IMG/VR virus record: IMGVR_UViG_3300020048_000002 | Direction: 5' to 3' (one strand) | DNA: 64,000 nt | Source: a virus | Taxonomy: Duplodnaviria > Caudoviricetes | In this document: positions 1 through 64,000 of the stretch, piece after piece | Numbering within the stretch: the first letter of the stretch is position 1 | Layout of the letters: each line of letters opens with the position of its first letter | Program-made: the position numbers and the translations under genes | Notes under the pieces: generated by a model | Seen by the model: the letters and a program-made list of their open reading frames with translations, nothing else | Told to the model about the DNA's origin: nothing | Databases searched by the model: none

Positions 1-92
1 GGAGCGAGCGGAAAATGCTCGCTCGGAGTTCCATCGCCGCAAAACGAAGGGAGGCAACGCGATCCATCACCTCCCCCGACTTATCAAAGGAT

Positions 93-890
93 TCAACCCT
101 GTCTGAGACGTTGAATCCTGTAAGTCACAGACCGAGACAGCTTCAGCCTACGTGCTGCCTCCAGAGCCGTGCAACCCTCGGAGAGTAGGGAGCAGAAGTC
201 GGGTTCAGCCGGACCTAGCTGGAGTTGTTCGATCGCAGATTGGACCTCAACACGAGCAACCACCCGACGCGCTGCTTCGTTTACGTCGGAGACGACATCG
301 AACAAATCCATCTCGGCCTCGTGATCGGATTTTGGCCGGATGTGAAAGTCGATGGGTCGATCCTTGTGTCTTCGGTGAAACGTCCGACACCAGTTGGCCC
401 ATGCGTTGTGAACCGCCTGTTGAAGGTACGTTCGGAAGTGAGCCCCCGTCGAATGAGGGATCAGGCGCTCAGAATCCGCGATCTTCTCGTGGTGCTCGTA
501 GACGGAAAACTCGTACTTTTCGACATCATCTGTCGCCCAAAGTGCATCTAGGGAGTCCACGTCCCCAGCGATCGGTGTAGGCATCCAGGAGATTGTCCGA
601 TCCCCGCTGTGGTACAACGCTTGAGCATCACACCACGAGTCCACCGAGATCCCAAGATGCTGACATACCTCCTCGGTCGTCAAAGCATCCGGACGAGCTT
701 CCGCCGCCCGTCGGTGGAACTTCTCGACGATACGAGCCTCCACCAGACGGAGCAAGACCGACTGATGGATGTCCTCGAAATTTTCGTTCCGGCGGTTGTA
801 CCGCAGAACGAGACTCGCGATGTACCCTCCGTACATCGCGATGAGTTCATCGTTGTTCTGGGGGATCTTTCCCCCCGTTTGTTCCTCCAC
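93..890 (-). CDS. ECF-type RNA polymerase sigma factor with Xis/MerR-like HTH inserted in sigma2
   Basis: Sigma2.1-2.2 (LIAMYGGYIASLVLRY..FEDIHQSVLLRL), ~95-aa insert with LTTEEVCQHLGIS..W HTH, sigma2.3-2.4 (FRTYLQQAVHNAWANWCR), sigma4 HTH (EGCTALEAARRLKLSRSVTYR); GGAGG RBS before GTG. Confidence 0.7.
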   Translation of the reverse strand: MEEQTGGKIPQNNDELIAMYGGYIASLVLRYNRRNENFEDIHQSVLLRLVEARIVEKFHRRAAEARPDALTTEEVCQHLGISVDSWCDAQALYHSGDRTISWMPTPIAGDVDSLDALWATDDVEKYEFSVYEHHEKIADSERLIPHSTGAHFRTYLQQAVHNAWANWCRTFHRRHKDRPIDFHIRPKSDHEAEMDLFDVVSDVNEAARRVVARVEVQSAIEQLQLGPAEPDFCSLLSEGCTALEAARRLKLSRSVTYRIQRLRQG

Positions 891-903
891 GCTTACCTCC
901 CCC

Positions 904-935
904 CTAGTACGACTGAGACAGGCTCAAAATCAACC
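904..935 (-). promoter_or_regulatory. Repeated phage promoter motif, copy 1 (upstream of sigma gene)
   Basis: GGTTGATTTTGAGCCTGTCTCAGTCGTACTAG on minus strand. Confidence 0.8.
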
Positions 936-1156
936 AAGCCTGTTCTTTTGTCCGTGGTTGCCGCCACAAACTAGGGAACACACGTCTACCAAAAGGCCCT
1001 AAACAAAGCAACAAAATGCCGGAACATACCCAAGACTTTACTTGAAGGATGCTTCGGACCGGTGTAAGACCTCATTGTGAAAACGGTTGCCGCCGTTCTC
1101 GCGTTCCTCCCCGCGATGCCTCCGTGCCCTCACGGAGGCATCGCCCTTTCAGCCCC

Positions 1157-1714
1157 ATGGACACCACAAGCCCCCACAAACTGCAACAGGTGTTGATCGA
1201 GTGCGAAGCGATGCACGCGATCAACACGTTCATGCGACTCGGCCCCACCAACAAGAATGTGTGGCAGGCGGTGAAACGAGCCTACGATGTGCGCGGCCCG
1301 AGTGAAACCGTGTTGGACTACGTGACGACAGAGGCGTTAGCACACCTTGTACGTCAAACGTCCAAAGAGCCTCCCGTAACATCCCCCGCACCGGTATCAT
1401 CTTACATCGGGGAGACTTTGGGTCTCGCTTGGGTCGCTTGGAAACAGGGTCATGATCGACTTGCCAGGGAGCTGATTGAGAAAACCCACGAACCAGTCCA
1501 CAAGCGGATCATCGTATCGGGCCGGACCAGAGGGATGGACATGTTCGCCTTCTCTTTCTGGCACCGGGGGATCGAACATTTGCTCGACGGAAAGCTAGAC
1601 GAAGGCAAACGCATGTGGCAACGCGCCATCGAGGTCGCCACTGTTTTTGGCTCAGAAGCTAGCCCGACTCTTCAGTGGACCCACGCTGCCTCTTTCTACA
1701 CTTTACCTCAGTAG
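1157..1714 (+). CDS. Hypothetical alpha-helical (TPR-like) protein
   Basis: Open frame filling the intergenic space; helical C-terminal pattern; start uncertain. Confidence 0.55.
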   Translation: MDTTSPHKLQQVLIECEAMHAINTFMRLGPTNKNVWQAVKRAYDVRGPSETVLDYVTTEALAHLVRQTSKEPPVTSPAPVSSYIGETLGLAWVAWKQGHDRLARELIEKTHEPVHKRIIVSGRTRGMDMFAFSFWHRGIEHLLDGKLDEGKRMWQRAIEVATVFGSEASPTLQWTHAASFYTLPQ

Positions 1715-1725
1715 AAGCGAGATTT

Positions 1726-3306
1726 TCACGAGTCGAAGTAGTTTTCGCTCAGAAGCCTCGCCCGAAGGTAATCCGGGTCTGCGTAAGGCTCGTCTTCACG
1801 GATGATGAAAAGCCGGAACCGTCCATCCTCTCTTACCTGCCGTGCCTTCTCACGATCCCGTTCGACAAGCTCCTCGTAAGTGCTTCCCTCTTCGAAGAAC
1901 CATACGGATGCTGGGTCGTAGTGCTGCGAGCCCTGAAACTCACATAAGAGTCGGTACTCGGGGAAGAAACCGTCAAAACGAAAACGGCCCCCTGTTCGAG
2001 GATTGATGAACGTCCCATCGTTCCACTCGGTTTCGTAGCTCGATGTCTCCAACACTTCGGCCAGTGTCTCCAAGAAGATAGCTTGAGAGACCGCTGTGTG
2101 TGAGATGGGTAACCCATGCTTTGCACACTCACGGCGAATCGTTACAAAGGCATGACCGAGACCCACTATTGCACGCCCCACCGAAATCTTCCCGTTCTTG
2201 AGTGCGAAGGGGAGGAGCTGTTCGGGGGACAGGCTGACCTCGTTGCCGCTTGTCCAGTATCGTTTCTCTCGAACGGCTGCGACAGATTGGCTCATGGTTC
2301 GAATACGGCTATCCGAGCCTTTCGTGAGGCCCTTCGACCATGTAAGACGACCTGCCATCTTGGCGGCATGACTCGCTACCCGTTCATCCGTGCCCTTTGT
2401 GAGACCCGCATTCCACCGACCCGCGTTCGCAGCCATCTTGGCTCGGGTTTCGGGGGAGATAGTGCGGCCCTTCAGGGGTGAAACTCGAACAATAGAGGTA
2501 GCCTTTGGGCGTTCGGCTTCTACACAGTCAGGGCAACGGGTTTCGTGGGTCGTGGGCGCAAAGGTTAGCCCCACCGTTCGGAGTGCCCCACAGGAGGAAC
2601 ACGGAACCGTGCGAGTCTGCCCTTTACGGGGAGACTCCCGATGAGCTTGCCGAGCCTGCTCGGCTCGTGCCTCCCGTAGTGCGTCGGCTTGTACTTCGGC
2701 CCCATTGAACCGAGCCCGATAGGCTTCCACGGAGAGATCGTGTTCGGCCCGAAGGTGCCCGTCGATCCGCACTCCACGGTGCCCACAAAGTCGGCACCGT
2801 AGGTAGTCCTGGCCTTCTTGTTTACCCGCCCATTCGGCCTCGGCTTGAGCTTCGAGGTAAGCTCGATGAGCCTCGGGGTCACCGTGTTGGGGACGAGCCA
2901 TGTGCCCCGACAAGCCCTTCTCGCCCACGCATCCTAGCCCACACACCGGACAAGTGCGATCGGCCCCACGCTCCTTCCCTTCACAACCAAGGCAAAGGAT
3001 GCGGTTGGAACGTGCCCGTTGAAGCACGTTCAAGGTCACGGGAGCCGAACACGAGGAGCAAAGCTCCGTCACTTCGGCGATTGTACGAGGCTTACCCGCC
3101 GTCGCACGTCCTGTCTCAGCGGCAGCCTTTGCTTGGATGGTCTTTCCTCTGGCGTCGAATGCTTCCTGCCCGAACTCTCCCACCCACCACTTGCGAAGGG
3201 TGTTGGGGCTGACACCTAACCGCTGGGCCAACGCCTTGAAAGGCTCCTCCGTATGGAAGAGTGGAAAGGTGTCGGCAGGTAGAGGGGCGTTTGGGTTTTT
3301 GGGCAT
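1726..3306 (-). CDS. Homing-endonuclease-like protein (Zn fingers, NUMOD3-like repeats, C-terminal PD-(D/E)xK/Vsr-like nuclease)
   Basis: CxxC pairs, HLRAEHDLSVEAYRARF, SPETRAKMA/WNAGLTK repeats, RFDGFF..LCEFQGSQHY nuclease motif. Confidence 0.75.
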   Translation of the reverse strand: MPKNPNAPLPADTFPLFHTEEPFKALAQRLGVSPNTLRKWWVGEFGQEAFDARGKTIQAKAAAETGRATAGKPRTIAEVTELCSSCSAPVTLNVLQRARSNRILCLGCEGKERGADRTCPVCGLGCVGEKGLSGHMARPQHGDPEAHRAYLEAQAEAEWAGKQEGQDYLRCRLCGHRGVRIDGHLRAEHDLSVEAYRARFNGAEVQADALREARAEQARQAHRESPRKGQTRTVPCSSCGALRTVGLTFAPTTHETRCPDCVEAERPKATSIVRVSPLKGRTISPETRAKMAANAGRWNAGLTKGTDERVASHAAKMAGRLTWSKGLTKGSDSRIRTMSQSVAAVREKRYWTSGNEVSLSPEQLLPFALKNGKISVGRAIVGLGHAFVTIRRECAKHGLPISHTAVSQAIFLETLAEVLETSSYETEWNDGTFINPRTGGRFRFDGFFPEYRLLCEFQGSQHYDPASVWFFEEGSTYEELVERDREKARQVREDGRFRLFIIREDEPYADPDYLRARLLSENYFDS

Positions 3307-3332
3307 GACAAAGCCTCCGAAAGTCGCCGCTT

Positions 3333-3361
3333 AGGATACGACGCTCTCGGAGGCTTGTCAA
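3333..3361 (-). promoter_or_regulatory. Sigma70-type promoter of endonuclease gene, overlapping an inverted repeat
   Basis: TTGACA-N17-TATCCT; the arm at 3347-3360 is complementary to 3306-3320, which contains the GGAGG RBS. Confidence 0.65.
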
Positions 3362-3403
3362 GTCGTGCTAACTGTTCTGACTTTCTAACTCAGCTTCTTG
3401 GCC

Positions 3404-3455
3404 ACACCTACATCAAAACCCTGCTTTTTGCGGAGGTCTTAGATGTAGGTGCGTG
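3404..3455 (-). terminator. Long hairpin downstream of tail sheath gene
   Basis: CACCTACATC...GATGTAGGTG inverted repeat just after the stop codon. Confidence 0.5.
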
Positions 3456-3458
3456 TAA

Positions 3459-6400
3459 TCAAAGCTGCGCTCGAACGTTGAAGGTCAAAACGATATACAA
3501 AAGCGGGAAAACAGGCTGGTAGTAAGCCTCGAACCGCAGCACGGTGGGGTCGTTGGGGTCGACTGCCGAGCTGATGCCCGTGAAGGCTGCCACGATCTCA
3601 GCCGAGACGAGCTGCTTGAAAAGGCTCGTCATGGTGAGGTTGACCTCCTGGACGCGACCAGCAAGGAACTTCGTTCCGACGAACCGATCGAGAGTGAACC
3701 GGCTCTGCTGCTGAACGTGGTCGGAGATCTGCGTGACCGTGGGGAGGCGCGTGAGGATCGAGTCCATCTTGGTCGTGAGACCCTGACGAACACGAACGAT
3801 CGGATCGAGGTCCTCTAGGAGAGTCACGCCCTTCACGGCTGTCTGGTTCGCTTCCACCGGATCCAGGATGCGGGGGATTCGGGTGAAGCCTTGGATCTGA
3901 CGGCGCGTGTACGGCGTTGCCACGTCCACCGAGGGGCTCACCACCGCACCGGCCATGGCCGCTGCGAAGAACGAACCGTCGACAACCGACTCGAAGCTCT
4001 GTCCGAGTTGGTCCGTCAGGGTGACGATGGCGACGTCGGGGTAGAAGGCCACGATACGGTTCGAGTTGAGGCTCGATGCGATCGTAGCTGCTGCCGAGGG
4101 CGTCGTGTTCGGTGCGAACCCGATGAAGCCCATCCGTTCCGCTTGGTTCTGGATGAGGCTCTGCGTCTCGCAGTGTTGGACGAGTTGGGCGTACACCGCC
4201 GTGGACGTGGCAAGCGGGATGATGAGATCCGGCTTGATGTTGCCCGGGAGCGGCGTCGTCAGCTCGTTGAGGGCTGCGATGAAGTTGGAGTCCGGTGCCT
4301 GGTTGCTGTTGGCTGCCTTGAGGACCTGCTTGATACCCACGAACAGGGCACCGTTCAGGATCGCCAAGTAGGCCGCTAGCGTGACTCGGTTCTCCGCCGA
4401 GGTTCGACCGAAGTTCGCCTCGATGGTCTTCAGTTGCCGGAAGATCCGGGTCGTGTAGTCCTGCTTGAGGTACTTGTAGCTGATGTAGTACGGGTCCCCG
4501 TTGGCAGGCTCGATACCCGTTGGAGCAAACGTCTGAAGGTTTGCCGTGTCCTCGGGGGCGACGCCAACGGTGTTGCTCACCGTCAGCTCCATGCCGGGAA
4601 CCGAGTAGAACGGGATGGCCGGGTTCACGAGGAAGGTCGGGCTCACGTTCATCGTGAAGCTACCACCAATCGTGTAGCTCCCCGTGCTCGACGGGAGGAT
4701 GGTGAAGCGTAGACCCGTCCCCGTATCCGTGTACGTCTGCCCCGGAATGCCCGTACCGGACGAACCAGCCGGGTTGTTCGAGCTGACCGTGAAGATGTCC
4801 TCTGCGTCCTCGCCAACGTCTCCATCCGTCCCGACGGTGATGTTGACCCCGGTCGTGAGGTTGAAGGCCGAGTTCGCACTGGCCACGAACCCGATGCTCG
4901 AAGTCGTTAGACCCGTGGCAAGCGAGATGATGCCCAGGTACGTGCGACCCTGGATGCTCGTCGGGAACGCTACACCCGCCGTCAGGAAACCTGCCGTCGA
5001 GTTGAGCGTGTTGGCCACCTCTTGAGCCGAGACTCGAATCTGGCTTGCGGCCTGATTCTGCACGAACCCAAGCGTTGCGTTGGCATTGCCGTCGAGGATC
5101 ACGAGAGCCGAAGTATCGACATTCGTGGGGCTCATCAGACGGAGCTTGTCGAGGTTGCTCAGGGTACCCGCAGAGGCAAGGCCCGCCAGGACGAGGTTGA
5201 TGGCCGCTGCTACTGCTGCCGTGGCAACCGCCGCACCTGCCGGGAGCGTGGCCGTATAGTCCACACCATCGACTCGAACCTTGAAGGTGTCGTTGACACC
5301 CGTCGTGATGGCGAACGGGCCTGCAATCTCCCCGAGGAGTGTGGCGGGCTTGTTCACCGAGTTGGGCGACCCGAGAGCCGACGAGAAGGTCGTGAAGCCG
5401 AGTGTCGATTCCGCCGTCCCTTGGGCGACGTAGACCTTCGACACAGCATCGAACCCGCCCGGAAGTGCGCCCGGGGTCGAGTACGACTTGACGATGAAGT
5501 GGATGTCTCCCGTGCCGGGACCACCAACCTGAACGCGAGAGCACAGGCTGTTCGGTGCCGTACCGCTGAAGGCCGGGTCGGCATCGATGGCTGCGTTGAT
5601 TTCGCCGACGATGAACGCGGGCGTCTGGTTACCCGTCGTGAGCGTCACAGCGATCGATACACCATCGATCTCCAGGTTGAGGTCCTCGGAGCCGCTGAGG
5701 ATCGACACCTTGCCGAGGTCGGGACCCGACTGAATCGGCGTGACCGCACCACCGACGAGGAAGCCCTTCGTCGCTGCCGCGAGGTTCGAGGTGTAGTTCA
5801 CCCCGTTCAGCTTGGTGACCCACGTTGCCGAGAACGGCGTGTAGAACGAGTAGGGCTCAGCACCCTTGATCACGTACTCCGCGTTCGTCGGATCTGACTG
5901 GTCGAACGTGATCGTGACCGTCTCGCTGACCGCCGTCCCAGCTCCCGTGTGGAAAGCGTCCGGCACCTGCTCGGCCCCACGCGGCCACTGCACCGTCTCG
6001 GGCAGGCCGACCTTCGTACCAAACCGGGTCTGGTAGAGGTTCGAGTTGGAGAGAGCCGACGTTACCTGATACTGACCGACGCCAACCGCTCCGGCGACCT
6101 TGTTCGTGAACGTGAACGTGTCGTCCTGGAGACGGCTGTAGTAGAACGTGGCGTACGCCTGGTAATCCGGCGGCACCGGGTCCTTGAGGCTGATACGACG
6201 GGTTGCACCATCGACCGTGGTGACCATGGCAGCCCCACGCTGTAGAGCGTCGTAGAACGAACGACCAACGTACACCTCGACAAGATCGGGGCGGTTCGTG
6301 GTGAGGTCCTGACGGCCATTGGTGACGAGGTTGTAGTCCGTGATACCGAGCGGCGTGTTGCGCCCGTTCCCCATCGTGGGGATCTCAGGGAGGAGGAAGT

Positions 6401-7730
6401 CCGTCGTCGAAACGGTCGCAGGGATCGTCGTCGAATCGACGACACGCTCACACTCACCGAGGTACATCTTGTCGTCGTTGAGTACGCCGACAATCTGAGC
6501 GTCGTCGAAGGGCGTTGCACCCGCACTCGTCGAACCGGCAGCCACCGTGTAGCTCGACCCCCAGTGGATGATGCTGGTGTCCGCCGTCGGGTTGCTGACT
6601 ACGAAGTCCGTGTTCGCGATGTAGTCCGAACGATCCGGAGCGATACCACACTGAACGACCTGCGTGATCAACGTGTTCGGCAGGTAGTCGAACGTGTCTT
6701 GCCAGGTGTTGGCGAAGTAGTTGACCGTGACGAGCGACCCGGGGGCCGGGGGGAGGGGAAGGGTGATCGTGCCGTTCTGGCCGTCGACCGAGCTGGCCAA
6801 CACCTGCACGCTGTTCACCTTCACGACCACCTTCGAGGGGTCCGTCGTGGTGAGGCCAGAGCCCGAACCGTCCGTGATGGGGCGGTTGAACACCTTGAAG
6901 ACCTTGTTACGTCCCGTCGACTGGAAGTTCGACCAGCCGAGCGGTCCGTTGGCCGAACCGTCGAGGACCTGGAACTCCTGCGAAGCGAGGAACTGGAGGT
7001 GCTCCTTACCTTCGTTGTCGATGAAGACCGCCGTCGAGAAGTTCGAGATCCCGAGGATGTCGATCTGGGCCTTGAGGGTTGCGGCAGAAACCGAACCGGC
7101 CGAGAACACCACCGTGTAGCTCGTTCCGTTGACGCTGAACTTGAACGTGTCGTTCAGGCCCAACGTAATGGCAAACGGACCCGTAGCAGGGCTCGTGAGA
7201 ATCGCCTGGTCCTCCGTGACCTGATCCGACAGCTCGTCGAGGAACGCCGTGTCCCCACGGTGGAAGTAGTACGAGCACCGCACGACGTCGGTCGGCTGCG
7301 TCGGGATCTGGAGAGTCACGAGACCACGCTGGCCGTTGACCACCGCGACAGTCGTCGGGATGCCATTCACCGTGACCGTGACCGTACGGGCATCGTTCGT
7401 TACCCGACCAAGGCCCTGACCGTCGACGATGGGGTAGTTACGAACTCGGAACTGCGTCCGAGTACCATCCTGCGCCCCAAGGACAAGGCTGTTGGGGTTG
7501 GTCGAATCAACGACCCAAGCCAGCGTAACGTCCTCGTTGTTGATGCGCTGATCAGCCGTTGCCGACGATCCGCGAACGAGAGCCACGTTGTCCTGGTTCA
7601 GCTCTTCCTGCCCCGTGCCGATGATGACGGGAAGGCGGAGTCCAGCGACAAGCTGTGCGACGTTGGACTCCGTAAGGGTCCGCGTGTAAATGCCGGGCGG
7701 GACGTAGGTAACAAAAGGTCCGAGAGCCAT
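3459..7730 (-). CDS. Contractile tail sheath protein with large beta-rich insertions
   Basis: N-terminal YVPPGIYTRT, sheath C-terminus (HCETQS..ERMGFIG, VRQGLTT, FEAYYQPVFPLLYIVLTFNV); 1423 aa. Confidence 0.9.
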   Translation of the reverse strand: MALGPFVTYVPPGIYTRTLTESNVAQLVAGLRLPVIIGTGQEELNQDNVALVRGSSATADQRINNEDVTLAWVVDSTNPNSLVLGAQDGTRTQFRVRNYPIVDGQGLGRVTNDARTVTVTVNGIPTTVAVVNGQRGLVTLQIPTQPTDVVRCSYYFHRGDTAFLDELSDQVTEDQAILTSPATGPFAITLGLNDTFKFSVNGTSYTVVFSAGSVSAATLKAQIDILGISNFSTAVFIDNEGKEHLQFLASQEFQVLDGSANGPLGWSNFQSTGRNKVFKVFNRPITDGSGSGLTTTDPSKVVVKVNSVQVLASSVDGQNGTITLPLPPAPGSLVTVNYFANTWQDTFDYLPNTLITQVVQCGIAPDRSDYIANTDFVVSNPTADTSIIHWGSSYTVAAGSTSAGATPFDDAQIVGVLNDDKMYLGECERVVDSTTIPATVSTTDFLLPEIPTMGNGRNTPLGITDYNLVTNGRQDLTTNRPDLVEVYVGRSFYDALQRGAAMVTTVDGATRRISLKDPVPPDYQAYATFYYSRLQDDTFTFTNKVAGAVGVGQYQVTSALSNSNLYQTRFGTKVGLPETVQWPRGAEQVPDAFHTGAGTAVSETVTITFDQSDPTNAEYVIKGAEPYSFYTPFSATWVTKLNGVNYTSNLAAATKGFLVGGAVTPIQSGPDLGKVSILSGSEDLNLEIDGVSIAVTLTTGNQTPAFIVGEINAAIDADPAFSGTAPNSLCSRVQVGGPGTGDIHFIVKSYSTPGALPGGFDAVSKVYVAQGTAESTLGFTTFSSALGSPNSVNKPATLLGEIAGPFAITTGVNDTFKVRVDGVDYTATLPAGAAVATAAVAAAINLVLAGLASAGTLSNLDKLRLMSPTNVDTSALVILDGNANATLGFVQNQAASQIRVSAQEVANTLNSTAGFLTAGVAFPTSIQGRTYLGIISLATGLTTSSIGFVASANSAFNLTTGVNITVGTDGDVGEDAEDIFTVSSNNPAGSSGTGIPGQTYTDTGTGLRFTILPSSTGSYTIGGSFTMNVSPTFLVNPAIPFYSVPGMELTVSNTVGVAPEDTANLQTFAPTGIEPANGDPYYISYKYLKQDYTTRIFRQLKTIEANFGRTSAENRVTLAAYLAILNGALFVGIKQVLKAANSNQAPDSNFIAALNELTTPLPGNIKPDLIIPLATSTAVYAQLVQHCETQSLIQNQAERMGFIGFAPNTTPSAAATIASSLNSNRIVAFYPDVAIVTLTDQLGQSFESVVDGSFFAAAMAGAVVSPSVDVATPYTRRQIQGFTRIPRILDPVEANQTAVKGVTLLEDLDPIVRVRQGLTTKMDSILTRLPTVTQISDHVQQQSRFTLDRFVGTKFLAGRVQEVNLTMTSLFKQLVSAEIVAAFTGISSAVDPNDPTVLRFEAYYQPVFPLLYIVLTFNVRAQL

Positions 7731-7876
7731 TAGAAATCTCCTCAGCGGGGTTAGTGGGAATCTTCATCCCATCTGGGTCGTGCATCGAGACGCTACGTTT
7801 TGTGGTCTGATCCGCATCTACATCTCGTGAGCCCCGCATGAGGCTGAACTCTACAGTGGACGCCGCCAACGGAAGA

Positions 7877-8326
7877 TTATCGACCGCGACGATTTTCCTG
7901 AGCCGTTTTACTTATCTCGACGGCACGCTTCGCGATTTGCTTGCGTTTATCGAAATCCTGCTTCGACAACGGCTCGTAGGTAACGAAGTCCTTGCCCTGC
8001 TTTCGCGTCAGGGCATGGCTTCCCGTCGCTTCTCGGATGGCTTTCTTTCCCTTTTCCTTCGCGTCGTACTGAGCCCAGCGTAGATCCGCGTCCTTGCCTA
8101 CGATTCGGTCAGCCGTAGGGTAGTCGTCCTTGTGGACTCCGGTGTTCCCTGGGGCAGCCTCTTTTGGTTGCGCAAAGGCGAACGCAAATCCCTCTTGGTC
8201 CAGCACTCGGGGTGCCGTGGACTCACAGTTGGGGCACTTGTGCGTCGGATGGTCTCCGATTTTGAGGGTGCGCTCGAACCGGAGAGAGCACCCCTCCTCC
8301 TGGCACTCAAACACGTACTTCGGCAT
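7877..8326 (-). CDS. FmdB-family zinc-ribbon protein
   Basis: MPKYVFECxxxxC..FE..CPNC. Confidence 0.75.
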   Translation of the reverse strand: MPKYVFECQEEGCSLRFERTLKIGDHPTHKCPNCESTAPRVLDQEGFAFAFAQPKEAAPGNTGVHKDDYPTADRIVGKDADLRWAQYDAKEKGKKAIREATGSHALTRKQGKDFVTYEPLSKQDFDKRKQIAKRAVEISKTAQENRRGR

Positions 8327-8335
8327 ATTTTGATC

Positions 8336-9496
8336 CTATATGATTCGTTCGTAGTCGCTGTTCCGGTTGGGGATCACCGGGTTTGTCGCGAAGAAGAGCT
8401 TCGACAGGACCGGCTGAATACCCGCCGTCGTCTCCGTTGCCTCCTGTACTACCTTGGAGAACGTGAGCGGCAACGGGATATGGATCTCCCAGTCCGCTCG
8501 AAGCTGCAAACCGATCGAGGCGTTGTAGTAGTAGTTGTCCCCCGTCTCGTCGTAGACTTCTTCGGCCTCCCCGCCCATGGATATGTCTACGATTTCAATA
8601 CCTTCGGTCTCTAGGAAGGGTTTGCGTTCCCCCCAAAGGTACATGACGACGAGATCGGCAATCTCCTCCATTTGGATGGGGTCCTGAGCGATGACGTCGA
8701 AGTCGAAGCTCACCTCGAACTTTCCACCGTACGCCTTTGCGGCCTCTACCCGATCCTCGTAGATGACCACGGCCACCTTGTCCCCCGTCTTGGCTCGCTT
8801 GCCAAAAGCCATGATGACGCCAGGAAGGGTCGTGTGGTCCGACTGGTTCCAGTAAAAGTCGATCGGCCCGATGCTGGGCACAGCGTAACGGTAGTCTGCC
8901 GTTAGGGTCGAAGAAGGCGCTACACGAACGGTCAAGGCCAAAGCCCCCGTCTTGTAGTTGACCGTGTAGTCTGTGCCCTCTTTGAGCAACGTGTTCTTGT
9001 TGACCCAGAGGCGAACCGTCCCTTGGACAGGGATGTTCTGAAGCTGCGCCTCACGTTCAATCCCAGACTCAAACCGCAAGACGGCTTCATCCGTGACCGT
9101 CAACAAGGGGTCCACGATGAACTGCCCTGGTTGTTGCGGGTTTTCAGGGGCTTGTAGGATCTCGATGTAGTAGATCCCAGGAGCCAAGGGAAATACATCC
9201 CCGTTGGCCTGAACCGCCATCAGGTCCTCTCGAACCCACTCGATCGGATAGGCCATCTCACCGACGTTGGTGAGCATGACGTGGCTCGACACGGTGCCCA
9301 TGAAGTTGTCGCCGGAGAGCGCCACCTTGCTGGCGGACGCTCCCTTGACCACAATCCCGAACTGGGGTCGCTCGTCGAAGGCGTACTTATTCTGAATCCA
9401 GGGGACGAGCTTGTTGTAGAGGGGGTGACGACTAAAGCTGTTCCTAAGCTCTAGGATCAACCTACGCTTGAGCGCCCCAATCAGGTAGTAGTAGAT
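8336..9496 (-). CDS. Virion neck/tail-completion-type structural protein (probable ATC start)
   Basis: Located in the structural module next to the sheath; frame extends to ATC at 9496 with AAGGAAGG 6 nt upstream; in-frame TAA at 9509-9511. Confidence 0.6.
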   Translation of the reverse strand: MYYYLIGALKRRLILELRNSFSRHPLYNKLVPWIQNKYAFDERPQFGIVVKGASASKVALSGDNFMGTVSSHVMLTNVGEMAYPIEWVREDLMAVQANGDVFPLAPGIYYIEILQAPENPQQPGQFIVDPLLTVTDEAVLRFESGIEREAQLQNIPVQGTVRLWVNKNTLLKEGTDYTVNYKTGALALTVRVAPSSTLTADYRYAVPSIGPIDFYWNQSDHTTLPGVIMAFGKRAKTGDKVAVVIYEDRVEAAKAYGGKFEVSFDFDVIAQDPIQMEEIADLVVMYLWGERKPFLETEGIEIVDISMGGEAEEVYDETGDNYYYNASIGLQLRADWEIHIPLPLTFSKVVQEATETTAGIQPVLSKLFFATNPVIPNRNSDYERII

Positions 9497-9795
9497 GGCG
9501 CACCTTCCTTACTGCATGACTCGGAGAGTCAAGTAGACCCATGAGCGGGAGAGGTTGAACTTCTTAGCGATGGCCCCGTTTCCATACCAATAAATATGGA
9601 AAAAGATAACAAAAAGCATGGTTTTTGATGGGTTTTGTGTAAATTTAAGGGATCCTAGAATATGATAAATTATGAGTATTGAGGTGGGGATGATGAAGGA
9701 ATTCTTACAGGTTTATTTGATCAGCTTGGTGGCAGGCATTCCGTGTTTCCTGCTTCTCCCCCTCTTTCATCTTCTCTTTAAAAATTCACCTAGGA

Positions 9796-10224
9796 TCAGG
9801 AAGTTGGTGGAACAACGAGGTCGGTGGGTTGCTGCTCGATGTACTCCGCTGCTGCCCGGAGAAGTTGGGGGTCATCTCGGAAGTGCCCTAGCCCGACGTT
9901 GCACTTGTGGCACAGCAAACCTCGAACGCGACCCGTCCCATGGTCGTGGTCGATGTGAATGAAGCGGCCAAACGGTTCCTCGCAGATCCGACACAAGCCA
10001 TTCTGTTCAGCGAGAAGTTGCTGGTGTTGTTCAACTGTGAGGCCGTACTTCTTGAGACGGCTCCGTTCACGAGTCTCCTCCGCCGTAGCCTGATGGGTGT
10101 TCGCCCATTCTTTGCTTTTCTTGTTCACTTCCTCACTGTTTTGACGGTACCAAGCCTTGCGGCAGGCAACACATTGTCCCCACTTATTGCGTTCCGCCGA
10201 CCCACACTTTCGACAAGGGTTCAT
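9796..10224 (-). CDS. Endonuclease VII-like (HNH) homing endonuclease
   Basis: LKKYGLT..QNGLCRIC..HIDHDHGTGRVRGLLCHKCNVGLG..DDPQLLRAAAEY. Confidence 0.9.
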   Translation of the reverse strand: MNPCRKCGSAERNKWGQCVACRKAWYRQNSEEVNKKSKEWANTHQATAEETRERSRLKKYGLTVEQHQQLLAEQNGLCRICEEPFGRFIHIDHDHGTGRVRGLLCHKCNVGLGHFRDDPQLLRAAAEYIEQQPTDLVVPPTS

Positions 10225-10241
10225 GCCTCTTATCCCACCTC

Positions 10242-11240
10242 TTACTCCTCGCTGGCGAGAACGAGGAGACCCTCTGCTACAGCCGTCATCGGATCGGTTG
10301 CGAGTCGGATTTCCGAGATGGGGATGGGGAAGCCCTTCTTGTTGATCGACTGGAACTCGTCCTTGAACACGTCGAGGAAGCCACCAGCCCGAGTCGTACC
10401 GCCCGATACCACGAAGGGGATGGGCTCCGGCAGATCGATGGTCGTCCGAGCGTTCTTGAACTGGACGGCAATGTTCTCCAGCGTGTACCGGATGAGGGCT
10501 CGAATGTAGAGAGCGATGGCCTCTTCATCACGTCCCTTGGGGTTCGCCAAATCGACCCCCTTCTCCTTGATCGAGCACATGCGGGCCGACGTCGAACCCA
10601 TCGCCTTGGCGGCGTTGCGGTCAATCCAGTCGCCACCACGGGCGAGAGAGAAGTCGAGACCCTTCACGGTCTGATAGGCCAGGGCAGCGTTGCACATGCC
10701 GGAGCCATAGGAGACGGCCAGGCCACTGAACTGCTCAGCAGCACACTGGCTGTAGATGATGGCCATCGCCTCATTCATCGGGTGTGGCGTGTAGCCATGC
10801 TCCGAGACGATCTTGCGGAAGACCTCCGTGTGGTAGATCACGTCCTGGTCAGGATCGTCGATGGGAGCCGCAGGCACCGAATAGTAGCAGTGCTCACCAT
10901 CGGAGACCGGCTCACCAAGTACGTTGTGGATGAGGAGGCTCAGGATTTCCTGGGCTTCGATCTCACCCGCCGAGATGACACCTCGGCTGAGAGGGCGGCG
11001 GGCTTCCCGCTTGAACAGGTTGGCCATGGTCATGGCCGAGTCGCCAAGAACGATGAGGTTGTCGTCCTTCTCAACGTAGTTGACCTTGCTTAGCCGAAGA
11101 GTCTTTTTGGCGTCTGCTTCGAGGTCAATGAAGGCGTCACGGACGCGCTTCGTCTCGACCTTATCCCCGTTCATGCGGGCCGAGACGATGTTCATGGTTC
11201 CGATGTCGAGGCCGACACCCGCTTTCATCTGTTTGCTCAT
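10242..11240 (-). CDS. Actin-like ATPase (MreB/ParM/MamK superfamily)
   Basis: Phosphate-1 GLDIGT, connect-1 NEAMA, phosphate-2 SYGSGMCN, adenosine VSGGT, DPMTAVAEG; frame stays open to 11366. Confidence 0.85.
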   Translation of the reverse strand: MSKQMKAGVGLDIGTMNIVSARMNGDKVETKRVRDAFIDLEADAKKTLRLSKVNYVEKDDNLIVLGDSAMTMANLFKREARRPLSRGVISAGEIEAQEILSLLIHNVLGEPVSDGEHCYYSVPAAPIDDPDQDVIYHTEVFRKIVSEHGYTPHPMNEAMAIIYSQCAAEQFSGLAVSYGSGMCNAALAYQTVKGLDFSLARGGDWIDRNAAKAMGSTSARMCSIKEKGVDLANPKGRDEEAIALYIRALIRYTLENIAVQFKNARTTIDLPEPIPFVVSGGTTRAGGFLDVFKDEFQSINKKGFPIPISEIRLATDPMTAVAEGLLVLASEE

Positions 11241-11375
11241 CTGGGTTTCCTTCTTTCGTCGGCCCTTGCCCTTCGGCTTCGGCCCGTCATTCCATACCGC
11301 TGCACAAAGATCCTCGAAATCCGGATCGAAAGAATCTGCGGATTTCGAGGTCATGTGCGACGGCAATGTTCGTGG

Positions 11376-12119
11376 TTACTTGGAGGGCTGCCCCACCGCC
11401 CCAACAAAACGAGAGGCTACACGATGAGACATGGCCTCGTGTCCGGCGGTCTTCATCTGAGTGCGCTGCTTGAGCAGGTAAACAAGCTCCTCTTGCTTGT
11501 CGGCAATCCCTTGGAGCAAGTTGTCGGTCCCGTTCGAGAGCTGACCCTTGACCTCTAGCGCGTCGTACGTCTTTTGGAGGACCGCAAGAGACGTAAGTAC
11601 CGCTTGGAGCGAAAGGAGCGGCAGCTCACTCGCTTCGGGGTTGATGGGGGCCGTTGCGTAGAACAGCTTACTGAACGCTTCAACCTGTTCGATCTGAACC
11701 ATGGGCTGAACGAACATGTGCCCACAAGACCCTACGACACGCTCAGCAAGCCCGTCGATAAAGCCGTCAACGGCCTCATAGATCCGCATGAAAAGCTGAT
11801 GATCCCCGTAGTAGTTGGCTCCACGGGTTTGCCAGTGGTGGGCCTGGTGAATCATCGCCTCTGCACGGATGCAGGCGAGAAGTACGGCAAGTTCACCCAT
11901 GGGGGCTTCACCGTACTTCTGTAGACACCCGTCGAACAAGGCCGCGAGGTCCGGTCCGATTTCTTCCTGCGCCTTCTTGATCATCACACGCACCTCCGCC
12001 TTGGTCGTACCTGCTACCTTCCCGCCCGTCTGGTGTGGGAGGTAAGGAGGTCCGTCCGTCATGGGATCGTAGCTCAAGGGATCTAGCCAGATGGCTCGGG
12101 TTGCGTGTGCGGGGTCCAT
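11376..12119 (-). CDS. Dps/ferritin-like protein
   Basis: HQAHHWQTRGANYYGDHQLFMRIYE..IDGLAER, GTDNLLQGIADKQEELVYLL. Confidence 0.75.
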   Translation of the reverse strand: MDPAHATRAIWLDPLSYDPMTDGPPYLPHQTGGKVAGTTKAEVRVMIKKAQEEIGPDLAALFDGCLQKYGEAPMGELAVLLACIRAEAMIHQAHHWQTRGANYYGDHQLFMRIYEAVDGFIDGLAERVVGSCGHMFVQPMVQIEQVEAFSKLFYATAPINPEASELPLLSLQAVLTSLAVLQKTYDALEVKGQLSNGTDNLLQGIADKQEELVYLLKQRTQMKTAGHEAMSHRVASRFVGAVGQPSK

Positions 12120-12121
12120 GA

Positions 12122-12430
12122 TCAGTCCTCGCCCTGGAGCATCGCAAGAAGGGCAGCCTTCTTGGACTTCTGCGCCTTCTGAGCCTTGGCGTCGTCCTTC
12201 ATCTCCTTGCCGACCTCCGAGAGAGTGTCCTTCTCGGGCTTGGCCGTGAAGGTCTTGCCCGTATAGGGCGAACGCACGCCCGTGGTCTTCTTCTCGGTGA
12301 GGTAGAAGTCCTTGTTCGTCTCTGGGCAGGTGTACTTGAACAGTACGGGGGCTCCAGACTTGCCCTTGGCGGCAATCTTGGACGAGACCTCTTCGGCGTA
12401 GTTGAGTAGAGCGGCCTGGCGGGTGTGCAT
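12122..12430 (-). CDS. Hypothetical lysine-rich protein
   Basis: AAGGAG RBS, collinear with neighbours. Confidence 0.7.
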   Translation of the reverse strand: MHTRQAALLNYAEEVSSKIAAKGKSGAPVLFKYTCPETNKDFYLTEKKTTGVRSPYTGKTFTAKPEKDTLSEVGKEMKDDAKAQKAQKSKKAALLAMLQGED

Positions 12431-12468
12431 GGAAAACTCCTTACCGTGGACACATGACGAAAAGACTA

Positions 12469-13062
12469 TCACTGGCCCTTGCGAAATTTCCGCAGGGCGC
12501 TCGCGGCTGACCCGAGATTCGACGCCTCCGAGGTCGATGCTTCGACCTCGGTAATACGACCCTCGATGTCCTTGGGTTTGATCTCGGTCGGAATGAAAGC
12601 GGGTACGTCCACTTCAACCACGGCCGTGCTCTTGGGCCGCAACGGAGTGACCGTACCGGCACTCGGAGCCGCCACCACGGGGATGCCCGACTTCAAGATG
12701 CTCAGGATCTCATCGATCTTGGCTTGAGGCATGGCGGGCTGCGCCCGCTCTTGCTCCAACTGAGCAAGTGTGGCTCGCAACTGAGCGTTCTCAGCTTCAA
12801 GCTGCTTGCATCGGTCGAGCAAGAGATCTTGGTTGGGCTTCGGCAAGGAGACAACGGGTCGTTGAACCGTCCCAGCGGCCCCGGGGTGAAGCTGGAACAC
12901 CCGCCGTTGGGAGATCGCACGCCAAAGGTCCTTCGACATCGTTGCACGGTCCGCTGGAATCGTCACCACGGCACGGTGAGGCACGTCCATGCCGATGTCG
13001 TACAATACCGTGGTTGTCGTATCGAGCCCGACAACCGTCACGTCTCCTACCATGGGTTTCAT
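12469..13062 (-). CDS. Hypothetical coiled-coil protein
   Basis: ATGA overlap with upstream gene; coiled coil LEAENAQLRATLAQLEQE. Confidence 0.65.
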   Translation of the reverse strand: MKPMVGDVTVVGLDTTTTVLYDIGMDVPHRAVVTIPADRATMSKDLWRAISQRRVFQLHPGAAGTVQRPVVSLPKPNQDLLLDRCKQLEAENAQLRATLAQLEQERAQPAMPQAKIDEILSILKSGIPVVAAPSAGTVTPLRPKSTAVVEVDVPAFIPTEIKPKDIEGRITEVEASTSEASNLGSAASALRKFRKGQ

Positions 13063-13598
13063 TTGAGCTTGTTCTGGATTTGCCCGACAATGTTCTTCAG
13101 GAGCTTCTTCTGGACCACGGCTCGGGCTTCTTTCTTGGCCAAGTCCATGACATCGAAAATGGGACGCCCAGGGTGAATCCACTTACCGTCCGCCATCGAC
13201 TTCGCCGTGGCCGAACGGAAAATGACCTGGCCCGTCTCGGTGACAATCGGAATCGGAGCACGGGCTCTCTTGAGCCACTTCATCTGCCCCTTCTTCTGCC
13301 CGTTGACAAGGTAGTTCCAGAGGGGGTCCTTGGCGACGATCCGAATGCTGTTGGGGTAAGACTTTACAGCCAAAGCCTTGGCGAGCCTCTTTTTCGCAGC
13401 ATCGGAAAAAGCCGACTGCTTGAGCTTCTGTCGAACCTTCTTCAGAATCTCTTTCCCGAGAGCGGCAAGAGCGGACTCAACGTCCACCCCGTCCACCATC
13501 TTGGCGAGGGGTGCGCTGTACGCACTCGTCACCTTACTCTCGAAAGCCCACTTTTTCTTGTACTGGGCCTTCTTTGCTGCATCTAAGTTGAGCGCCAT
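13059..13598 (-). CDS. Putative neck/tail-completion basic protein
   Basis: GAGGTGG RBS; IFRSATAKS..GKWIHPG motif; located in the structural module. Confidence 0.55.
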   Translation of the reverse strand: MALNLDAAKKAQYKKKWAFESKVTSAYSAPLAKMVDGVDVESALAALGKEILKKVRQKLKQSAFSDAAKKRLAKALAVKSYPNSIRIVAKDPLWNYLVNGQKKGQMKWLKRARAPIPIVTETGQVIFRSATAKSMADGKWIHPGRPIFDVMDLAKKEARAVVQKKLLKNIVGQIQNKLK

Positions 13599-14566
13599 CC
13601 GACCCACCTCTCTAATTTCAAATGCCACAACCGAAAGATGCGCTCACCTAAAACAGCTCTCTTAAGAACCCGCTGTAAATGATCAGCCGCCCACCCTTGG
13701 TTGATCTCAGACTCAGAGTACCGGACAACCGAGTAACCCGCTGCAAAGTAGGCTTCAGCCGTAACAACATCATCCCTTGTGCGCTCTTCTGGGTTGAACA
13801 TGGCCCGAGGCCCATGAAAGGCTTCTCCATCACATAGGATTACTAGCTTGTGCTCGGGGCCAACGCTAATTTTGATGTCGGCTTCTCTTGGGACCATCCG
13901 ACCAAGGACAGGTAAAGACTGCCACTCATTAAGTCGAAAATCCCACCCAACCAAGACCTCAGATAGTTTCTTCTCTAAAGGGGATGCTTTTCGATAACGC
14001 TGAAAAAAGAGAGCCTTATCTTCAGGGGACAACTTGGCGTATTTGGAGTGGGCCGAACGAATATTACGCTGGCCCGTGATGCTTTTCTTGTGGGAGGCCC
14101 AATTTTGATACCCTTCGACACCGAGAATTCGCTCCCCTATTTCCCTGAAAGTCTTGTAGGGGATCGCGTTCTGCCTTAGTATCGATTGGACGGGCTCTCC
14201 CTTTTCAATAGCAGCGCCAATTTTTGATTGGAGATCATCTTGCAACTTTAGGGGATGGTTGAACCGCCTCTTAGCCGCATCTCGATCTTTAGCTGTAGGT
14301 AATGCTTCGTAGGCACGCTTGCTCAAAGTCTCACGCAGCAATTGACACTTCAAGCAACGTTTTTTGTTGCCCTCTTGCTTCTGTGTGGACACCCACACAA
14401 CACCGCATTTTCGACATTGGACTTGAACTTCGTATGAAGCTCGCCACTCTTTGGCAAATTCTTGGTGGGCCTCATCTTTATTGTGTCTGAGGTGCCCACC
14501 CAAACTGCGCGCACTACGAGTAACCTTACCGCACACCTTACAAGAGCCTATGTACTGCATCCACAA
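13583..14566 (-). CDS. Vsr/DUF559-like PD-(D/E)xK homing-endonuclease-like protein
   Basis: C2H2 finger, SPLEKKL, EADI..VILCDGEAFH, GYSVVRYSESEI; more AT-rich than flanks; overlaps both neighbours. Confidence 0.75.
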   Translation of the reverse strand: MWMQYIGSCKVCGKVTRSARSLGGHLRHNKDEAHQEFAKEWRASYEVQVQCRKCGVVWVSTQKQEGNKKRCLKCQLLRETLSKRAYEALPTAKDRDAAKRRFNHPLKLQDDLQSKIGAAIEKGEPVQSILRQNAIPYKTFREIGERILGVEGYQNWASHKKSITGQRNIRSAHSKYAKLSPEDKALFFQRYRKASPLEKKLSEVLVGWDFRLNEWQSLPVLGRMVPREADIKISVGPEHKLVILCDGEAFHGPRAMFNPEERTRDDVVTAEAYFAAGYSVVRYSESEINQGWAADHLQRVLKRAVLGERIFRLWHLKLERWVGWRST

Positions 14567-15950
14567 GGGGTAAGGCTAAAAGAAGAACACCGTACACCGT
14601 GTTCTCCCAAGCTAGCGTTCGGCCGCGAAGCTCTCGTTCGTCCGGAATGTTCGGCTTGTCCGTAATCGGTGTCGGGCCACCTTGCTCGGGAGGCTCCGGT
14701 CCGAACTGGACGGCTGCAAACCGGAGCGGGTCTCCCATCGGCACCTTGTAACGGATGTCCTTCTCATCGAGAATCCCGATGTTGAAGTGCTGCTGGAGGA
14801 CCATGCCACGGTTCGTTGGCATTCTCACCGCACCGATGCTGTACCGCTCACCGTTGATCTTCACGAGGAAATCTCGTTGACTCAACAGGGGCATAGGACC
14901 TGTCCACACCTCGTACGTGTGTTCGACCGTTCTGCCGATGTCCTTCTGAGCGACTCTGCGTTCTGCATCGTCGGGGGCCACAATGGTTTCGTAAGGCCCC
15001 TCGTACCCGCCGAGGAACCCTGTCCCATAGCACCGGAGGCAATCCGCTTGCGGTTGCTTGTGGTAGAAATCCGGTACGCAAGGGCAAGGGATTCCCGTGT
15101 GCTTCTTCAGGAACACACGGACACGCTCCCCACCCTGCTCCAAGATCCAACGGTTTCGTCGAACCGCTTCTCGCCACATGTAGTCGAGCTTCTCTTTCTC
15201 GAAGTTCGATGTGGCGACCGCCTTGTCCAAAGGAGTCTCGACAAAGTCGTCCGACGAGACACACGAAAGGTCGCAACCATGGGGGATCGCAACGGACGTG
15301 ACCCGGTAGAACACTCGCTGGTTCAAGTCCGTCTTGAGGAACGAGCGCATACGACGGTACGTCACACGTACGTCGTCCTCGGGGCTCAACGGCAGAACCA
15401 CCGGATCGAGGTTCTGGGTCTTGACGTTCGGAAACCTTCGAGAGTCGAGCTGGATCTCTCCCGTAGACCCCTCGATGCTAAAAACCTTCGCCAACTGCCC
15501 CCGAATGAAAACTCGGACGTCCTCGGGGTTATTGGCTAAGAGGTTCTGACTCCCCGACTGAACAATGGGGGAGTAGATGGTGCGAAAGATGTACCGGACC
15601 ATCTGAGACTCAGAGGTCGGTAACCCAAAACTCACCCACTTGTCAGGGGCGACAATCTCGTCAGGGATGAGTTCAACATCCGTTTGGTCCCGCCAAAAAG
15701 TCGAGCCAATCGGTACCTCGTTGACACGGTAGTAGGGACCATACTCCGAGTCAAAGCTACGGTAGACATTGATCCCGACAATGTTCCACCCGGAGTTGAG
15801 GGTAAGGATTGCCGGGTCATCCCACCGGAGATCAAAAACCCCTGGCCTCCACCCGCTTGTGAGAAACAAGTTGAGCGGGGGTGCAGGCCAGGGAGTTTTC
15901 GTCCACTCTAGCGCAGCGGTGTTTCGGTCACGGTTCGTAGAGTAGGACAT
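14538..15950 (-). CDS. Putative head-closure/neck protein
   Basis: FN3-like N-terminus; WILEQGGERVRVF..CPC..CLRCYGTGFLGGY; structural context. Confidence 0.55.
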   Translation of the reverse strand: MSYSTNRDRNTAALEWTKTPWPAPPLNLFLTSGWRPGVFDLRWDDPAILTLNSGWNIVGINVYRSFDSEYGPYYRVNEVPIGSTFWRDQTDVELIPDEIVAPDKWVSFGLPTSESQMVRYIFRTIYSPIVQSGSQNLLANNPEDVRVFIRGQLAKVFSIEGSTGEIQLDSRRFPNVKTQNLDPVVLPLSPEDDVRVTYRRMRSFLKTDLNQRVFYRVTSVAIPHGCDLSCVSSDDFVETPLDKAVATSNFEKEKLDYMWREAVRRNRWILEQGGERVRVFLKKHTGIPCPCVPDFYHKQPQADCLRCYGTGFLGGYEGPYETIVAPDDAERRVAQKDIGRTVEHTYEVWTGPMPLLSQRDFLVKINGERYSIGAVRMPTNRGMVLQQHFNIGILDEKDIRYKVPMGDPLRFAAVQFGPEPPEQGGPTPITDKPNIPDERELRGRTLAWENTVYGVLLLALPLVDAVHRLL

Positions 15951-15985
15951 AACCCCTCTACTTAGATCCGTGACAAGGAGAAGTG

Positions 15986-16309
15986 TCAGGAAGCGGGGGA
16001 GGCTTCCTTGGCTTCAGGGGCAGCAGGTTGAGGTGCCTGGGGACGTAGAACACGGATGTTCCCCGTCTGAGCCTCGATCTCCACGGGGGTCGTCGGAGAA
16101 AGCCCACGGTCCATGAGCACCTTCTCGAACAGGCGGCCACGCTCCTCGTCGACTCGATTGGCCGCCACAAGGAGCTTCACCTTGTCCTGCTCCATCTCCA
16201 AGAGCCGTTCAGCGATGTCGAACCGAGCAGCACCCAGCTCTTCGAGCTTCTTGCGCGTCTCGGGGTCGACCGGATCGCTCGGGGTCAGTTTCTTCGTCTC
16301 ACCACTCAT
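15986..16309 (-). CDS. Hypothetical coiled-coil protein
   Basis: GGAG RBS before ATG 16309. Confidence 0.65.
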   Translation of the reverse strand: MSGETKKLTPSDPVDPETRKKLEELGAARFDIAERLLEMEQDKVKLLVAANRVDEERGRLFEKVLMDRGLSPTTPVEIEAQTGNIRVLRPQAPQPAAPEAKEASPAS

Positions 16310-16321
16310 TTTTTCTCCGGA

Positions 16322-16353
16322 CGTTGATTTGGAAGGGTCGAGAGTCGTACTAG
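16322..16353 (+). promoter_or_regulatory. Repeated phage promoter motif, copy 2
   Basis: CGTTGATTTGGAAGGGTCGAGAGTCGTACTAG. Confidence 0.8.
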
Positions 16354-16369
16354 GAGGGAGGAATCCCCC

Positions 16370-16666
16370 ATGTACACGATTCAAGAGCTTTCTACAACTT
16401 TGGACGATCTCACAGAAGGAGGGCTCTACGCCCTCAACTACGTAGCCAAAAACGAGGGGCTCACACCCTTCGTATGGGCCACACCGGATGGTACTGAAAG
16501 CGTTATCCTGTTCGTCGGGCTCGATGCTCAGGGTCGAGTCCAGTACTTCGACTACGCTCGTACACCGAGCGACACACAGAGAGATGAACAGATCCGCACC
16601 TTGGCCACGAAACGAGAGCACACAAGTACACCGAAGAAGCGCCTGTCCACGACAGGGTGGAACTAG
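16370..16666 (+). CDS. Hypothetical early-type protein, opposite orientation within structural module
   Basis: Promoter motif plus GGAGG RBS directly upstream. Confidence 0.7.
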   Translation: MYTIQELSTTLDDLTEGGLYALNYVAKNEGLTPFVWATPDGTESVILFVGLDAQGRVQYFDYARTPSDTQRDEQIRTLATKREHTSTPKKRLSTTGWN

Positions 16667-16989
16667 ACTCGGTGGACTCGCTTCTTCAAGAGGCGTAAAA
16701 ACGCGGCGAAGAAGTGAGGGTTGAGGTCATTCTTCCGGAGAACTCTGCGAAACTCCGGTACAGCCAGGATGGCCTTAGCTGTCAGGTCCGTCGGTGCAAA
16801 CCTCTTGAGACGACGGAACAGAGCTAGCCCACGAGGGTTGGGGCGGTTCTTCCAGACCGAGCACAGTCTCCGATGCTTCTGGTATTGCCGGTAAGTGGGG
16901 AACCGCTTCTCACATAGGCAAGGGTGCAGGATGAGCGGCGGCCTCGAACCAGGCTTCCGCCGCCTACCTCCCTTACGTCGTCGTACCAC
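16663..16989 (-). CDS. Basic C2HC zinc-finger protein
   Basis: CLCEKRF..KHRRLCSVWKNR resembles the finger in the adjacent endonuclease. Confidence 0.5.
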   Translation of the reverse strand: MVRRRKGGRRRKPGSRPPLILHPCLCEKRFPTYRQYQKHRRLCSVWKNRPNPRGLALFRRLKRFAPTDLTAKAILAVPEFRRVLRKNDLNPHFFAAFLRLLKKRVHRV

Positions 16990-17033
16990 GGGGTAGGTCT
17001 ACACCTTCTGACGTTGGTTGAGTAGACGGCAAG

Positions 17034-18284
17034 TCACGCAAGTAACCCTAGAAACGATGTGACTCGGCGAAGCACCTCTTCTTCGCACGCCTTCACTTCA
17101 CTCTCCCATACGATGAGACAGTCGATTCCGATGTCTTGGTAGGCTTCGACGAGTTCCCGCTCGTGCTCAAAGTTAGCCTTCCCTGTGAACATGCGGGAGT
17201 GCCAGTAGTTGCCGAACAGCTCGACTACCTTGGTGACACCGTGCTTCGGTTTGGAAGAGTCAGGCCCAGGGAGGATGAAGTCCGGGTTCTTGTGGTGCCC
17301 TAGTTTTGGAAGCCATCTCCAGAAACCTCCATCTCCCGTGTAAAGAAGAGTGGGGAAGTGAGCGGCGAACCGCACTTCGAGTTGGTTTGGGGTACCTTTG
17401 CCCCCGGCGTTAACCAAAGCCTTGAAAGCGATTTCCGGTACCTGCATAGGATGCGGAACGCCGTACTTTTGCATGAAGATAGACCGTAGAGTCTCTTTCC
17501 CAATATCCGATCCGAAGTAATGAGCCCCGTAGTGATCAAGCATGGTTTCAAGCTGCTTCTGTCGCACTTCGGGAAGCATCGAAGTCCATTCAACACCCCA
17601 TCGCTCCAAGTTCGTCTGGCGAGCCTTCTCATTGACCTCGGGAGAACACGAAGGGGCGGGGCCACCATACCGTTCAAGATTGGTAGCTTTGATGCGCTCT
17701 CGAATCACAGGTGCCGCCAATGCTTCCTCGGTCCCGTATCGCTCTAGGTTTGTGGCCTTGGTCTTTGAGCGTACCTCGGGCCTTTGGTTCGGGTTCTCAA
17801 CACCGTACCGCTCAAGGTTTGCCTGGCGGATCTTCGCTTGAACCTCGGGACGAGCAAAAGGATTGTCCGCTCCCCTCATTATGGGCCGATAGGGTGCAGA
17901 TGCCGCTTGAACCCCATCAAAGAGTTTAGACTCGCGGCTAAAGACATTCTCTGCCCCATACCGCTCAAGGTTTGTGGTCTTCCGCTTGTCTTCCGCACCG
18001 GGAACACGAGATGGGTGCGTGACCCCCTCCCCGTACCGTTGCTCCAACGTACCGGCAAGACGGGACATCTGAACCTCACCGCGATCCCGTCCCTTCCAAG
18101 TCGAGCACACAGACCGGTGCCGCTTCATCTGCGTGAGCGACGTCGTCTCATGCCCGCAAAGACACGAAAGGGGTTTCGTGTCACCAATCGTGAGCCGCCA
18201 TCCCGCACACGCTGCTTTGTGTCGTGAGTTGATGGTGTCGGACTTTGGAAAATGTGTCTGACAATGCGGGCATGTGACGGGCAT
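17034..18284 (-). CDS. Homing-endonuclease-like protein (TNLERYG repeats + Vsr-like nuclease)
   Basis: Multiple KxTNLERYG repeats; NPDFI..VVELFGNYWH..CLIVWESE. Confidence 0.8.
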   Translation of the reverse strand: MPVTCPHCQTHFPKSDTINSRHKAACAGWRLTIGDTKPLSCLCGHETTSLTQMKRHRSVCSTWKGRDRGEVQMSRLAGTLEQRYGEGVTHPSRVPGAEDKRKTTNLERYGAENVFSRESKLFDGVQAASAPYRPIMRGADNPFARPEVQAKIRQANLERYGVENPNQRPEVRSKTKATNLERYGTEEALAAPVIRERIKATNLERYGGPAPSCSPEVNEKARQTNLERWGVEWTSMLPEVRQKQLETMLDHYGAHYFGSDIGKETLRSIFMQKYGVPHPMQVPEIAFKALVNAGGKGTPNQLEVRFAAHFPTLLYTGDGGFWRWLPKLGHHKNPDFILPGPDSSKPKHGVTKVVELFGNYWHSRMFTGKANFEHERELVEAYQDIGIDCLIVWESEVKACEEEVLRRVTSFLGLLA

Positions 18285-18291
18285 TAACCGT

Positions 18292-18320
18292 AAGATACGA
18301 CCGGCACAAGCAAAAGTCAA
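18292..18320 (-). promoter_or_regulatory. Sigma70-type promoter, near-leaderless
   Basis: TTGACT-N17-TATCTT, 7 nt before ATG 18284. Confidence 0.6.
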
Positions 18321-18352
18321 CCGACTTTATGGGGTTACTACCCCACTACCAA

Positions 18353-19237
18353 TCAAAGGCCCAAAAACTTCCGGGGAGAGAGGACCCCTCGACCCGAATA
18401 CGGTCCGAAACTCGACCTTATACCCACACCGTACTTAGGCTGTTGTAGACCACGCACGATGTTGACCGTGGCCTTGGCCTTTTCCAGTTGCTTGTCGAAC
18501 TGGTCGGCGGCGGTTGAGAGCGCCCCTTCGTACTTGCTCGATTTGTCGATGTCGAGGGACACCCCACCGATCGAGTACGAAAACTCGTCCGCGATCCAGT
18601 TGAGCCGTAGGGCTTGAATGGCGTGGATCATGGCCCCGGTGAGCAAGAGAGTGCGCCATGCCGGGTAACGGGTGGCAAGGTTATCCAGGGTCCCGAAGGG
18701 GGTGTACGGGGGTGCTAGGGAGATAGAGTCCAGGGACCTTTCCAGGTACTCCTTCATCTCCTCGTCCTCCCAGATGTACCCGAAGACTCGGTTGAACTGG
18801 TTGATCGTCTCTTCGTGAGCCGGGGGCCTGAAGTGGTAGTTTCGGTCGGGGCTATTTGAAACGAGCATCCCCGACCGCACGAGGACGAAGTTGTGCCAAT
18901 CCGCCGCCGTGAGGTCGTACATGTACCGGCGAGACGGGAGTCTCTCGACCGAGAGAACCGCCACGGGAGTTTCGTGCCCGGCCACCAAAGTACCGACGGA
19001 AAGTGTCTCGGCTTCGGCCTTTCGGGTAGGCGTGAGGAACACCCGATGGCCCCCCGTTAGCACCGAGGAGCCGCGAGTTGTGGTGACTCGAAGAATGACT
19101 TCACCCTCTACTTCGGCGCGGTGGACCCTCTCGACTCGTTTCCAAGCGACTTCCCCGGTGGGAGAAACGGAACGAACCCGAAGAGTGCCCTTAGAGAAGG
19201 CCGTTTTTACTCTTTCGCGTTGCGAGTCGGTCAACAT
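18353..19237 (-). CDS. Fractured neck/head-tail protein, C-half: split-intein IntC (128 aa, 18854-19237) + C-extein
   Basis: Hint block B (VLTGGHRVF), block F (YMYDLT..WHNFVL), terminal SN|S junction, then SPDRNYHFRPP..YSIGGVSLDIDKSSKY. Confidence 0.85.
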   Translation of the reverse strand: MLTDSQRERVKTAFSKGTLRVRSVSPTGEVAWKRVERVHRAEVEGEVILRVTTTRGSSVLTGGHRVFLTPTRKAEAETLSVGTLVAGHETPVAVLSVERLPSRRYMYDLTAADWHNFVLVRSGMLVSNSPDRNYHFRPPAHEETINQFNRVFGYIWEDEEMKEYLERSLDSISLAPPYTPFGTLDNLATRYPAWRTLLLTGAMIHAIQALRLNWIADEFSYSIGGVSLDIDKSSKYEGALSTAADQFDKQLEKAKATVNIVRGLQQPKYGVGIRSSFGPYSGRGVLSPRKFLGL

Positions 19238-28979: not shown

Positions 28980-29540
28980 TCATCCTTCCGTGGTCCGCCG
29001 CCTTCGAGGATTTGCGTTTACCGATAGGCGTGCGACCGCAGGGGGTTGAGGTACAGCTCGTAGCACAGGTGGTTGAGGCGGTGCAACGAAACGCCTCGGA
29101 GGTCGCTTCTTGATGCTGAGTGTAGGTTGGGTCCAAGCCGAGTTTGCCGACATGGAACATTGAACCGGAACACCCGCCATCAGGAAGGCCGCCTGAGACG
29201 ACCCACCCATGAGCACGTTCGACAACGGACACGTCGCTGAAAGCAGAGCTTGCAGGTCCGAGTCTGCCATCGCATCCGACCCAAGTGCCCAGCTTACCTG
29301 AGCCACAAAGACCGTGCTGGAGTCCGCTGAACAGGCTCCGCTAAGAGCCCGTTCGACGTACGAGGTCGCCAGCATCGACGAGTCTGCCAACGTAGAACAG
29401 TTGACAGCCCACTCCACTTGCGCCGTTTCCGACGTTGAGGAGTCAGCCGAGAACGATCCTACAATGGCATATTCGACGCCGAGTCCGGCAGAGTAAGAAG
29501 CGTCGGCCACAATGGCCGCATCCAGAGCCACTGCGGGCAT
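28980..29540 (-). CDS. Repeat protein (ADSS repeats), putative virion protein
   Basis: ~20-aa repeats containing ADSS. Confidence 0.55.
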   Translation of the reverse strand: MPAVALDAAIVADASYSAGLGVEYAIVGSFSADSSTSETAQVEWAVNCSTLADSSMLATSYVERALSGACSADSSTVFVAQVSWALGSDAMADSDLQALLSATCPLSNVLMGGSSQAAFLMAGVPVQCSMSANSAWTQPTLSIKKRPPRRFVAPPQPPVLRAVPQPPAVARLSVNANPRRRRTTEG

Positions 29541-29554
29541 GACTTCTTACCCCC

Positions 29555-29956
29555 TCACTGCTCGGTCACGGAGAGCTGGCCGACTGCGAAGCTCGCCGTG
29601 TCGAGGTCGTCGATGGTCTTGGACGAACCAAGCGTACCGTAGTAGAGCAGCGTGCCACCAGCGAGCGAGTCGAAGATACCCGCAGCGACAACCGTGCCCC
29701 AACCACCAATGCCCATGGCCTGGGGGAACGAGGCAGGGGCCGAGTTCGACGCAACACCGTTCGACGGAGCACCAAAGGTGACAGCCGTACGAGCGTAGTT
29801 GTTGCCCGAAACCTCCGTACCTGCATCACCGGGGTTCGTCGGAGCCGTCGTGAAAAGGCCGACGTAAACCGTGGCGGGCGACGTAAGCGCACCGGGGTTC
29901 GCACGGAGGAAGAAGTTGATGACGTTGTCGTCGTGGGTATAGGACTTGGCAGCCAT
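29555..29956 (-). CDS. Small tail-fibre/minor tail protein (paralog of 21366-21749)
   Basis: YVGLFTTAP..GTEVSGNNYAR..WGTVVAAGIFD..GGTLLY. Confidence 0.7.
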   Translation of the reverse strand: MAAKSYTHDDNVINFFLRANPGALTSPATVYVGLFTTAPTNPGDAGTEVSGNNYARTAVTFGAPSNGVASNSAPASFPQAMGIGGWGTVVAAGIFDSLAGGTLLYYGTLGSSKTIDDLDTASFAVGQLSVTEQ

Positions 29957-30069
29957 GTCGAAACTCCTGGAAAGAGACCGGGGTCACTTTCTATCGGATA
30001 CAAGGAAAGTATCGACCCCCAAATTTCCAGCAAGTGCAAGTGAGTCGGCTTGTCTCAGATCCAAGCCAA

Positions 30070-30588
30070 TCAGCCGAGTCGGTCGAGGTAGGCCGCCGCC
30101 TGACGAAGCAGAGCGGCGTTGTCGTTGGCGTACCCCAAGATGACGTTACACCGCCAATGGATCATGCCTCGGACGCACTCGCCACAAGATGTACTCCCAG
30201 CACAACATGATCTGTCATGGTCCACGACGGCTGAGAGCTTCTCGCGACCTTCACGCAACATAGGCTCTCCGCAACATACACAAAGACCCTGTTGTTGTTC
30301 CCACAAGGTCTGCCAATCGACCTTGAATCGTGACCGCACCCGGTTCGCCCGAGAACGTTCGGGGTCACGATGATATGCAGCCAGCGCAAGTGAGGCGGCC
30401 CGTTCCGGGTTAGCTTTTCGCCAAGCTCGGGAACGGGCCGCAGTCTTCTCGGGGTTTGACTTCGCGCGGGCTAGGTTGTCAGCGTTGGTACAGGACCGGC
30501 ACCAAGCACGGGCTTTCCCCGTGCGTGAATCCTTGTGGAAGTCGGTTGCCTCGTCCTTTTCGACCTGACACTTGGAGCACCGCTTCAT
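30070..30588 (-). CDS. Endonuclease VII-like homing endonuclease
   Basis: MKRCSKC; QQGLCVCC..VDHDRSCC..CGECVRGMIHWRCN..LLRQAAAYL. Confidence 0.85.
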   Translation of the reverse strand: MKRCSKCQVEKDEATDFHKDSRTGKARAWCRSCTNADNLARAKSNPEKTAARSRAWRKANPERAASLALAAYHRDPERSRANRVRSRFKVDWQTLWEQQQGLCVCCGEPMLREGREKLSAVVDHDRSCCAGSTSCGECVRGMIHWRCNVILGYANDNAALLRQAAAYLDRLG

Positions 30589-30627
30589 GCTCCATCGTTC
30601 GCATATTATGCGAACGAGATCAAGTCT

Positions 30628-30891
30628 TTATCGCATGTGGCACAGGGATTTGAGCGTTTTCAAATTGTGGGCGTATGGGTTCGCCGCCACCTTGCCGGTG
30701 TTGTTGAACCACGCTGATTTCAACTCGTCGACGTTCGTGATGCTCGTATCGAACACGAAGAAGACTTTGCCGCTATCAGCGTGTCGATCCGTGCGCTTCA
30801 GCTCTACTCCGGCAGTCTGCAAATAGGCTGCGAAGTAGAGGTCTGAAGTCTTGAATTCCGCCGAGTTTTTGCCAGACATTTCCATCTCCAT
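30628..30891 (-). CDS. DUF5659-like small protein
   Basis: FKTSDLYFAAYL..GKVFFVF. Confidence 0.6.
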   Translation of the reverse strand: MEMEMSGKNSAEFKTSDLYFAAYLQTAGVELKRTDRHADSGKVFFVFDTSITNVDELKSAWFNNTGKVAANPYAHNLKTLKSLCHMR

Positions 30892-30914
30892 CTAAGTTTG
30901 ATTTGGCCCTCGGA

Positions 30915-32015
30915 TCAAACGAGGGTGAACTGGTTCGACACGAGGCTCGTGTATTGAACCTGCACCTTCGTACCAGCGGCTACGCCTGCGGGGACGAGAG
31001 CGGCAGGAATCACGATGCTCGTTGCCGAGACCGTTCCACCAGCATCAACAATGAAGTACTGGTCGAGGGTCACGGGGACCGGAAGCATGAACTTCACCTT
31101 GGTCGCTACGACCTCGGAGTTCGGCGTGCCTGCACCAGCTAGGCCCGTACCCGTGAGCGTCACTGCCCCAGGGGCCGGTACGCCGAACTGAGCGTTCGTG
31201 AGCGTGGGTGCCGTGGCCACGAGACCGAAGAGGCTCACACCGTCGTCCTGAACGACCGTGACAGCGGGGCCGCTCACGATCGGAGGGAACCGGTTCGGGT
31301 CCGGGTTGAACGAGGCACTCCGGAGATCGTGGAGGTTGCCTACCAAGAAGCACTTGATCGCCGTGTCCGTTTCGATGAACTGGGGGGCAATGGCATCGGC
31401 TGCCTCGGCCACCTGAGCCACCGTGAGACCGGCTCCAAGCGAACCCTTCACCGTGGCGGCACTCACATTGAGCGGGCCACCAACGGGAAGCGTTGCAGCG
31501 ATGAATGCCGCAGGAGCGGGAACCGTGAAGCTGCCACCACCGGCACCGAGAGCGAGGGGCGTGTTGGCCGTCGAGCCACCACCCACCGAGTCGATCTGGA
31601 TGTACGTACCCTCACCCTTGGTCTTCGTCTGAAGGGCAAGGGTCGTCGCCGAAATCCCAACAGCGACGAAGTTGGAGGCCACCAGGACCGAGTTGATCGC
31701 CGTCACCAGGGCTGCCATGCTCGCGTAAGCAGCCGCAGGAATCGTGAACGTGGTGTAGGCCCCAGCCCCCGAATCACGGAGCTTGAGAGCGTCGTTCACG
31801 CCGAGGTTGATGGCCACGGGGAACGCAATGGCTCCGCTCAGACGAGAGGCCGGAATCGAGGCCGACATCATCGCACCAACGGTCACGGCCGTCGGACGCG
31901 AAATGTAACGGGTCTGCCCCTCGGGCTCTGTGGGGAAGTTCGTCTGCGAAGTGGGCTCAAGATCAGCCAGGAAGATCGGGCCGGGGATGTCCCCACGGAT
32001 TACACCAACGCGCAT
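30915..32015 (-). CDS. Virion decoration protein (IPT/TIG-like C-terminus)
   Basis: TLTGTGL..GGTVSATSIVIPAALVP shared with 32400-33002. Confidence 0.6.
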   Translation of the reverse strand: MRVGVIRGDIPGPIFLADLEPTSQTNFPTEPEGQTRYISRPTAVTVGAMMSASIPASRLSGAIAFPVAINLGVNDALKLRDSGAGAYTTFTIPAAAYASMAALVTAINSVLVASNFVAVGISATTLALQTKTKGEGTYIQIDSVGGGSTANTPLALGAGGGSFTVPAPAAFIAATLPVGGPLNVSAATVKGSLGAGLTVAQVAEAADAIAPQFIETDTAIKCFLVGNLHDLRSASFNPDPNRFPPIVSGPAVTVVQDDGVSLFGLVATAPTLTNAQFGVPAPGAVTLTGTGLAGAGTPNSEVVATKVKFMLPVPVTLDQYFIVDAGGTVSATSIVIPAALVPAGVAAGTKVQVQYTSLVSNQFTLV

Positions 32016-32027
32016 TGTCAGGCTCCT

Positions 32028-32396
32028 TTAGGCATTACTCGATGGGATTTTGCCCCGGTTCGAGTCTTCTTTGAGGAGCCGAAGAACGGCCCCATAGTCA
32101 CTGTAGAATCCAGCAACGGCTCGAACGAACGTGAGTTGGTCGCCTCGCCAGTTGAAGTGGGCTTGTCGAAGCAAGAGCCGCATTCGAGTGAGGAGCTTGA
32201 TGTACAAGCTCCCTCGATCCAGTGTGCTAAGTTCTTCTCTTGCTTTGAGGATGTAGCTGTATCGGCGGTCCAAGTCCTGGAGGACCAGTCTCGCTTGGGG
32301 CATGTAGAGCAAGTCATTGGGACGCCACCTGTTGTAGACATCCTCAATGTCTTCCCGCTCCTGTTGGAGCACCCAGGGAAGGACCCGATACTCCAC
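32028..32396 (-). CDS. Hypothetical protein
   Basis: Fills the gap between two structural genes. Confidence 0.5.
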   Translation of the reverse strand: MEYRVLPWVLQQEREDIEDVYNRWRPNDLLYMPQARLVLQDLDRRYSYILKAREELSTLDRGSLYIKLLTRMRLLLRQAHFNWRGDQLTFVRAVAGFYSDYGAVLRLLKEDSNRGKIPSSNA

Positions 32397-32399
32397 ACG

Positions 32400-33002
32400 T
32401 CAGACCAGGGCAAAAGCGTTCGAGAGCTGATCGTCGGCGATCACTCGAACAAAGGTCGTCGCAGCCGCCACACCGGGCACCAAGGCAGCCGGGATCACGA
32501 TGCTCAGGTTGCCCACGGACCCACCAGCGGCTACGATTGCCGACTGCGTGAGGGTGAGCGGACCGCCCGTACCCGTGACGAGAACCGAGGACTCGTTCGG
32601 GGCAAGCGAGAGGAGGTTCGTTCCCGTGATGGTGATGTCACCCGCACCAGGAACACCAAGCTGGGCGTTCGTGACGGCTGGAGCGGCTACGTCGGCCATC
32701 GTGAAGCTGACGACCGTCACGAACCCCGCATCAGCGAGCTTCTTGATCTTGCCCTTGCCAGCCGAGAAAGCCACACGCTCCGTCTGGCGAAGATCGATGT
32801 ACCCGTTGATGGCCGGGTTGGTCGGCTTCGTTTGCGGAATGTAGCACGGCTGCTTGGGGTAGTTGGCGTACCCGTCACGATCGTAAGCCTTGGGATCGGC
32901 CGTCGAACCAAGACGGTGCGTCATCTTGTTGGGGAGCCCATCGTCGATGTCATCGACGAGCAGGGGCGCATTGACGGTCTGGTTGTGGATGAGCCTGAGC
33001 AT
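32400..33002 (-). CDS. Virion decoration protein (IPT/TIG-like)
   Basis: ITITGTNL..SIVIPAALVPG; AGGAG RBS. Confidence 0.6.
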   Translation of the reverse strand: MLRLIHNQTVNAPLLVDDIDDGLPNKMTHRLGSTADPKAYDRDGYANYPKQPCYIPQTKPTNPAINGYIDLRQTERVAFSAGKGKIKKLADAGFVTVVSFTMADVAAPAVTNAQLGVPGAGDITITGTNLLSLAPNESSVLVTGTGGPLTLTQSAIVAAGGSVGNLSIVIPAALVPGVAAATTFVRVIADDQLSNAFALV

Positions 33003-33050
33003 GACGGATCTCCTGTCGATTTCGCGTCCCCATAAAAGGAACCGCGACTT

Positions 33051-33701
33051 TTACCTACCGTTGGCCACTGTCGCTTGAATCGACAACGTTGCAGTTCCCC
33101 CGTCCCCTCGGACGAGAATGCTGGCCGACTGCCCCGTGAACGTAAGATACTGAGGGAGGGTCGAGTTCTGCTTGAGCCTGAACTCAGGACCTCCGGGCTC
33201 AAACGCGACGTACGCATCCCGAGCCGACTCCTCGTTGAGGATACGCCAGTCGGTCAGCAACCGTGGGAGGTCGAGCTGAAGTGAACTGGCCACCGTCGCT
33301 CCCGAGGGGGCCGAACCACGAATCAGGATGTGCCCAATCCCTCGGTGGAGGAACTGCGTATCGTCAGGTAGAACGAGCGTAGGAGCCGAGACCGCCGTTT
33401 CAACTCCAGCTCCGTCAACGTGAAAGAGCTTGAGCCAAAAGTGCTGCGTGTCCGTGAGAGCGTAGGTCGCCGGGTTGAACACCATCCGGACCTGATCCCT
33501 CGTCGGCTGAGCCTCAATCTTTCGCTGGTCCACCCCGACCGTATCCATGAACCCGAACTTGGGCGAGGTAAAGATCGTCCCAAAGACAGCATCGAAGTTC
33601 GTAGCTGCCTTGAACCGATAGCCCTCCACCCCATTCACCCGTGGGGTGAGAACGTCCACGATACCGGGGCGACGTCGGATGACGGAGAAAATGCGATTCA
33701 T
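33051..33701 (-). CDS. Hypothetical virion protein
   Basis: Coupled ORF. Confidence 0.6.
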   Translation of the reverse strand: MNRIFSVIRRRPGIVDVLTPRVNGVEGYRFKAATNFDAVFGTIFTSPKFGFMDTVGVDQRKIEAQPTRDQVRMVFNPATYALTDTQHFWLKLFHVDGAGVETAVSAPTLVLPDDTQFLHRGIGHILIRGSAPSGATVASSLQLDLPRLLTDWRILNEESARDAYVAFEPGGPEFRLKQNSTLPQYLTFTGQSASILVRGDGGTATLSIQATVANGR

Positions 33702-34135
33702 CGTGAACCTTCCTGCCTAACAAGGGGATCATAAGTAGACGAAGCCTCACGGGCGGCTGACACGTCCTGCGTTTCGGTCAACGCCTTGTCAAAAGCCGCT
33801 TGCCGAGCATCCGCCCACGTCCCCGTCTGTTCTCCCGCAAAGTTGGGAACGAGCTTTGGGTTCGGTGCATGGTCACGTTGTCGACGCTCCATGACCCCTT
33901 GGCGATTTGCTCGGTACTTATTCTCCTTCATCGCCTTGGAGATCCAGCCGCCAGACTCCCCGTCCCGGAGGACGAACTTGACATCTCCCGGATCAAAGAC
34001 GAGCTGAACTGCCCCTTGGCAGGTCGAACACTCCAGGACTTTGGTCCCGAGCTTGACTGCATCGTAGTCGCCAAATGAAAGGCGGATGCTGTTGTCCTTC
34101 TGGCACGTCTCACAACGGGTAGCGTAACGAGGCAT
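33698..34135 (-). CDS. FmdB-like zinc-ribbon protein (second copy)
   Basis: MPRYATRCETC..CSTC. Confidence 0.65.
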   Translation of the reverse strand: MPRYATRCETCQKDNSIRLSFGDYDAVKLGTKVLECSTCQGAVQLVFDPGDVKFVLRDGESGGWISKAMKENKYRANRQGVMERRQRDHAPNPKLVPNFAGEQTGTWADARQAAFDKALTETQDVSAAREASSTYDPLVRQEGSR

Positions 34136-34144
34136 ATTTGATTC

Positions 34145-35002
34145 TCATTTCTTCTTTTTCTTGGGGATGGTCCACCCTTGAATGTGGTCCATCACGGCCG
34201 CAACGTGCTTGCAAACACGGTTGATTCGCTTCGGATCTCGAATGTTGGGAGTCGAGGCCGTGCCCCTCGGCTTCCCGTCGATGTAGCTCTTTTGCTTTGC
34301 GTGGTACTCAGGTCCGAGCCACTGCCAACCAGGGCAGGAGCAAGTCACCTCTAGCTCCAGCTTCGACATCGCAACGATGTTGCCCTTGCGTTCAGCCTTG
34401 AGCCGAATCGCTTTTGGGCCGTTGCCGCAGTCCACAGCAAAGATCCAACGAAGGTTGGGGACATCCACACGTTTTACGGTGACGTTGCACTTACGCGCAC
34501 GGTCCACCGTCTTGGGATTGAGCCCCTCAAGAATCTCCCCCAGTCGAACGGCTACCTTGACGTTGGCCTCCGGCGGGAGGGTCAACGTGTGGGCGGTCTT
34601 GAGTCGAAAGAGGGCAACAACGAACTCAGGATCAACCGAGGCGTAATGCTGGTTGGGTCGTTTGTCCCGGTACGGGTACGTCGTAACCGTAGGATCTCCG
34701 GGGGGCCTCCCACCAGGAGACTCGTAGCGGGGCTGAATCCACCGGTTGTCGCGTCGATCCCCTTCGGGATTGTCCTGCTTCTTTGCTCGATCGTCAGGGC
34801 CATCCTTTCGGTAGATGGACCCTTCCTCGGCCTTATCGAACTCGCGAACATCCCCCTCGGGCTTGGCGTACGTCGAAGTCCCAGGGATCTCAGGATCAAG
34901 AGATAGCCCTTTCCCCCCAGGGCTACCCGAGGGGAGCTTCGACTCGGCCACGGTGGAAAGCCCCCCGTGACCATAAGCAGGTCGGGTCACGAGGGGCTGC
35001 AT
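34145..35002 (-). CDS. SWIM-type zinc-finger protein
   Basis: VTCSCP..W..H..VCKHVAAV. Confidence 0.65.
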   Translation of the reverse strand: MQPLVTRPAYGHGGLSTVAESKLPSGSPGGKGLSLDPEIPGTSTYAKPEGDVREFDKAEEGSIYRKDGPDDRAKKQDNPEGDRRDNRWIQPRYESPGGRPPGDPTVTTYPYRDKRPNQHYASVDPEFVVALFRLKTAHTLTLPPEANVKVAVRLGEILEGLNPKTVDRARKCNVTVKRVDVPNLRWIFAVDCGNGPKAIRLKAERKGNIVAMSKLELEVTCSCPGWQWLGPEYHAKQKSYIDGKPRGTASTPNIRDPKRINRVCKHVAAVMDHIQGWTIPKKKKK

Positions 35003-35005
35003 AGA

Positions 35006-36712
35006 TCACACCTTCCAGGGGTCGTTCGAGGCGGCAGACTTGAACTTGTCCTTCTTCTTATGGTCAGCCCACTCGTCTTTGGTAAAAGAATCGTCCACGC
35101 TCAGGACGAGTCGGTACATCTGACCATCGGACAGTCCCTCGCCCTCCATGAGGGAGATAGCCTGGGACAGATCCCCTTTTGCCAAACCGGATTTGATGGC
35201 GGCCTTCAAGGCACTTACCGATGAAGCAGACTTGAACTTGTCCTTGTTGGCCTCGTTCATCGCCTCCCACTCGGCGGCATCCTCTTCGGACATGTTCTCG
35301 GTGGGGTCAGCAGGCACGCCCTTCTCAAAACGAGCGGCCTTCCAGTCCTCAGCCACGGGATCAACGGACGCCAAACGCCCACGAGACTTGGCAAACGTGT
35401 AGTCGGCTAGCCACCGCTCGACGTCCATTTCCAAAGTCTCCGAATCCGAAACACTTCGGAGAGCCTTTTGGGCCATCATGGGAAGCTCGTCGAAGAACAT
35501 GGGCGTGTGCGACGAACCCGAGACAAGGAGCTTCTCAAGAAGCATGACCTGGCGACGATGGAGCTTAGCCGTCCGCGAATCCCAGTCAGACGCCGATGCC
35601 GACTTCATCGGAACGCAGTTCGGAACCATCTGACCGCCCTCACCGGGCTTCATGCCGTAGGCTTCGTAGCCTTCCCAGCAGGCATCTTCGAGTCCTTCGG
35701 CCATCTGCTCCGAGGCAGCACGGAAGCCGTAGTCTTCGTCGAACGCCATCGCACCGAACTCACGCGACGCCTTTTCAGCCTCGGGGCCGGTCAGGATGGT
35801 CTTGGTGCGTGGGTAGTAGAACACCTTTTCGCCCTTCTTGAAGGGCTTTCCGTTCTTATCCTTGCCGGGGTACTTGGCCGTCATCCAGTAGGGGTCGCCG
35901 TAGGCGGCCTGACGCTGAAGCACGTCAGCCTTGCCAGCGTCCTGCTTCACGACGGTGCGGAGGAGGGCGATCTTCTCCCCGAGCCCAAGGAGCTTGTCCT
36001 TGTGTTGGGGGGCGATGTGCCCAAGAGCCATCGTCATGCTCTGGATGGACTCAATCCCGTTGAGTGCAGCCATCTTGTCGTTCCCACGAGACGCCATCGA
36101 GTAAGCCGTCTTGGCTTCGAGCATCGCCGTTTGGAAGGCCGTGAGGGCTTCGGACGGGGCAGCCGCCGACTTGTCCTTCACGACGTCCTTGTTCTTCTCG
36201 TGCATGGCGTCGATCTCGGCCGCTTCTTCGTCCGTGATCTTGGGGTTTTGCTTTTGGAACTCAGCCCCAGCACCAGCCAAGGTCGAATCTTCGTCGCTGG
36301 CCCACATGGAACGATAATCGTAACGGCTCATATCCGATGACCTCCGCTTGAGGTAGTGGAGGCGGATGTCCTCAAGGACGCCTTCCAGTTCCTCTGCTTT
36401 CTCGGGCTTTAGCCCCTGCTTGATTTCCTCGTAATCCATACGAGAGGCTGCCATGGCAGCAGCCTCCAAGGCTTTTTCTAGCTTGAACAGAACGTCGGGC
36501 ATCCCGTGGATGATGTGCCCAGCCACCTCAAATAAGTGGTCACGCTGGTTCGATTTCTCGACGAGTTCCAGCGCCTTGGCGACGTACTGCTTGAGCTGCA
36601 ACGAACGAAGTCGGGCGTCTCCAAGCTCTTCGTTGAGGTAAACAATGATGCCGGACGCAGTTTTCCCACGTCCGGCATTTCTCTTTAGGCACCCGCTCGA
36701 CATAGATCCCAC
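35006..36712 (-). CDS. Multi-module internal head/core-like protein
   Basis: Short modules separated by KSA/RQA/RTA/RLA linkers; includes CWEGYEAYGMK..VPNCVP. Confidence 0.55.
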   Translation of the reverse strand: MGSMSSGCLKRNAGRGKTASGIIVYLNEELGDARLRSLQLKQYVAKALELVEKSNQRDHLFEVAGHIIHGMPDVLFKLEKALEAAAMAASRMDYEEIKQGLKPEKAEELEGVLEDIRLHYLKRRSSDMSRYDYRSMWASDEDSTLAGAGAEFQKQNPKITDEEAAEIDAMHEKNKDVVKDKSAAAPSEALTAFQTAMLEAKTAYSMASRGNDKMAALNGIESIQSMTMALGHIAPQHKDKLLGLGEKIALLRTVVKQDAGKADVLQRQAAYGDPYWMTAKYPGKDKNGKPFKKGEKVFYYPRTKTILTGPEAEKASREFGAMAFDEDYGFRAASEQMAEGLEDACWEGYEAYGMKPGEGGQMVPNCVPMKSASASDWDSRTAKLHRRQVMLLEKLLVSGSSHTPMFFDELPMMAQKALRSVSDSETLEMDVERWLADYTFAKSRGRLASVDPVAEDWKAARFEKGVPADPTENMSEEDAAEWEAMNEANKDKFKSASSVSALKAAIKSGLAKGDLSQAISLMEGEGLSDGQMYRLVLSVDDSFTKDEWADHKKKDKFKSAASNDPWKV

Positions 36713-36736
36713 GTCGATAGCGCCCTCACAAGAGGA

Positions 36737-37876
36737 CTATGCACCAAAGACGTTGGGAAACTCTTCCAGGAGCTTCGCCTTGAAGGCGTCCGACTCAGCC
36801 GCAAACACCGCCCGGAGAATGTCCTCCCGGTCCTCGTAGTCCGCCGCCAGTCGAGCGAGCTTCTTGCGATCCGGCATGTCGAACTGGTAATTTGAGGGGA
36901 AGTCCTTGCAGAGCGCACGGGCAACCTTGAGCCGAGCATCAGCCGTCCCGTCCTTCAGCATGACCGGCTTGGAGGCATCCTCCGATCGGGGGTGAGGTTC
37001 CGCCCCACGCTTCTTCGGCCCGTTCGTCATCTTGAAGACGATGCCATCCTCGACGTGCTGGGTGATCTCCGTCTTGTCCCCCGGGTCAATCGGGTCGGCT
37101 GTCTCGATCCCGCCACCCGTCTTCACCTTGGAGGTGATCCCCTCACGGGTTTCGGTCTTGGCAGTTCGGACCTTGCCCACCGTCTTCGCCGCCGGAGTCA
37201 CGTCTGCGTACTTCGCACGAGCGGCCTCCTTCTTGGCAAGGTACTCCTCTCGGTCATCGTCCGATAGGCGTGCGATGTAGTCCGCTTCCGACAACCCTTC
37301 CCCAGCTTCGATCTGGACGTTCTGGGCCTTGCGGATCTCCGAACCCAAGGACTCGGCCGTCAACACCGTACGAGACTGCTTGGCTCGTTCACCAGCCGCA
37401 GTCTTGAGCTTGCGGACAGGTACCCCGTCCTGCATCTCCACGGACCCGCCGACTTCGTTTCGCAAGGGTTGACCGTGCCGGTAGCCCGTATTCGCCTTTC
37501 GAGCCGCAGCCGCATGGGAGGCAGCGTTGCCCACTTCGCGCTCGTCCGTCTCGGTAACGACAATCGCCTTCTTCTCAGGGGTCTTGCCTTCAAACGGGTT
37601 CCCGCCCTGCGTTGGATGACGGACCTGGATGTTGGCGGCGATGGGGCGAGCGTCCTCCGCATCCTCGTCGTAAACCTCCGACAAGACCAACCAACCCGAA
37701 CGGACTGCCCCACGGAGCTGCGGCATCGCCACTTCCGTACCGTCCACTACCACCTTGGTCCCATCAAAGAGGAGATCCATCCCCTTCGAGATCTGAAGCC
37801 CCGTGCTACCAAGGGCAAACCCACGAGTTGCAATAAAGTGCTGCATCTCGCCGGTACGGTACTTGATCTGATCCAT
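36737..37876 (-). CDS. Hypothetical protein
   Basis: AGGAG RBS; long ORF. Confidence 0.7.
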   Translation of the reverse strand: MDQIKYRTGEMQHFIATRGFALGSTGLQISKGMDLLFDGTKVVVDGTEVAMPQLRGAVRSGWLVLSEVYDEDAEDARPIAANIQVRHPTQGGNPFEGKTPEKKAIVVTETDEREVGNAASHAAAARKANTGYRHGQPLRNEVGGSVEMQDGVPVRKLKTAAGERAKQSRTVLTAESLGSEIRKAQNVQIEAGEGLSEADYIARLSDDDREEYLAKKEAARAKYADVTPAAKTVGKVRTAKTETREGITSKVKTGGGIETADPIDPGDKTEITQHVEDGIVFKMTNGPKKRGAEPHPRSEDASKPVMLKDGTADARLKVARALCKDFPSNYQFDMPDRKKLARLAADYEDREDILRAVFAAESDAFKAKLLEEFPNVFGA

Positions 37877-37965
37877 GTCTTATCTCCTAGAGGGCAAAAG
37901 TCCCCTCTCTATCAAAAAGGGATAAGAAGAATCGCAAGCCCTTGGACGAGAATCGGGCAACAATG

Positions 37966-37997
37966 AAAAAGCCCGCTCCCATGTAGGGGCGGGCTCA
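37966..37997 (-). terminator. Rho-independent terminator
   Basis: GAGCCCGCCCC-loop-GGGAGCGGGC followed by TTTTT on minus strand. Confidence 0.75.
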
Positions 37998-38014
37998 ATC
38001 GGTACCTCGGTTAC

Positions 38015-38290
38015 TTAGACGGCTGAAGTGGCCTCTTGCTTAGCACGCTCTGCGAGAGCCTTGTCCTTCACGTCCTTGCGCCAGATCTTGAAGAGGCCAA
38101 TGACCTTGTTCTGCTTCCGGCCTTTGGGGACTGGCTCAATCTCGACGGTCGGATTGCCGTGCTGGTCCTGGCCGAATGCTACGATTTTGCCGACGTGGTT
38201 CTTGTACTTCCCGTACAAAACTAGGTCGCCCACGTTCATGTACGCTGCTTGGAGAAAGCGTGCGGCGACTCGAAGGCTACTCGGCGGCAT
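38015..38290 (-). CDS. Small SH3/KOW-like protein with N-terminal RVAARFL motif
   Basis: NVGDLVLYGKYKNHVGKIV. Confidence 0.65.
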   Translation of the reverse strand: MPPSSLRVAARFLQAAYMNVGDLVLYGKYKNHVGKIVAFGQDQHGNPTVEIEPVPKGRKQNKVIGLFKIWRKDVKDKALAERAKQEATSAV

Positions 38291-38355
38291 AGGCGTACTA
38301 GGGGAAATCGAAAAGTAGATTTTTTGTTGACCTCACTCCTGGCTTCGGGTACTAG

Positions 38356-38483
38356 GAAGGGGAGACGGCAAGAGGAGAGTGGCCCGTAGCAGGGCCGGGG
38401 ATCCATGGGCACCTCGACGGGGGTACCCCCTCGGTAGCCTCAAAGGTGTGGCTCCTCGGGACTGATCACCCCCCGTCTCCTTC
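38356..38483 (+). ncRNA. Candidate structured ncRNA (~125 nt)
   Basis: TTGACC..GTACTAG promoter-like site upstream; ends pair (GGAGACGG/CCGTCTCC); terminator-like hairpin + T-run to 38523; no ORF. Confidence 0.45.
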
Positions 38484-38528
38484 GCCCTCGGCGGCTTATG
38501 GGCCTCCGGGGGCGCAGTCTTTTGTGGG

Positions 38529-39200
38529 TTACATCAACCCCGACTGCTGGCGGACGGCTTCGCCCCAAGGTGGGGGGGCGTGGGGCTCAAAGGTCGTGTC
38601 CGTGAGATCTGCGAAGTCCGGGTAGTCGCTGGTTCGAGTGACGAGAGCGACCTCGTAGAGCCATCGCCGGGTGCGGTTCATCATCCGATGACCCAAGTGC
38701 GAGACGATCCATCCGTACTCGAACCCAGGCTCAACCCCCGGATTCAACCGAACCCAAGTGCCCACGGGGAGCTGAGGCTTCTCTTGCTCGGCTGGCGGTA
38801 GCTCCTGCTCTACCCAAGTCGAGATGAGAGCGGGGACGTGCGTAAACCCGCGTTCCTTCGAGACGTTGATCCGATGGATCCCGTCCTCCACCTCTAGTCG
38901 GCCTCTGACTTTGGTTAGCCGAACAGGAGGGAGAGGGTGACCTTGGTCAAACGCCTCTTGGAGCTTGTCGGCTCGACCCGGATTCCAGACCGAGGGGATT
39001 TGAATCGCCCGCAAAGGGACCACCTCGAACGTCATGTCGTAGTAGCCGCCGTGGGCAGCCACAGACTCAGCACGGATGTCCGGATCGTTCGTGCGGGCTA
39101 GCTGCTTTCGGACAAAGCTCTGATCGACGGGGTAGTGATTCCGCGAAGCCACTCGGTTCGGCCTCACGGGCGTTCGCCGGTCGTAGCTGTAGCGATCCAT
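38529..39200 (-). CDS. ParB/Srx-like domain protein
   Basis: PLPPVRL..EVEDGIHRINVSKERGFTHVPA. Confidence 0.7.
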   Translation of the reverse strand: MDRYSYDRRTPVRPNRVASRNHYPVDQSFVRKQLARTNDPDIRAESVAAHGGYYDMTFEVVPLRAIQIPSVWNPGRADKLQEAFDQGHPLPPVRLTKVRGRLEVEDGIHRINVSKERGFTHVPALISTWVEQELPPAEQEKPQLPVGTWVRLNPGVEPGFEYGWIVSHLGHRMMNRTRRWLYEVALVTRTSDYPDFADLTDTTFEPHAPPPWGEAVRQQSGLM

Positions 39201-39267
39201 GCCTAGTGAACCCGAAAGGTAGATTTTTGTTGCCCCTTGGCTCACCGTTTTGTAGGGTCGGATCAAA

Positions 39268-39599
39268 CGGGACAAGCCCCGCCCGCAAGGTGGTAAGCGC
39301 CGGACCTCCTCGATGGAGGTTGTGCGGTAGAATGGTACACCCGCCGTCCCACCGTCAGGGGTGGGCGAGGCCGAGCCTGAACTCTTCGGCTAGTACCCTC
39401 TGGTTCCCTCGCCGGATTAGCGTGCCTAGACGCAGGCGAGGGGGCGACCCCATGAGGCCCTCGACATCGAGACGAGGGCCACTAAGCCGTCACCTTCGGT
39501 TCTCCCGGTCGGGCCGTAGGGACGTAATATCGAACCGGGTCCAGGCCCGACTCCCCCCTGCCTTCGTGCAGGACCAAGGAAGTCGGGCCGACGCTTTTT
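39268..39599 (+). ncRNA. Candidate multi-hairpin ncRNA (~330 nt); strand tentative
   Basis: At least five stems (ACCTCC/GGAGGT, CCCACC/GGTGGG, CCCTCGCC/GGCGAGGG, GGCCCTCG/CGAGGGCC, GGCCCGAC/GTCGGGCC) followed by TTTTT. Confidence 0.4.
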
Positions 39600-42102
39600 A
39601 AGCCTGATTTGAACCCATGCGCCCGTAGCTATAACGGACAGATTCCACGGGGCTTGGACGACGGATTTGGGAAGCAACTCGAACGTCACCCGGCATCATC
39701 GTGTCCAGCCACCAACGAACCCTCTCGTGAAGCGCCTTGGGTCCGTAGGCGACAAGCAACCCCAGAGCCTCACAGAAGGCTTCTTCGGAGTTCTTTGCGG
39801 CGTACCCCGTGATGGGCGTTTTGGGGACACGAATCGTCCGAACTCCCTTGTCGTAAAGGGCTTGGAAGTCCTCTTTCGTCTGCTTGTCCTTGTACTGGGA
39901 ATCCTGAGTCAGTGTCTCGACTTGGAGGCCCATGATGGGGTCGTCCATGTGCTTCGACATCTCGAACGCCCATTCATTTCCGGGCCACTTTGCAAGCAGC
40001 TCGGCTAAGTCGAGATCTCCGAAGTCCCCTCGGATCGTGTCTGACCAGAAGGACTGAGCTTCCCCACTTAGAGACGTCCGGTAGAGGTGGTGCCCCATCT
40101 CATGAGCAAGGACATGGGCAACCCACTTGAAACCCTTCCCCATTACAGAGGAAGCCCAGAACTTGACAAGGCCCTCAGCGTACTCGCCGCCCTTGTCTAG
40201 CGCCCCCTCAAAGTCCACGATGATCGGCACCTGCTTTTTCAGCAGGATGGGGGCAACCTGAGAGGCTCGTTGACGGTAGAGCTTGAGCCCCGCCTTCAGC
40301 ATCTCCAATGCTTCGGCGCTTTCGTACCCCGTGTCGTAGCCGAGCAAGATAACCTTGAAGCCCTCTAGCTCCGTCTGATACCGCTCAGGGACTCGCACCA
40401 AGGGACCCGGAGCGGACTCACTCTTGTACTTCTGGTACCATTCGATGACGTCCTTCATCGCTGTCCAGAAGTCACGCGCCTTTCGTTGGACCCGAGCCTT
40501 CCACTTGGGGGCTTCCTTTTGGTAGTCCTGTAGGATTCTGGCTTCCGAGCGGTACTCGTCAGGGTACCCTGCGGGCACACTCAACTCGATGTTGAAACTC
40601 CAAGCCGGGCTTCGGAGCTTACTGTTGATCCACTTCGCCGAGTCGGCGCTAAGATCCCGGTTGTTCTTCAGCTCCTTGTTCAGGAACCGGTCGAACATCA
40701 AGTAATCGAAGTTCTTTCGGTAGGTGGCGAACCCTCGCCGAAACTTGTCGAGATCGTCGTACGTGCGAACTCGGTCGACGTTCTTGAGGAGCGTCAGAAA
40801 GTCTTTCCGCAAGCCCTCGACCCAGTCTAGGTCCAGGACCTTCGTCTCCGCCGTCCGATCGGAAGCCGTCCGCACCCCGGGGAGCACCTTCTGGAACATG
40901 TACCGGACGACCTCGGGGGTACGTCCAGGGCCATCGACGACGTAGAACGAAAAGACCTCGGCAAACAACTCCTCAGCGTTCTTCGTGCTGTAGGCGCTTA
41001 CCGGGTGCAGGAACACCTTGAGCGAAGCCCTGTTCTCGATCAACGTGTCCAAGCCGGGCTTCGAGCCCTTCTTTGGTGCCCCTGTTATCTTGTCGAAGTT
41101 CTCTAAGTCGGGGAGCTTGGAGGCGATGATCTCCAGCCACATGAGCTTGTCCGGATCGGACTTCTTCAGCTCTTGGGCAAAGTACGGGGTGTGCCGTCCG
41201 TACTTGCTGGCCCAATGGTCGTCCTTTCGACCCGCAAACTCCTCCCACATAGAGATGAGCAGGTCGACGTCCGGAGGACCGCTCTCGTTCTCGAAGAACT
41301 CGACCCACGTCGAGCGAGCATTGCCGCCGAGCCCCTTGAAGTAGACACGGTGCCCCGTCTCATGGACAAGGTGCCGGGTGATCTCGCTCGGGTCCCCTCC
41401 CATCGAGAGCTTCATGACGTCGCTTGAGATGTTGTACGAGGCAAGCGCCCCGCTCGATCCCGTAGCCCCCGTCAGCTTGCCCGTGGGGACCGCAAAGACC
41501 TGACCCCCAGCAAACTTCCCCATCCCACTACGAGACAAAAGACCCGTAGTCCTTTCGAGGACCGTCTGAAGCTGCTGTACCTTGTCTCGGTCCCAATCCG
41601 CTCGGGCCGAAGTGAGAAGAGCTACTGTCCACGGACCCGATTGAATCGTGGTTTCGTGCTCGAAATCGAAGTGGTTGATGAGCCCCATCAGCTCAGAAGC
41701 GTACTCCTGAAACTTCTGACTCACCGTGAGAGACTTCGTTTGCTGCTTCTTGAGAAGAGGCTCCAAGTCGGCCCAAGAGGACACCTTCGCCCACTCGGCC
41801 ACCATCTTCTTCAGGTTCTTTAGCCGAGCGAGGTAGTGCTTCGCAGCCTCCTCCAACCCCGGCCTCTCAAAAGTCACCGTCAGCTCCCGCAAAAGCTGCT
41901 GCGAAGCCTTGGCTAGGTTGTCCGTGCTCGCTTCGAGCTTGTCCGGATCTACCTGACGTTGAAAATACCCGTAGGCAACGTGGCTGGCTAGGGGACGCAG
42001 AGCCTTTGCAACGTCCTCGATGAGCCCAGCGATACGCTTGGCCTGTTCCGTTTGACGAGCTAGGAACCGTCGTGCGACTTGATCGGGGAGCACCACGGTC
42101 AC
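39598..42102 (-). CDS. Tandem two-domain zincin (HExxH) metallopeptidase, lethal-factor/MPTase-like
   Basis: HETGH..SAYSTKNAEELFAEVF and HEMGH..TGYAAKNSEEAFCEAL. Confidence 0.75.
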   Translation of the reverse strand: MTVVLPDQVARRFLARQTEQAKRIAGLIEDVAKALRPLASHVAYGYFQRQVDPDKLEASTDNLAKASQQLLRELTVTFERPGLEEAAKHYLARLKNLKKMVAEWAKVSSWADLEPLLKKQQTKSLTVSQKFQEYASELMGLINHFDFEHETTIQSGPWTVALLTSARADWDRDKVQQLQTVLERTTGLLSRSGMGKFAGGQVFAVPTGKLTGATGSSGALASYNISSDVMKLSMGGDPSEITRHLVHETGHRVYFKGLGGNARSTWVEFFENESGPPDVDLLISMWEEFAGRKDDHWASKYGRHTPYFAQELKKSDPDKLMWLEIIASKLPDLENFDKITGAPKKGSKPGLDTLIENRASLKVFLHPVSAYSTKNAEELFAEVFSFYVVDGPGRTPEVVRYMFQKVLPGVRTASDRTAETKVLDLDWVEGLRKDFLTLLKNVDRVRTYDDLDKFRRGFATYRKNFDYLMFDRFLNKELKNNRDLSADSAKWINSKLRSPAWSFNIELSVPAGYPDEYRSEARILQDYQKEAPKWKARVQRKARDFWTAMKDVIEWYQKYKSESAPGPLVRVPERYQTELEGFKVILLGYDTGYESAEALEMLKAGLKLYRQRASQVAPILLKKQVPIIVDFEGALDKGGEYAEGLVKFWASSVMGKGFKWVAHVLAHEMGHHLYRTSLSGEAQSFWSDTIRGDFGDLDLAELLAKWPGNEWAFEMSKHMDDPIMGLQVETLTQDSQYKDKQTKEDFQALYDKGVRTIRVPKTPITGYAAKNSEEAFCEALGLLVAYGPKALHERVRWWLDTMMPGDVRVASQIRRPSPVESVRYSYGRMGSNQA

Positions 42103-42848
42103 ACCTCAGCGTAAACGATACAGTCCTGGTTCCAGACAAGTCCTTCGCAATGGACCTTGAACGGCTTGGCCGTGATCGCACACACGCCGCCCTCACCGAA
42201 ATCGTTGGGGATTTCCTTCCCCCAGCGGTTCGAGACAAGCAGGGTCGTCTTGTTGTCCTTCACGAAGTCCACCCAGGCGATGGCCGGAAAGCCACCGTCG
42301 CCCCAGTTCGACGAGAACGCCACAAGATCGGCGTCTCCCGACTCGTAGAAGTCGCTCCACTTGGAGTCCTTCTTGTCTCGCACATCGCGGCAAATCAGGA
42401 GTCCGACCTTCCGGTGACCGTCCTCTCCAAAGTCACAGTCGAGGATCGGAGGATTGGCTCGACCTTCCGCACACCAAATCCAGTCGTTCCCCCACAAGTT
42501 GACCTTGGCGTACTTGACCCACTTGCCCGTGGGGGTCACGAGCACCTGCGAGTTGTAGAGCTTCTCCGTCTGAAGATCGTGCTCGGCCATCCCCCAAACA
42601 ATGTGGACGCCGAGAAGCTGGGCAGCCTTCTGCATGACCCCGAACGTGTACCCGTCCGGGCCAATAGGCTCAGCCACTTGGGCAGCCTCAGCCTCCGACA
42701 TGAACGAGTAGCCCGTCGTAGCAAGCTCCGGAAGAACCACGAGCTTTGCACCAGCCTTGGCTGCCTGGCCCACAAAGCCCACAAGGCGACGGAGATTCTG
42801 CTCCTTCGCCTTGAACTCAGGCCGAAACTGAACGAGCGCAACCCTCAT
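42099..42848 (-). CDS. Carbon-nitrogen hydrolase (nitrilase/amidase family)
   Basis: E-K-C triad: VLPELATTGY, YAKVNL, GLLICRD. Confidence 0.9.
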   Translation of the reverse strand: MRVALVQFRPEFKAKEQNLRRLVGFVGQAAKAGAKLVVLPELATTGYSFMSEAEAAQVAEPIGPDGYTFGVMQKAAQLLGVHIVWGMAEHDLQTEKLYNSQVLVTPTGKWVKYAKVNLWGNDWIWCAEGRANPPILDCDFGEDGHRKVGLLICRDVRDKKDSKWSDFYESGDADLVAFSSNWGDGGFPAIAWVDFVKDNKTTLLVSNRWGKEIPNDFGEGGVCAITAKPFKVHCEGLVWNQDCIVYAEV

Positions 42849-42895
42849 GCAAATGCTCCCCGGATAAGAAGATCGGGGTACGCTCGCCAGACGCT

Positions 42896-43372
42896 CTAGC
42901 CAACCTTCTTGATGAAGGGCTCTTCCCAACCCTTGATCTTCGGCCCCTTGTAGACCTTCACGTTCGACGCCTCCGAGCCCACCATCGCGAGGCTGGAGAT
43001 GCGCCCACGGCGGACCGGGAACTCTACCTGGAACCCATCTTCCGTGGCGTAGACGACCGCGTGACCCTTGTCCAACATGTGCTGAAGCAAAGGTCGGGTG
43101 TTCTCCAAGTCCGTCCGAACCCGAACGAACTTCCGACCACCGAGGTCGAACGTCCCGAGCACCTCAAGCCTTCGATACCACGTATTGACGGCTTTCCCAC
43201 CACGGATGAGCGCCTCCGCTACCTGCTCCGGGTATTGCCTCTGCAAAAGCTCGAACGCTAAGTAGGTCTTCGCAATCACCTCTGCGGGAGGCTTCACATC
43301 TGCGGAAGGCTTGACCTCAATCGAAGGCTGGGCTTCTGCGGATTCGACGATTTCTCTTGTTGTATCGGACAT
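42896..43372 (-). CDS. Hypothetical protein
   Basis: Collinear ORF. Confidence 0.6.
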   Translation of the reverse strand: MSDTTREIVESAEAQPSIEVKPSADVKPPAEVIAKTYLAFELLQRQYPEQVAEALIRGGKAVNTWYRRLEVLGTFDLGGRKFVRVRTDLENTRPLLQHMLDKGHAVVYATEDGFQVEFPVRRGRISSLAMVGSEASNVKVYKGPKIKGWEEPFIKKVG

Positions 43373-43408
43373 TTGGCTTTCATCTCGGGCGAAGGTAAAA
43401 AGTTTTAC

Positions 43409-43657
43409 CTAGCGTTCCATAAGCTCTCGTTTGACCTTGGCGATATTCAACCCGTCAAAGTCTCGGCGATCGACCTTGTACCATTCGGAGAGCGCCCCCA
43501 CAACCGCTTGGAAGACTTCGCTCGGAATGCCCTCGGAGCTGATCGCACGATGGGTGTACCCCGTATCAGCGTCAATCGTCGCCACCTCGTCCGTAGAACG
43601 AACATGCCAACGGAGATTGCCGTCCGGACCCATGGAAGCAGAGAGAAGAACGTTCAT
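43409..43657 (-). CDS. Hypothetical protein
   Basis: ATGA-coupled to thyX. Confidence 0.55.
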   Translation of the reverse strand: MNVLLSASMGPDGNLRWHVRSTDEVATIDADTGYTHRAISSEGIPSEVFQAVVGALSEWYKVDRRDFDGLNIAKVKRELMER

Positions 43658-44484
43658 AGCACGCCTTGCTGATAGATAGCTTCACCGGTCAGCATCTTTC
43701 GGTATTGATCCCAACCGACGAAGTTGCCGCTCTCGTCCGGGTCCGTGAGCGCCTGGGCAACGTGCTCGAACGGGCTCATGTGACCCGATGTGCGTAGCCT
43801 TTCACAAAGTTCAAGGTCCGCTTTAGGATCGCGCTTCCCGTCGTGGGTGAGGTAGCTGACACGAGCACAGCGGCCAACGCTGATTCGCCGGATGTCCTCG
43901 GGAGTGTAACCCGCTGCCTCTAGCTCGGCACGGTCCTCGACGAGAGGGAGGTGCCAGAAGCCTTCCTCGACTTCAACCGGCTCATGCTCGTCATAGAGCC
44001 TCTCCATCATCATGGCAACCTCACGAATCTCCGGTTGAGCGTCCTTGTGGCAACGGAGGGCGAAGAAGTTGTCGAACTCCGTCGCCGTCACAAGGCACGT
44101 TTGCCAAAGAAACGGCTCCAAGAGGCGGTTCGTGATCTGCTTGTGAACACCCAGACGGAGTAGATCCTTGACCGAACGAACGGCCGCGTCACGCGCCGAC
44201 AGCCAAACGTATCGAGCGTTGTGCTGTTCCTCGGACGATAGCTCTACCTCCGCCTGCATCCCCTTCTGGTTCTTGCCCCAATAGGTCGGGACGAAAGGGT
44301 CCTCCTCGACACGCTTCAGCATCTTCTCGACCGGGATGGCTCGGGAAGATGCTGAGTTTCTACTGAACATTCGATGTGTGTTGAACTCCGCTAGGACAAT
44401 GCGGGGGAACGTGACCTCGTAGGTCACGAGACGCTTTCCCGAGGGGGCAAGATGATCAGCAAGAATCTTGGCGGAGTAGGCCAT
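43654..44484 (-). CDS. thyX: Flavin-dependent thymidylate synthase (phage type)
   Basis: EFNTHRMFSRNSASSRAIP, HKQITNRLLEP, AQPEI, CARVSY, HMSPFEH. Confidence 0.9.
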   Translation of the reverse strand: MAYSAKILADHLAPSGKRLVTYEVTFPRIVLAEFNTHRMFSRNSASSRAIPVEKMLKRVEEDPFVPTYWGKNQKGMQAEVELSSEEQHNARYVWLSARDAAVRSVKDLLRLGVHKQITNRLLEPFLWQTCLVTATEFDNFFALRCHKDAQPEIREVAMMMERLYDEHEPVEVEEGFWHLPLVEDRAELEAAGYTPEDIRRISVGRCARVSYLTHDGKRDPKADLELCERLRTSGHMSPFEHVAQALTDPDESGNFVGWDQYRKMLTGEAIYQQGVL

Positions 44485-44487
44485 GAG

Positions 44488-45051
44488 TCACTTTCCTTGG
44501 TAACGAACAGCAAGGGTTTCTAAGAGAGAGTCCCAACCAAAGACCCTCTCAGGTACAACGTCGAGCCGATTCCAAGGGGCATCCCAAAGAAGACCAATGC
44601 CTTTCGGGTGCGCCTTGGACCAACGAAGAACGTTCTCGGGTCGGTCATCGACGAAAACTTCCCCGGTGCAAAGGTGCTTCGCAGACGTGTGAACGACACG
44701 ATGCGAAGGAATGGAGAAATGCGTTTGGAGCCAAACTTCTCGATCGTGCGTCCACGTAGGGCTCCCACGGAGCTGCGTCGTGACGATGTAGACATCGACC
44801 ATTTCGTGGAGCCGAGCTACACCCTGTTGAGCACCGGGGTAGACCTCTAAAGAACGTGCAACCCCAGGCTGGCCCAACGCACGGAAAAACGGAGCTTCCC
44901 ACTTGGGGTCGACGACTCGAAAGAGATCCCAATAGGGGAAATCCTCGGTACGAAACGATTTGCCCGTCAACGTGCGAAGGACCTCTAGAGACGGCGTGAG
45001 AAAATCCGCCAAGACACCATCGACATCGAGCAAAAGGCGAGGCTTGGACAT
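44488..45051 (-). CDS. 5'(3')-deoxyribonucleotidase (HAD, NT5C-like)
   Basis: LLDVDGVLADF, WLQTHF, FVDDRPEN, PWN. Confidence 0.85.
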   Translation of the reverse strand: MSKPRLLLDVDGVLADFLTPSLEVLRTLTGKSFRTEDFPYWDLFRVVDPKWEAPFFRALGQPGVARSLEVYPGAQQGVARLHEMVDVYIVTTQLRGSPTWTHDREVWLQTHFSIPSHRVVHTSAKHLCTGEVFVDDRPENVLRWSKAHPKGIGLLWDAPWNRLDVVPERVFGWDSLLETLAVRYQGK

Positions 45052-45078
45052 AAAGTTCTTCTAGAAAAGGCTAGAGCC

Positions 45079-45816
45079 ATGAGAGAGCGCATCGTCTCAC
45101 GTTACATCGAAGCGACAGGGGTGACAGAGGACTTGCTTCGAGCCATTCTCGAAAAGCCTCAACCGAGCGTCATCGAACGCCGAATCAAGAGCCTCCTCAA
45201 TGCCTTCGAGTGGCAAGGGATGCAACCCTTTCCACTGAGCGAGCTTCGTAGCGATCTCATCGAACGCGGAGCCGAAGAAGAAGATGTCGATAAGGCCCTG
45301 AAGCAAAAGCCGAAACGGAAAAAGACGCTCTCCTTCTACGACGCCTACACCGAGCTTGGCAAGGTTACAGGCAAGAGCATCGTGTTCGATGGAGCCATCG
45401 AACACGAGGAGAGTACACCTGAGATCATCCAAGCCTGGTGCAAAGCCTTCAAGGCCCTGAAGCCGAAAGCCAAGGCCATCTTCCAAACGACCATCAAGAA
45501 GGTCCGCCTTCAGCGGCCACGGGGAAGCGAAGATGCCTCCTACGAACACGGGGGCGTCCTCTCGCTCGCCATGCGCCCAGGGACGAAAGACCCGGAGTTC
45601 ATCGTTCACGAGGTCGGCCATGGAGTCGAAGAACGCCTGAACGTGAAGACTCACGAACCCCCGTGGGGCCTACCACCGTTCGTCTCGGACTACGCCGAGT
45701 CCAAACCTAGCATCGAGGACTTCGCTGAGTCCTTCCGGGTCTACATTCTTCACCCGAACGAACTCCGACGCACCAACCTAGACAAGTTCCAAGCCCTTCA
45801 AGACCTCATCCACTGA
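45079..45816 (+). CDS. Zincin (HExxH) metallopeptidase with RIVSRYI leader
   Basis: IVHEVGHG..VSDYA..EDFAESF. Confidence 0.7.
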   Translation: MRERIVSRYIEATGVTEDLLRAILEKPQPSVIERRIKSLLNAFEWQGMQPFPLSELRSDLIERGAEEEDVDKALKQKPKRKKTLSFYDAYTELGKVTGKSIVFDGAIEHEESTPEIIQAWCKAFKALKPKAKAIFQTTIKKVRLQRPRGSEDASYEHGGVLSLAMRPGTKDPEFIVHEVGHGVEERLNVKTHEPPWGLPPFVSDYAESKPSIEDFAESFRVYILHPNELRRTNLDKFQALQDLIH

Positions 45817-45818
45817 AG

Positions 45819-46703
45819 CTACGAAACCTTCGAAGACGTGTGATCATGATCCCCCTCGCCCAAAAGCCGAGCCCAATCCGTCGGCCGGACTTTCCTCGCC
45901 GTCCCACGGATGGCCTCAACCTCCGTCACCCAACCACCTACGTAGAGAAGGTCCGTTCGACCCGAGGCCCCTACCTCCCCGTCCCCGACCTCGACTCGAA
46001 ACCCACAGTTGGAACAACGAAGCAACGTCACGAACTCACCCGATTCCCGTCGCCTTGCGTTCATCTCGACGTCCCACCCGAGATGCCCCGTGTACGCAAC
46101 GTGATCCCTCGCTAGAGCTAGCTTCTCCTCTAGCGCCTCCGGGCCGTACCCACGGACTAGCTCCACAACGTCGAGCCTCGACCCCACCCAGTCGAGGATG
46201 ACGAGAACGTCCCCCTCCCCGCGAACATGGACGACCCCGTGCCGCAAGTCCACACCACGGAAGACCTCGACCTCCCCCACAGAACCCAGGTAGCCGTCCT
46301 CACGAACACGGCCAGAGCCGAAAAGCCCCGATACCGACCCCGCTAAGTGCGGCTCCAAGAGGACCGACTTCACACGGATGCCGAGCCCCCCAACACGAGA
46401 CACGATCCCCTCCAGCGTCTCTAGCGATACAACCCACAAGAGCCGCCCCTCCCGAAACTCGAAGAAGCCCGACTCCTCACGCCCCCCACGCCAGTAGTAG
46501 ACCGCCCCGACACCCTCACGGAACTGGACGACTTCCCGAATGAGGATCCCCTTTACACGGAAATCCCCATCCACCGTCGCCTCCATCGCCGATAGCTCCT
46601 GGAGCAACTCCAGTACGTCCATGGGGGAGAGCCAAAGCGACTCGACAATCGCTCCACCGAGGGTCAACTCACCCAAGAGGGATTCAAACTCCGTAGGCGT
46701 CAT
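45819..46703 (-). CDS. Hypothetical G/V/E-rich protein with C-terminal Zn-binding module
   Basis: ARDHV..TGH..CSNCGF shared with 46848-47150. Confidence 0.55.
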   Translation of the reverse strand: MTPTEFESLLGELTLGGAIVESLWLSPMDVLELLQELSAMEATVDGDFRVKGILIREVVQFREGVGAVYYWRGGREESGFFEFREGRLLWVVSLETLEGIVSRVGGLGIRVKSVLLEPHLAGSVSGLFGSGRVREDGYLGSVGEVEVFRGVDLRHGVVHVRGEGDVLVILDWVGSRLDVVELVRGYGPEALEEKLALARDHVAYTGHLGWDVEMNARRRESGEFVTLLRCSNCGFRVEVGDGEVGASGRTDLLYVGGWVTEVEAIRGTARKVRPTDWARLLGEGDHDHTSSKVS

Positions 46704-46806
46704 CCCAACCCGCCTAACCGACTAGGTTCCCACCAACACGTCATGCCTCTAGGCATTTACCCCGTTTCCACGGAAAATGCCGCACCCAAAAAAATTCGAC
46801 ACATCA

Positions 46807-46831
46807 CCCCCGCGAGGGGGTTTTTCGTTTT
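46807..46831 (+). terminator. Rho-independent terminator-like hairpin
   Basis: CCCCC-GCGA-GGGGG followed by TTTTTCGTTTT. Confidence 0.55.
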
Positions 46832-46847
46832 GAGGCGGTTCTAAGGG

Positions 46848-47150
46848 TCAATCAGACAAGATCCGGTCCCAATCGGCTACACGATCGACAGGACGGGTCC
46901 GCTTGATGGACTCCAGCTCAGCACCCAGCCCATGCCGGTCCAAGAGGTCGAGACGACCCGACTCCGCAATGTCCTCCATGGAGACCCAGATCTCGAACCC
47001 GCAGTCCAAGCAACCTACCCGGTGCTCCCAGTTAGCGGTCCCCTCAGCAAGCCGAGCGTACTGGTCCAAAACCCACTCCCGGTGACCCGTCCCACCTACG
47101 TGATCACGCGCACCTTCGAGCTTTCGTCCCAACCTGCTGTCTTCCGACAT
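46848..47150 (-). CDS. Small Zn-binding protein, paralog of the C-terminus of 45819-46703
   Basis: ARDHVGGTGH..CLDCGF..SGRLDLL..DWDRIL. Confidence 0.6.
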   Translation of the reverse strand: MSEDSRLGRKLEGARDHVGGTGHREWVLDQYARLAEGTANWEHRVGCLDCGFEIWVSMEDIAESGRLDLLDRHGLGAELESIKRTRPVDRVADWDRILSD

Positions 47151-47342
47151 ACCCGACTCCCATCGTCCCGGATTACGGCTGACCAGGCATTTACACCTTT
47201 CTGGCCAAAAAATCCGCCCCGTAGAAAATTTCGACCCCCACCCCTCTCAGTCAGAAACGAACAAGGGGGTGGGGGGTGCGGTTCTAGAGAAGAACCAGAA
47301 GGGATAGGGGGAGGGAACAGGAAGGGGGGCAGAAGGCAGCCA

Positions 47343-47410
47343 CTCAAAGGCTACAGCTCAAAGGCTACAGCTCAAAGGCTACAGCTCAAAGGCTACAGCT
47401 CAAAGGCTAC
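47343..47410. repeat. 14-bp tandem repeat CTCAAAGGCTACAG x ~4.9
   Basis: Read directly. Confidence 0.95.
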
Positions 47411-47449
47411 CCAAGGCCCCACGGCCCCGAAGGGGCCACGGGCATAGGG

Positions 47450-47483
47450 CTGGGTCTCGCCCTGGGTCTCGCCCTGGGTCTCG
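47450..47483. repeat. 12-bp tandem repeat CTGGGTCTCGCC x ~2.8
   Basis: Read directly. Confidence 0.9.
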
Positions 47484-48316
47484 GTGGCTCTTCACCCTGT
47501 TTCGGCAGATCACCGTGCCATTTCCATACGTTAACTGGATACGCACCTTCACCCGATCTGGCGTCAACCGAAATCATAATCGAGCGGTTTTTGCGCGACT
47601 ATTTTGACGCGGTGCTTCAAGACCCCCACCCCCCTCCCCCCAGAGGAGGTCGTCCCCTGACACCGTGCGTCAGACACCACCTACCTCCCTTGTCGTACAT
47701 CGTCGGCTCTTGTGTCCGTGGACTCAGCGACGACTTGCCATCGAGGTCGACCTCACCTCGATGCGACGAGGAGGAGACATCGACTCGATCGATCGAACAA
47801 GGCTTGGTCATGGTGTGAGCCCCCACCCCCACCTTGTTCGGCAAGCACGAGGTCGATCCCTTCATGGTAGTACGGTGGACAAGAGGAAGGCAAGGGTGGG
47901 AAGTAGGACAAGCATCTCGGGTGAGAGACCCCTCCCCTGGATAGGGGGGCGTAGGGTTCTGACCGGTAGGGGGTGGGGAGGGGGTGGTAGGAGTCTGGGG
48001 GCTCCCCTCTCCTCGTAGGAGGTTCAGGGGGTAACACCCCTACTACTCCCTTGTTCGTTGTGTGTGTTCGAGGTTCGGTAGAGGTAGGGGTGGGATCATC
48101 AAGAGGGAGGACCCCCTCCCCCCTGGTAGGTAGCCTCCCTCTTGACCTAGCTCCCTCCCCCATGGGGGAGGGAGCTAGGTGTTCGGTGTGGTAGACCCCC
48201 TCCCCCCTGGGGGGTAGGTAGGGGGAGGGGAGGTCTAGGGGGTACCCCATGGGAGGCCCCCCGGGGGGTGGGGGTACCTATCCCCTTAAGGGTTCCAGGG
48301 GATACCCTAGAGGGGT

Positions 48317-48623
48317 TCAGGAGAGTACCCGGCCCTGCCGTCCTCGGCCTACGTCGAGAGCATCCCGCATGGTCATGCCCTTGGTAACGACCCTGTAGTG
48401 CAGGGTGTTCTTCGGGATCCCGTACTCTTTGGCCCAGTCGACGAGGCACTGGGTGCGGCTACCCACCGCGTAGAAGGTGTTGTCGGGCCGCCTACGGCCG
48501 ATCTCGTGCTGGGTCGCCCAGTAGGTGTTCTCGGGATCGAAGTCTCGGTTCGGGTCCCTCCGCCAGAACCGTGAGCCGTCCGTAGGTGTCCCCTTCTTGC
48601 ACCTTCGGTCGAGGCTTCCGCAT
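48317..48623 (-). pseudogene. Internally deleted, frameshifted HNH homing endonuclease
   Basis: GDTYGRLTVL N-terminus joined out of frame to DFDPENTYWAT..TQCLVDWAKEYGIPKNTLHYRV..GMTMRDAL. Confidence 0.65.
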
Positions 48624-48627
48624 GAGG

Positions 48628-49143
48628 CTAGTTCCTCTTGGAGGTCGACTGGATGCGTACGATGTGGGCACTCTGGGCCTTCGGAGCTTCGGGCTTCTGA
48701 TCCCGGAGACGGTAGAGACCCTTCTCGACGCGCTCGAAGTCGTTGCGGTGGTTGCGGTAGAGGCTCTTGTTCACTTGGTTCTGGGCGTCCTTGTAGACGG
48801 AGAGATCGAAGCTCCCTTGTGCTCGGATCCTCCGAAGGATCTCCAGGGGGCCGATGCTGTCCGACCCGATCGCCTCTCGAATCGCATCCAGGAACTTCCG
48901 GTGCTGATCGACCCGATCTCGCACCTGTGGAGCCAAGTCCTCCAAGGACTTGGGAGCCTCATCTTTTACAGGTGGGGACTTCGGGGGTCGTCCCTTGGCC
49001 TTCGTAGTGGGTTGCTCTTGGGCCGCCATGGCTTGAGCGATCGTATCGAGGCTGTCCCCCGTGAGATCGGGGAAAGCCAGTCGTAGGGCGTACCTGGCCT
49101 TGGCGTAGGTCAGAAAGAGTTGGAGCGTGTCTTGAGGGGTCAT
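48628..49143 (-). CDS. Winged-helix DNA-binding protein
   Basis: EILRRI..VNKSLY..FERVEKGLYRL. Confidence 0.6.
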   Translation of the reverse strand: MTPQDTLQLFLTYAKARYALRLAFPDLTGDSLDTIAQAMAAQEQPTTKAKGRPPKSPPVKDEAPKSLEDLAPQVRDRVDQHRKFLDAIREAIGSDSIGPLEILRRIRAQGSFDLSVYKDAQNQVNKSLYRNHRNDFERVEKGLYRLRDQKPEAPKAQSAHIVRIQSTSKRN

Positions 49144-49147
49144 AGGG

Positions 49148-49642
49148 CTAGGTTTCGGGCAAGGGGGGATACTCGATCCCGTGTTGTTGGCAAAGACCCT
49201 GGAGGGTCTGGATGTAGGCAAGGAGGAGCTTCTTCTTCATCAGTTGCGGTCGCTTGGGAGCCCTATGCGATGAGCTGGAGAGCTTCGTGTACTCCGCTAC
49301 AAGCTGGTAGGTTGGAGCGATCTTGTGCTCTCGTACCCACTGGAGGACCTTCGGAAGGACTTGTTCTCGTAGATCCTTCCGGTAGCTTGCCAAAAGGCAC
49401 GTCGCATCGACCCCGAGCGTATCGACGTCGAGTCGAAGGGCGACTCCCTTCTTGAAGTCTCGGAACCTCTTGGGGGTGCAGAGACGCTCGACCCGGAGAA
49501 GGTCGGACCAGCGTCCGTGATGCTCCCGCCAGATGCCCGGTAGGGCTTCGACCTCCAAGAGGAGGTGCATGAGCTGAACTTGGGCAGCATCGCTCGACGC
49601 CGAGTGCTTCCGAGCCCGGGAGATGAACGTTTCGTAGCGCAT
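49148..49642 (-). CDS. Hypothetical protein
   Basis: Collinear ORF. Confidence 0.6.
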   Translation of the reverse strand: MRYETFISRARKHSASSDAAQVQLMHLLLEVEALPGIWREHHGRWSDLLRVERLCTPKRFRDFKKGVALRLDVDTLGVDATCLLASYRKDLREQVLPKVLQWVREHKIAPTYQLVAEYTKLSSSSHRAPKRPQLMKKKLLLAYIQTLQGLCQQHGIEYPPLPET

Positions 49643-49686
49643 CGATCAGATCCTACACCGGAGGTTCGAATCCCCCGGTGAGATTC

Positions 49687-50403
49687 TCAGAGGCGCTCCC
49701 AGAAGGCCGGGGGCTTGGCAACGAAGCCCGGAATCTCACTGGCGTTGGACCAGTGCATGGTCCCCTTGGCGTCCCGGACCCCCACTCGGGTCTGCCACTT
49801 GTTTCGGAACTTGGTCGCACCCGACCAGGCGAGGATCCCCTCGACCCCTTGGACGGTGACCTTCGTGCCCTTGGGAGGCAGCCCGTTCAGAGCCTCCTCA
49901 GCAACCTTCCGTTGCTTCTCCGAGGCAGCTTCACGAGCCGCCCGCTTGGCTGCCTTCTCAGCCTCCTTGCGAGCCTCAAGCTCACGAGCCTCTTGAGCCT
50001 TCCGCTTATCCTCGGCCCTCTTGGCCTCCCGGTGGGCCTCGTAGGCGGCATAGTCCGCCTTCATCTCCTCGGTCCACACGACATCCACCTCGGCCGTTAG
50101 CCAGATGTCCGACATCCCGATCCGGGCCGACATGTTCGTGCAGTCGACCCAGCCGAACCGCTCGTGCGGAGCAAGGTCTTGGGGCTTGGAATAGGGGCCG
50201 AGGACCTCGGGTACATACTCGGTGTACCCGAGGTCCCAGCTCGTCCCCAGGTACACGAGGGCATCCACGCACTCAGTCGGGTGGCGGTCGGTGTAATCCA
50301 TGGTCCCCGACCAGTTTCGGGTCCCGGTGTATTGGAAAACCTTGAGGACACGACCCTCAAAGAGAGTCTCGACGCTTTCCCCGCTCTTTCGGATGATGCT
50401 CAT
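49687..50403 (-). CDS. Hypothetical leaderless early-type protein
   Basis: ATG 4 nt after promoter motif; ends FWERL. Confidence 0.75.
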   Translation of the reverse strand: MSIIRKSGESVETLFEGRVLKVFQYTGTRNWSGTMDYTDRHPTECVDALVYLGTSWDLGYTEYVPEVLGPYSKPQDLAPHERFGWVDCTNMSARIGMSDIWLTAEVDVVWTEEMKADYAAYEAHREAKRAEDKRKAQEARELEARKEAEKAAKRAAREAASEKQRKVAEEALNGLPPKGTKVTVQGVEGILAWSGATKFRNKWQTRVGVRDAKGTMHWSNASEIPGFVAKPPAFWERL

Positions 50404-50407
50404 GCCC

Positions 50408-50439
50408 CTAGTACGACTCTGGGGGGTCTCAAATCAACC
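50408..50439 (-). promoter_or_regulatory. Repeated phage promoter motif, copy 3 (leaderless)
   Basis: GGTTGATTTG..GAGTCGTACTAG-gggc-ATG. Confidence 0.85.
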
Positions 50440-50442
50440 GCT

Positions 50443-50760
50443 CTAAGCAAAAACTTCGACTTGGGGTCCCGAGAACAGGGAGAGGGCTTGGGCGACTTGG
50501 GTGTCGGTGAGCCCCACGGTGTCCCCTTCCTCGTTCGAGGATGCCACGAGAATGGGTCCAACGAGGGGCATCCCAACAATGACCCGGTTCAGCGGGAGCC
50601 CTTCGAGGATCCCTTCCTCGTTGACCCAAAGGTCAAGATCGCCCACTCGAACGAGTTCTACGTAACCTCCTACGACCTCTTGCATGGCTTCGAGGGTAGG
50701 CTCAATCTCCGTCACGGCCGGGGAAGATCCCGGCTCGACGATGAGGACTCGGATCTTCAT
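50443..50760 (-). CDS. DUF3846-like protein
   Basis: TLEAMQEVVGGYVE..VNEEG..GLPLNR. Confidence 0.8.
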   Translation of the reverse strand: MKIRVLIVEPGSSPAVTEIEPTLEAMQEVVGGYVELVRVGDLDLWVNEEGILEGLPLNRVIVGMPLVGPILVASSNEEGDTVGLTDTQVAQALSLFSGPQVEVFA

Positions 50761-50771
50761 GTCGGTCTTTC

Positions 50772-51332
50772 TCAGGCTGCGCCTGGTTTCGTCGAAATAC
50801 GAACAAGGGGGTATCGGGCGAGGTTCTCTTGGAGATTCTTGGCAAGTACCGGAAGGATCTCCGTGTACGAGATTGCGGGCTCTCCCTTGCGGGGACACGG
50901 GACTTCGATCCCGATGGGCAGGAGACTCCGTGCTCGATGGTGCCAATCCGGTACGGGGCCTACCTTCGCAGCCAGGGCGACGAAATCGAGGTACCCTAGC
51001 TCACTCCGTTGGAGCCCACCTGCTTCGGAGTGGTAATGGGCTTGGACCATGAGGGCTGCGACTCGGGTAGGCTCAGAACGAACCTCCCAAAGAGCACGGG
51101 CCGTCTTTCGTAGGGCGTCGCCGGAGAAGAGCGGTAGGAAGGCTCCCCCAGGTACAGACGGATGCGCCCGTAAGAGTACCTCGACGACGTTCCCCACAGG
51201 CGCACTAGCCCACGAGTAGATCGTATCGAGGTCTGTCGGAACCTCGATCTCGTGGCACGGGACCACGAAGTCGTCGGGGTTCCAGCCCAAGGCGTCGAGA
51301 ACCCGCTCCCAACTCCTCGACGTGTGGCTCAC
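50772..51332 (-). CDS. Hypothetical protein
   Basis: GTGA coupling to upstream gene; begins SHTSRSWERVL. Confidence 0.55.
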   Translation of the reverse strand: MSHTSRSWERVLDALGWNPDDFVVPCHEIEVPTDLDTIYSWASAPVGNVVEVLLRAHPSVPGGAFLPLFSGDALRKTARALWEVRSEPTRVAALMVQAHYHSEAGGLQRSELGYLDFVALAAKVGPVPDWHHRARSLLPIGIEVPCPRKGEPAISYTEILPVLAKNLQENLARYPLVRISTKPGAA

Positions 51333-51580
51333 GGCTCGTCTACGTAGATCGACACGGGATCCCCGTGGTCGTAGCACTCGAAGCTGTCGACTCGGAACGT
51401 CCCCCGTGACTGGGGACCGAACACGGAGGCGAGCTTCTCCTCCTGGTTGTTCTGGAGAAGGACCGACAAGAACGCCTCGGCGTCCTCTCGGCTAGGGTGC
51501 ATGTGCCGCCCCTGAGCGGCCCCGAGGAGGATCCGGAGGCCGTTCTTTGCTGTATAGGTGACTTGGTAGAGCGTTCTCAT
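51329..51580 (-). CDS. Hypothetical protein
   Basis: GAGGAG RBS. Confidence 0.65.
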   Translation of the reverse strand: MRTLYQVTYTAKNGLRILLGAAQGRHMHPSREDAEAFLSVLLQNNQEEKLASVFGPQSRGTFRVDSFECYDHGDPVSIYVDEP

Positions 51581-51591
51581 TGAATCTCCTC

Positions 51592-51831
51592 TCAGGCTCG
51601 GGCGGCCCGTGCCGCCACGAACAGGGCTCGACGCCCTTCGACGTCGAGCTTGTCCCGCTTGGACTCACAGCGTGCCCGCTGGCACAGGTAGAAGCCCGGA
51701 CCATCGGAGCCATCGTGTACAACCTCGTCATCCGAGACGTACTCCATACCGACCGGCTTGTTGCAGCAGTCGCAGAGGCGACTGGCAACGAACTGCCCGT
51801 TCCCCAACCCCGATCGTTTGTCGTACTTCAT
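51592..51831 (-). CDS. Small Cys-rich leaderless protein
   Basis: ATG 4 nt after motif; CDCC, CxxxxC. Confidence 0.7.
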   Translation of the reverse strand: MKYDKRSGLGNGQFVASRLCDCCNKPVGMEYVSDDEVVHDGSDGPGFYLCQRARCESKRDKLDVEGRRALFVAARAARA

Positions 51832-51835
51832 GTCT

Positions 51836-51867
51836 CTAGTACGACTTGGCTTCCCTCAAAATCAACC
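51836..51867 (-). promoter_or_regulatory. Repeated phage promoter motif, copy 4 (leaderless)
   Basis: GGTTGATTTT..AAGTCGTACTAG-agac-ATG. Confidence 0.85.
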
Positions 51868-51871
51868 GAGG

Positions 51872-52177
51872 CTAGGGGTAATTCGACGCGCGCGGTCGAC
51901 CCCCAACCACTTGCAGGTTGGCTGCGTTGAAGTGTCGCCACTTGGGACCCACTTCCCCTGGCTCGACTTCACGGGGCTCGTCCACAGCGACGAAGTAGCC
52001 GTTCGAGAGGCTTCCGTCGCGGCAAAGAGCACAGGAGCAGGGGACGAGAGTCCACTTGCTTGCCCCCTCCCCTCCCGCCACTTGACCCGTCGAACGAAGG
52101 AACACCCCCGTGAGTTGAACCTTCGTCCCCGGGCTCATTTCAGAGAGTCTCAGTCCCCTCTTTGTCTCCATGGTCAA
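51872..52177 (-). CDS. Hypothetical protein
   Basis: Coupled to upstream gene. Confidence 0.55.
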   Translation of the reverse strand: MTMETKRGLRLSEMSPGTKVQLTGVFLRSTGQVAGGEGASKWTLVPCSCALCRDGSLSNGYFVAVDEPREVEPGEVGPKWRHFNAANLQVVGGRPRASNYP

Positions 52178-52569
52178 TCTCCGATCGAGAGGGAGCCCGT
52201 CTGCACGACGACGGTCACCGTCTCCTCCGTCCCCTCGTAGAGGGCGTTCTCGTTCTCGATTTGAACGCCCTTCACGTTCGAGAAGAGTTTCTGGAACGAG
52301 GCCAGCACCCGACGCCCACGCTCCTTGACGCCCACCTTCTCACAATCCAGTGGGTGGAGCCGGAACCGGAGAAAGTACCCCGTCTCGTCCGTGTAGGCCC
52401 GCTGGCTGAGCCAGTAGCCCACGTCGACGAGGATAACGGACTCTCGGACCATGTACTCCGACTCCGGGGCTACGTCTTGGTCCCAGATCTTGGAGACACG
52501 CTCCACGAACCCTCGGTTGTGTTGCTTCAGGAGATCTCGTGCCTTGAAACCCGAACAAATGCCTTCCAT
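52174..52569 (-). CDS. Hypothetical leaderless protein
   Basis: ATG 4 nt after motif. Confidence 0.7.
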   Translation of the reverse strand: MEGICSGFKARDLLKQHNRGFVERVSKIWDQDVAPESEYMVRESVILVDVGYWLSQRAYTDETGYFLRFRLHPLDCEKVGVKERGRRVLASFQKLFSNVKGVQIENENALYEGTEETVTVVVQTGSLSIGD

Positions 52570-52573
52570 GCCC

Positions 52574-52605
52574 CTAGTACGACTCGCGTACGCTCACGAT
52601 CAACC
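52574..52605 (-). promoter_or_regulatory. Repeated phage promoter motif, copy 5 (leaderless)
   Basis: GGTTGATCGT..GAGTCGTACTAG-gggc-ATG. Confidence 0.8.
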
Positions 52606-52611
52606 AAGAAT

Positions 52612-52644
52612 GAAAGACCCCCAAAGATTTCTCCTTGGGGGTCT
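52612..52644 (-). terminator. Terminator hairpin, identical to 53437-53469
   Basis: AGACCCCCAAGGAGAAATCTTTGGGGGTCTTTC. Confidence 0.75.
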
Positions 52645-52662
52645 TGTCTGCCCTTGGGGGCC

Positions 52663-52998
52663 TCAGAGTTTGATTTGTCGGCCCGTGAGGACGTTCACGA
52701 CCTTGGCACCGGGGCCGAATGCTGCCCGCATCTCGAACAACTCCTCCCCCGAGGGGATGTGGTTCTTAGCGGCCTTGCAGTAGGAGGCCAGCGCCGCCCG
52801 GCTGTGGGCCTCACACGCGGCCTTCTGTCCTGCCGGGGGAACCACCCCGGCATCCCGGAAGATGTCGACCGGGACCGGACGGTCCTCCTTGCTTCGGAGC
52901 GAGGACCAGCAGAGCACCCCGTTCTCCAGGGCGTAGGTCTCCTCACGGAGACTCTTTTGGAGGCGCTCCATCTCCGCCTTTTTCCAATCGTAGCTCAT
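52663..52998 (-). CDS. Hypothetical leaderless protein
   Basis: ATG 4 nt after motif; EELFEMRAAFGPGAKVVNVLTG. Confidence 0.75.
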   Translation of the reverse strand: MSYDWKKAEMERLQKSLREETYALENGVLCWSSLRSKEDRPVPVDIFRDAGVVPPAGQKAACEAHSRAALASYCKAAKNHIPSGEELFEMRAAFGPGAKVVNVLTGRQIKL

Positions 52999-53002
52999 GC
53001 CC

Positions 53003-53034
53003 CTAGTACGACTGAGCCCACCTCAAAATCAACC
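53003..53034 (-). promoter_or_regulatory. Repeated phage promoter motif, copy 6 (leaderless)
   Basis: GGTTGATTTT..CAGTCGTACTAG-gggc-ATG. Confidence 0.85.
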
Positions 53035-53076
53035 GGGTCAATCCCCAATCGAGAAGGAACCCGTCGCCTCGTAAAC

Positions 53077-53394
53077 TCAGATGATGTTGCAGAGGATCTG
53101 CACAGCCGCTTCCATGGGCGACCTGGCGGAGCGGGAGAGGTCACCGCTGAGGCTCTCGGCCTCGTTGTCCTGGACCCAGACCGTGCCGAGAGAGCCTGTC
53201 CAGCTTGGGCTCACGATGTCGAAGCCCTTGCCGCAGAGGCGAACGAAGTCCGGGTCCTCGAACTCGGGGCCGGTCTTCTCGACGAGGCTGAACGTGTAAC
53301 CCATCAGATCGAAGCTGCCGTCGTCGTGGGCAACCACGTCAACGTTCCTGCCGGACCAGTCGGAGCGGGGCATCGTGATGATCTTCGTGCTCAT
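53077..53394 (-). CDS. Hypothetical leaderless protein
   Basis: ATG 4 nt after motif. Confidence 0.7.
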   Translation of the reverse strand: MSTKIITMPRSDWSGRNVDVVAHDDGSFDLMGYTFSLVEKTGPEFEDPDFVRLCGKGFDIVSPSWTGSLGTVWVQDNEAESLSGDLSRSARSPMEAAVQILCNII

Positions 53395-53398
53395 GCCC

Positions 53399-53430
53399 CT
53401 AGTACGACTCAGAGAGGGTCAAACCCAACC
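53399..53430 (-). promoter_or_regulatory. Repeated phage promoter motif, copy 7 (variant -35, leaderless)
   Basis: GGTTGGGTTT..GAGTCGTACTAG-gggc-ATG. Confidence 0.75.
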
Positions 53431-53436
53431 GGTAAC

Positions 53437-53469
53437 GAAAGACCCCCAAAGATTTCTCCTTGGGGGTCT
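53437..53469 (-). terminator. Terminator hairpin, identical to 52612-52644
   Basis: 33-bp exact duplicate. Confidence 0.75.
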
Positions 53470-53472
53470 CCT

Positions 53473-53501
53473 TGGTTAGGCCCACCTGGGTTCGAACCAG
53501 G
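53473..53501 (-). other. Orphan tRNA 3' half (T-arm + acceptor 3' strand + ACCA)
   Basis: CCTGG-TTCGAAC-CCAGG-TGGGCCT-A-ACCA. Confidence 0.55.
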
Positions 53502-53510
53502 AACGGCTAG

Positions 53511-53589
53511 TAGGCCGCAGAGGAGTCGAACCTCTTACCACTTGTATATAAGACGAGCGCCAGCACCGGCCAGGCTTAGGTTACGGCCC
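53511..53589 (-). tRNA. tRNA-Ile(UAU), atypical D-arm
   Basis: Acceptor GGGCCGT/GCGGCCT, anticodon loop CT-TAT-AT, T-arm AGAGG-TTCGACT-CCTCT; one C-A mismatch in the anticodon stem. Confidence 0.6.
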
Positions 53590-53597
53590 GATGACTG

Positions 53598-53954
53598 TCA
53601 GTTCGTCGAGATCGTGTAAATGTTGGGGATTTTCCCCCGGTTCTTGATATTGATCTTGAACTTGCCTTCCCAAGCGGGGGTCCACGAGAGAACGCACATG
53701 TCGGTGCCGTCGACATCGGACTCGACGAGGTTGCCATTTCCGTCGTAGGCGTAGCAGTCGAGGTCGGTCGAACCGTCTCCGTTGACGGTAACTCGGGCCA
53801 ACCGCTCGGCCTCGAACACCATGGTGTAGACATCCGTCCCCTTGGCGTCGACCATGTCGACCTTGCTCTGGGGTCCTCGGACATGCCCAGCGAGGGCATT
53901 GCCAGCACAGAGAACGACGGGAAGGGCAGCTAGAGCGAGAAGGAATCGACGCAT
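53598..53954 (-). CDS. Secreted PPC (pre-peptidase C-terminal)-like domain protein
   Basis: Signal peptide MRRFLLAL..ALA; GDGSTDLDCYAYDGNGNLV. Confidence 0.7.
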   Translation of the reverse strand: MRRFLLALAALPVVLCAGNALAGHVRGPQSKVDMVDAKGTDVYTMVFEAERLARVTVNGDGSTDLDCYAYDGNGNLVESDVDGTDMCVLSWTPAWEGKFKINIKNRGKIPNIYTISTN

Positions 53955-54022
53955 GACATCTCCATCTTGTTGGGACCCTTCTGCCTCTTACACCACAGGG
54001 TGAGGCTCGGGTCGATCGTTTT

Positions 54023-54337
54023 TCACGGACATCCGGGGTCCTCCATCGGAACCCCCGCATCTTCGGGGAGATCCAACTCCGGGTCGAACCAGTCGCACCC
54101 GAGAGGGTCTCCTACACCAATCTCTGAGGGGACCACATCCTCATCGCCCATGCAACAGCACATGGGAGCGCCCCCCATCCCCATGGACGCATCTTCCACG
54201 AACAACGGGGTTTGGTCCAGCTCCTCGTGCAACGCCGCCTCAGCGGGCTTGGGAGCGGGCTTCTGGGCCTTCGTAGGGTCTTGGCCACAGGTCAGGAGAA
54301 GGAGGGCGGAGCCGAGTAGAATGGCAGTAGGTCGCAT
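54023..54337 (-). CDS. Putative lipoprotein
   Basis: Hydrophobic leader ending LLTC; acidic C-terminus. Confidence 0.55.
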   Translation of the reverse strand: MRPTAILLGSALLLLTCGQDPTKAQKPAPKPAEAALHEELDQTPLFVEDASMGMGGAPMCCCMGDEDVVPSEIGVGDPLGCDWFDPELDLPEDAGVPMEDPGCP

Positions 54338-54364
54338 AACACCCTCCATGAGGTACAAGTGAAA

Positions 54365-54826
54365 TCAACCCCGGAAGGGGATGACCTCGGATTCCCACCA
54401 GGGGGGCAAGGGTTCCGACTGAAGCGTGTTCGCCATCTTGGCCACCTTGTACGACGGAACCTTGTGGACGTTTCTTCGAGCCGCTGTCTCGGTAGGACAC
54501 TGGATCTCGACGACCTTGGCCTCGTACCCCGCTGTCCGAGCGCCGAGCATGTACGGACTTGCCTCCAAGAGTCGAATGTTCGTGTTGTCGACGATGACGA
54601 GGTTGGTCCCCCTCGCAGTCGCCTCTAGGAACCTTCGGAAGCAGCTTGCGTGAGCCTCGTCGAGATCCGTGGGGTCGAACACGTAGAACCCACTACGCTC
54701 GAAGTGGTGGTCCGCAGAGACGATCTCCGCTGTCCTCCCACTCAGGTTGGCCTCTAGGGCGAGATGCCGACCATAGGTCGTCTTGCCAGCACCAGAGATC
54801 CCTCGAAGAACAACGACTTGCCGCAT
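54365..54826 (-). CDS. AAA_33/polynucleotide-kinase-like P-loop protein
   Basis: LRGISGAGKT, SADHHF, VIVDNTN, RNVHKVP. Confidence 0.85.
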   Translation of the reverse strand: MRQVVVLRGISGAGKTTYGRHLALEANLSGRTAEIVSADHHFERSGFYVFDPTDLDEAHASCFRRFLEATARGTNLVIVDNTNIRLLEASPYMLGARTAGYEAKVVEIQCPTETAARRNVHKVPSYKVAKMANTLQSEPLPPWWESEVIPFRG

Positions 54827-54831
54827 ACTCT

Positions 54832-55020
54832 CTAACCGAACAGGTAATGGGTGAACCGGGACACCTTCGGGTCCGTGATGGCCGAGATGTGTCGAATGAG
54901 CCACTGACGCTTGAGCGCAGGGCGTCTAGGAGCCTTCGCCACGTCGAGGTGGAGGAATCGAGCAAGCCGCTCTAGATCCTCCGTCTTGGCCGGGAGTAAG
55001 AGTTGTGAGGGTAGGTTCAT
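54832..55020 (-). CDS. Small hypothetical protein
   Basis: Collinear ORF. Confidence 0.5.
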   Translation of the reverse strand: MNLPSQLLLPAKTEDLERLARFLHLDVAKAPRRPALKRQWLIRHISAITDPKVSRFTHYLFG

Positions 55021-55298
55021 GGTGTAGGTAGCGTCCTACAAGGACTCCCACACTGGGGGTCATCGGACCTCCCCACTTCAGCCAATCGAGTCTCCAAAAA
55101 ACTCCAAGGGCCGATACCCTCGGACAAGGATACCGGCCCCTAGCGACCTGTCAGGCTCGTCGTCGCCCCGAACTTTGTGGTTGTCGGCACCTCGCGCTCT
55201 GAGTTCGCGTTCTCCCGGCTGCGTCCGCATGACTCGACGGAAGACCCACCGTAACTGCCACCCTGTCCGGAGTGACCCCCGCCGTGGTCGCGGGGAAG

Positions 55299-55370
<72 letters not shown>

Positions 55371-55540
55371 GAAACACCGGGCTTGTCACCCCGGCAGGAG
55401 CCTCGGATTTACCACCACCGCTGCTCACTCTCGTGAGCCCCCGGGACCTGCATCCTTGGCTAGCCGGTCCCGACCCAACATCACTCGACGACATCCAAGC
55501 GTTGCTTCCGTCCGGCGGTGTACCCACTCAACCCCCGTGA

Positions 55541-55595
55541 CGCGGGGAGCAGGACTCGAACCTGCTCCGTTCTCCGGTTCAGAAGCACTCCCCGC
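55541..55595 (-). ncRNA. Minimal tRNA-like element lacking the D-arm
   Basis: Acceptor GCGGGGA/TCCCCGC, T-arm GCAGG-TTCGAGT-CCTGC, a single 4-bp hairpin between them. Confidence 0.5.
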
Positions 55596-55714
55596 TGCGG
55601 CTTTTCACTAGAAGGACGTTCTGTGCCCTCCAGCGGGTATCAAACCCGCGCCGATCTCAGCGTAAGAGTCGCTTGGCTGTCAAGGAGCGGAGGGGGCCGA
55701 AGCACCCTCGATCT

Positions 55715-55746
55715 CTAGTACGACTCGACACCCTCTAAAATCAACC
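55715..55746 (-). promoter_or_regulatory. Repeated phage promoter motif, copy 8 (drives RNA cluster)
   Basis: GGTTGATTTT..GAGTCGTACTAG with no ORF downstream. Confidence 0.8.
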
Positions 55747-55750
55747 GAAT

Positions 55751-55915
55751 TCAACGTGCCCGGCGGCGAGGGCGTACATTGTTCGATCGACCACAAGCGC
55801 CACAGTGGGCGGGGCTCAGCCACACGACGTCGCCCTCCTTGGCATACTTTGGAGAGTAACTCCAAGCATTACAGTGGCGACAAACAAAGGCCGCCATGGT
55901 CAGGATCTCTTTCAT
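55751..55915 (-). CDS. 54-aa leaderless zinc-ribbon protein (not in ORF track)
   Basis: MKEILTMAAFVCRHC..HCGACG; ATG 4 nt after motif. Confidence 0.7.
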   Translation of the reverse strand: MKEILTMAAFVCRHCNAWSYSPKYAKEGDVVWLSPAHCGACGRSNNVRPRRRAR

Positions 55916-55919
55916 GATC

Positions 55920-55951
55920 CTAGTACGACTCAGCTCCCTCCAGAATCAACG
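55920..55951 (-). promoter_or_regulatory. Repeated phage promoter motif, copy 9 (leaderless)
   Basis: CGTTGATTCT..GAGTCGTACTAG-gatc-ATG. Confidence 0.85.
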
Positions 55952-56026
55952 GACGGATCAAAAATCGAAGGGCCGCCACTCTCGGAAGAGTATCGGCCCT
56001 TGAGAAGGGGTCGAGGAACGTCAGGC

Positions 56027-56446
56027 TCAGTGGGCGTAGGGCACTACCCAGTCGTCGTCATCGGGGATGGCCGACTGAAGACCTTGGAGGCCCTTATGGC
56101 TGGCGGCGATCTCCAACGCCAGCTCGGGGTTGGCCATGACAGCGTTGTACGTTCGCTTGCCCAAGCCAACGATGACCCCAAGCAGGTCTTCCATGTCTCT
56201 GGCAGGGATGTCGATCACGCCCTTGAGCTGCTTACCGAGCTTGCCCATCAGCATTTCAGTCATCTTCTTGAACTGATCTGTCTGCTCCCTTGGAAGGAGC
56301 CGCTTGAGATTAATTTTCCCATCACTGCGGTACTTTACTTTGGATCCCCAGCCGAACTTCTCCACGATGTCCCAGAAGGCGCTCTCGCTGAGAGCGGAAG
56401 CCTCTAGGTACCTTGCCACAACTCGGCGGGGTCGGACGCTGCTCAT
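56027..56446 (-). CDS. DUF4240-like protein with RVVARYL leader
   Basis: LSESAFWDIV..IVGLGKRTYNAVMANP. Confidence 0.55.
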   Translation of the reverse strand: MSSVRPRRVVARYLEASALSESAFWDIVEKFGWGSKVKYRSDGKINLKRLLPREQTDQFKKMTEMLMGKLGKQLKGVIDIPARDMEDLLGVIVGLGKRTYNAVMANPELALEIAASHKGLQGLQSAIPDDDDWVVPYAH

Positions 56447-56477
56447 ACCTGAGCCCGCCCTACAAGTAAAAGTCCAA

Positions 56478-56705
56478 TCAGCCCCCGATGTCTACGAGGC
56501 GGGCAGGGAAGACCTCCGAGGGGTCGACCTGCCGCACGCCTTCCACGATGGCGCGGACGTAGTTCGCTCGCCCGAACCCAGGCGTCTGGATGTCTCCGAG
56601 GACGGAGACGATGCGGAAGCAGCCGTCCTCGTTCTCCAGGACATCCCCCACTCCGGGGAGGCCGTTCCCGCACTCGTGAACCGTGAACTCTTTACGCATT
56701 GTCAT
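56478..56705 (-). CDS. Hypothetical protein
   Basis: AAGGAG RBS. Confidence 0.6.
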   Translation of the reverse strand: MTMRKEFTVHECGNGLPGVGDVLENEDGCFRIVSVLGDIQTPGFGRANYVRAIVEGVRQVDPSEVFPARLVDIGG

Positions 56706-56720
56706 TCTCCTTCTTGTTGC

Positions 56721-56975
56721 TCAGAACGGGAGGTCGTCCGTCTCGTCGAAACCCACCGGGGCGACCGGGACCGGAATCACGTCCACGGGAGCCTCCAGCT
56801 CCTCCGGGCGGTCATCTTCGGGGTGACGCTGCCCATCGTAATGCACCGGGCAGCGGTGCCACGTATCCAGATCCGAGCAAGCCCAGCCGTGACCCCGGCA
56901 GGGGCAGCGGTCGGCCCGCTTCTCCGCCCAAAACCCACGATCGAACTCCCGGTACTCAGCCTCCAACAGCGACAT
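56721..56975 (-). CDS. Small Zn-binding protein with SSB-like DDLPF tail
   Basis: CPCRGHGW..SDLDTWHRCPVH; ends DDLPF. Confidence 0.65.
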   Translation of the reverse strand: MSLLEAEYREFDRGFWAEKRADRCPCRGHGWACSDLDTWHRCPVHYDGQRHPEDDRPEELEAPVDVIPVPVAPVGFDETDDLPF

Positions 56976-56997
56976 TTTCTCAACTCTCCCTTCCCTC

Positions 56998-57029
56998 CTA
57001 GTACGACTGAGCCCCCTCCAAAATCAACC
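56998..57029 (-). promoter_or_regulatory. Repeated phage promoter motif, copy 10
   Basis: GGTTGATTTT..CAGTCGTACTAG followed by a leader with RBS. Confidence 0.8.
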
Positions 57030-57081
57030 GAACCGGTGTAAAAAAGATCGGACCAAAAATTAGACCAAGGGAGAAACCCCA

Positions 57082-57113
57082 CGTTGATTTTGCGGGGTCG
57101 GCTGTCGTACTAG
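57082..57113 (+). promoter_or_regulatory. Repeated phage promoter motif, copy 11 (divergent from copy 10)
   Basis: CGTTGATTTT..CTGTCGTACTAG. Confidence 0.8.
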
Positions 57114-57151
57114 AAGTGTGCCACGGGATTTCGTGGTGGAAGGAAACTGCT

Positions 57152-57751
57152 GTGTACGAAGAAGAGGACAACTTTTTTGATCCGCCGATGGAGGTCGAAA
57201 ACCCCATCTTGGAGACGACGGCTGAGGTAGTCGCCAAAGCGGAAGCCATTGCCAAACGGGCGATGAAGGGGTTTCGCAAAGGATCGAAACGTCCAGCTTG
57301 GGAACACCCGGCGGACGTGGTCGCGCTCGTGAAACGAGTCCCCGGGGTACGTCCCAACTTGGGAACGCAAAACTACCTGGAGGCTCTGGCGTGGCTCCAC
57401 GATGTCTTGGAGGACACGGAGGTCACGGAAGAGGATTTGCGAAACGAGGGTATTCCGGAACACGTCATCTTGGGGGTCAAGGCGTTGACCCGTGAGGAAT
57501 GGATGACGACGAACTTCTACTACCGGAACTTGGACCGCTCGTTCGAGCTGGTGAAGATCGTCAAGGTCTGCGACCGTATCGCGAACTTGACGGAGGGCAA
57601 ACCGCTTCTCCCCCGAAGCTGGTGGATGAAGTACACGGGGGAGACGAAACACTTCGTCGCCCCCCTGACCTTCGAGATGGGAGAGCCATGGCGAGCATGG
57701 CTCCTCGAACAACTCAAGTTGGCCGCGAGCGGCCCCGACTCTCAGTACTGA
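57152..57751 (+). CDS. Small alarmone hydrolase-like HD protein (SpoT/Mesh1 type)
   Basis: RKGS..HP..V, AWLHDVLEDT, VKALT, VKVCDRIANL; frame open from 57116. Confidence 0.8.
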   Translation: MYEEEDNFFDPPMEVENPILETTAEVVAKAEAIAKRAMKGFRKGSKRPAWEHPADVVALVKRVPGVRPNLGTQNYLEALAWLHDVLEDTEVTEEDLRNEGIPEHVILGVKALTREEWMTTNFYYRNLDRSFELVKIVKVCDRIANLTEGKPLLPRSWWMKYTGETKHFVAPLTFEMGEPWRAWLLEQLKLAASGPDSQY

Positions 57752-58983
57752 GCTGCCGCCTTCATGCCGATGTCGTACGCCTCAGCCCACTCCTTCATCG
57801 AGAGCTGGGTCGAGACATCGATGACTTTGGCTACGAGCTGCTTCTCCGTCGCATCGAGCGATGCAATCGCCTTCTCAGGAGCGTAGATGAGATCGTGCGA
57901 GAGAGCGGCTTCCATCTCGTTGACCGACGTCTTGAGCTGGAACTCGACAACGATCCCGGCAGCTTCGAGGTTGTAGTTGATGGCGTTGTACCCGATGTTC
58001 TTCAGGTAGTAGTTCTTCTTGTCCAGGATGTCGAACTTGCCCTGCGTCACAGCGGCGACATGAGCCATGTTCTGAATGCTGGGGGTCACCACACGGCAAC
58101 CTACCAAGTCCTTGAAGTAGAGCATCGAGGTCTTTTCACGACCCTGCTTGCCGAAGATGCTCTTCCCCATCTTCATTCGGCTAGCGTACTCGCCCTCAGC
58201 CGCACCACCGATGGCACCGTCGACCTCGGCCTTCGCCTTCTGAAGGATCGGTAGGACCGCCTCGTAGGCTCGGTCGAAAAAGACCGCATCCTTGATCATC
58301 TTCTCGTGAATCAGGTCCGGGTCCTCCCCCGTCGCCTGTGCGATGACCTTCTTCAGCATCTCGGCCTGTGCCTTGAGAGCACCTTCGGTCCGAGCCGAGA
58401 AGGGCTGTACGAACGCAGCAAGGTCACGCTCGCTGGGTAGAGCTTGCTCCTCCCCCTTTTCGAGCTTCTTCAGGATCGCCATCCCCTTGCCGGAGATCAT
58501 CTCCTTGTTCTCAAGGAGCGTCTCAAGGCTGAACCCCTTCTGGCTCATCTTGCGCATCTCCATGAGACGCTTCAGGACGTTGGCGTTGTTCCCGCCCGGC
58601 AACTGGAGCCCCTGGTCCGTGAGCCGCTTGATGAGCCCAATCGTGAAGTCGAGGGCCTTCAGGTACTTCGCCTTGGCTACAAGGTGACGGAAGGCTACAC
58701 GCACAGACATCGTGCTCTCCTGGAGAGCAACCGGCGACTCCGAAGCCGACTTCTTCTTTTTCTTCCCCGCCTGGAGAGCCTTCTTGGCAGCGTCCTCCAT
58801 CGACTTGGCAGCAGCTCCCGACCCATCCTTTTTGTACAGCTCAGCAGCGGCAAGATAGGCGACTGCCGCATCCTCGTGCCGATTTGCCTTCAGGTGGGCC
58901 TCAGCCTCATCGCGTAGCCCGGAAGGTGTTTTCGACTTGGGGCTCTTTTTTGCGGTCACTTCCGTGGCGTAGCGGCTCGACAT
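57742..58983 (-). CDS. Small alarmone synthetase-like (RelA/SpoT nucleotidyltransferase) protein with long N-terminal extension
   Basis: SRMKMGKSIFGK, DLVGCRVV, GYNAIN, VEFQLKT, HDLIY. Confidence 0.8.
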   Translation of the reverse strand: MSSRYATEVTAKKSPKSKTPSGLRDEAEAHLKANRHEDAAVAYLAAAELYKKDGSGAAAKSMEDAAKKALQAGKKKKKSASESPVALQESTMSVRVAFRHLVAKAKYLKALDFTIGLIKRLTDQGLQLPGGNNANVLKRLMEMRKMSQKGFSLETLLENKEMISGKGMAILKKLEKGEEQALPSERDLAAFVQPFSARTEGALKAQAEMLKKVIAQATGEDPDLIHEKMIKDAVFFDRAYEAVLPILQKAKAEVDGAIGGAAEGEYASRMKMGKSIFGKQGREKTSMLYFKDLVGCRVVTPSIQNMAHVAAVTQGKFDILDKKNYYLKNIGYNAINYNLEAAGIVVEFQLKTSVNEMEAALSHDLIYAPEKAIASLDATEKQLVAKVIDVSTQLSMKEWAEAYDIGMKAAAQY

Positions 58984-59020
58984 GGGTAGGGAGTCTCCTC
59001 TCTACCCACGGTGGCATAAG

Positions 59021-59053
59021 AAAAACCGCTAGAGAGCGAACTCCCTAGCGGTC
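59021..59053 (-). terminator. Terminator after tRNA-Tyr
   Basis: ACCGCTAG..CTAGCGGT followed by a T-run on minus strand. Confidence 0.65.
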
Positions 59054-59059
59054 TCGTCG

Positions 59060-59141
59060 TGGAGCGTGATGGATTTGAACCACCGTAGGCATTGCCAACT
59101 GGTTTACAGCCAGTCCCCTTTAGCCACTCGGGCAACGCTCC
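59060..59141 (-). tRNA. tRNA-Tyr(GUA)
   Basis: GGAGCGT..CT-GTA-AA, long variable arm, GGTTCAAATCC..ACGCTCCA. Confidence 0.92.
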
Positions 59142-59194
59142 GTGGCTCCTACCCTACACTGAGTGTGTCCCCGTGTCGAGTAGGCTTCTCCGAC

Positions 59195-59902
59195 TCACTC
59201 CGATAGCTCTTGGGCCATCTTCCAAACGATGAGATGGAAAACGCACTGCTTCAGCAAAGCCTTGTTCTTGAGCACGTAGTCGGCCGTCAGGACGATCGGA
59301 GCCATCGGAGACATCCCCATCCGTGCAGAGATTTTGAGTGCGTCCTTGTAGTACCCCCGGAACTTCGACTCGAAGATCTTCGTCATCTTCGAAAGATATT
59401 CGGGTAGAGGAAGGGTTGCGTCACGGCTTCGTGCATCAAGCCACTCTAGAGCCTTCTGGTGAGCCTCGATCATAAAAGGGGGTAACGACCCCTCCCACTC
59501 GAAGAAATCGCTCAGGAGGGTATGTACCGAGCGACTGACACCGGCTGCTTGCCGGGGGGCCGAGGCGTAGGACATCATCATGGGCTCTAGTCCCTGCTGA
59601 TGCTTCCGAGGGTTCGAGAACGTGTCCGAGATCATCGATCCGATGGACACTAGCTCCCGTTTGAACCCCGCTAGGGAACGCATTTGGTCCTCCTGGAAAC
59701 GTAGGAGAGCTTCCATGGCTCGGATGGTGTCCCGCCTCGAAGCCTCTGCCTCGGGCATCCCAGGGAACTTGGCGACGTCATCCCGGAGAACCTGTAAATC
59801 CCTCCGTAACTTTCCCATCGCCTTCTCGGCCGTAGCTACGTAGCCAAGAAGATCCTCTGCGTCGTCCTTCGTCGGTGGGAAGAGTCGTGCGCTTCGTTCC
59901 AT
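59195..59902 (-). CDS. Hypothetical two-module helical protein
   Basis: RSA and RQAA linkers as in the other putative cargo proteins. Confidence 0.6.
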   Translation of the reverse strand: MERSARLFPPTKDDAEDLLGYVATAEKAMGKLRRDLQVLRDDVAKFPGMPEAEASRRDTIRAMEALLRFQEDQMRSLAGFKRELVSIGSMISDTFSNPRKHQQGLEPMMMSYASAPRQAAGVSRSVHTLLSDFFEWEGSLPPFMIEAHQKALEWLDARSRDATLPLPEYLSKMTKIFESKFRGYYKDALKISARMGMSPMAPIVLTADYVLKNKALLKQCVFHLIVWKMAQELSE

Positions 59903-60096
59903 GCCGAAGGAGGAGGGACAAGAGAATTATCCCCTACGCCCCGGACGATAGCGCCCCGTAGGAACGCTTCCAAACGAACAAGGCCGGGTACTACCGTCCC
60001 GACCCACCAAGGCTTTCCTGAGCACTTCTTGTTCGAGGAACAAGGAACACGAAAAGCTACCGTGAAATTTCACACCCCCTCATCGGGGGACATCCC

Positions 60097-60261
60097 TCAG
60101 ATCCTACGCCTCTCCACCCTCAAGTCGGAGTCGATGGCGTAGTAGCCCCCGTCCTCGTCCACGAGGACGTAACCGCTCATGGCAGCGATCTGAACCTCCA
60201 GCTCCTTCCCGTAGAGGGAGAGCTTCGTCCCGACCGCCAATCTGGGGGTGACGTAGTTCAT
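60097..60261 (-). CDS. 54-aa hypothetical protein (not in ORF track)
   Basis: AAGGAG RBS; MNYVTPRLAVGTKL.. Confidence 0.6.
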   Translation of the reverse strand: MNYVTPRLAVGTKLSLYGKELEVQIAAMSGYVLVDEDGGYYAIDSDLRVERRRI

Positions 60262-60273
60262 GGTGTCTCCTTC

Positions 60274-60558
60274 TCAGTCCATGTTGTTCAGGATGAGGTC
60301 CCGGGTCGGGTTCGACCCGAAGTACCAGGACTTCACCCAGAAGCCCTGAGCACGGGCCGCCTGGTAGACCTCGTGGGCCTTCTCCCAGGCGAGGTCCGCC
60401 TCGATCCTCTTCTTCTCTTGGTAGTCGAGGGGACTACCAAGCTCCGGGTTTGCCCTGGCGTCCCCGTAAGCACACACGGCGGCGTGCTTCGCCTCGACAT
60501 AAAAACGCTCAGCCTTCGTCATGGCCATCTTGGCCGCCCGGTCACTCTTGAACTTCAT
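60274..60558 (-). CDS. Hypothetical leaderless protein
   Basis: ATG 4 nt after motif. Confidence 0.75.
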   Translation of the reverse strand: MKFKSDRAAKMAMTKAERFYVEAKHAAVCAYGDARANPELGSPLDYQEKKRIEADLAWEKAHEVYQAARAQGFWVKSWYFGSNPTRDLILNNMD

Positions 60559-60562
60559 GCTC

Positions 60563-60594
60563 CTAGTACGACTCTGGGAGGCTCAAAATCAACC
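60563..60594 (-). promoter_or_regulatory. Repeated phage promoter motif, copy 12 (leaderless)
   Basis: GGTTGATTTT..GAGTCGTACTAG-gagc-ATG. Confidence 0.85.
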
Positions 60595-60647
60595 AAGGGG
60601 GCCGGATTTCTCCAGCCCCCTTCAAGTTTCCCCCCAGGGGAGCCCTC

Positions 60648-60911
60648 TCAGAGCCCCGCGAGGTAGCGGCGAGCCGCCTCCTGTCCCCGGAGGAACGTCC
60701 TCTGATTCTCCGGCATCCAGAGGAGGGAGCGGACCCCTACCTCCTCTTCCTTCCAGCCGAGGAGGCCCAGGACCCGGGAGATCTCCCCTCGGACCGCCGA
60801 CTCCCCGATTCGGGGACGGGCCTGCATGAGGGCGTTGAGAGCCCCCACGAGCATGTCCTCACGGAGAGCGGGATTGGCGGGGAGGCGGAAAGAGATCTGG
60901 TTCATGGTCAT
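60648..60911 (-). CDS. Hypothetical protein
   Basis: AAGGA RBS after motif. Confidence 0.65.
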   Translation of the reverse strand: MTMNQISFRLPANPALREDMLVGALNALMQARPRIGESAVRGEISRVLGLLGWKEEEVGVRSLLWMPENQRTFLRGQEAARRYLAGL

Positions 60912-60925
60912 CGTTCCTTTCCCCC

Positions 60926-60957
60926 CTAGTACGACTCGACTCCCTCCAAAATCAACC
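60926..60957 (-). promoter_or_regulatory. Repeated phage promoter motif, copy 13
   Basis: GGTTGATTTT..GAGTCGTACTAG. Confidence 0.8.
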
Positions 60958-60978
60958 AGCCGGTGTAAAAAAGACACG

Positions 60979-61140
60979 ATGGCTCAAAAGACGAGCATCC
61001 CTGCCCATGTCCGAACCTCCACCTCGGCTGCGTCCAGCCCCGTGTTCGTAAACAACGTCTTGCCCATCGCAGCCACGGCGAACCTAGAGCCCATCAAAAG
61101 CGATTGGGACAGACTCGTCGAACCCGAGAAAACACCATGA
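60979..61140 (+). CDS. 53-aa peptide ending DWDRLV
   Basis: ATGA-coupled to the HAD gene. Confidence 0.5.
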   Translation: MAQKTSIPAHVRTSTSAASSPVFVNNVLPIAATANLEPIKSDWDRLVEPEKTP

Positions 61141-61640
61141 GCATCGAACGCATCGCCATCTTTGACTTTGACGGGACCCTGTTCGCTTCCCCCGAGAAAC
61201 CCGACTGGTGGCCCCACCAAGGCTTTTGGGGGCGTATCGAAACGCTCTCCCCACCCTTGGTCCCAGAGAAACCCGAAGCCGATTGGTGGTCCTCCCAAGT
61301 GGTCCTAGAGGCCAAGAGGGCAGCAGCGGACCCCTCAACCCACACTTGTTTGCTCACCGGGCGTGTCGGGAAATTTGAGAAGAGGGTTCGAGAGTTGCTC
61401 GAAACCGTAGAGATTCGCTTCGACGACCACTTCTTCGCGTCGGGTAGTGCGACCCTACCCTTCAAGCTCGCAACGATCGAAAAGCTCGTCCAAAGGTTCC
61501 CAGGGGCCAAGCTCGTCGAGATGTGGGACGACCGAGAGGAGCACACGGGGGATTTCGAGACAACGATCCGAAGGCTCGGCTTGGAAGCCAACGTCCACAG
61601 GGTCGAGCGAGTGACTCACGATTTCGTCAGGGTCGGTTGA
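61137..61640 (+). CDS. HAD phosphatase (Swiss-army-knife RNA-repair HAD-like)
   Basis: IFDFDGTLFASP, LLTGR, FK, MWDDREEH. Confidence 0.8.
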   Translation: MSIERIAIFDFDGTLFASPEKPDWWPHQGFWGRIETLSPPLVPEKPEADWWSSQVVLEAKRAAADPSTHTCLLTGRVGKFEKRVRELLETVEIRFDDHFFASGSATLPFKLATIEKLVQRFPGAKLVEMWDDREEHTGDFETTIRRLGLEANVHRVERVTHDFVRVG

Positions 61641-61666
61641 TTTTGGGGGTAGCTGAGTCGTACTAG
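61635..61666 (+). promoter_or_regulatory. Repeated phage promoter motif, copy 14 (leaderless)
   Basis: GGTTGATTTT..GAGTCGTACTAG-ggac-GTG. Confidence 0.85.
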
Positions 61667-61670
61667 GGAC

Positions 61671-61865
61671 GTGGCAAACATCAAGATCCAACCGAAGCCC
61701 GAAAGAGCCCTCCAGGTCCGCGACCTCCTCGACGGACGGTTCTCAAGGCAGGTATACCAATACACCGCCTACCCGGACGGTTCCCTCGTGCTGCACGGGG
61801 CGATGAAGGGGATCCTCACCGACATCGTACGGGGCCTCGAACGGGAGGGGCTCCTCCTGGGGTAA
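61671..61865 (+). CDS. Hypothetical leaderless protein
   Basis: GTG 4 nt after motif. Confidence 0.7.
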   Translation: MANIKIQPKPERALQVRDLLDGRFSRQVYQYTAYPDGSLVLHGAMKGILTDIVRGLEREGLLLG

Positions 61866-61901
61866 CAAAAGAGGGGTCAGACGAAGAAATGTCTGACCCT
61901 C

Positions 61902-61933
61902 GGTTGATTTTGGAACCTGCTCAGTCGTACTAG
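61902..61933 (+). promoter_or_regulatory. Repeated phage promoter motif, copy 15 (leaderless)
   Basis: GGTTGATTTT..CAGTCGTACTAG-gacc-ATG; preceded by hairpin 61874-61899. Confidence 0.85.
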
Positions 61934-61937
61934 GACC

Positions 61938-62231
61938 ATGGACGTTGCACTCACGATTCTCGGGCAGATGGGTGGAGCCGGTCGCGTCAAGGCCATGATC
62001 GGGGCGAGCTACCTCCAGGTCCCCAACGGCGTCGGCATCAAGTGGCCGAGCCGGACGCCAGGACGGGGGAACTACGTCGAGGTGGTGCTCGACCCCTCCG
62101 ACACATACAACGTCACGTTCTACAACATCCGAGGCGGGGGGAAGAGGGTCGTCAAAGAGTACACCTTCGTCTACGCCGAGGATCTCGTCCGCCTCTTCGA
62201 GGGGCAAACGGGGTATTACCTGCGGTTCTAA
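61938..62231 (+). CDS. Phage early-type protein
   Basis: TILGQMGG..MIGA..DTYNVTF..VYAEDL..FEGQTG. Confidence 0.75.
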   Translation: MDVALTILGQMGGAGRVKAMIGASYLQVPNGVGIKWPSRTPGRGNYVEVVLDPSDTYNVTFYNIRGGGKRVVKEYTFVYAEDLVRLFEGQTGYYLRF

Positions 62232-62264
62232 CCGCACCACACACACGACACACACGGAGACAGT

Positions 62265-63581
62265 ATGAAGATCGAACTGACCATCAAAGCCGACTACTTT
62301 CCTGAGTGGGGTATCTGGGAGGGATTGCGAGAGCTAATTAGCAACGCTCGTGATGCACATCACGAGTTCTCGGCACCTTTGACGGTGCGTCACCGGAAGG
62401 ATAGCGATACCCTCGTCATCGAGAACGAGGGAACGATCCTCCCACACGAAGCGTTGCTCCTCGGACATTCCACGAAGCGTGGACGGGGGGACCTCATCGG
62501 AAGGTTCGGCGAGGGGCTCAAAGGGGGGATACTCGCCCTCGTCCGGGCTGGGTGTCCCGTGAAGATCCGCTCAGGCTCCGAGGTCTGGGTCCCGAGCATC
62601 CAGCGGAGTGAGAAGTTCCAAGCGGACGTGCTCGTGTTCGACATCTCGACGGGCCGTAAGCCCGAGAACCGGGTCGCCGTCGAGATCGGCTGCGTCACCG
62701 CAGAAGCCTGGACGAAGATGCAGGACATGTTCCTGTTTCTCAAGGGGACCGTGAAGGACAACGAGACGGTCCCGACCCCCTACGGGTCGCTGCTTCTCGC
62801 AGACAGGTTCCACGGCAAGGTCTTCGTGAAGGGGATCTTCGTCGCCAACGACAGCCGCCTCTCGTACGGTTACGATTTCGTGGACGCCGACATCGACCGG
62901 GACCGGAGGATGCTCTCCAAGTACGACCTCAACTACCGGACTCAGTGCGTCTGGCGGGAAGCCCTCTCCCGCCGTCCCGACCTCGTGGAGAGCTTCGGCA
63001 AGCTCCTCGATCGTGAGGCCGCCGACGTCGAAGGCATCGAGGAGTGGAATGCAGCAAGCCTCCCCGACCAGGCTCAGAAGGCCCTCGTGGAGCAGTTCCA
63101 CACGCGCCACGGAGACAATGCACTCCCGGTAGCCTCCCTCTCCGAGAGCGCCGAGATCGAGCACCTGGGCAAGAAGGGCATCGTTTGCCCCAAGCCCCTC
63201 AAGGCCATCCTCGAAAAGCAGCTCGGGACCATGGCCACGAACAAGGCCAAGCTCCGAGAGGAAGCTACCAAGACCTACGGGTGGCACGACCTCAGCCCCG
63301 AGGAACGACAGCACATCCAAGGGGCCATCGCCCTCGTGAACCCCGTCGAGCCCTGCACTCTCGACGACCTAGACGTGACCGACTTCCGCGACGAGAACAT
63401 CCGGGGGATGTTCAAGGACGGTCGCATCCTCCTCGCCAAGAAGATCCTCACCGACCGGAACCTCACCCTCCGGGTTCTCGTTCACGAGGTCGCCCACCGA
63501 GCCGGGGGAGACGGCGAGAAGGGTCACGTCTCCAACATCGAGCACATCTGGTCCGGCATCGTTGCCGGGCTCCTCCCCTGA
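62265..63581 (+). CDS. GHKL-type ATPase fused to a C-terminal HExxH peptidase-like domain
   Basis: LRELISNARD, LLLGHSTK, IGRFGEGLK; LVHEVAH. Confidence 0.75.
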   Translation: MKIELTIKADYFPEWGIWEGLRELISNARDAHHEFSAPLTVRHRKDSDTLVIENEGTILPHEALLLGHSTKRGRGDLIGRFGEGLKGGILALVRAGCPVKIRSGSEVWVPSIQRSEKFQADVLVFDISTGRKPENRVAVEIGCVTAEAWTKMQDMFLFLKGTVKDNETVPTPYGSLLLADRFHGKVFVKGIFVANDSRLSYGYDFVDADIDRDRRMLSKYDLNYRTQCVWREALSRRPDLVESFGKLLDREAADVEGIEEWNAASLPDQAQKALVEQFHTRHGDNALPVASLSESAEIEHLGKKGIVCPKPLKAILEKQLGTMATNKAKLREEATKTYGWHDLSPEERQHIQGAIALVNPVEPCTLDDLDVTDFRDENIRGMFKDGRILLAKKILTDRNLTLRVLVHEVAHRAGGDGEKGHVSNIEHIWSGIVAGLLP

Positions 63582-63592
63582 AGGATACCAGG

Positions 63593-63781
63593 ATGGACCT
63601 CGTGGACCGCATCAGCGCCTACGAAGAAGGGCGGCTCTCCTCCGAGGAGACAACCGCCCTCTTCCAAGACCTGATCAACTCGGGCCTCGTGTGGGAGCTA
63701 CAGGGCTCCTACACCCGGATGGCCCACTACCTCCTCCGGGCAGGTCTCTGCTCCCTCCCTGCCACCCCTCCTCCCACGTAG
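63593..63781 (+). CDS. Small phage protein
   Basis: ISAYEEG.LS..LFQDLI.SG.VW.LQGSY. Confidence 0.7.
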   Translation: MDLVDRISAYEEGRLSSEETTALFQDLINSGLVWELQGSYTRMAHYLLRAGLCSLPATPPPT

Positions 63782-64000
63782 GGGTCCCTTCTCTACCCAC
63801 ACCCACCCCCGGGGGGATTCTACGACTTATGTTCAGGGACCCTCCTTGTAAACCTCTTGGAAAAACCCCTGGCACGATTTGTGACGTACCCGCACTTGTA
63901 GTAAAAACCGATAACTTGTCGACGCGCGTGTTTGGCAACAGGGACGATCTACACTCAACAAAAAGAACACCGCGTATCGTGGATGGCCCTACGGGCCTTC

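Follow-up and report, generated by a model that had tools for sequence, protein, structure and literature searches.

A phage ECF-like sigma factor with a predicted winged helix-turn-helix domain in its -10 specificity loop, and a candidate promoter in front of its own gene

P0001, a protein of 265 amino acids from a giant uncultured freshwater phage, is supported by sequence profiles and structure models as an ECF-like (group 4-like) sigma factor. Between regions 2.2 and 2.3, a winged helix-turn-helix (HTH) of approximately 85-95 amino acids splits its sigma-2 domain; HMM coordinates, both AlphaFold models and the fold searches agree on this. The usual view is that sigma factors read the -10 element through a loop that is short and flexible, and in ECF sigmas it is the specificity loop that encloses the flipped -10 master nucleotide. 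According to the models, the extra segment of P0001, which sits in this -10 specificity loop, folds with high confidence as a winged HTH of the excisionase/MerR type, and it may bind DNA. In the 64,000-nucleotide stretch of DNA analysed here (the window), copies are found of a bipartite promoter, GTTGAT-N17-CGTA(CTAG), termed class-1, one of which precedes the sigma gene. In the preferred reading, on which our judgement is evenly balanced, P0001 is autoregulated and reads this ECF-type promoter of its own, and the insert assists at the -10 element or close to it.

The P0001 gene occupies positions 93..890 of the minus strand (GTG start at 890-888, stop at 95-93), and a GGAGG Shine-Dalgarno sequence precedes its start codon. 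An earlier note on this DNA had proposed an ECF-like sigma factor, and the proposal holds: halves of Sigma70_r2 and TIGR02937 flank the insert, the AF2 fold of sigma-2 matches sigma factors, and a four-helix sigma-4 is modelled. The N-terminal half of sigma-2 (aa 13-65; 696..854, minus strand) contains the helices of regions 2.1 and 2.2 with D40 and Q43 of the "DxxQ" pattern; AF2 places helices at 13-31 and 35-51 and an additional one at 54-65, and positions 1-38 of the Pfam Sigma70_r2 profile align with aa 16-53. The inserted winged HTH follows (aa 66-148; 447..695, minus strand; delimited by the AF2 models and fold searches). Sigma-2 resumes in a C-terminal half (aa 149-177; 360..446, minus strand) that contains the 2.3/2.4 helix FRTYLQQAVHNAWANWCRT, and no other sigma segment of the family is as well conserved; TIGR02937 positions from 50 onwards align here, profile positions 50-153 matching aa 150-259. 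An acidic linker of low confidence (aa 178-204; 279..359, minus strand; AF2 pLDDT <50 over 173-202) sits where the ECF sigma-2/sigma-4 connector (3.2-like) would be and contains a conserved DLFD motif. Sigma-4 (aa 205-265; 96..278, minus strand) is modelled as four helices (205-223, 226-237, 242-248 and 253-264) with the 4.2 HTH at their end, and LuxR/GerE-type HTH matches span profile positions 205-265. Nothing beyond sigma-2, the insert and sigma-4 was detected in P0001, that is, no region 1.1 or 3 and no domain before aa 10 or after sigma-4.

P0001 scores 22.5 bits against Sigma70_r2 (curated cut-off 24) and 32.1 bits against TIGR02937 (cut-off 42.9). Every Pfam and NCBIfam score of the protein falls below its curated cut-off, and as judged from sequence the P0001 family is a divergent sigma-70 branch rather than a curated member. 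Among 51 diverse family members, Sigma70_r2 was matched in 29 (E <= 0.01; best 1e-8) and Sigma70_r4 or r4_2 in nine. The sigma-2 region of P0001 is modelled by AF2 at pLDDT >90. In a VIA search, residues 1..171 with the insert skipped match sigma-2 of RpoS, sigma-70, sigma-E/SigE, SigC, SigK, AlgU and SigW (Z 5.7-6.8, rmsd 2.6-3.6 A, 70-87 residues). Z values of 5.7-6.8 are middling for helical domains; the match list nonetheless consists mostly of sigma factors. A whole-model Foldseek search of the PDB returned only E > 0.5, which is explained by the flexible linkage of the P0001 domains, and the unbiased VIA search together with a domain-only model overcame this weak result.

The interruption of sigma-2 can be located precisely. 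The earlier note had seen that the motifs of regions 2.2 (EDIHQSVLLRL) and 2.3 (FRTYLQQAVHN) are far apart; they lie at aa 39-49 and 152-162, with approximately 100 aa between them. Approximately 95 aa of P0001 fall between Sigma70_r2 profile positions 38 and 42, in place of the short loop of ECF sigmas. In the insert-less relative P0021, profile positions 42-71 align straight after the first half, and the break at positions ~38-42 is therefore the loop joining helices 2.2 and 2.3. Within the insert, LTTEEVCQHLGISVDSW corresponds to aa 70-86 and LWATDDVE to aa 117-124. The Xis/MerR-like winged-HTH pattern noted there previously is borne out by pLDDT values above 90, by excisionase/MerR fold matches and by the existence of relatives without the segment; AlphaFold domain parsing, proposed earlier as a check, shows sigma-2 split by a folded, structured insert. 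In both models DSSP assigns a strand (69-71), a helix (72-79), the recognition helix (83-94) and two wing strands (106-108 and 117-119), which gives the strand-helix-helix-strand-strand topology of a strand and HTH followed by a two-stranded wing; a further helix (120-133) comes after the wing. The AF2 pLDDT of the insert exceeds 90 within the full model and is 82 when the insert is modelled alone. The family signature WMPxP sits in the wing loop, and a conserved return segment, LIPxxT, leads from the insert back to sigma-2.

Fold searches place the insert among DNA-binding domains. When it was compared with 48,161 chains by VIA, only 99 reached Z >= 2, and the top of the list was almost entirely made up of excisionase and MerR-family DNA-binding domains. 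The best matches were the Xis RdfS (Z 5.4, rmsd 4.1 A, 60 aa) and the TerS HTH 7lxs (Z 5.0, 2.5 A, 54 aa), and CvkR, TipAL, BmrR, GlnR, RacA and the Xis proteins of Pukovnik, Tn916 and GIsul2 scored Z 3.4-4.7. Foldseek gave a similar list at E 0.4-2; the low scores of the insert in fold searches are due to the small size of the domain. HTH_17 (19.9 bits, cut-off 27) and the TIGR01764 excisionase model (17.6 bits, cut-off 28.8) match aa 70-84 below threshold, with only the first 15 profile positions aligned, and HTH_17 is matched in 13 of the 51 family members (best E 1.7e-5). A weak profile match to SigF region 3 (E 0.064) raised the option that the insert is a transposed region 3, which was set aside, both models being winged and the fold matches being of the excisionase/MerR type.

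The family comprises approximately 250 protein clusters (50% identity) from metagenomes and uncultured large phages. The insert is present in 141 of the 163 relatives retrieved. It is missing from three short ones of 191-210 aa (P0021, P0140 and P0154), which have approximately 15 aa in the loop instead and resemble ordinary small ECF sigmas; the existence of these relatives therefore identifies a true domain insertion. Among close relatives of P0001 the insert is the best-conserved segment, P104 of WMPxP is invariant over 51 sequences, and the domain appears to be selected for retention. Over the same 51 sequences D40 is conserved in 90% and Q43 in 80%, F152, Y155, L156 and N162 in at least 92%, and N166, R169 and R173 are invariant. 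Pfam searches of ten N-terminally extended members returned nothing but DUF2924/RAMA in one, and a phmmer comparison of P0021 with PDB sequences yielded no informative match. No relatives were found by a pattern scan of 185,579 reference genomes, and tblastn gave no cultured phage match.

A sigma factor with a winged HTH spliced into the loop that reads the -10 element was not found described in the literature searched. Like the ECF sigmas sigma-H (5zx2) and sigma-L (6dv9) of M. tuberculosis and sigma-E (2map, 6jbq) of E. coli, P0001 is a two-domain protein of sigma-2 and sigma-4 without regions 1.1 or 3. It shares with them DxxQ in the 2.1/2.2 helices, the 2.3/2.4 helix, the acidic connector and the 4.2 HTH; its candidate promoter likewise has a CGT-type -10 element, approximately 2 nt nearer the start than in primary-sigma promoters, and a copy before the sigma's own gene. 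The specificity loop is 8-15 residues long in those ECF sigmas and in the insert-less relatives, whereas in P0001 it holds a folded winged HTH of approximately 70 aa plus linkers. The -35 element here is GTTGAT rather than GGAAC-like, and P0001 further differs in scoring below curated thresholds, in being phage-encoded and in being paired with a second sigma paralogue instead of a recognisable anti-sigma.

The closest precedent is sigma-HetZ of Anabaena, published in 2026, whose inserts lie elsewhere. Accessory domains of this ECF-type sigma read and unwind the -10 element, and its structure was described as the first ECF-type sigma with added domains taking over -10 reading (PNAS 2026, PMC13342950). 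Its -10 consensus TGnA (TGTA in patS) resembles the (C/T)GTA core found here (PMC13342950). The order of sigma-HetZ is i1, sigma-2, i2, 3.2, sigma-4, i3 (PMC13342950), so that its inserts flank sigma-2, whereas P0001 lacks this i1/i2/i3 layout and has a single insert inside the sigma-2 specificity loop. Compared by domain layout and fold rather than by sequence, HetZ i2 resembles TcaR/MarR whereas the P0001 insert is of the excisionase/MerR type.

Winged HTHs of that type (HTH_17; Xis of RdfS, Pukovnik and Tn916; the N-domains of TerS and gpNu1; MerR, CueR and BmrR) have the same strand-HTH-wing topology as the insert and share its "LTxxEaaxxLGIS" signature (VIA Z 3.4-5.4, rmsd 2.2-4.1 A, 50-60 residues). 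The known modules are free-standing or N-terminal whereas the winged HTH of P0001 is internal to a sigma, and its wing loop, unlike theirs, is enlarged and carries the family-specific WMPxP. Primary sigmas also have accessory elements beside sigma-2, namely region 1.2/the non-conserved region and region 3.0. The specificity loop is braced by region 1.2, which also reads the discriminator, and the extended -10 is the target of region 3.0; by analogy either could be a functional counterpart of the insert; unlike the insert, region 1.2 lies before 2.1 and region 3.0 after 2.4, and they are all-helical without a wing.

As had been claimed, a copy of the motif GTCGTACTAG immediately precedes the sigma gene (904..913, minus strand, 13 nt before the GTG); this motif forms the -10 block of class-1. 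The fuller form before the sigma operon is GTTGAT(TTTG)-N11-A-GTCGTACTAG-G. The -35 block GTTGATTTTG (925..934, minus strand) spans -35 to -26. With -11 assigned to the G of CGTA, the -10 block covers -14 to -5, a geometry derived by comparison with the open complexes of sigma-H and sigma-L. The start site predicted for the sigma gene is 899, and the 9-nt leader carries the Shine-Dalgarno sequence. In the window GTCGTACTAG occurs 15 times exactly and 21 times with at most one mismatch against 2.3 +/- 1.4 expected, a count that none of 100 shuffles reached, and GTTGA[TC]-N16-18-GTA is found at 17 sites against 1.8 expected. Conservation is confined to blocks at -36..-26 and -15..-4, separated by a variable spacer, which argues for a sigma-type and not a single-subunit-polymerase-type promoter. 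In nine of the 15 copies the predicted +1, 9 nt past the A of CGTA, coincides with the first base of the start codon. This implies leaderless mRNAs, and transcription probably starts 9 nt after CGTA.

The class-1 promoter can also be followed across lineages. (C/T)GTA forms the invariant core, and the position equivalent to -7 lacks a conserved T; counted from the start codon as +1 it lies at -12 to -9, which fits the master base -9 of sigma-H and the CGT-type -10 elements of sigma-L. The geometry of the promoter is, on these alignments, ECF-type. A lineage-specific version stands immediately before the sigma gene, in the window as well as in lineages L001, L004, L011 and L012; L006 has a degenerate one. 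The sigmas of these five other lineages are 30-57% identical to P0001. The -35 core TTGAT is constant across lineages and the sigma-4 recognition helix of the family varies, and the extended -10 flanks differ among close relatives (CTAG, GAGG and GTAG). Lineage L003 (sigma 32% identical) has GTTGAT-N16-CCTAG upstream of its sigma gene and no further promoter copies in 12.5 kb. No class-1 motif was seen on the contigs of the insert-less P0021, which at only 1-2.5 kb hold too little DNA to judge. Within the window, class-1 promoters serve tRNA genes and a cluster of small genes at 50-62 kb, whereas virion genes have none in front of them, which gives the class-1 genes an early appearance.

The downstream co-transcribed gene begins at ATG 67-65 (1..67, minus strand; MDRVASLRFAA...) and runs off the edge of the window. 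This partner is a divergent sigma-like paralogue of approximately 290 aa, and homologues lie approximately 24 nt behind the sigma gene in lineages L001, L003, L004, L006, L009, L012 and L013. Aligned by hhalign with the sigma family it gave a probability of 82.8% (E 9.4e-6), and its profile matches in the PDB were SigR (E 0.015) and SigH (E 0.11). A complex prediction for the sigma P0005 and its downstream partner P0164 scored 0.00, which is no verdict and carries no weight either way. An Atlas look-alike of the partner has Verrucomicrobiota named for a few members, too thin a basis for host assignment. With a second sigma-like protein in the operon, P0001 is not the sole candidate reader of the promoter.

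Under autoregulation, P0001 would redirect the host RNA polymerase core. The sigma gene and the downstream paralogue would be transcribed together from the class-1 promoter, and P0001 would read that promoter itself, forming a positive autoregulatory loop like that of most ECF sigmas. Sigma-4 would contact TTGAT at -34 to -30, and the melted CGTA core would be bound by the 2.3/2.4 helix together with what the loop has kept, its C-terminal half (LIPxxTxxxFRTYL). Further contacts beside the core may come from the winged HTH, which would reach either the upstream duplex (-15 to -13) or the discriminator (-6 to -4). Another option is that the HTH pre-organises the loop, in the role that region 1.2 has in primary sigmas. 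With starts 9 nt beyond the A of CGTA, most class-1 transcripts would be leaderless. As to which factor reads the class-1 promoter, the comparative data lean towards autoregulation: the promoter geometry appears ECF-type and a version of the promoter precedes the sigma gene in six lineages. The ECF field assigns cognate promoters by the same criterion, a promoter in front of the sigma's own gene. The early look of the class-1 genes and the usual switch logic of phages count against autoregulation: in that logic a sigma is made from an early promoter read by the host and then switches to another class. An autoregulated sigma would also have to be supplied initially from elsewhere (by leak, read-through or virion delivery), which was likewise counted against it.

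The switch logic can be applied here in full, and the resulting explanation is a real possibility, if on balance not the expected one. Class-1 promoters would then be early promoters read by the host holoenzyme, the sigma paralogue or a virion-delivered factor, and P0001 would merely be expressed from one of them before steering the polymerase to a middle or late class whose element the winged HTH reads. SPO1- and T4-type cascades follow such logic, and group 2 jumbo phages depend on their own sigmas plus the host core. The confinement of class-1 to the small genes at 50-62 kb and the tRNA genes, away from virion genes, agrees with this explanation, as does the second sigma-like gene in the operon. 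TTGAT moreover resembles the universal primary-sigma TTGACA and stays constant while the sigma-4 helix varies, which likewise speaks for another reader. The -10 element speaks against it, as the (C/T)GTA core lacks the A-11/T-7 signature of primary sigmas, and reading its TA as -12/-11 would cut off the start codon. In addition, k-mer counts found no second enriched motif in the window, and GGTGTA-N9-12-start was not enriched there (5 against 3 expected). Reading of the intergenic regions for a second promoter class gave no more than two upstream regions that resemble each other, at 46.76 and 47.19 kb.

Whether or not the sigma reads class-1, its insert might serve as a protein-contact or regulatory module instead of a DNA reader, which we consider unlikely. 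It could dock on RNA polymerase (beta lobe, beta' clamp), stiffen the loop as a stand-in for region 1.2/the non-conserved region, or provide a surface for an anti-sigma or partner. The residues of the insert that are invariant across the family lie in the wing loop (WMPxP, G109, S113 and A116) and not in the recognition helix, as a contact module would suggest. The recognition helix does not co-vary with the -10 flanks, being near-constant among close relatives in which those flanks differ, and this argues against their being read by the insert. Sigma-H's specificity loop is disordered for want of region 1.2, so that a folded domain there could act structurally, and excisionase-fold domains also make protein contacts, CbpM and TniQ being examples among the fold matches. 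However, most of the fold matches are DNA-binding domains solved on DNA, and the inserts of sigma-HetZ do contact DNA. The -10 block in the window is also unusually long, its 11-12 conserved positions suggesting more contacts than sigma-2 alone would make.

It is very improbable that P0001 is no working sigma but a sigma-derived decoy or inhibitor on the host core, or an ordinary DNA-binding regulator that keeps sigma-like helices: its profile scores are under the curated thresholds and recognition of the -10 element could be lost when the loop it depends on holds a 95-aa domain, but the most conserved positions of the family (~250 clusters) are DxxQ of 2.2, the aromatic/Asn-rich 2.3/2.4 helix, the acidic linker and the 4.2 HTH, its insert-less members look like ordinary small ECF sigmas, and the specificity loop has kept a conserved C-terminal half.

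A broader reading, which is speculative and as a whole improbable, is that huge phages have repeatedly made the ECF specificity loop a docking site for whole DNA-binding domains. The winged HTH would here be part of the -10 reading head, with an 11-12-nt -10 block, a self-amplifying two-sigma operon and mostly leaderless early transcripts, and one of the sigmas may be virion-delivered. P0001 presents a different solution from sigma-HetZ, in that a complete excisionase/MerR-type fold is spliced into the loop itself and conserved across approximately 250 clusters, with insert-less relatives as natural controls. The candidate promoter is sharply defined (15 identical copies, fixed geometry and predicted leaderless starts) and can be tested in vitro. 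If the insert reads DNA, it would represent a new means of making promoter specificity longer and sharper, with uses in orthogonal expression systems, and would help to explain how giant phages without their own polymerase program the host enzyme.

A 265-codon minus-strand ORF (93-890) encodes P0001, the ECF-like sigma factor; a GGAGG lies 6 nt ahead of its GTG start. The window is part of a ~310 kb contig, and its content is that of phage DNA (virion structural proteins and homing endonucleases). The matches of P0001 to Pfam and NCBIfam models are all sub-threshold, and it is their alignment geometry that is informative. Positions 1-38 of Pfam Sigma70_r2 correspond to residues 16-53, and positions 50-153 of NCBIfam TIGR02937 (sigma70-ECF) to residues 150-259. 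Because these alignments flank a gap, ~95 residues stand where ECF sigmas have a short loop, and residues 70-84 are touched, also sub-threshold, by HTH_17 and the TIGR01764 excisionase model. The counterpart of the aromatic residue of the specificity loop is Y155, in FRTYL, and the loop keeps its C-terminal half (LIPxxTxxxF), which is conserved.

Domain parsing with AlphaFold2 (15-sequence alignment) gave a sigma-2 fold and a folded insert, with a mean pLDDT of 82 and values >90 over residues 10-170, insert included; residues 173-202 are disordered and the C-terminal domain consists of four helices. In an unbiased VIA search against 48,161 chains, model residues 1..171 with the insert skipped align to sigma-2 domains (RpoS, sigma-70, SigE, SigC, SigK, AlgU, SigW and others) at Z 5.7-6.8 and an rmsd of ~3 A, and residues 66-132 align to small winged-HTH domains. 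Folded alone (45 sequences), the insert has a pLDDT of 82 and runs strand, helix, helix, strand, strand, helix. Leading its fold matches are the RdfS excisionase (Z 5.4) and a viral small-terminase HTH (Z 5.0), and other top matches are CbpM, CvkR, TipAL, BmrR, GlnR, RacA, CueR and SoxR as well as the Pukovnik, GIsul2 and Tn916 Xis proteins. Only 99 library chains reach Z 2, and the Foldseek list resembles the VIA list; modest scores are to be expected of so small a domain (60 residues), and the match list is coherent. The models and both match lists thus bear out the earlier note in placing an excisionase/MerR-class winged HTH within sigma-2.

Sequence comparison shows that the segment is a true domain insertion in an ECF-like scaffold, placed at Sigma70_r2 profile positions ~38-42: insert-less relatives exist and the sigma-2 halves of one of them align contiguously. 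Three relatives (P0021, P0140 and P0154; 191-210 aa, 28-36% identical) contain both sigma-2 halves, the linker and sigma-4, with the insert replaced by only ~15 residues, and in P0021 Sigma70_r2 positions 42-71 align straight after the first half. The ~95-aa interruption of an ECF-like sigma-2 that the earlier note described is confirmed by these relatives, the profile geometry and the sigma-2 fold matches, and the structural half of that first reading is well supported. A word-indexed search gave 14 relatives at 48-65% identity (each 259-280 aa), and the best-conserved part of their alignment is the insert (TTEEVCxHLGISVDSW ... WMPTPVAG ... DALWATDDVE). When 1.84 billion cluster representatives were searched exhaustively with a profile, 252 clusters scored E <= 1e-3, of which 181 reached E <= 1e-10; at least 50 of 70 insert positions are covered in 141 of the 163 family sequences retrieved. 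Residues invariant or near-invariant over 51 diverse members are D40 and Q43 in region 2.2, F152, Y155, L156, N162, N166, R169 and R173 in regions 2.3/2.4; the insert contributes L79, G80 and, most of all, W102-M-P104-x-P106 from the loop preceding the wing. Family sources are so far purely metagenomic (lake samples, IMG/VR, MAG contigs up to 490 kb), and relatives are absent from 185,579 reference genomes (pattern scan) and 50,697 deposited phage records (tblastn). Some members have longer inserts (up to ~118-180 aa, with extra sequence past the recognition helix) and others 150-330-aa N-terminal extensions without a Pfam match (longer-insert or N-extended: P0035, P0036, P0058, P0063, P0103, P0115; P0024, P0042, P0050, P0093), and P0039 carries DUF2924/RAMA; the scaffold seems open to further modules.

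The ten-base block of the class-1 promoter, GTCGTACTAG, occurs in 15 exact copies, against 2.3 expected even with one mismatch allowed, and GGTTGATTTTG precedes every copy at a fixed distance. A relaxed pattern, GTTGA[TC]-N16-18-GTA, finds 17 sites (1.8 expected) and adds only one clear variant, at 18321, so the block is nearly invariant and not a search artefact. That variant, GTTGAC-N17-GTCGTATCTTA (18291-18321, minus), lies at the start of a homing-endonuclease ORF (17034-18320). The conserved positions form two blocks, -36..-26 and -15..-4, with ten variable ones in between, and this two-block pattern marks the motif as a putative sigma-type promoter. Thirteen copies fall within the region of small genes at 50-62 kb; no virion gene has a copy in front of it, and hairpin-plus-T terminators precede several copies. 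The start codon lies exactly 4 nt past the block in nine copies (eight ATG, one GTG), and the rest lead into a Shine-Dalgarno leader or, ahead of a tRNA, into non-coding sequence.

Several further observations concern these promoters. The terminator-like hairpin GACCCCCAAGGAGAAATCTTTGGGGGTC with a T-run occurs twice on the minus strand (~52600-52640 and ~53430-53470), each time directly upstream of a class-1 promoter, which suggests duplicated terminator-promoter cassettes. The promoter at 55724 (minus) has no ORF behind it and a tRNA-Thr (55298-55370, minus) ~350 nt downstream; likewise, in the related locus L004 a promoter at 17928 (plus) has no ORF and a tRNA follows at 18291-18362 (plus). 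Class-1 promoters seem also to drive tRNA or non-coding transcripts. Variant or partial copies, GGCGTACTAG and then GTTGAC-N17-GGTACTAG, lie at 38292-38360 (plus), antisense to surrounding genes. A class-1-driven gene at 57116-57751 (plus) converges, with a 10-nt overlap, on one at 57742-58983 (minus), whose 413-aa product has a RelA/SpoT synthetase domain (Pfam E 7.5e-9).

With the A of the start codon as +1, the G of CGTA is at -11, its A at -9 and GTTGAT at -35 to -30. A primary-sigma reading (TA at -12/-11) would have transcription start within the ATG or past it and requires a T at -7 that no lineage has. In ECF open complexes, CGT/GTT-type -10 elements lie ~2 nt nearer the start site; the master base of sigma-H is at -9, and sigma-L flips a G. 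The class-1 promoter appears ECF-like because its core position fits these complexes and not primary-sigma spacing, and most transcripts would be leaderless.

Related promoters occur in loci from other phage lineages: GTTGGT-N..-CTCACCTCGTAGAGG in L001 (sigma identity 56%; 7 copies), GTTGATC-N..-TCGTAGTA in L004 (57%; 5 copies), GTTGAT-N16-(C/T)CGTAG in L006 (56%), GTTGATC-N..-TGTAG in L011 (35%) and (C/T)TTGATCG-N14-TGTA in L012 (30%; 6 copies). In each, the start codon is often 8 nt past GTA and the sigma gene itself has a copy immediately in front of it, the L006 copy being degenerate (cTTGcT-N16-gGTAGTC). The common core is TTGAT-N18-GTA, with lineage-specific flanks. Two short sequences that follow class-1 promoters directly recur across lineages and contain no start codon; they are candidate conserved leaders or small RNAs: ...AGCCGCGAAGCCACCCAAGTCCGA (L001 ~4557-4600, L004 ~8568-8610, L006 ~8718-8760, L011 ~2700-2740) and ...GGGACGACGCCGAAACGGTCGGGC (L001 ~13096, L004 ~17960, L006 ~15885). 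The first is absent from the window, and Rfam finds only tRNAs in L004.

The ECF field assigns cognate promoters by persistent linkage to the sigma's own gene (ECF re-classification). Autoregulation is favoured mainly because an ECF-type promoter stays linked to the sigma gene, and there is an even chance that P0001 itself reads class-1. This case is weakened because the product of the next gene could also read the promoter, alone or together with P0001. That gene starts 24 nt downstream of the sigma gene and runs off the window edge (1-67, minus); homologues lie at L004:10835-11701, L006:10867-11784, L001:6769-7602, L012:7554-8321, L013:10844-11653 and L009:733-1509. The partner (~260-305 aa, N-terminus MDR[IV]ASLR..., no Pfam match) adjoins the sigma in eight lineages, and the pair is kept even where the first sigma has no insert. 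By hhalign it matches the P0001 family from region 2.3 to the start of sigma-4 (probability 82.8%, E 9.4e-6), and its PDB profile matches include SigR sigma-2 (E 0.015) and SigH (E 0.11); it is, on these profile matches, a divergent sigma paralogue, co-transcribed with the sigma gene. Further points weaken it too: class-1 genes resemble early genes, and an autoregulated sigma requires a first source; TTGAT resembles the universal -35 and does not change, although lineages differ in their 4.2 recognition helix; and the recognition helix of the wHTH hardly varies within the close relatives, whose -10 flanks differ. Should the insert contact DNA, its probable target would be the shared core or the backbone; as a separate question, a role for the insert other than reading DNA is rather unlikely. 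That P0001 is instead a switch sigma is a less likely alternative than autoregulation; a second enriched motif, the possible target of such a switch, was looked for in the window and not found.

Other features of the window were also recorded. A gene at 1726-3306 (minus) adjoins the sigma locus and is absent from syntenic relatives; the N-terminus of its 526-aa product weakly matches Ros/MucR-type zinc fingers and transposase HTHs, its C-terminus matches HNH/homing-endonuclease PHROGs, and the protein is probably a mobile endonuclease. At 47340-47415, in a gene-poor stretch flanked by GGGGTGGGGG-type runs, five head-to-tail copies of the 14-nt unit GCTCAAAGGCTACA form an iteron-like array that may be an origin or protein-binding array. 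A long motif, TCGAA(A)TTTT ... GCGG(C)ATTTT ... GAAAnGGnGTAAATGCCT, is shared by two neighbouring upstream regions, ~46720-46800 and ~47150-47240 (both minus), and, with two copies only in the window, may represent another type of promoter or operator.

Phage sigmas described in the jumbo-phage survey are minimal and RpoD-like only (Iyer et al.), and the ECF re-classification left out phage sigmas and mentions no insertions. A full-text literature search, with most subscription journals outside its coverage, turned up no account of a wHTH placed within the specificity loop. The ECF-type sigma-HetZ has three added domains, two of which recognise and unwind a TGnA -10, with the specificity loop unused according to the authors (PNAS 2026, PMC13342950); its added domains flank sigma-2, whereas the P0001 insert interrupts it. 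With natural insert-less controls and a crisp candidate promoter, P0001 is directly testable and would be of interest to transcription specialists.

Follow-up and report, generated by a model that had tools for sequence, protein, structure and literature searches.

A bipartite motif of 31 bp occurs 15 times in the window (the whole 64,000-nucleotide stretch of DNA analysed) and is very probably, judging from sequence comparison, a promoter with its transcription start at or next to the start codon. A counterpart of the motif with the same gap to the start codon is found in a sister phage, which is the new observation; phage-private promoters read by phage sigma factors are well known, hence no new principle is involved. 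The source is an uncultured freshwater phage with a genome of about 311 kb, of which the window constitutes about one fifth.

Structure and placement of the motif

The 15 copies are to be compared with the 0.08 expected by chance (100 dinucleotide shuffles, mean 0.08, maximum 2 motif matches). A pattern search of the window recovered exactly the 15 positions listed in the initial annotation. Twelve copies are exact and the other three have one or two mismatches. TTGATT, which resembles TTGACA in four of six positions, is found in 13 copies; the two that had been reported to deviate in this -35 box are TTGATC at 52574 and TTGGGT at 53399. Ten bases are wholly invariant. Numbered from the start codon as +1, the block from -15 to -5 is very highly conserved, while the 14-nt spacer between the halves is variable in sequence and constant in length, so that the spacing is indeed fixed in all 15 copies. 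The aligned copies also have a slightly T-rich stretch near -50. Searching the window for AGTCGTACTAG with at most one mismatch gave the 15 motif copies and two chance sites, and a search for GGTTGATTTTG gave the motif copies and nothing else. The two halves are thus one bipartite unit and never occur apart.

The copies and the units that they precede are as follows.

93..890, minus strand: gene for a divergent 265-aa member of the sigma-70 family, either a candidate reader of the motif or an early product of it
904..934, minus strand: copy 1, followed by GGGGGAGG, a 5-nt gap and the GTG of the sigma-like gene (93..890)
16323..16353, plus strand: copy 2, Shine-Dalgarno leader, then a 98-aa ORF (16370-16666, plus strand)
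50408..50438, minus strand: copy 3, leaderless, ATG at 50403, ORF of 238 aa
51836..51866, minus strand: copy 4, leaderless, ATG at 51831, ORF of 79 aa
52574..52604, minus strand: copy 5 (TTGATC variant), leaderless, ORF of 131 aa, terminator-like hairpin at 52614-52645 just upstream
53003..53033, minus strand: copy 6, leaderless, ORF of 111 aa
53399..53429, minus strand: copy 7 (TTGGGT variant), leaderless, ORF of 105 aa, upstream hairpin sequence the same as for copy 5
55298..55370, minus strand: tRNA-Thr(GGT), within the RNA unit of copy 8
55715..55745, minus strand: copy 8, without ORF, heading an RNA unit that ends at a strong terminator (55104-55143)
55920..55950, minus strand: copy 9, leaderless, ORF of 54 aa
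56998..57028, minus strand: copy 10, 18-nt leader with GGGAGAG, ORF of 84 aa, back to back with copy 11
57083..57113, plus strand: copy 11, leadered, serving an HD-domain (alarmone hydrolase-like) gene
60563..60593, minus strand: copy 12, leaderless, ORF of 94 aa, terminator-like hairpin at 60595-60622 abutting the -35 half
60926..60956, minus strand: copy 13, 10-nt leader with AAAGGA, ORF of 87 aa
61636..61666, plus strand: copy 14, leaderless with GTG start, ORF of 64 aa
61903..61933, plus strand: copy 15, leaderless, ORF of 97 aa, hairpin at 61873-61900 abutting the -35 half

All copies are intergenic, and all 15 are oriented into the next unit as had been claimed, with two corrections. The copy at 16323 does point into a gene, but the plus-strand ORF that it serves had been hidden by a long minus-strand ORF call. 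The copy at 55715 points into the next unit, but the product is RNA rather than protein, the tRNA-Thr being accompanied by tRNA-like stretches upstream of it.

Downstream of the motif there are nine leaderless starts, five copies with a Shine-Dalgarno box directly after the motif and one copy heading the tRNA unit. The nine start codons that had been placed exactly 4 nt past the motif, without a Shine-Dalgarno box, were all found there; eight are ATG (50408, 51836, 52574, 53003, 53399, 55920, 60563 and 61903) and one is GTG (61636). All nine open ORFs of 54-238 codons; among random ATGs of the window just 35% reach at least 54 codons. The five leadered copies have leaders of 9-34 nt with the Shine-Dalgarno box at the very 5' end. 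At 57083 the GTG 4 nt past the motif is out of frame (20 codons), and the HD-hydrolase ORF therefore probably begins further in, behind a GGAAGGA box. Terminator-like hairpins were scored beside three copies (52574, 60563 and 61903), the hairpin sequence of the first being carried also by the copy at 53399. The genes served are small ORFans, the sigma gene, the alarmone hydrolase-like gene and the tRNA.

The motif in a sister phage and in more distant relatives

The sister phage (IMG/VR 3300010354_000064 and _000517; capsid 81% and sigma 56% identical) has 13 copies of its own version of the motif, TTGRTW-N..-GCTCACCTCGTAGAGG. The same 4-nt gap to an ATG is found in 10 of the 13, and these ATGs open 56-111 codons. 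Common to both phages are TTGRTW, a fixed gap of 16 nt and TCGTA, but strictly kept are only TTG..T and TCGTA, the latter being the sole conserved core of the -10 region. The bases C-G-T-A at -12 to -9 are invariant in all 28 copies of the two phages. The genes served have no similarity to each other, within or between the phages, so it is the motif and not the gene that is conserved.

Neither the motif nor this sigma was found in 36 more distant capsid relatives. TTG-N18-TCGTA was not enriched over a reversed-pattern control in more distant relatives, where no sigma homolog was found either. A 398-kb relative and the contig L003 were considered as carriers, having TTGAYN-N17-TAGTC before distant sigma homologs, but this sequence is single-copy and thus does not form a promoter family there. 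The exact motif of the window gave one chance match in IMG/VR. Megablast of 50-62 kb identified no cultured relatives, and tblastn searches of 50,697 phage records with the sigma and with a 524-aa virion protein gave no match. For a 616-aa structural protein the matches were limited to distant cyanophage and other proteins.

Putative transcription start and promoter geometry

The fifth base after the motif, the putative +1, is a purine in 27 of the 28 copies of the two phages, and all 19 leaderless copies, again pooled, have a pyrimidine at -1. A pyrimidine at -1 and a purine at +1 are the start-site preferences of bacterial RNA polymerase (PMC5730371), and the pattern therefore fits transcription beginning at the start codon. 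In the leadered copies the Shine-Dalgarno box follows directly after the motif, so transcription cannot begin further downstream. Together with the 4-nt gap and the lack of a Shine-Dalgarno box, the bases at -1 and +1 suggest that the leaderless mRNAs have their 5' end at the start codon. With this numbering TTGATT is at -34 to -29 and TCGTA at -13 to -9. The -10 hexamer at -12 to -7 would be CGTACT in the window phage and CGTAGA in the sister, neither with an A at -11 and the latter also without a T at -7. A scan with the sigma-70 consensus found no -10 of the TAnnnT type at the motif copies. The initial annotation had placed +1 at the start codon and read CGTACT as a -10 lacking the -11A, a reading that the layout in the sister phage, the -1/+1 signature and the leadered copies all favour.

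Bacterial core RNA polymerase would accordingly be expected to start at the fifth base after the motif. In nine copies this base would be the first of the start codon (A or G), giving mRNAs without a leader; five copies would give short-leader mRNAs beginning with a Shine-Dalgarno box, and the copy at 55715 would make a tRNA transcript.

It is very improbable that the motif is not a promoter but serves as an operator, as a joint at which gene cassettes recombine or as a site of RNA processing that trims transcripts to the start codon. Additional upstream sequence is shared by the copies at 52574 and 53399 and by those at 56998 and 60926, which hints at cassette duplication, and certain intergenic gaps contain the motif alone. 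The strict orientation, the two-part sigma-like spacing and the pyrimidine/purine signature argue against such a role, as do the copy heading a tRNA unit and the two back-to-back copies serving divergent genes. A role in recombination could be additional, but would leave orientation, spacing and start signature unexplained. By inspection the halves are not complementary; there is thus no conserved hairpin for an RNase, and the hairpin or RNA-site reading was ruled out. The archaeal virus reading (TATA/BRE) was rejected since in the sister phage no AT-rich stretch occupies -31 to -26, and a sigma factor is encoded; the phage sigma gene and the Shine-Dalgarno sites indicate a bacterial host. For two other proposed promoter classes the counts alone give no support: GGTGTA has 43 occurrences, mostly intragenic, and CTTAT-N8-12-TAG has 4 matches as against 7.4 in shuffles.

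Recognition by a phage-encoded RNA polymerase, single-subunit or multisubunit and with its gene outside the window, would agree with the conservation of the -15 to -5 block and with the inspected part being about one fifth of the 311-kb genome. The motif is a two-part signal with a spacer of variable sequence and fixed length, in the style of sigma contacts and not of a contiguous T7-type promoter. No RNA polymerase domain was found among the 74 proteins of the window (about 20% of the genome), and the presence of a sigma-family gene implies use of the host core polymerase. Such recognition is highly unlikely.

The candidate sigma gene and the reading of the motif

The product of the gene at 93-890 matches Sigma70_r2 and TIGR02937 below the curated cut-offs, and its homologs carry PF04542/PF04545. 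The fold predicted for the product agrees with region 2 domains of sigmas, with matches to ECF and group 3 sigmas alike, and there is an insert of about 95 aa. A sigma scan of the genome_contigs collection gave no match. Orthologs of the gene are encoded on 13 other contigs. A 'second sigma' downstream was dismissed, since neither Pfam, NCBIfam nor profile comparison connected the equivalent gene of the sister to sigma factors.

In both phages a copy of the motif, with the same Shine-Dalgarno leader, precedes the sigma gene. No canonical sigma-70 promoter was found near the sigma gene of either phage, and such promoters are not enriched in 49-64 kb. The association of sigma and motif is drawn from these two phages only. 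The lack of an A at -11, the near-invariant motif and the rigid spacing make a sigma other than the housekeeping one the more likely reader. With somewhat better than even probability, the reader is such a sigma, probably phage-encoded, the product of 93-890 being the best candidate. This two-domain, ECF-like protein would read the motif on the host core polymerase and, as a motif copy lies ahead of its gene in both phages, would be autoregulated. ECF sigmas are typically autoregulated.

Points against a phage sigma as reader include the sub-threshold family matches of the candidate, its insert and the small number of phages (two). The -35 sequence TTGATT looks like that of a housekeeping promoter and has no ECF AAC core. 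The served genes resemble classical early genes, for which the host holoenzyme is the normal reader. Were the phage sigma required at the sole visible promoter of its own gene, the loop would need another starter.

Alternatively, the host housekeeping sigma would read the copies directly as early promoters, similar to T4-type PeSL (promoter-early stem-loop) cassettes, and the phage sigma would be an early product that switches on later promoter classes. The resemblance of the -35 box to TTGACA and the T-rich stretch agree with this, as do the genes served, which are small ORFans of a region densely studded with promoters, plus the sigma gene. Terminator-like hairpins adjoin several copies, as in PeSLs (PMC2839356), and since no other promoter is seen ahead of the sigma gene, recognition by the host would remove the bootstrap problem. 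The hexamers CGTACT and CGTAGA, as placed by the putative start, fit poorly, lacking the A at -11 and in the sister the T at -7. TACTAG taken as the -10 would require a start just 5 bp downstream, and starts seldom lie more than 1 bp upstream of the modal 7 bp (PMC5730371); this reading would also remove the Shine-Dalgarno box from the leadered copies. PeSL promoters fit the sigma-70 consensus (PMC2839356) but the motif copies do not, and since the housekeeping sigma is tolerant (PMC6411747), ten invariant bases and phage-specific changes between sisters are unusual for it. Direct reading by the host sigma is thus possible but doubtful.

The motif may also be a hybrid class that pairs a -35 of the housekeeping kind with an ECF-like -10 and is read only by the phage sigma, whose region 2 would bear an extra DNA-binding insert. 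The private, mostly leaderless regulon would then be translated while the phage disables Shine-Dalgarno-dependent translation in the host, and the loop would perhaps be started by sigma delivered with the virion. This combination is unlikely.

Comparison with known systems

The promoter of Bacillus subtilis SigW is TGAAAC-N16-CGTA. The sigmaH promoter of Mycobacterium tuberculosis, GGAAYA-N17-GTT, has GGAAYA at -34 to -29 and GTT in the -10 (PMC6411747); the geometry of the phage motif is the same, with the -35 at -34 to -29 and G-T-A at -11 to -9 from the putative start. ECF sigmas require near-consensus elements and a rigid spacer (PMC6411747). The motif resembles ECF (group 4) promoters in a CGT-type -10 at about -12 to -9, no A at -11, a rigid spacer, near-invariance across the regulon and a copy preceding the candidate sigma's own gene. 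It differs in the -35, which is (G)TTGATT or (G)TTGGTA and not of the AAC type. An ECF-like -10 paired with a TTGA -35 had been proposed; since the -35 half has no AAC core, the likeness, beyond the -10 half, holds for geometry and rigidity only. The phage system differs further in a sigma below the family thresholds with the insert of about 95 aa, and in a regulon of ORFans with leaderless starts.

T4-type PeSL cassettes are comparable in part, having one strong promoter that recurs ahead of many small non-essential genes of a plastic region, often fused to a terminator hairpin and a few bases past the previous stop codon (PMC2839356, PMC4122927). PeSL promoters follow the sigma-70 consensus, with a Shine-Dalgarno box and start codon at their end (PMC2839356), whereas the phage motif has a non-canonical -10 and 60% of its copies (9/15) are leaderless. 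In SPO1 (gp28 and gp33/34), T4 (gp55) and phiEco32 (gp36) a phage sigma-family protein likewise redirects the host core polymerase to phage-private promoters (general knowledge and PMC13401047), but in those phages it is the host housekeeping sigma that serves the sigma gene, and the promoters lack the fusion to start codons.

If the assignment holds, it gives a readable transcription map for an uncultured lineage of huge phages, in which the promoter is defined, its start predicted, a cognate sigma proposed and a set of about 15 or more ORFans placed under common control. Sigma and promoter would be an orthogonal pair, testable as ECF pairs were. It would also add a case of a phage using leaderless translation systematically and make separation from host translation testable. 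Leaderless mRNAs of Actinobacteria, Deinococcus and archaea likewise come from promoters whose position makes the start codon the 5' end of the transcript, the actinobacterial genes differing in having a normal TANNNT -10. In the halovirus HF2 (PMC8707807) intergenic repeats are also promoters, specific to infection stage, but with archaeal TATA/BRE elements.

Copies of the motif and their setting

A search of the window with GTTGATT-N14-GTCGTACTAG, allowing up to three mismatches, gave 15 sites where dinucleotide shuffles of the window predict 0.08, and these are exactly the 15 sites of the initial annotation. The 31-bp motif, read here as a promoter, is exact in 12 of the copies (numbered by position), while the three variants are altered either in their first half (TTGATC, TTGGGT) or in the base preceding GTCG. 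Ten bases are fully invariant among the window copies, GTCGTACTAG, and near-invariant are G-GTTGATTTTG and the A directly preceding the second block. The spacer is variable in sequence and G-rich, and a weak T-rich patch precedes the first block by about 15 nt. The -35 block alone retrieved only motif copies from the window; the -10 block with one mismatch retrieved the 15 copies and two chance sites. The halves always occur together, and the fixed spacing described earlier holds, with an identical distance between them in every copy.

The window belongs to a 310,849-bp contig of an uncultured phage; a search for a close cultured relative found none. Encoded in the window are virion proteins, homing endonucleases, ThyX, RelA/SpoT-like and HD proteins and two tRNAs. 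One protein matches the actin-like Volactin family (PF25216, E 3e-76); among the matches of other proteins are an intein splicing domain and several families of endonuclease VII and of homing endonucleases. According to rough gene calls the minus strand carries the genes as far as about 60.9 kb and the plus strand those after 61.1 kb. Thirteen of the 15 copies lie within 50-62 kb, among small genes. Ten of the small genes next downstream of a copy (served genes) were scanned with Pfam and NCBIfam without any match (0/10), and no similarity was detectable among the served genes of the window. Three copies have a particular position:

Copy 1: precedes the sigma-like gene (93-890, minus strand, 265 aa)
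Copy 2, 16323: alone in the structural region, facing a plus-strand ORF of 98 aa with a Shine-Dalgarno box
Copy 8, 55715: RNA unit, no ORF behind

The 98-aa gene (16370-16666, plus strand) was previously masked by a spurious long ORF on the minus strand. At this locus (15986-16666) the 5' end of the 211-aa minus-strand ORF is probably over-called, leaving a shorter minus-strand gene divergent from 16370-16666. A different pattern, CTTAT-N9-11-TAG followed by a purine-rich box, precedes four minus-strand genes (22187, 33735, 37926 and 59020), one of which encodes the RelA/SpoT-like synthetase; it could represent a second promoter class, with a count below that of shuffled sequence (4 versus 7.4).

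Genes behind the copies

The start codon found exactly 4 nt after the motif in nine copies, as first reported, is ATG in eight and GTG in one. These leaderless start codons open 54-238 codons; of random ATGs in the window, no more than 35% reach 54. Four copies constitute a short-leader class, with a purine-rich Shine-Dalgarno box directly after the motif and a start codon lying 10-19 nt downstream of the predicted transcription start. At the HD-hydrolase copy (57083) the GTG 4 nt downstream is out of frame, and a more likely start of the ORF is about 35 nt in, behind a GGAAGGA box. Copy 8 is followed, about 340 nt downstream, by tRNA-Thr and then by a terminator hairpin of 18 bp. The stretch between copy 8 and the tRNA (55371-55710, minus strand) contains two T-arm-like segments, GGGTTTGATACCC and GGTTCGAGTCC, and has a weak tRNA-like Rfam match and a moderately stable fold (z-score -2.5). 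It may hold degenerate or unusual tRNA genes belonging to this unit.

Comparison with a sister phage and more distant relatives

The sigma-like protein has 14 metagenome homologs with 48-65% identity, and the comparison covers one homolog-bearing contig, IMG/VR 3300010354_000064 (75.5 kb), from a sister phage with a virion protein 81% identical to that of the window phage. A repeat of its own, TTGRTW-N..-GCTCACCTCGTAGAGG, is present in the sister phage, with ten copies on this contig and a further three on another contig from the same sample (3300010354_000517). ATG follows exactly 4 nt after the repeat in 10 of 13 copies, opening 56-111 codons. As in the window, one copy, here a TCGTAACGG variant, stands ahead of the sigma ortholog, which has a Shine-Dalgarno leader. 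Neither Pfam and NCBIfam scans nor a profile comparison showed sigma similarity for the gene directly after this ortholog (L002:6769-7602, plus strand).

What both phages keep, at identical spacing, is limited to TTG..T in the first half and TCGTA in the second. The invariant bases flanking TCGTA differ, being AG/CTAG in the window phage and CC/GAGG in the sister. Besides sigma, no served gene is common to both phages in the regions compared, which argues that selection acts on the signal rather than on duplicated genes.

In a set of 36 capsid relatives that are more distant (43-65% identity; nine are complete) the motif did not exceed the control count and the sigma-like gene had no homolog. 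A pattern TTGAYN-N17-TAGTC stands before two distant sigma homologs (L003:3330-3380 and L059:1930-1975, minus strand), one at 32% identity and the other with E 8e-20; it is single-copy in a 398-kb genome.

Predicted transcription start and promoter class

Of the 28 copies from both phages, 27 have a purine at the fifth position past the repeat, and every one of the 19 leaderless copies has a pyrimidine immediately before that position (C in 9/9 in the window), agreeing with the established +1 and -1 preferences of bacterial RNA polymerase (PMC5730371). Where there is a leader, its Shine-Dalgarno box begins 3-5 nt past the motif, and any start further downstream would remove the box. Together these features point to the A or G of the start codon as +1, as the initial annotation had proposed.

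With this +1, TTGATT would occupy -34 to -29 and the hexamer at -12 to -7 would be CGTACT, as suggested before, and CGTAGA in the sister. A TAnnnN -10 element read as TACTAG/TAGAGG would imply that transcription begins 5 bp past it, a distance outside the normal range; the modal distance is 7 bp, and only rarely does transcription begin more than 1 bp upstream of that position (PMC5730371). In the conserved core (C-12 G-11 T-10 A-9) position -11 is not the A that housekeeping sigmas flip out (PMC6411747). The M. tuberculosis sigmaH promoter has the same geometry, with its -35 at -34 to -29 and GTT in the -10, and ECF sigmas, unlike primary sigmas, require near-consensus elements and a rigid spacer (PMC6411747), exactly the behaviour of the window motif. 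The proposed pairing of an ECF-like CGT -10 with a TTGA-type -35 is supported, but the AAC-type -35 of ECF promoters is absent. B. subtilis SigW promoters are TGAAAC-N16-CGTA, compared with TTGATT-N16-CGTA here.

The sigma-like gene and the reading of the motif

The product of 93-890 falls slightly short of the curated cut-offs of the Sigma70_r2 and ECF superfamily models, and some homologs carry PF04542 and PF04545. In the AlphaFold model (mean pLDDT 82) the predicted fold matches region 2 domains of many sigmas (Z 6-8). Region 2 is split by an insert of about 95 aa, aligned weakly (residues 49-125, E 0.06) with sporulation sigmaF over its region 3 and the helix-turn-helix there; instead of an excisionase-like module, the insert may represent a region-3-like one that has been displaced.

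The motif copy before the sigma gene in both phages would favour the phage sigma as reader, such autoregulation being a hallmark of ECF sigmas. The joint lack of motif and sigma in the distant relatives would point the same way, and the lack of a canonical sigma-70 promoter near the sigma gene in either phage also favours the phage sigma. Against this stands a bootstrap problem if the sigma reads its gene's only visible promoter; the -35 has a housekeeping look and the served genes are early-like in character, as would suit the host housekeeping sigma. Weighing these points, we give somewhat better than even chances to a non-housekeeping sigma, probably that of the phage, and a smaller but appreciable chance to the host housekeeping sigma; a phage polymerase and a non-promoter role share the remainder.

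Upstream hairpins and a possible cassette layout

A G+C-rich hairpin stands directly before three copies (52574, 60563 and 61903), and in the latter two the -35 half doubles as the T-rich tail of the hairpin. The hairpin of 52574 (copy 5) is shared with 53399 (copy 7) as an identical, terminator-like sequence of about 30 nt:

52614-52645, minus strand: hairpin upstream of copy 5
53440-53470, minus strand: hairpin upstream of copy 7

The served genes of these copies are unrelated, which hints that the regulatory cassette alone was duplicated or exchanged. The layout resembles the promoter-early stem-loop (PeSL) cassettes of T4-type phages, whose promoters, unlike the window motif, match the sigma-70 consensus and have a Shine-Dalgarno box (PMC2839356). 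Some intergenic gaps consist of the motif and 4-5 nt per side, no more, and the copies at 56998 and 57083 are back-to-back. GGTGTA followed by AAAAAGA is found at 57035 and 60962 (plus strand), on the opposite strand directly upstream of copies 10 and 13, which have about 20 nt of extra upstream sequence in common.
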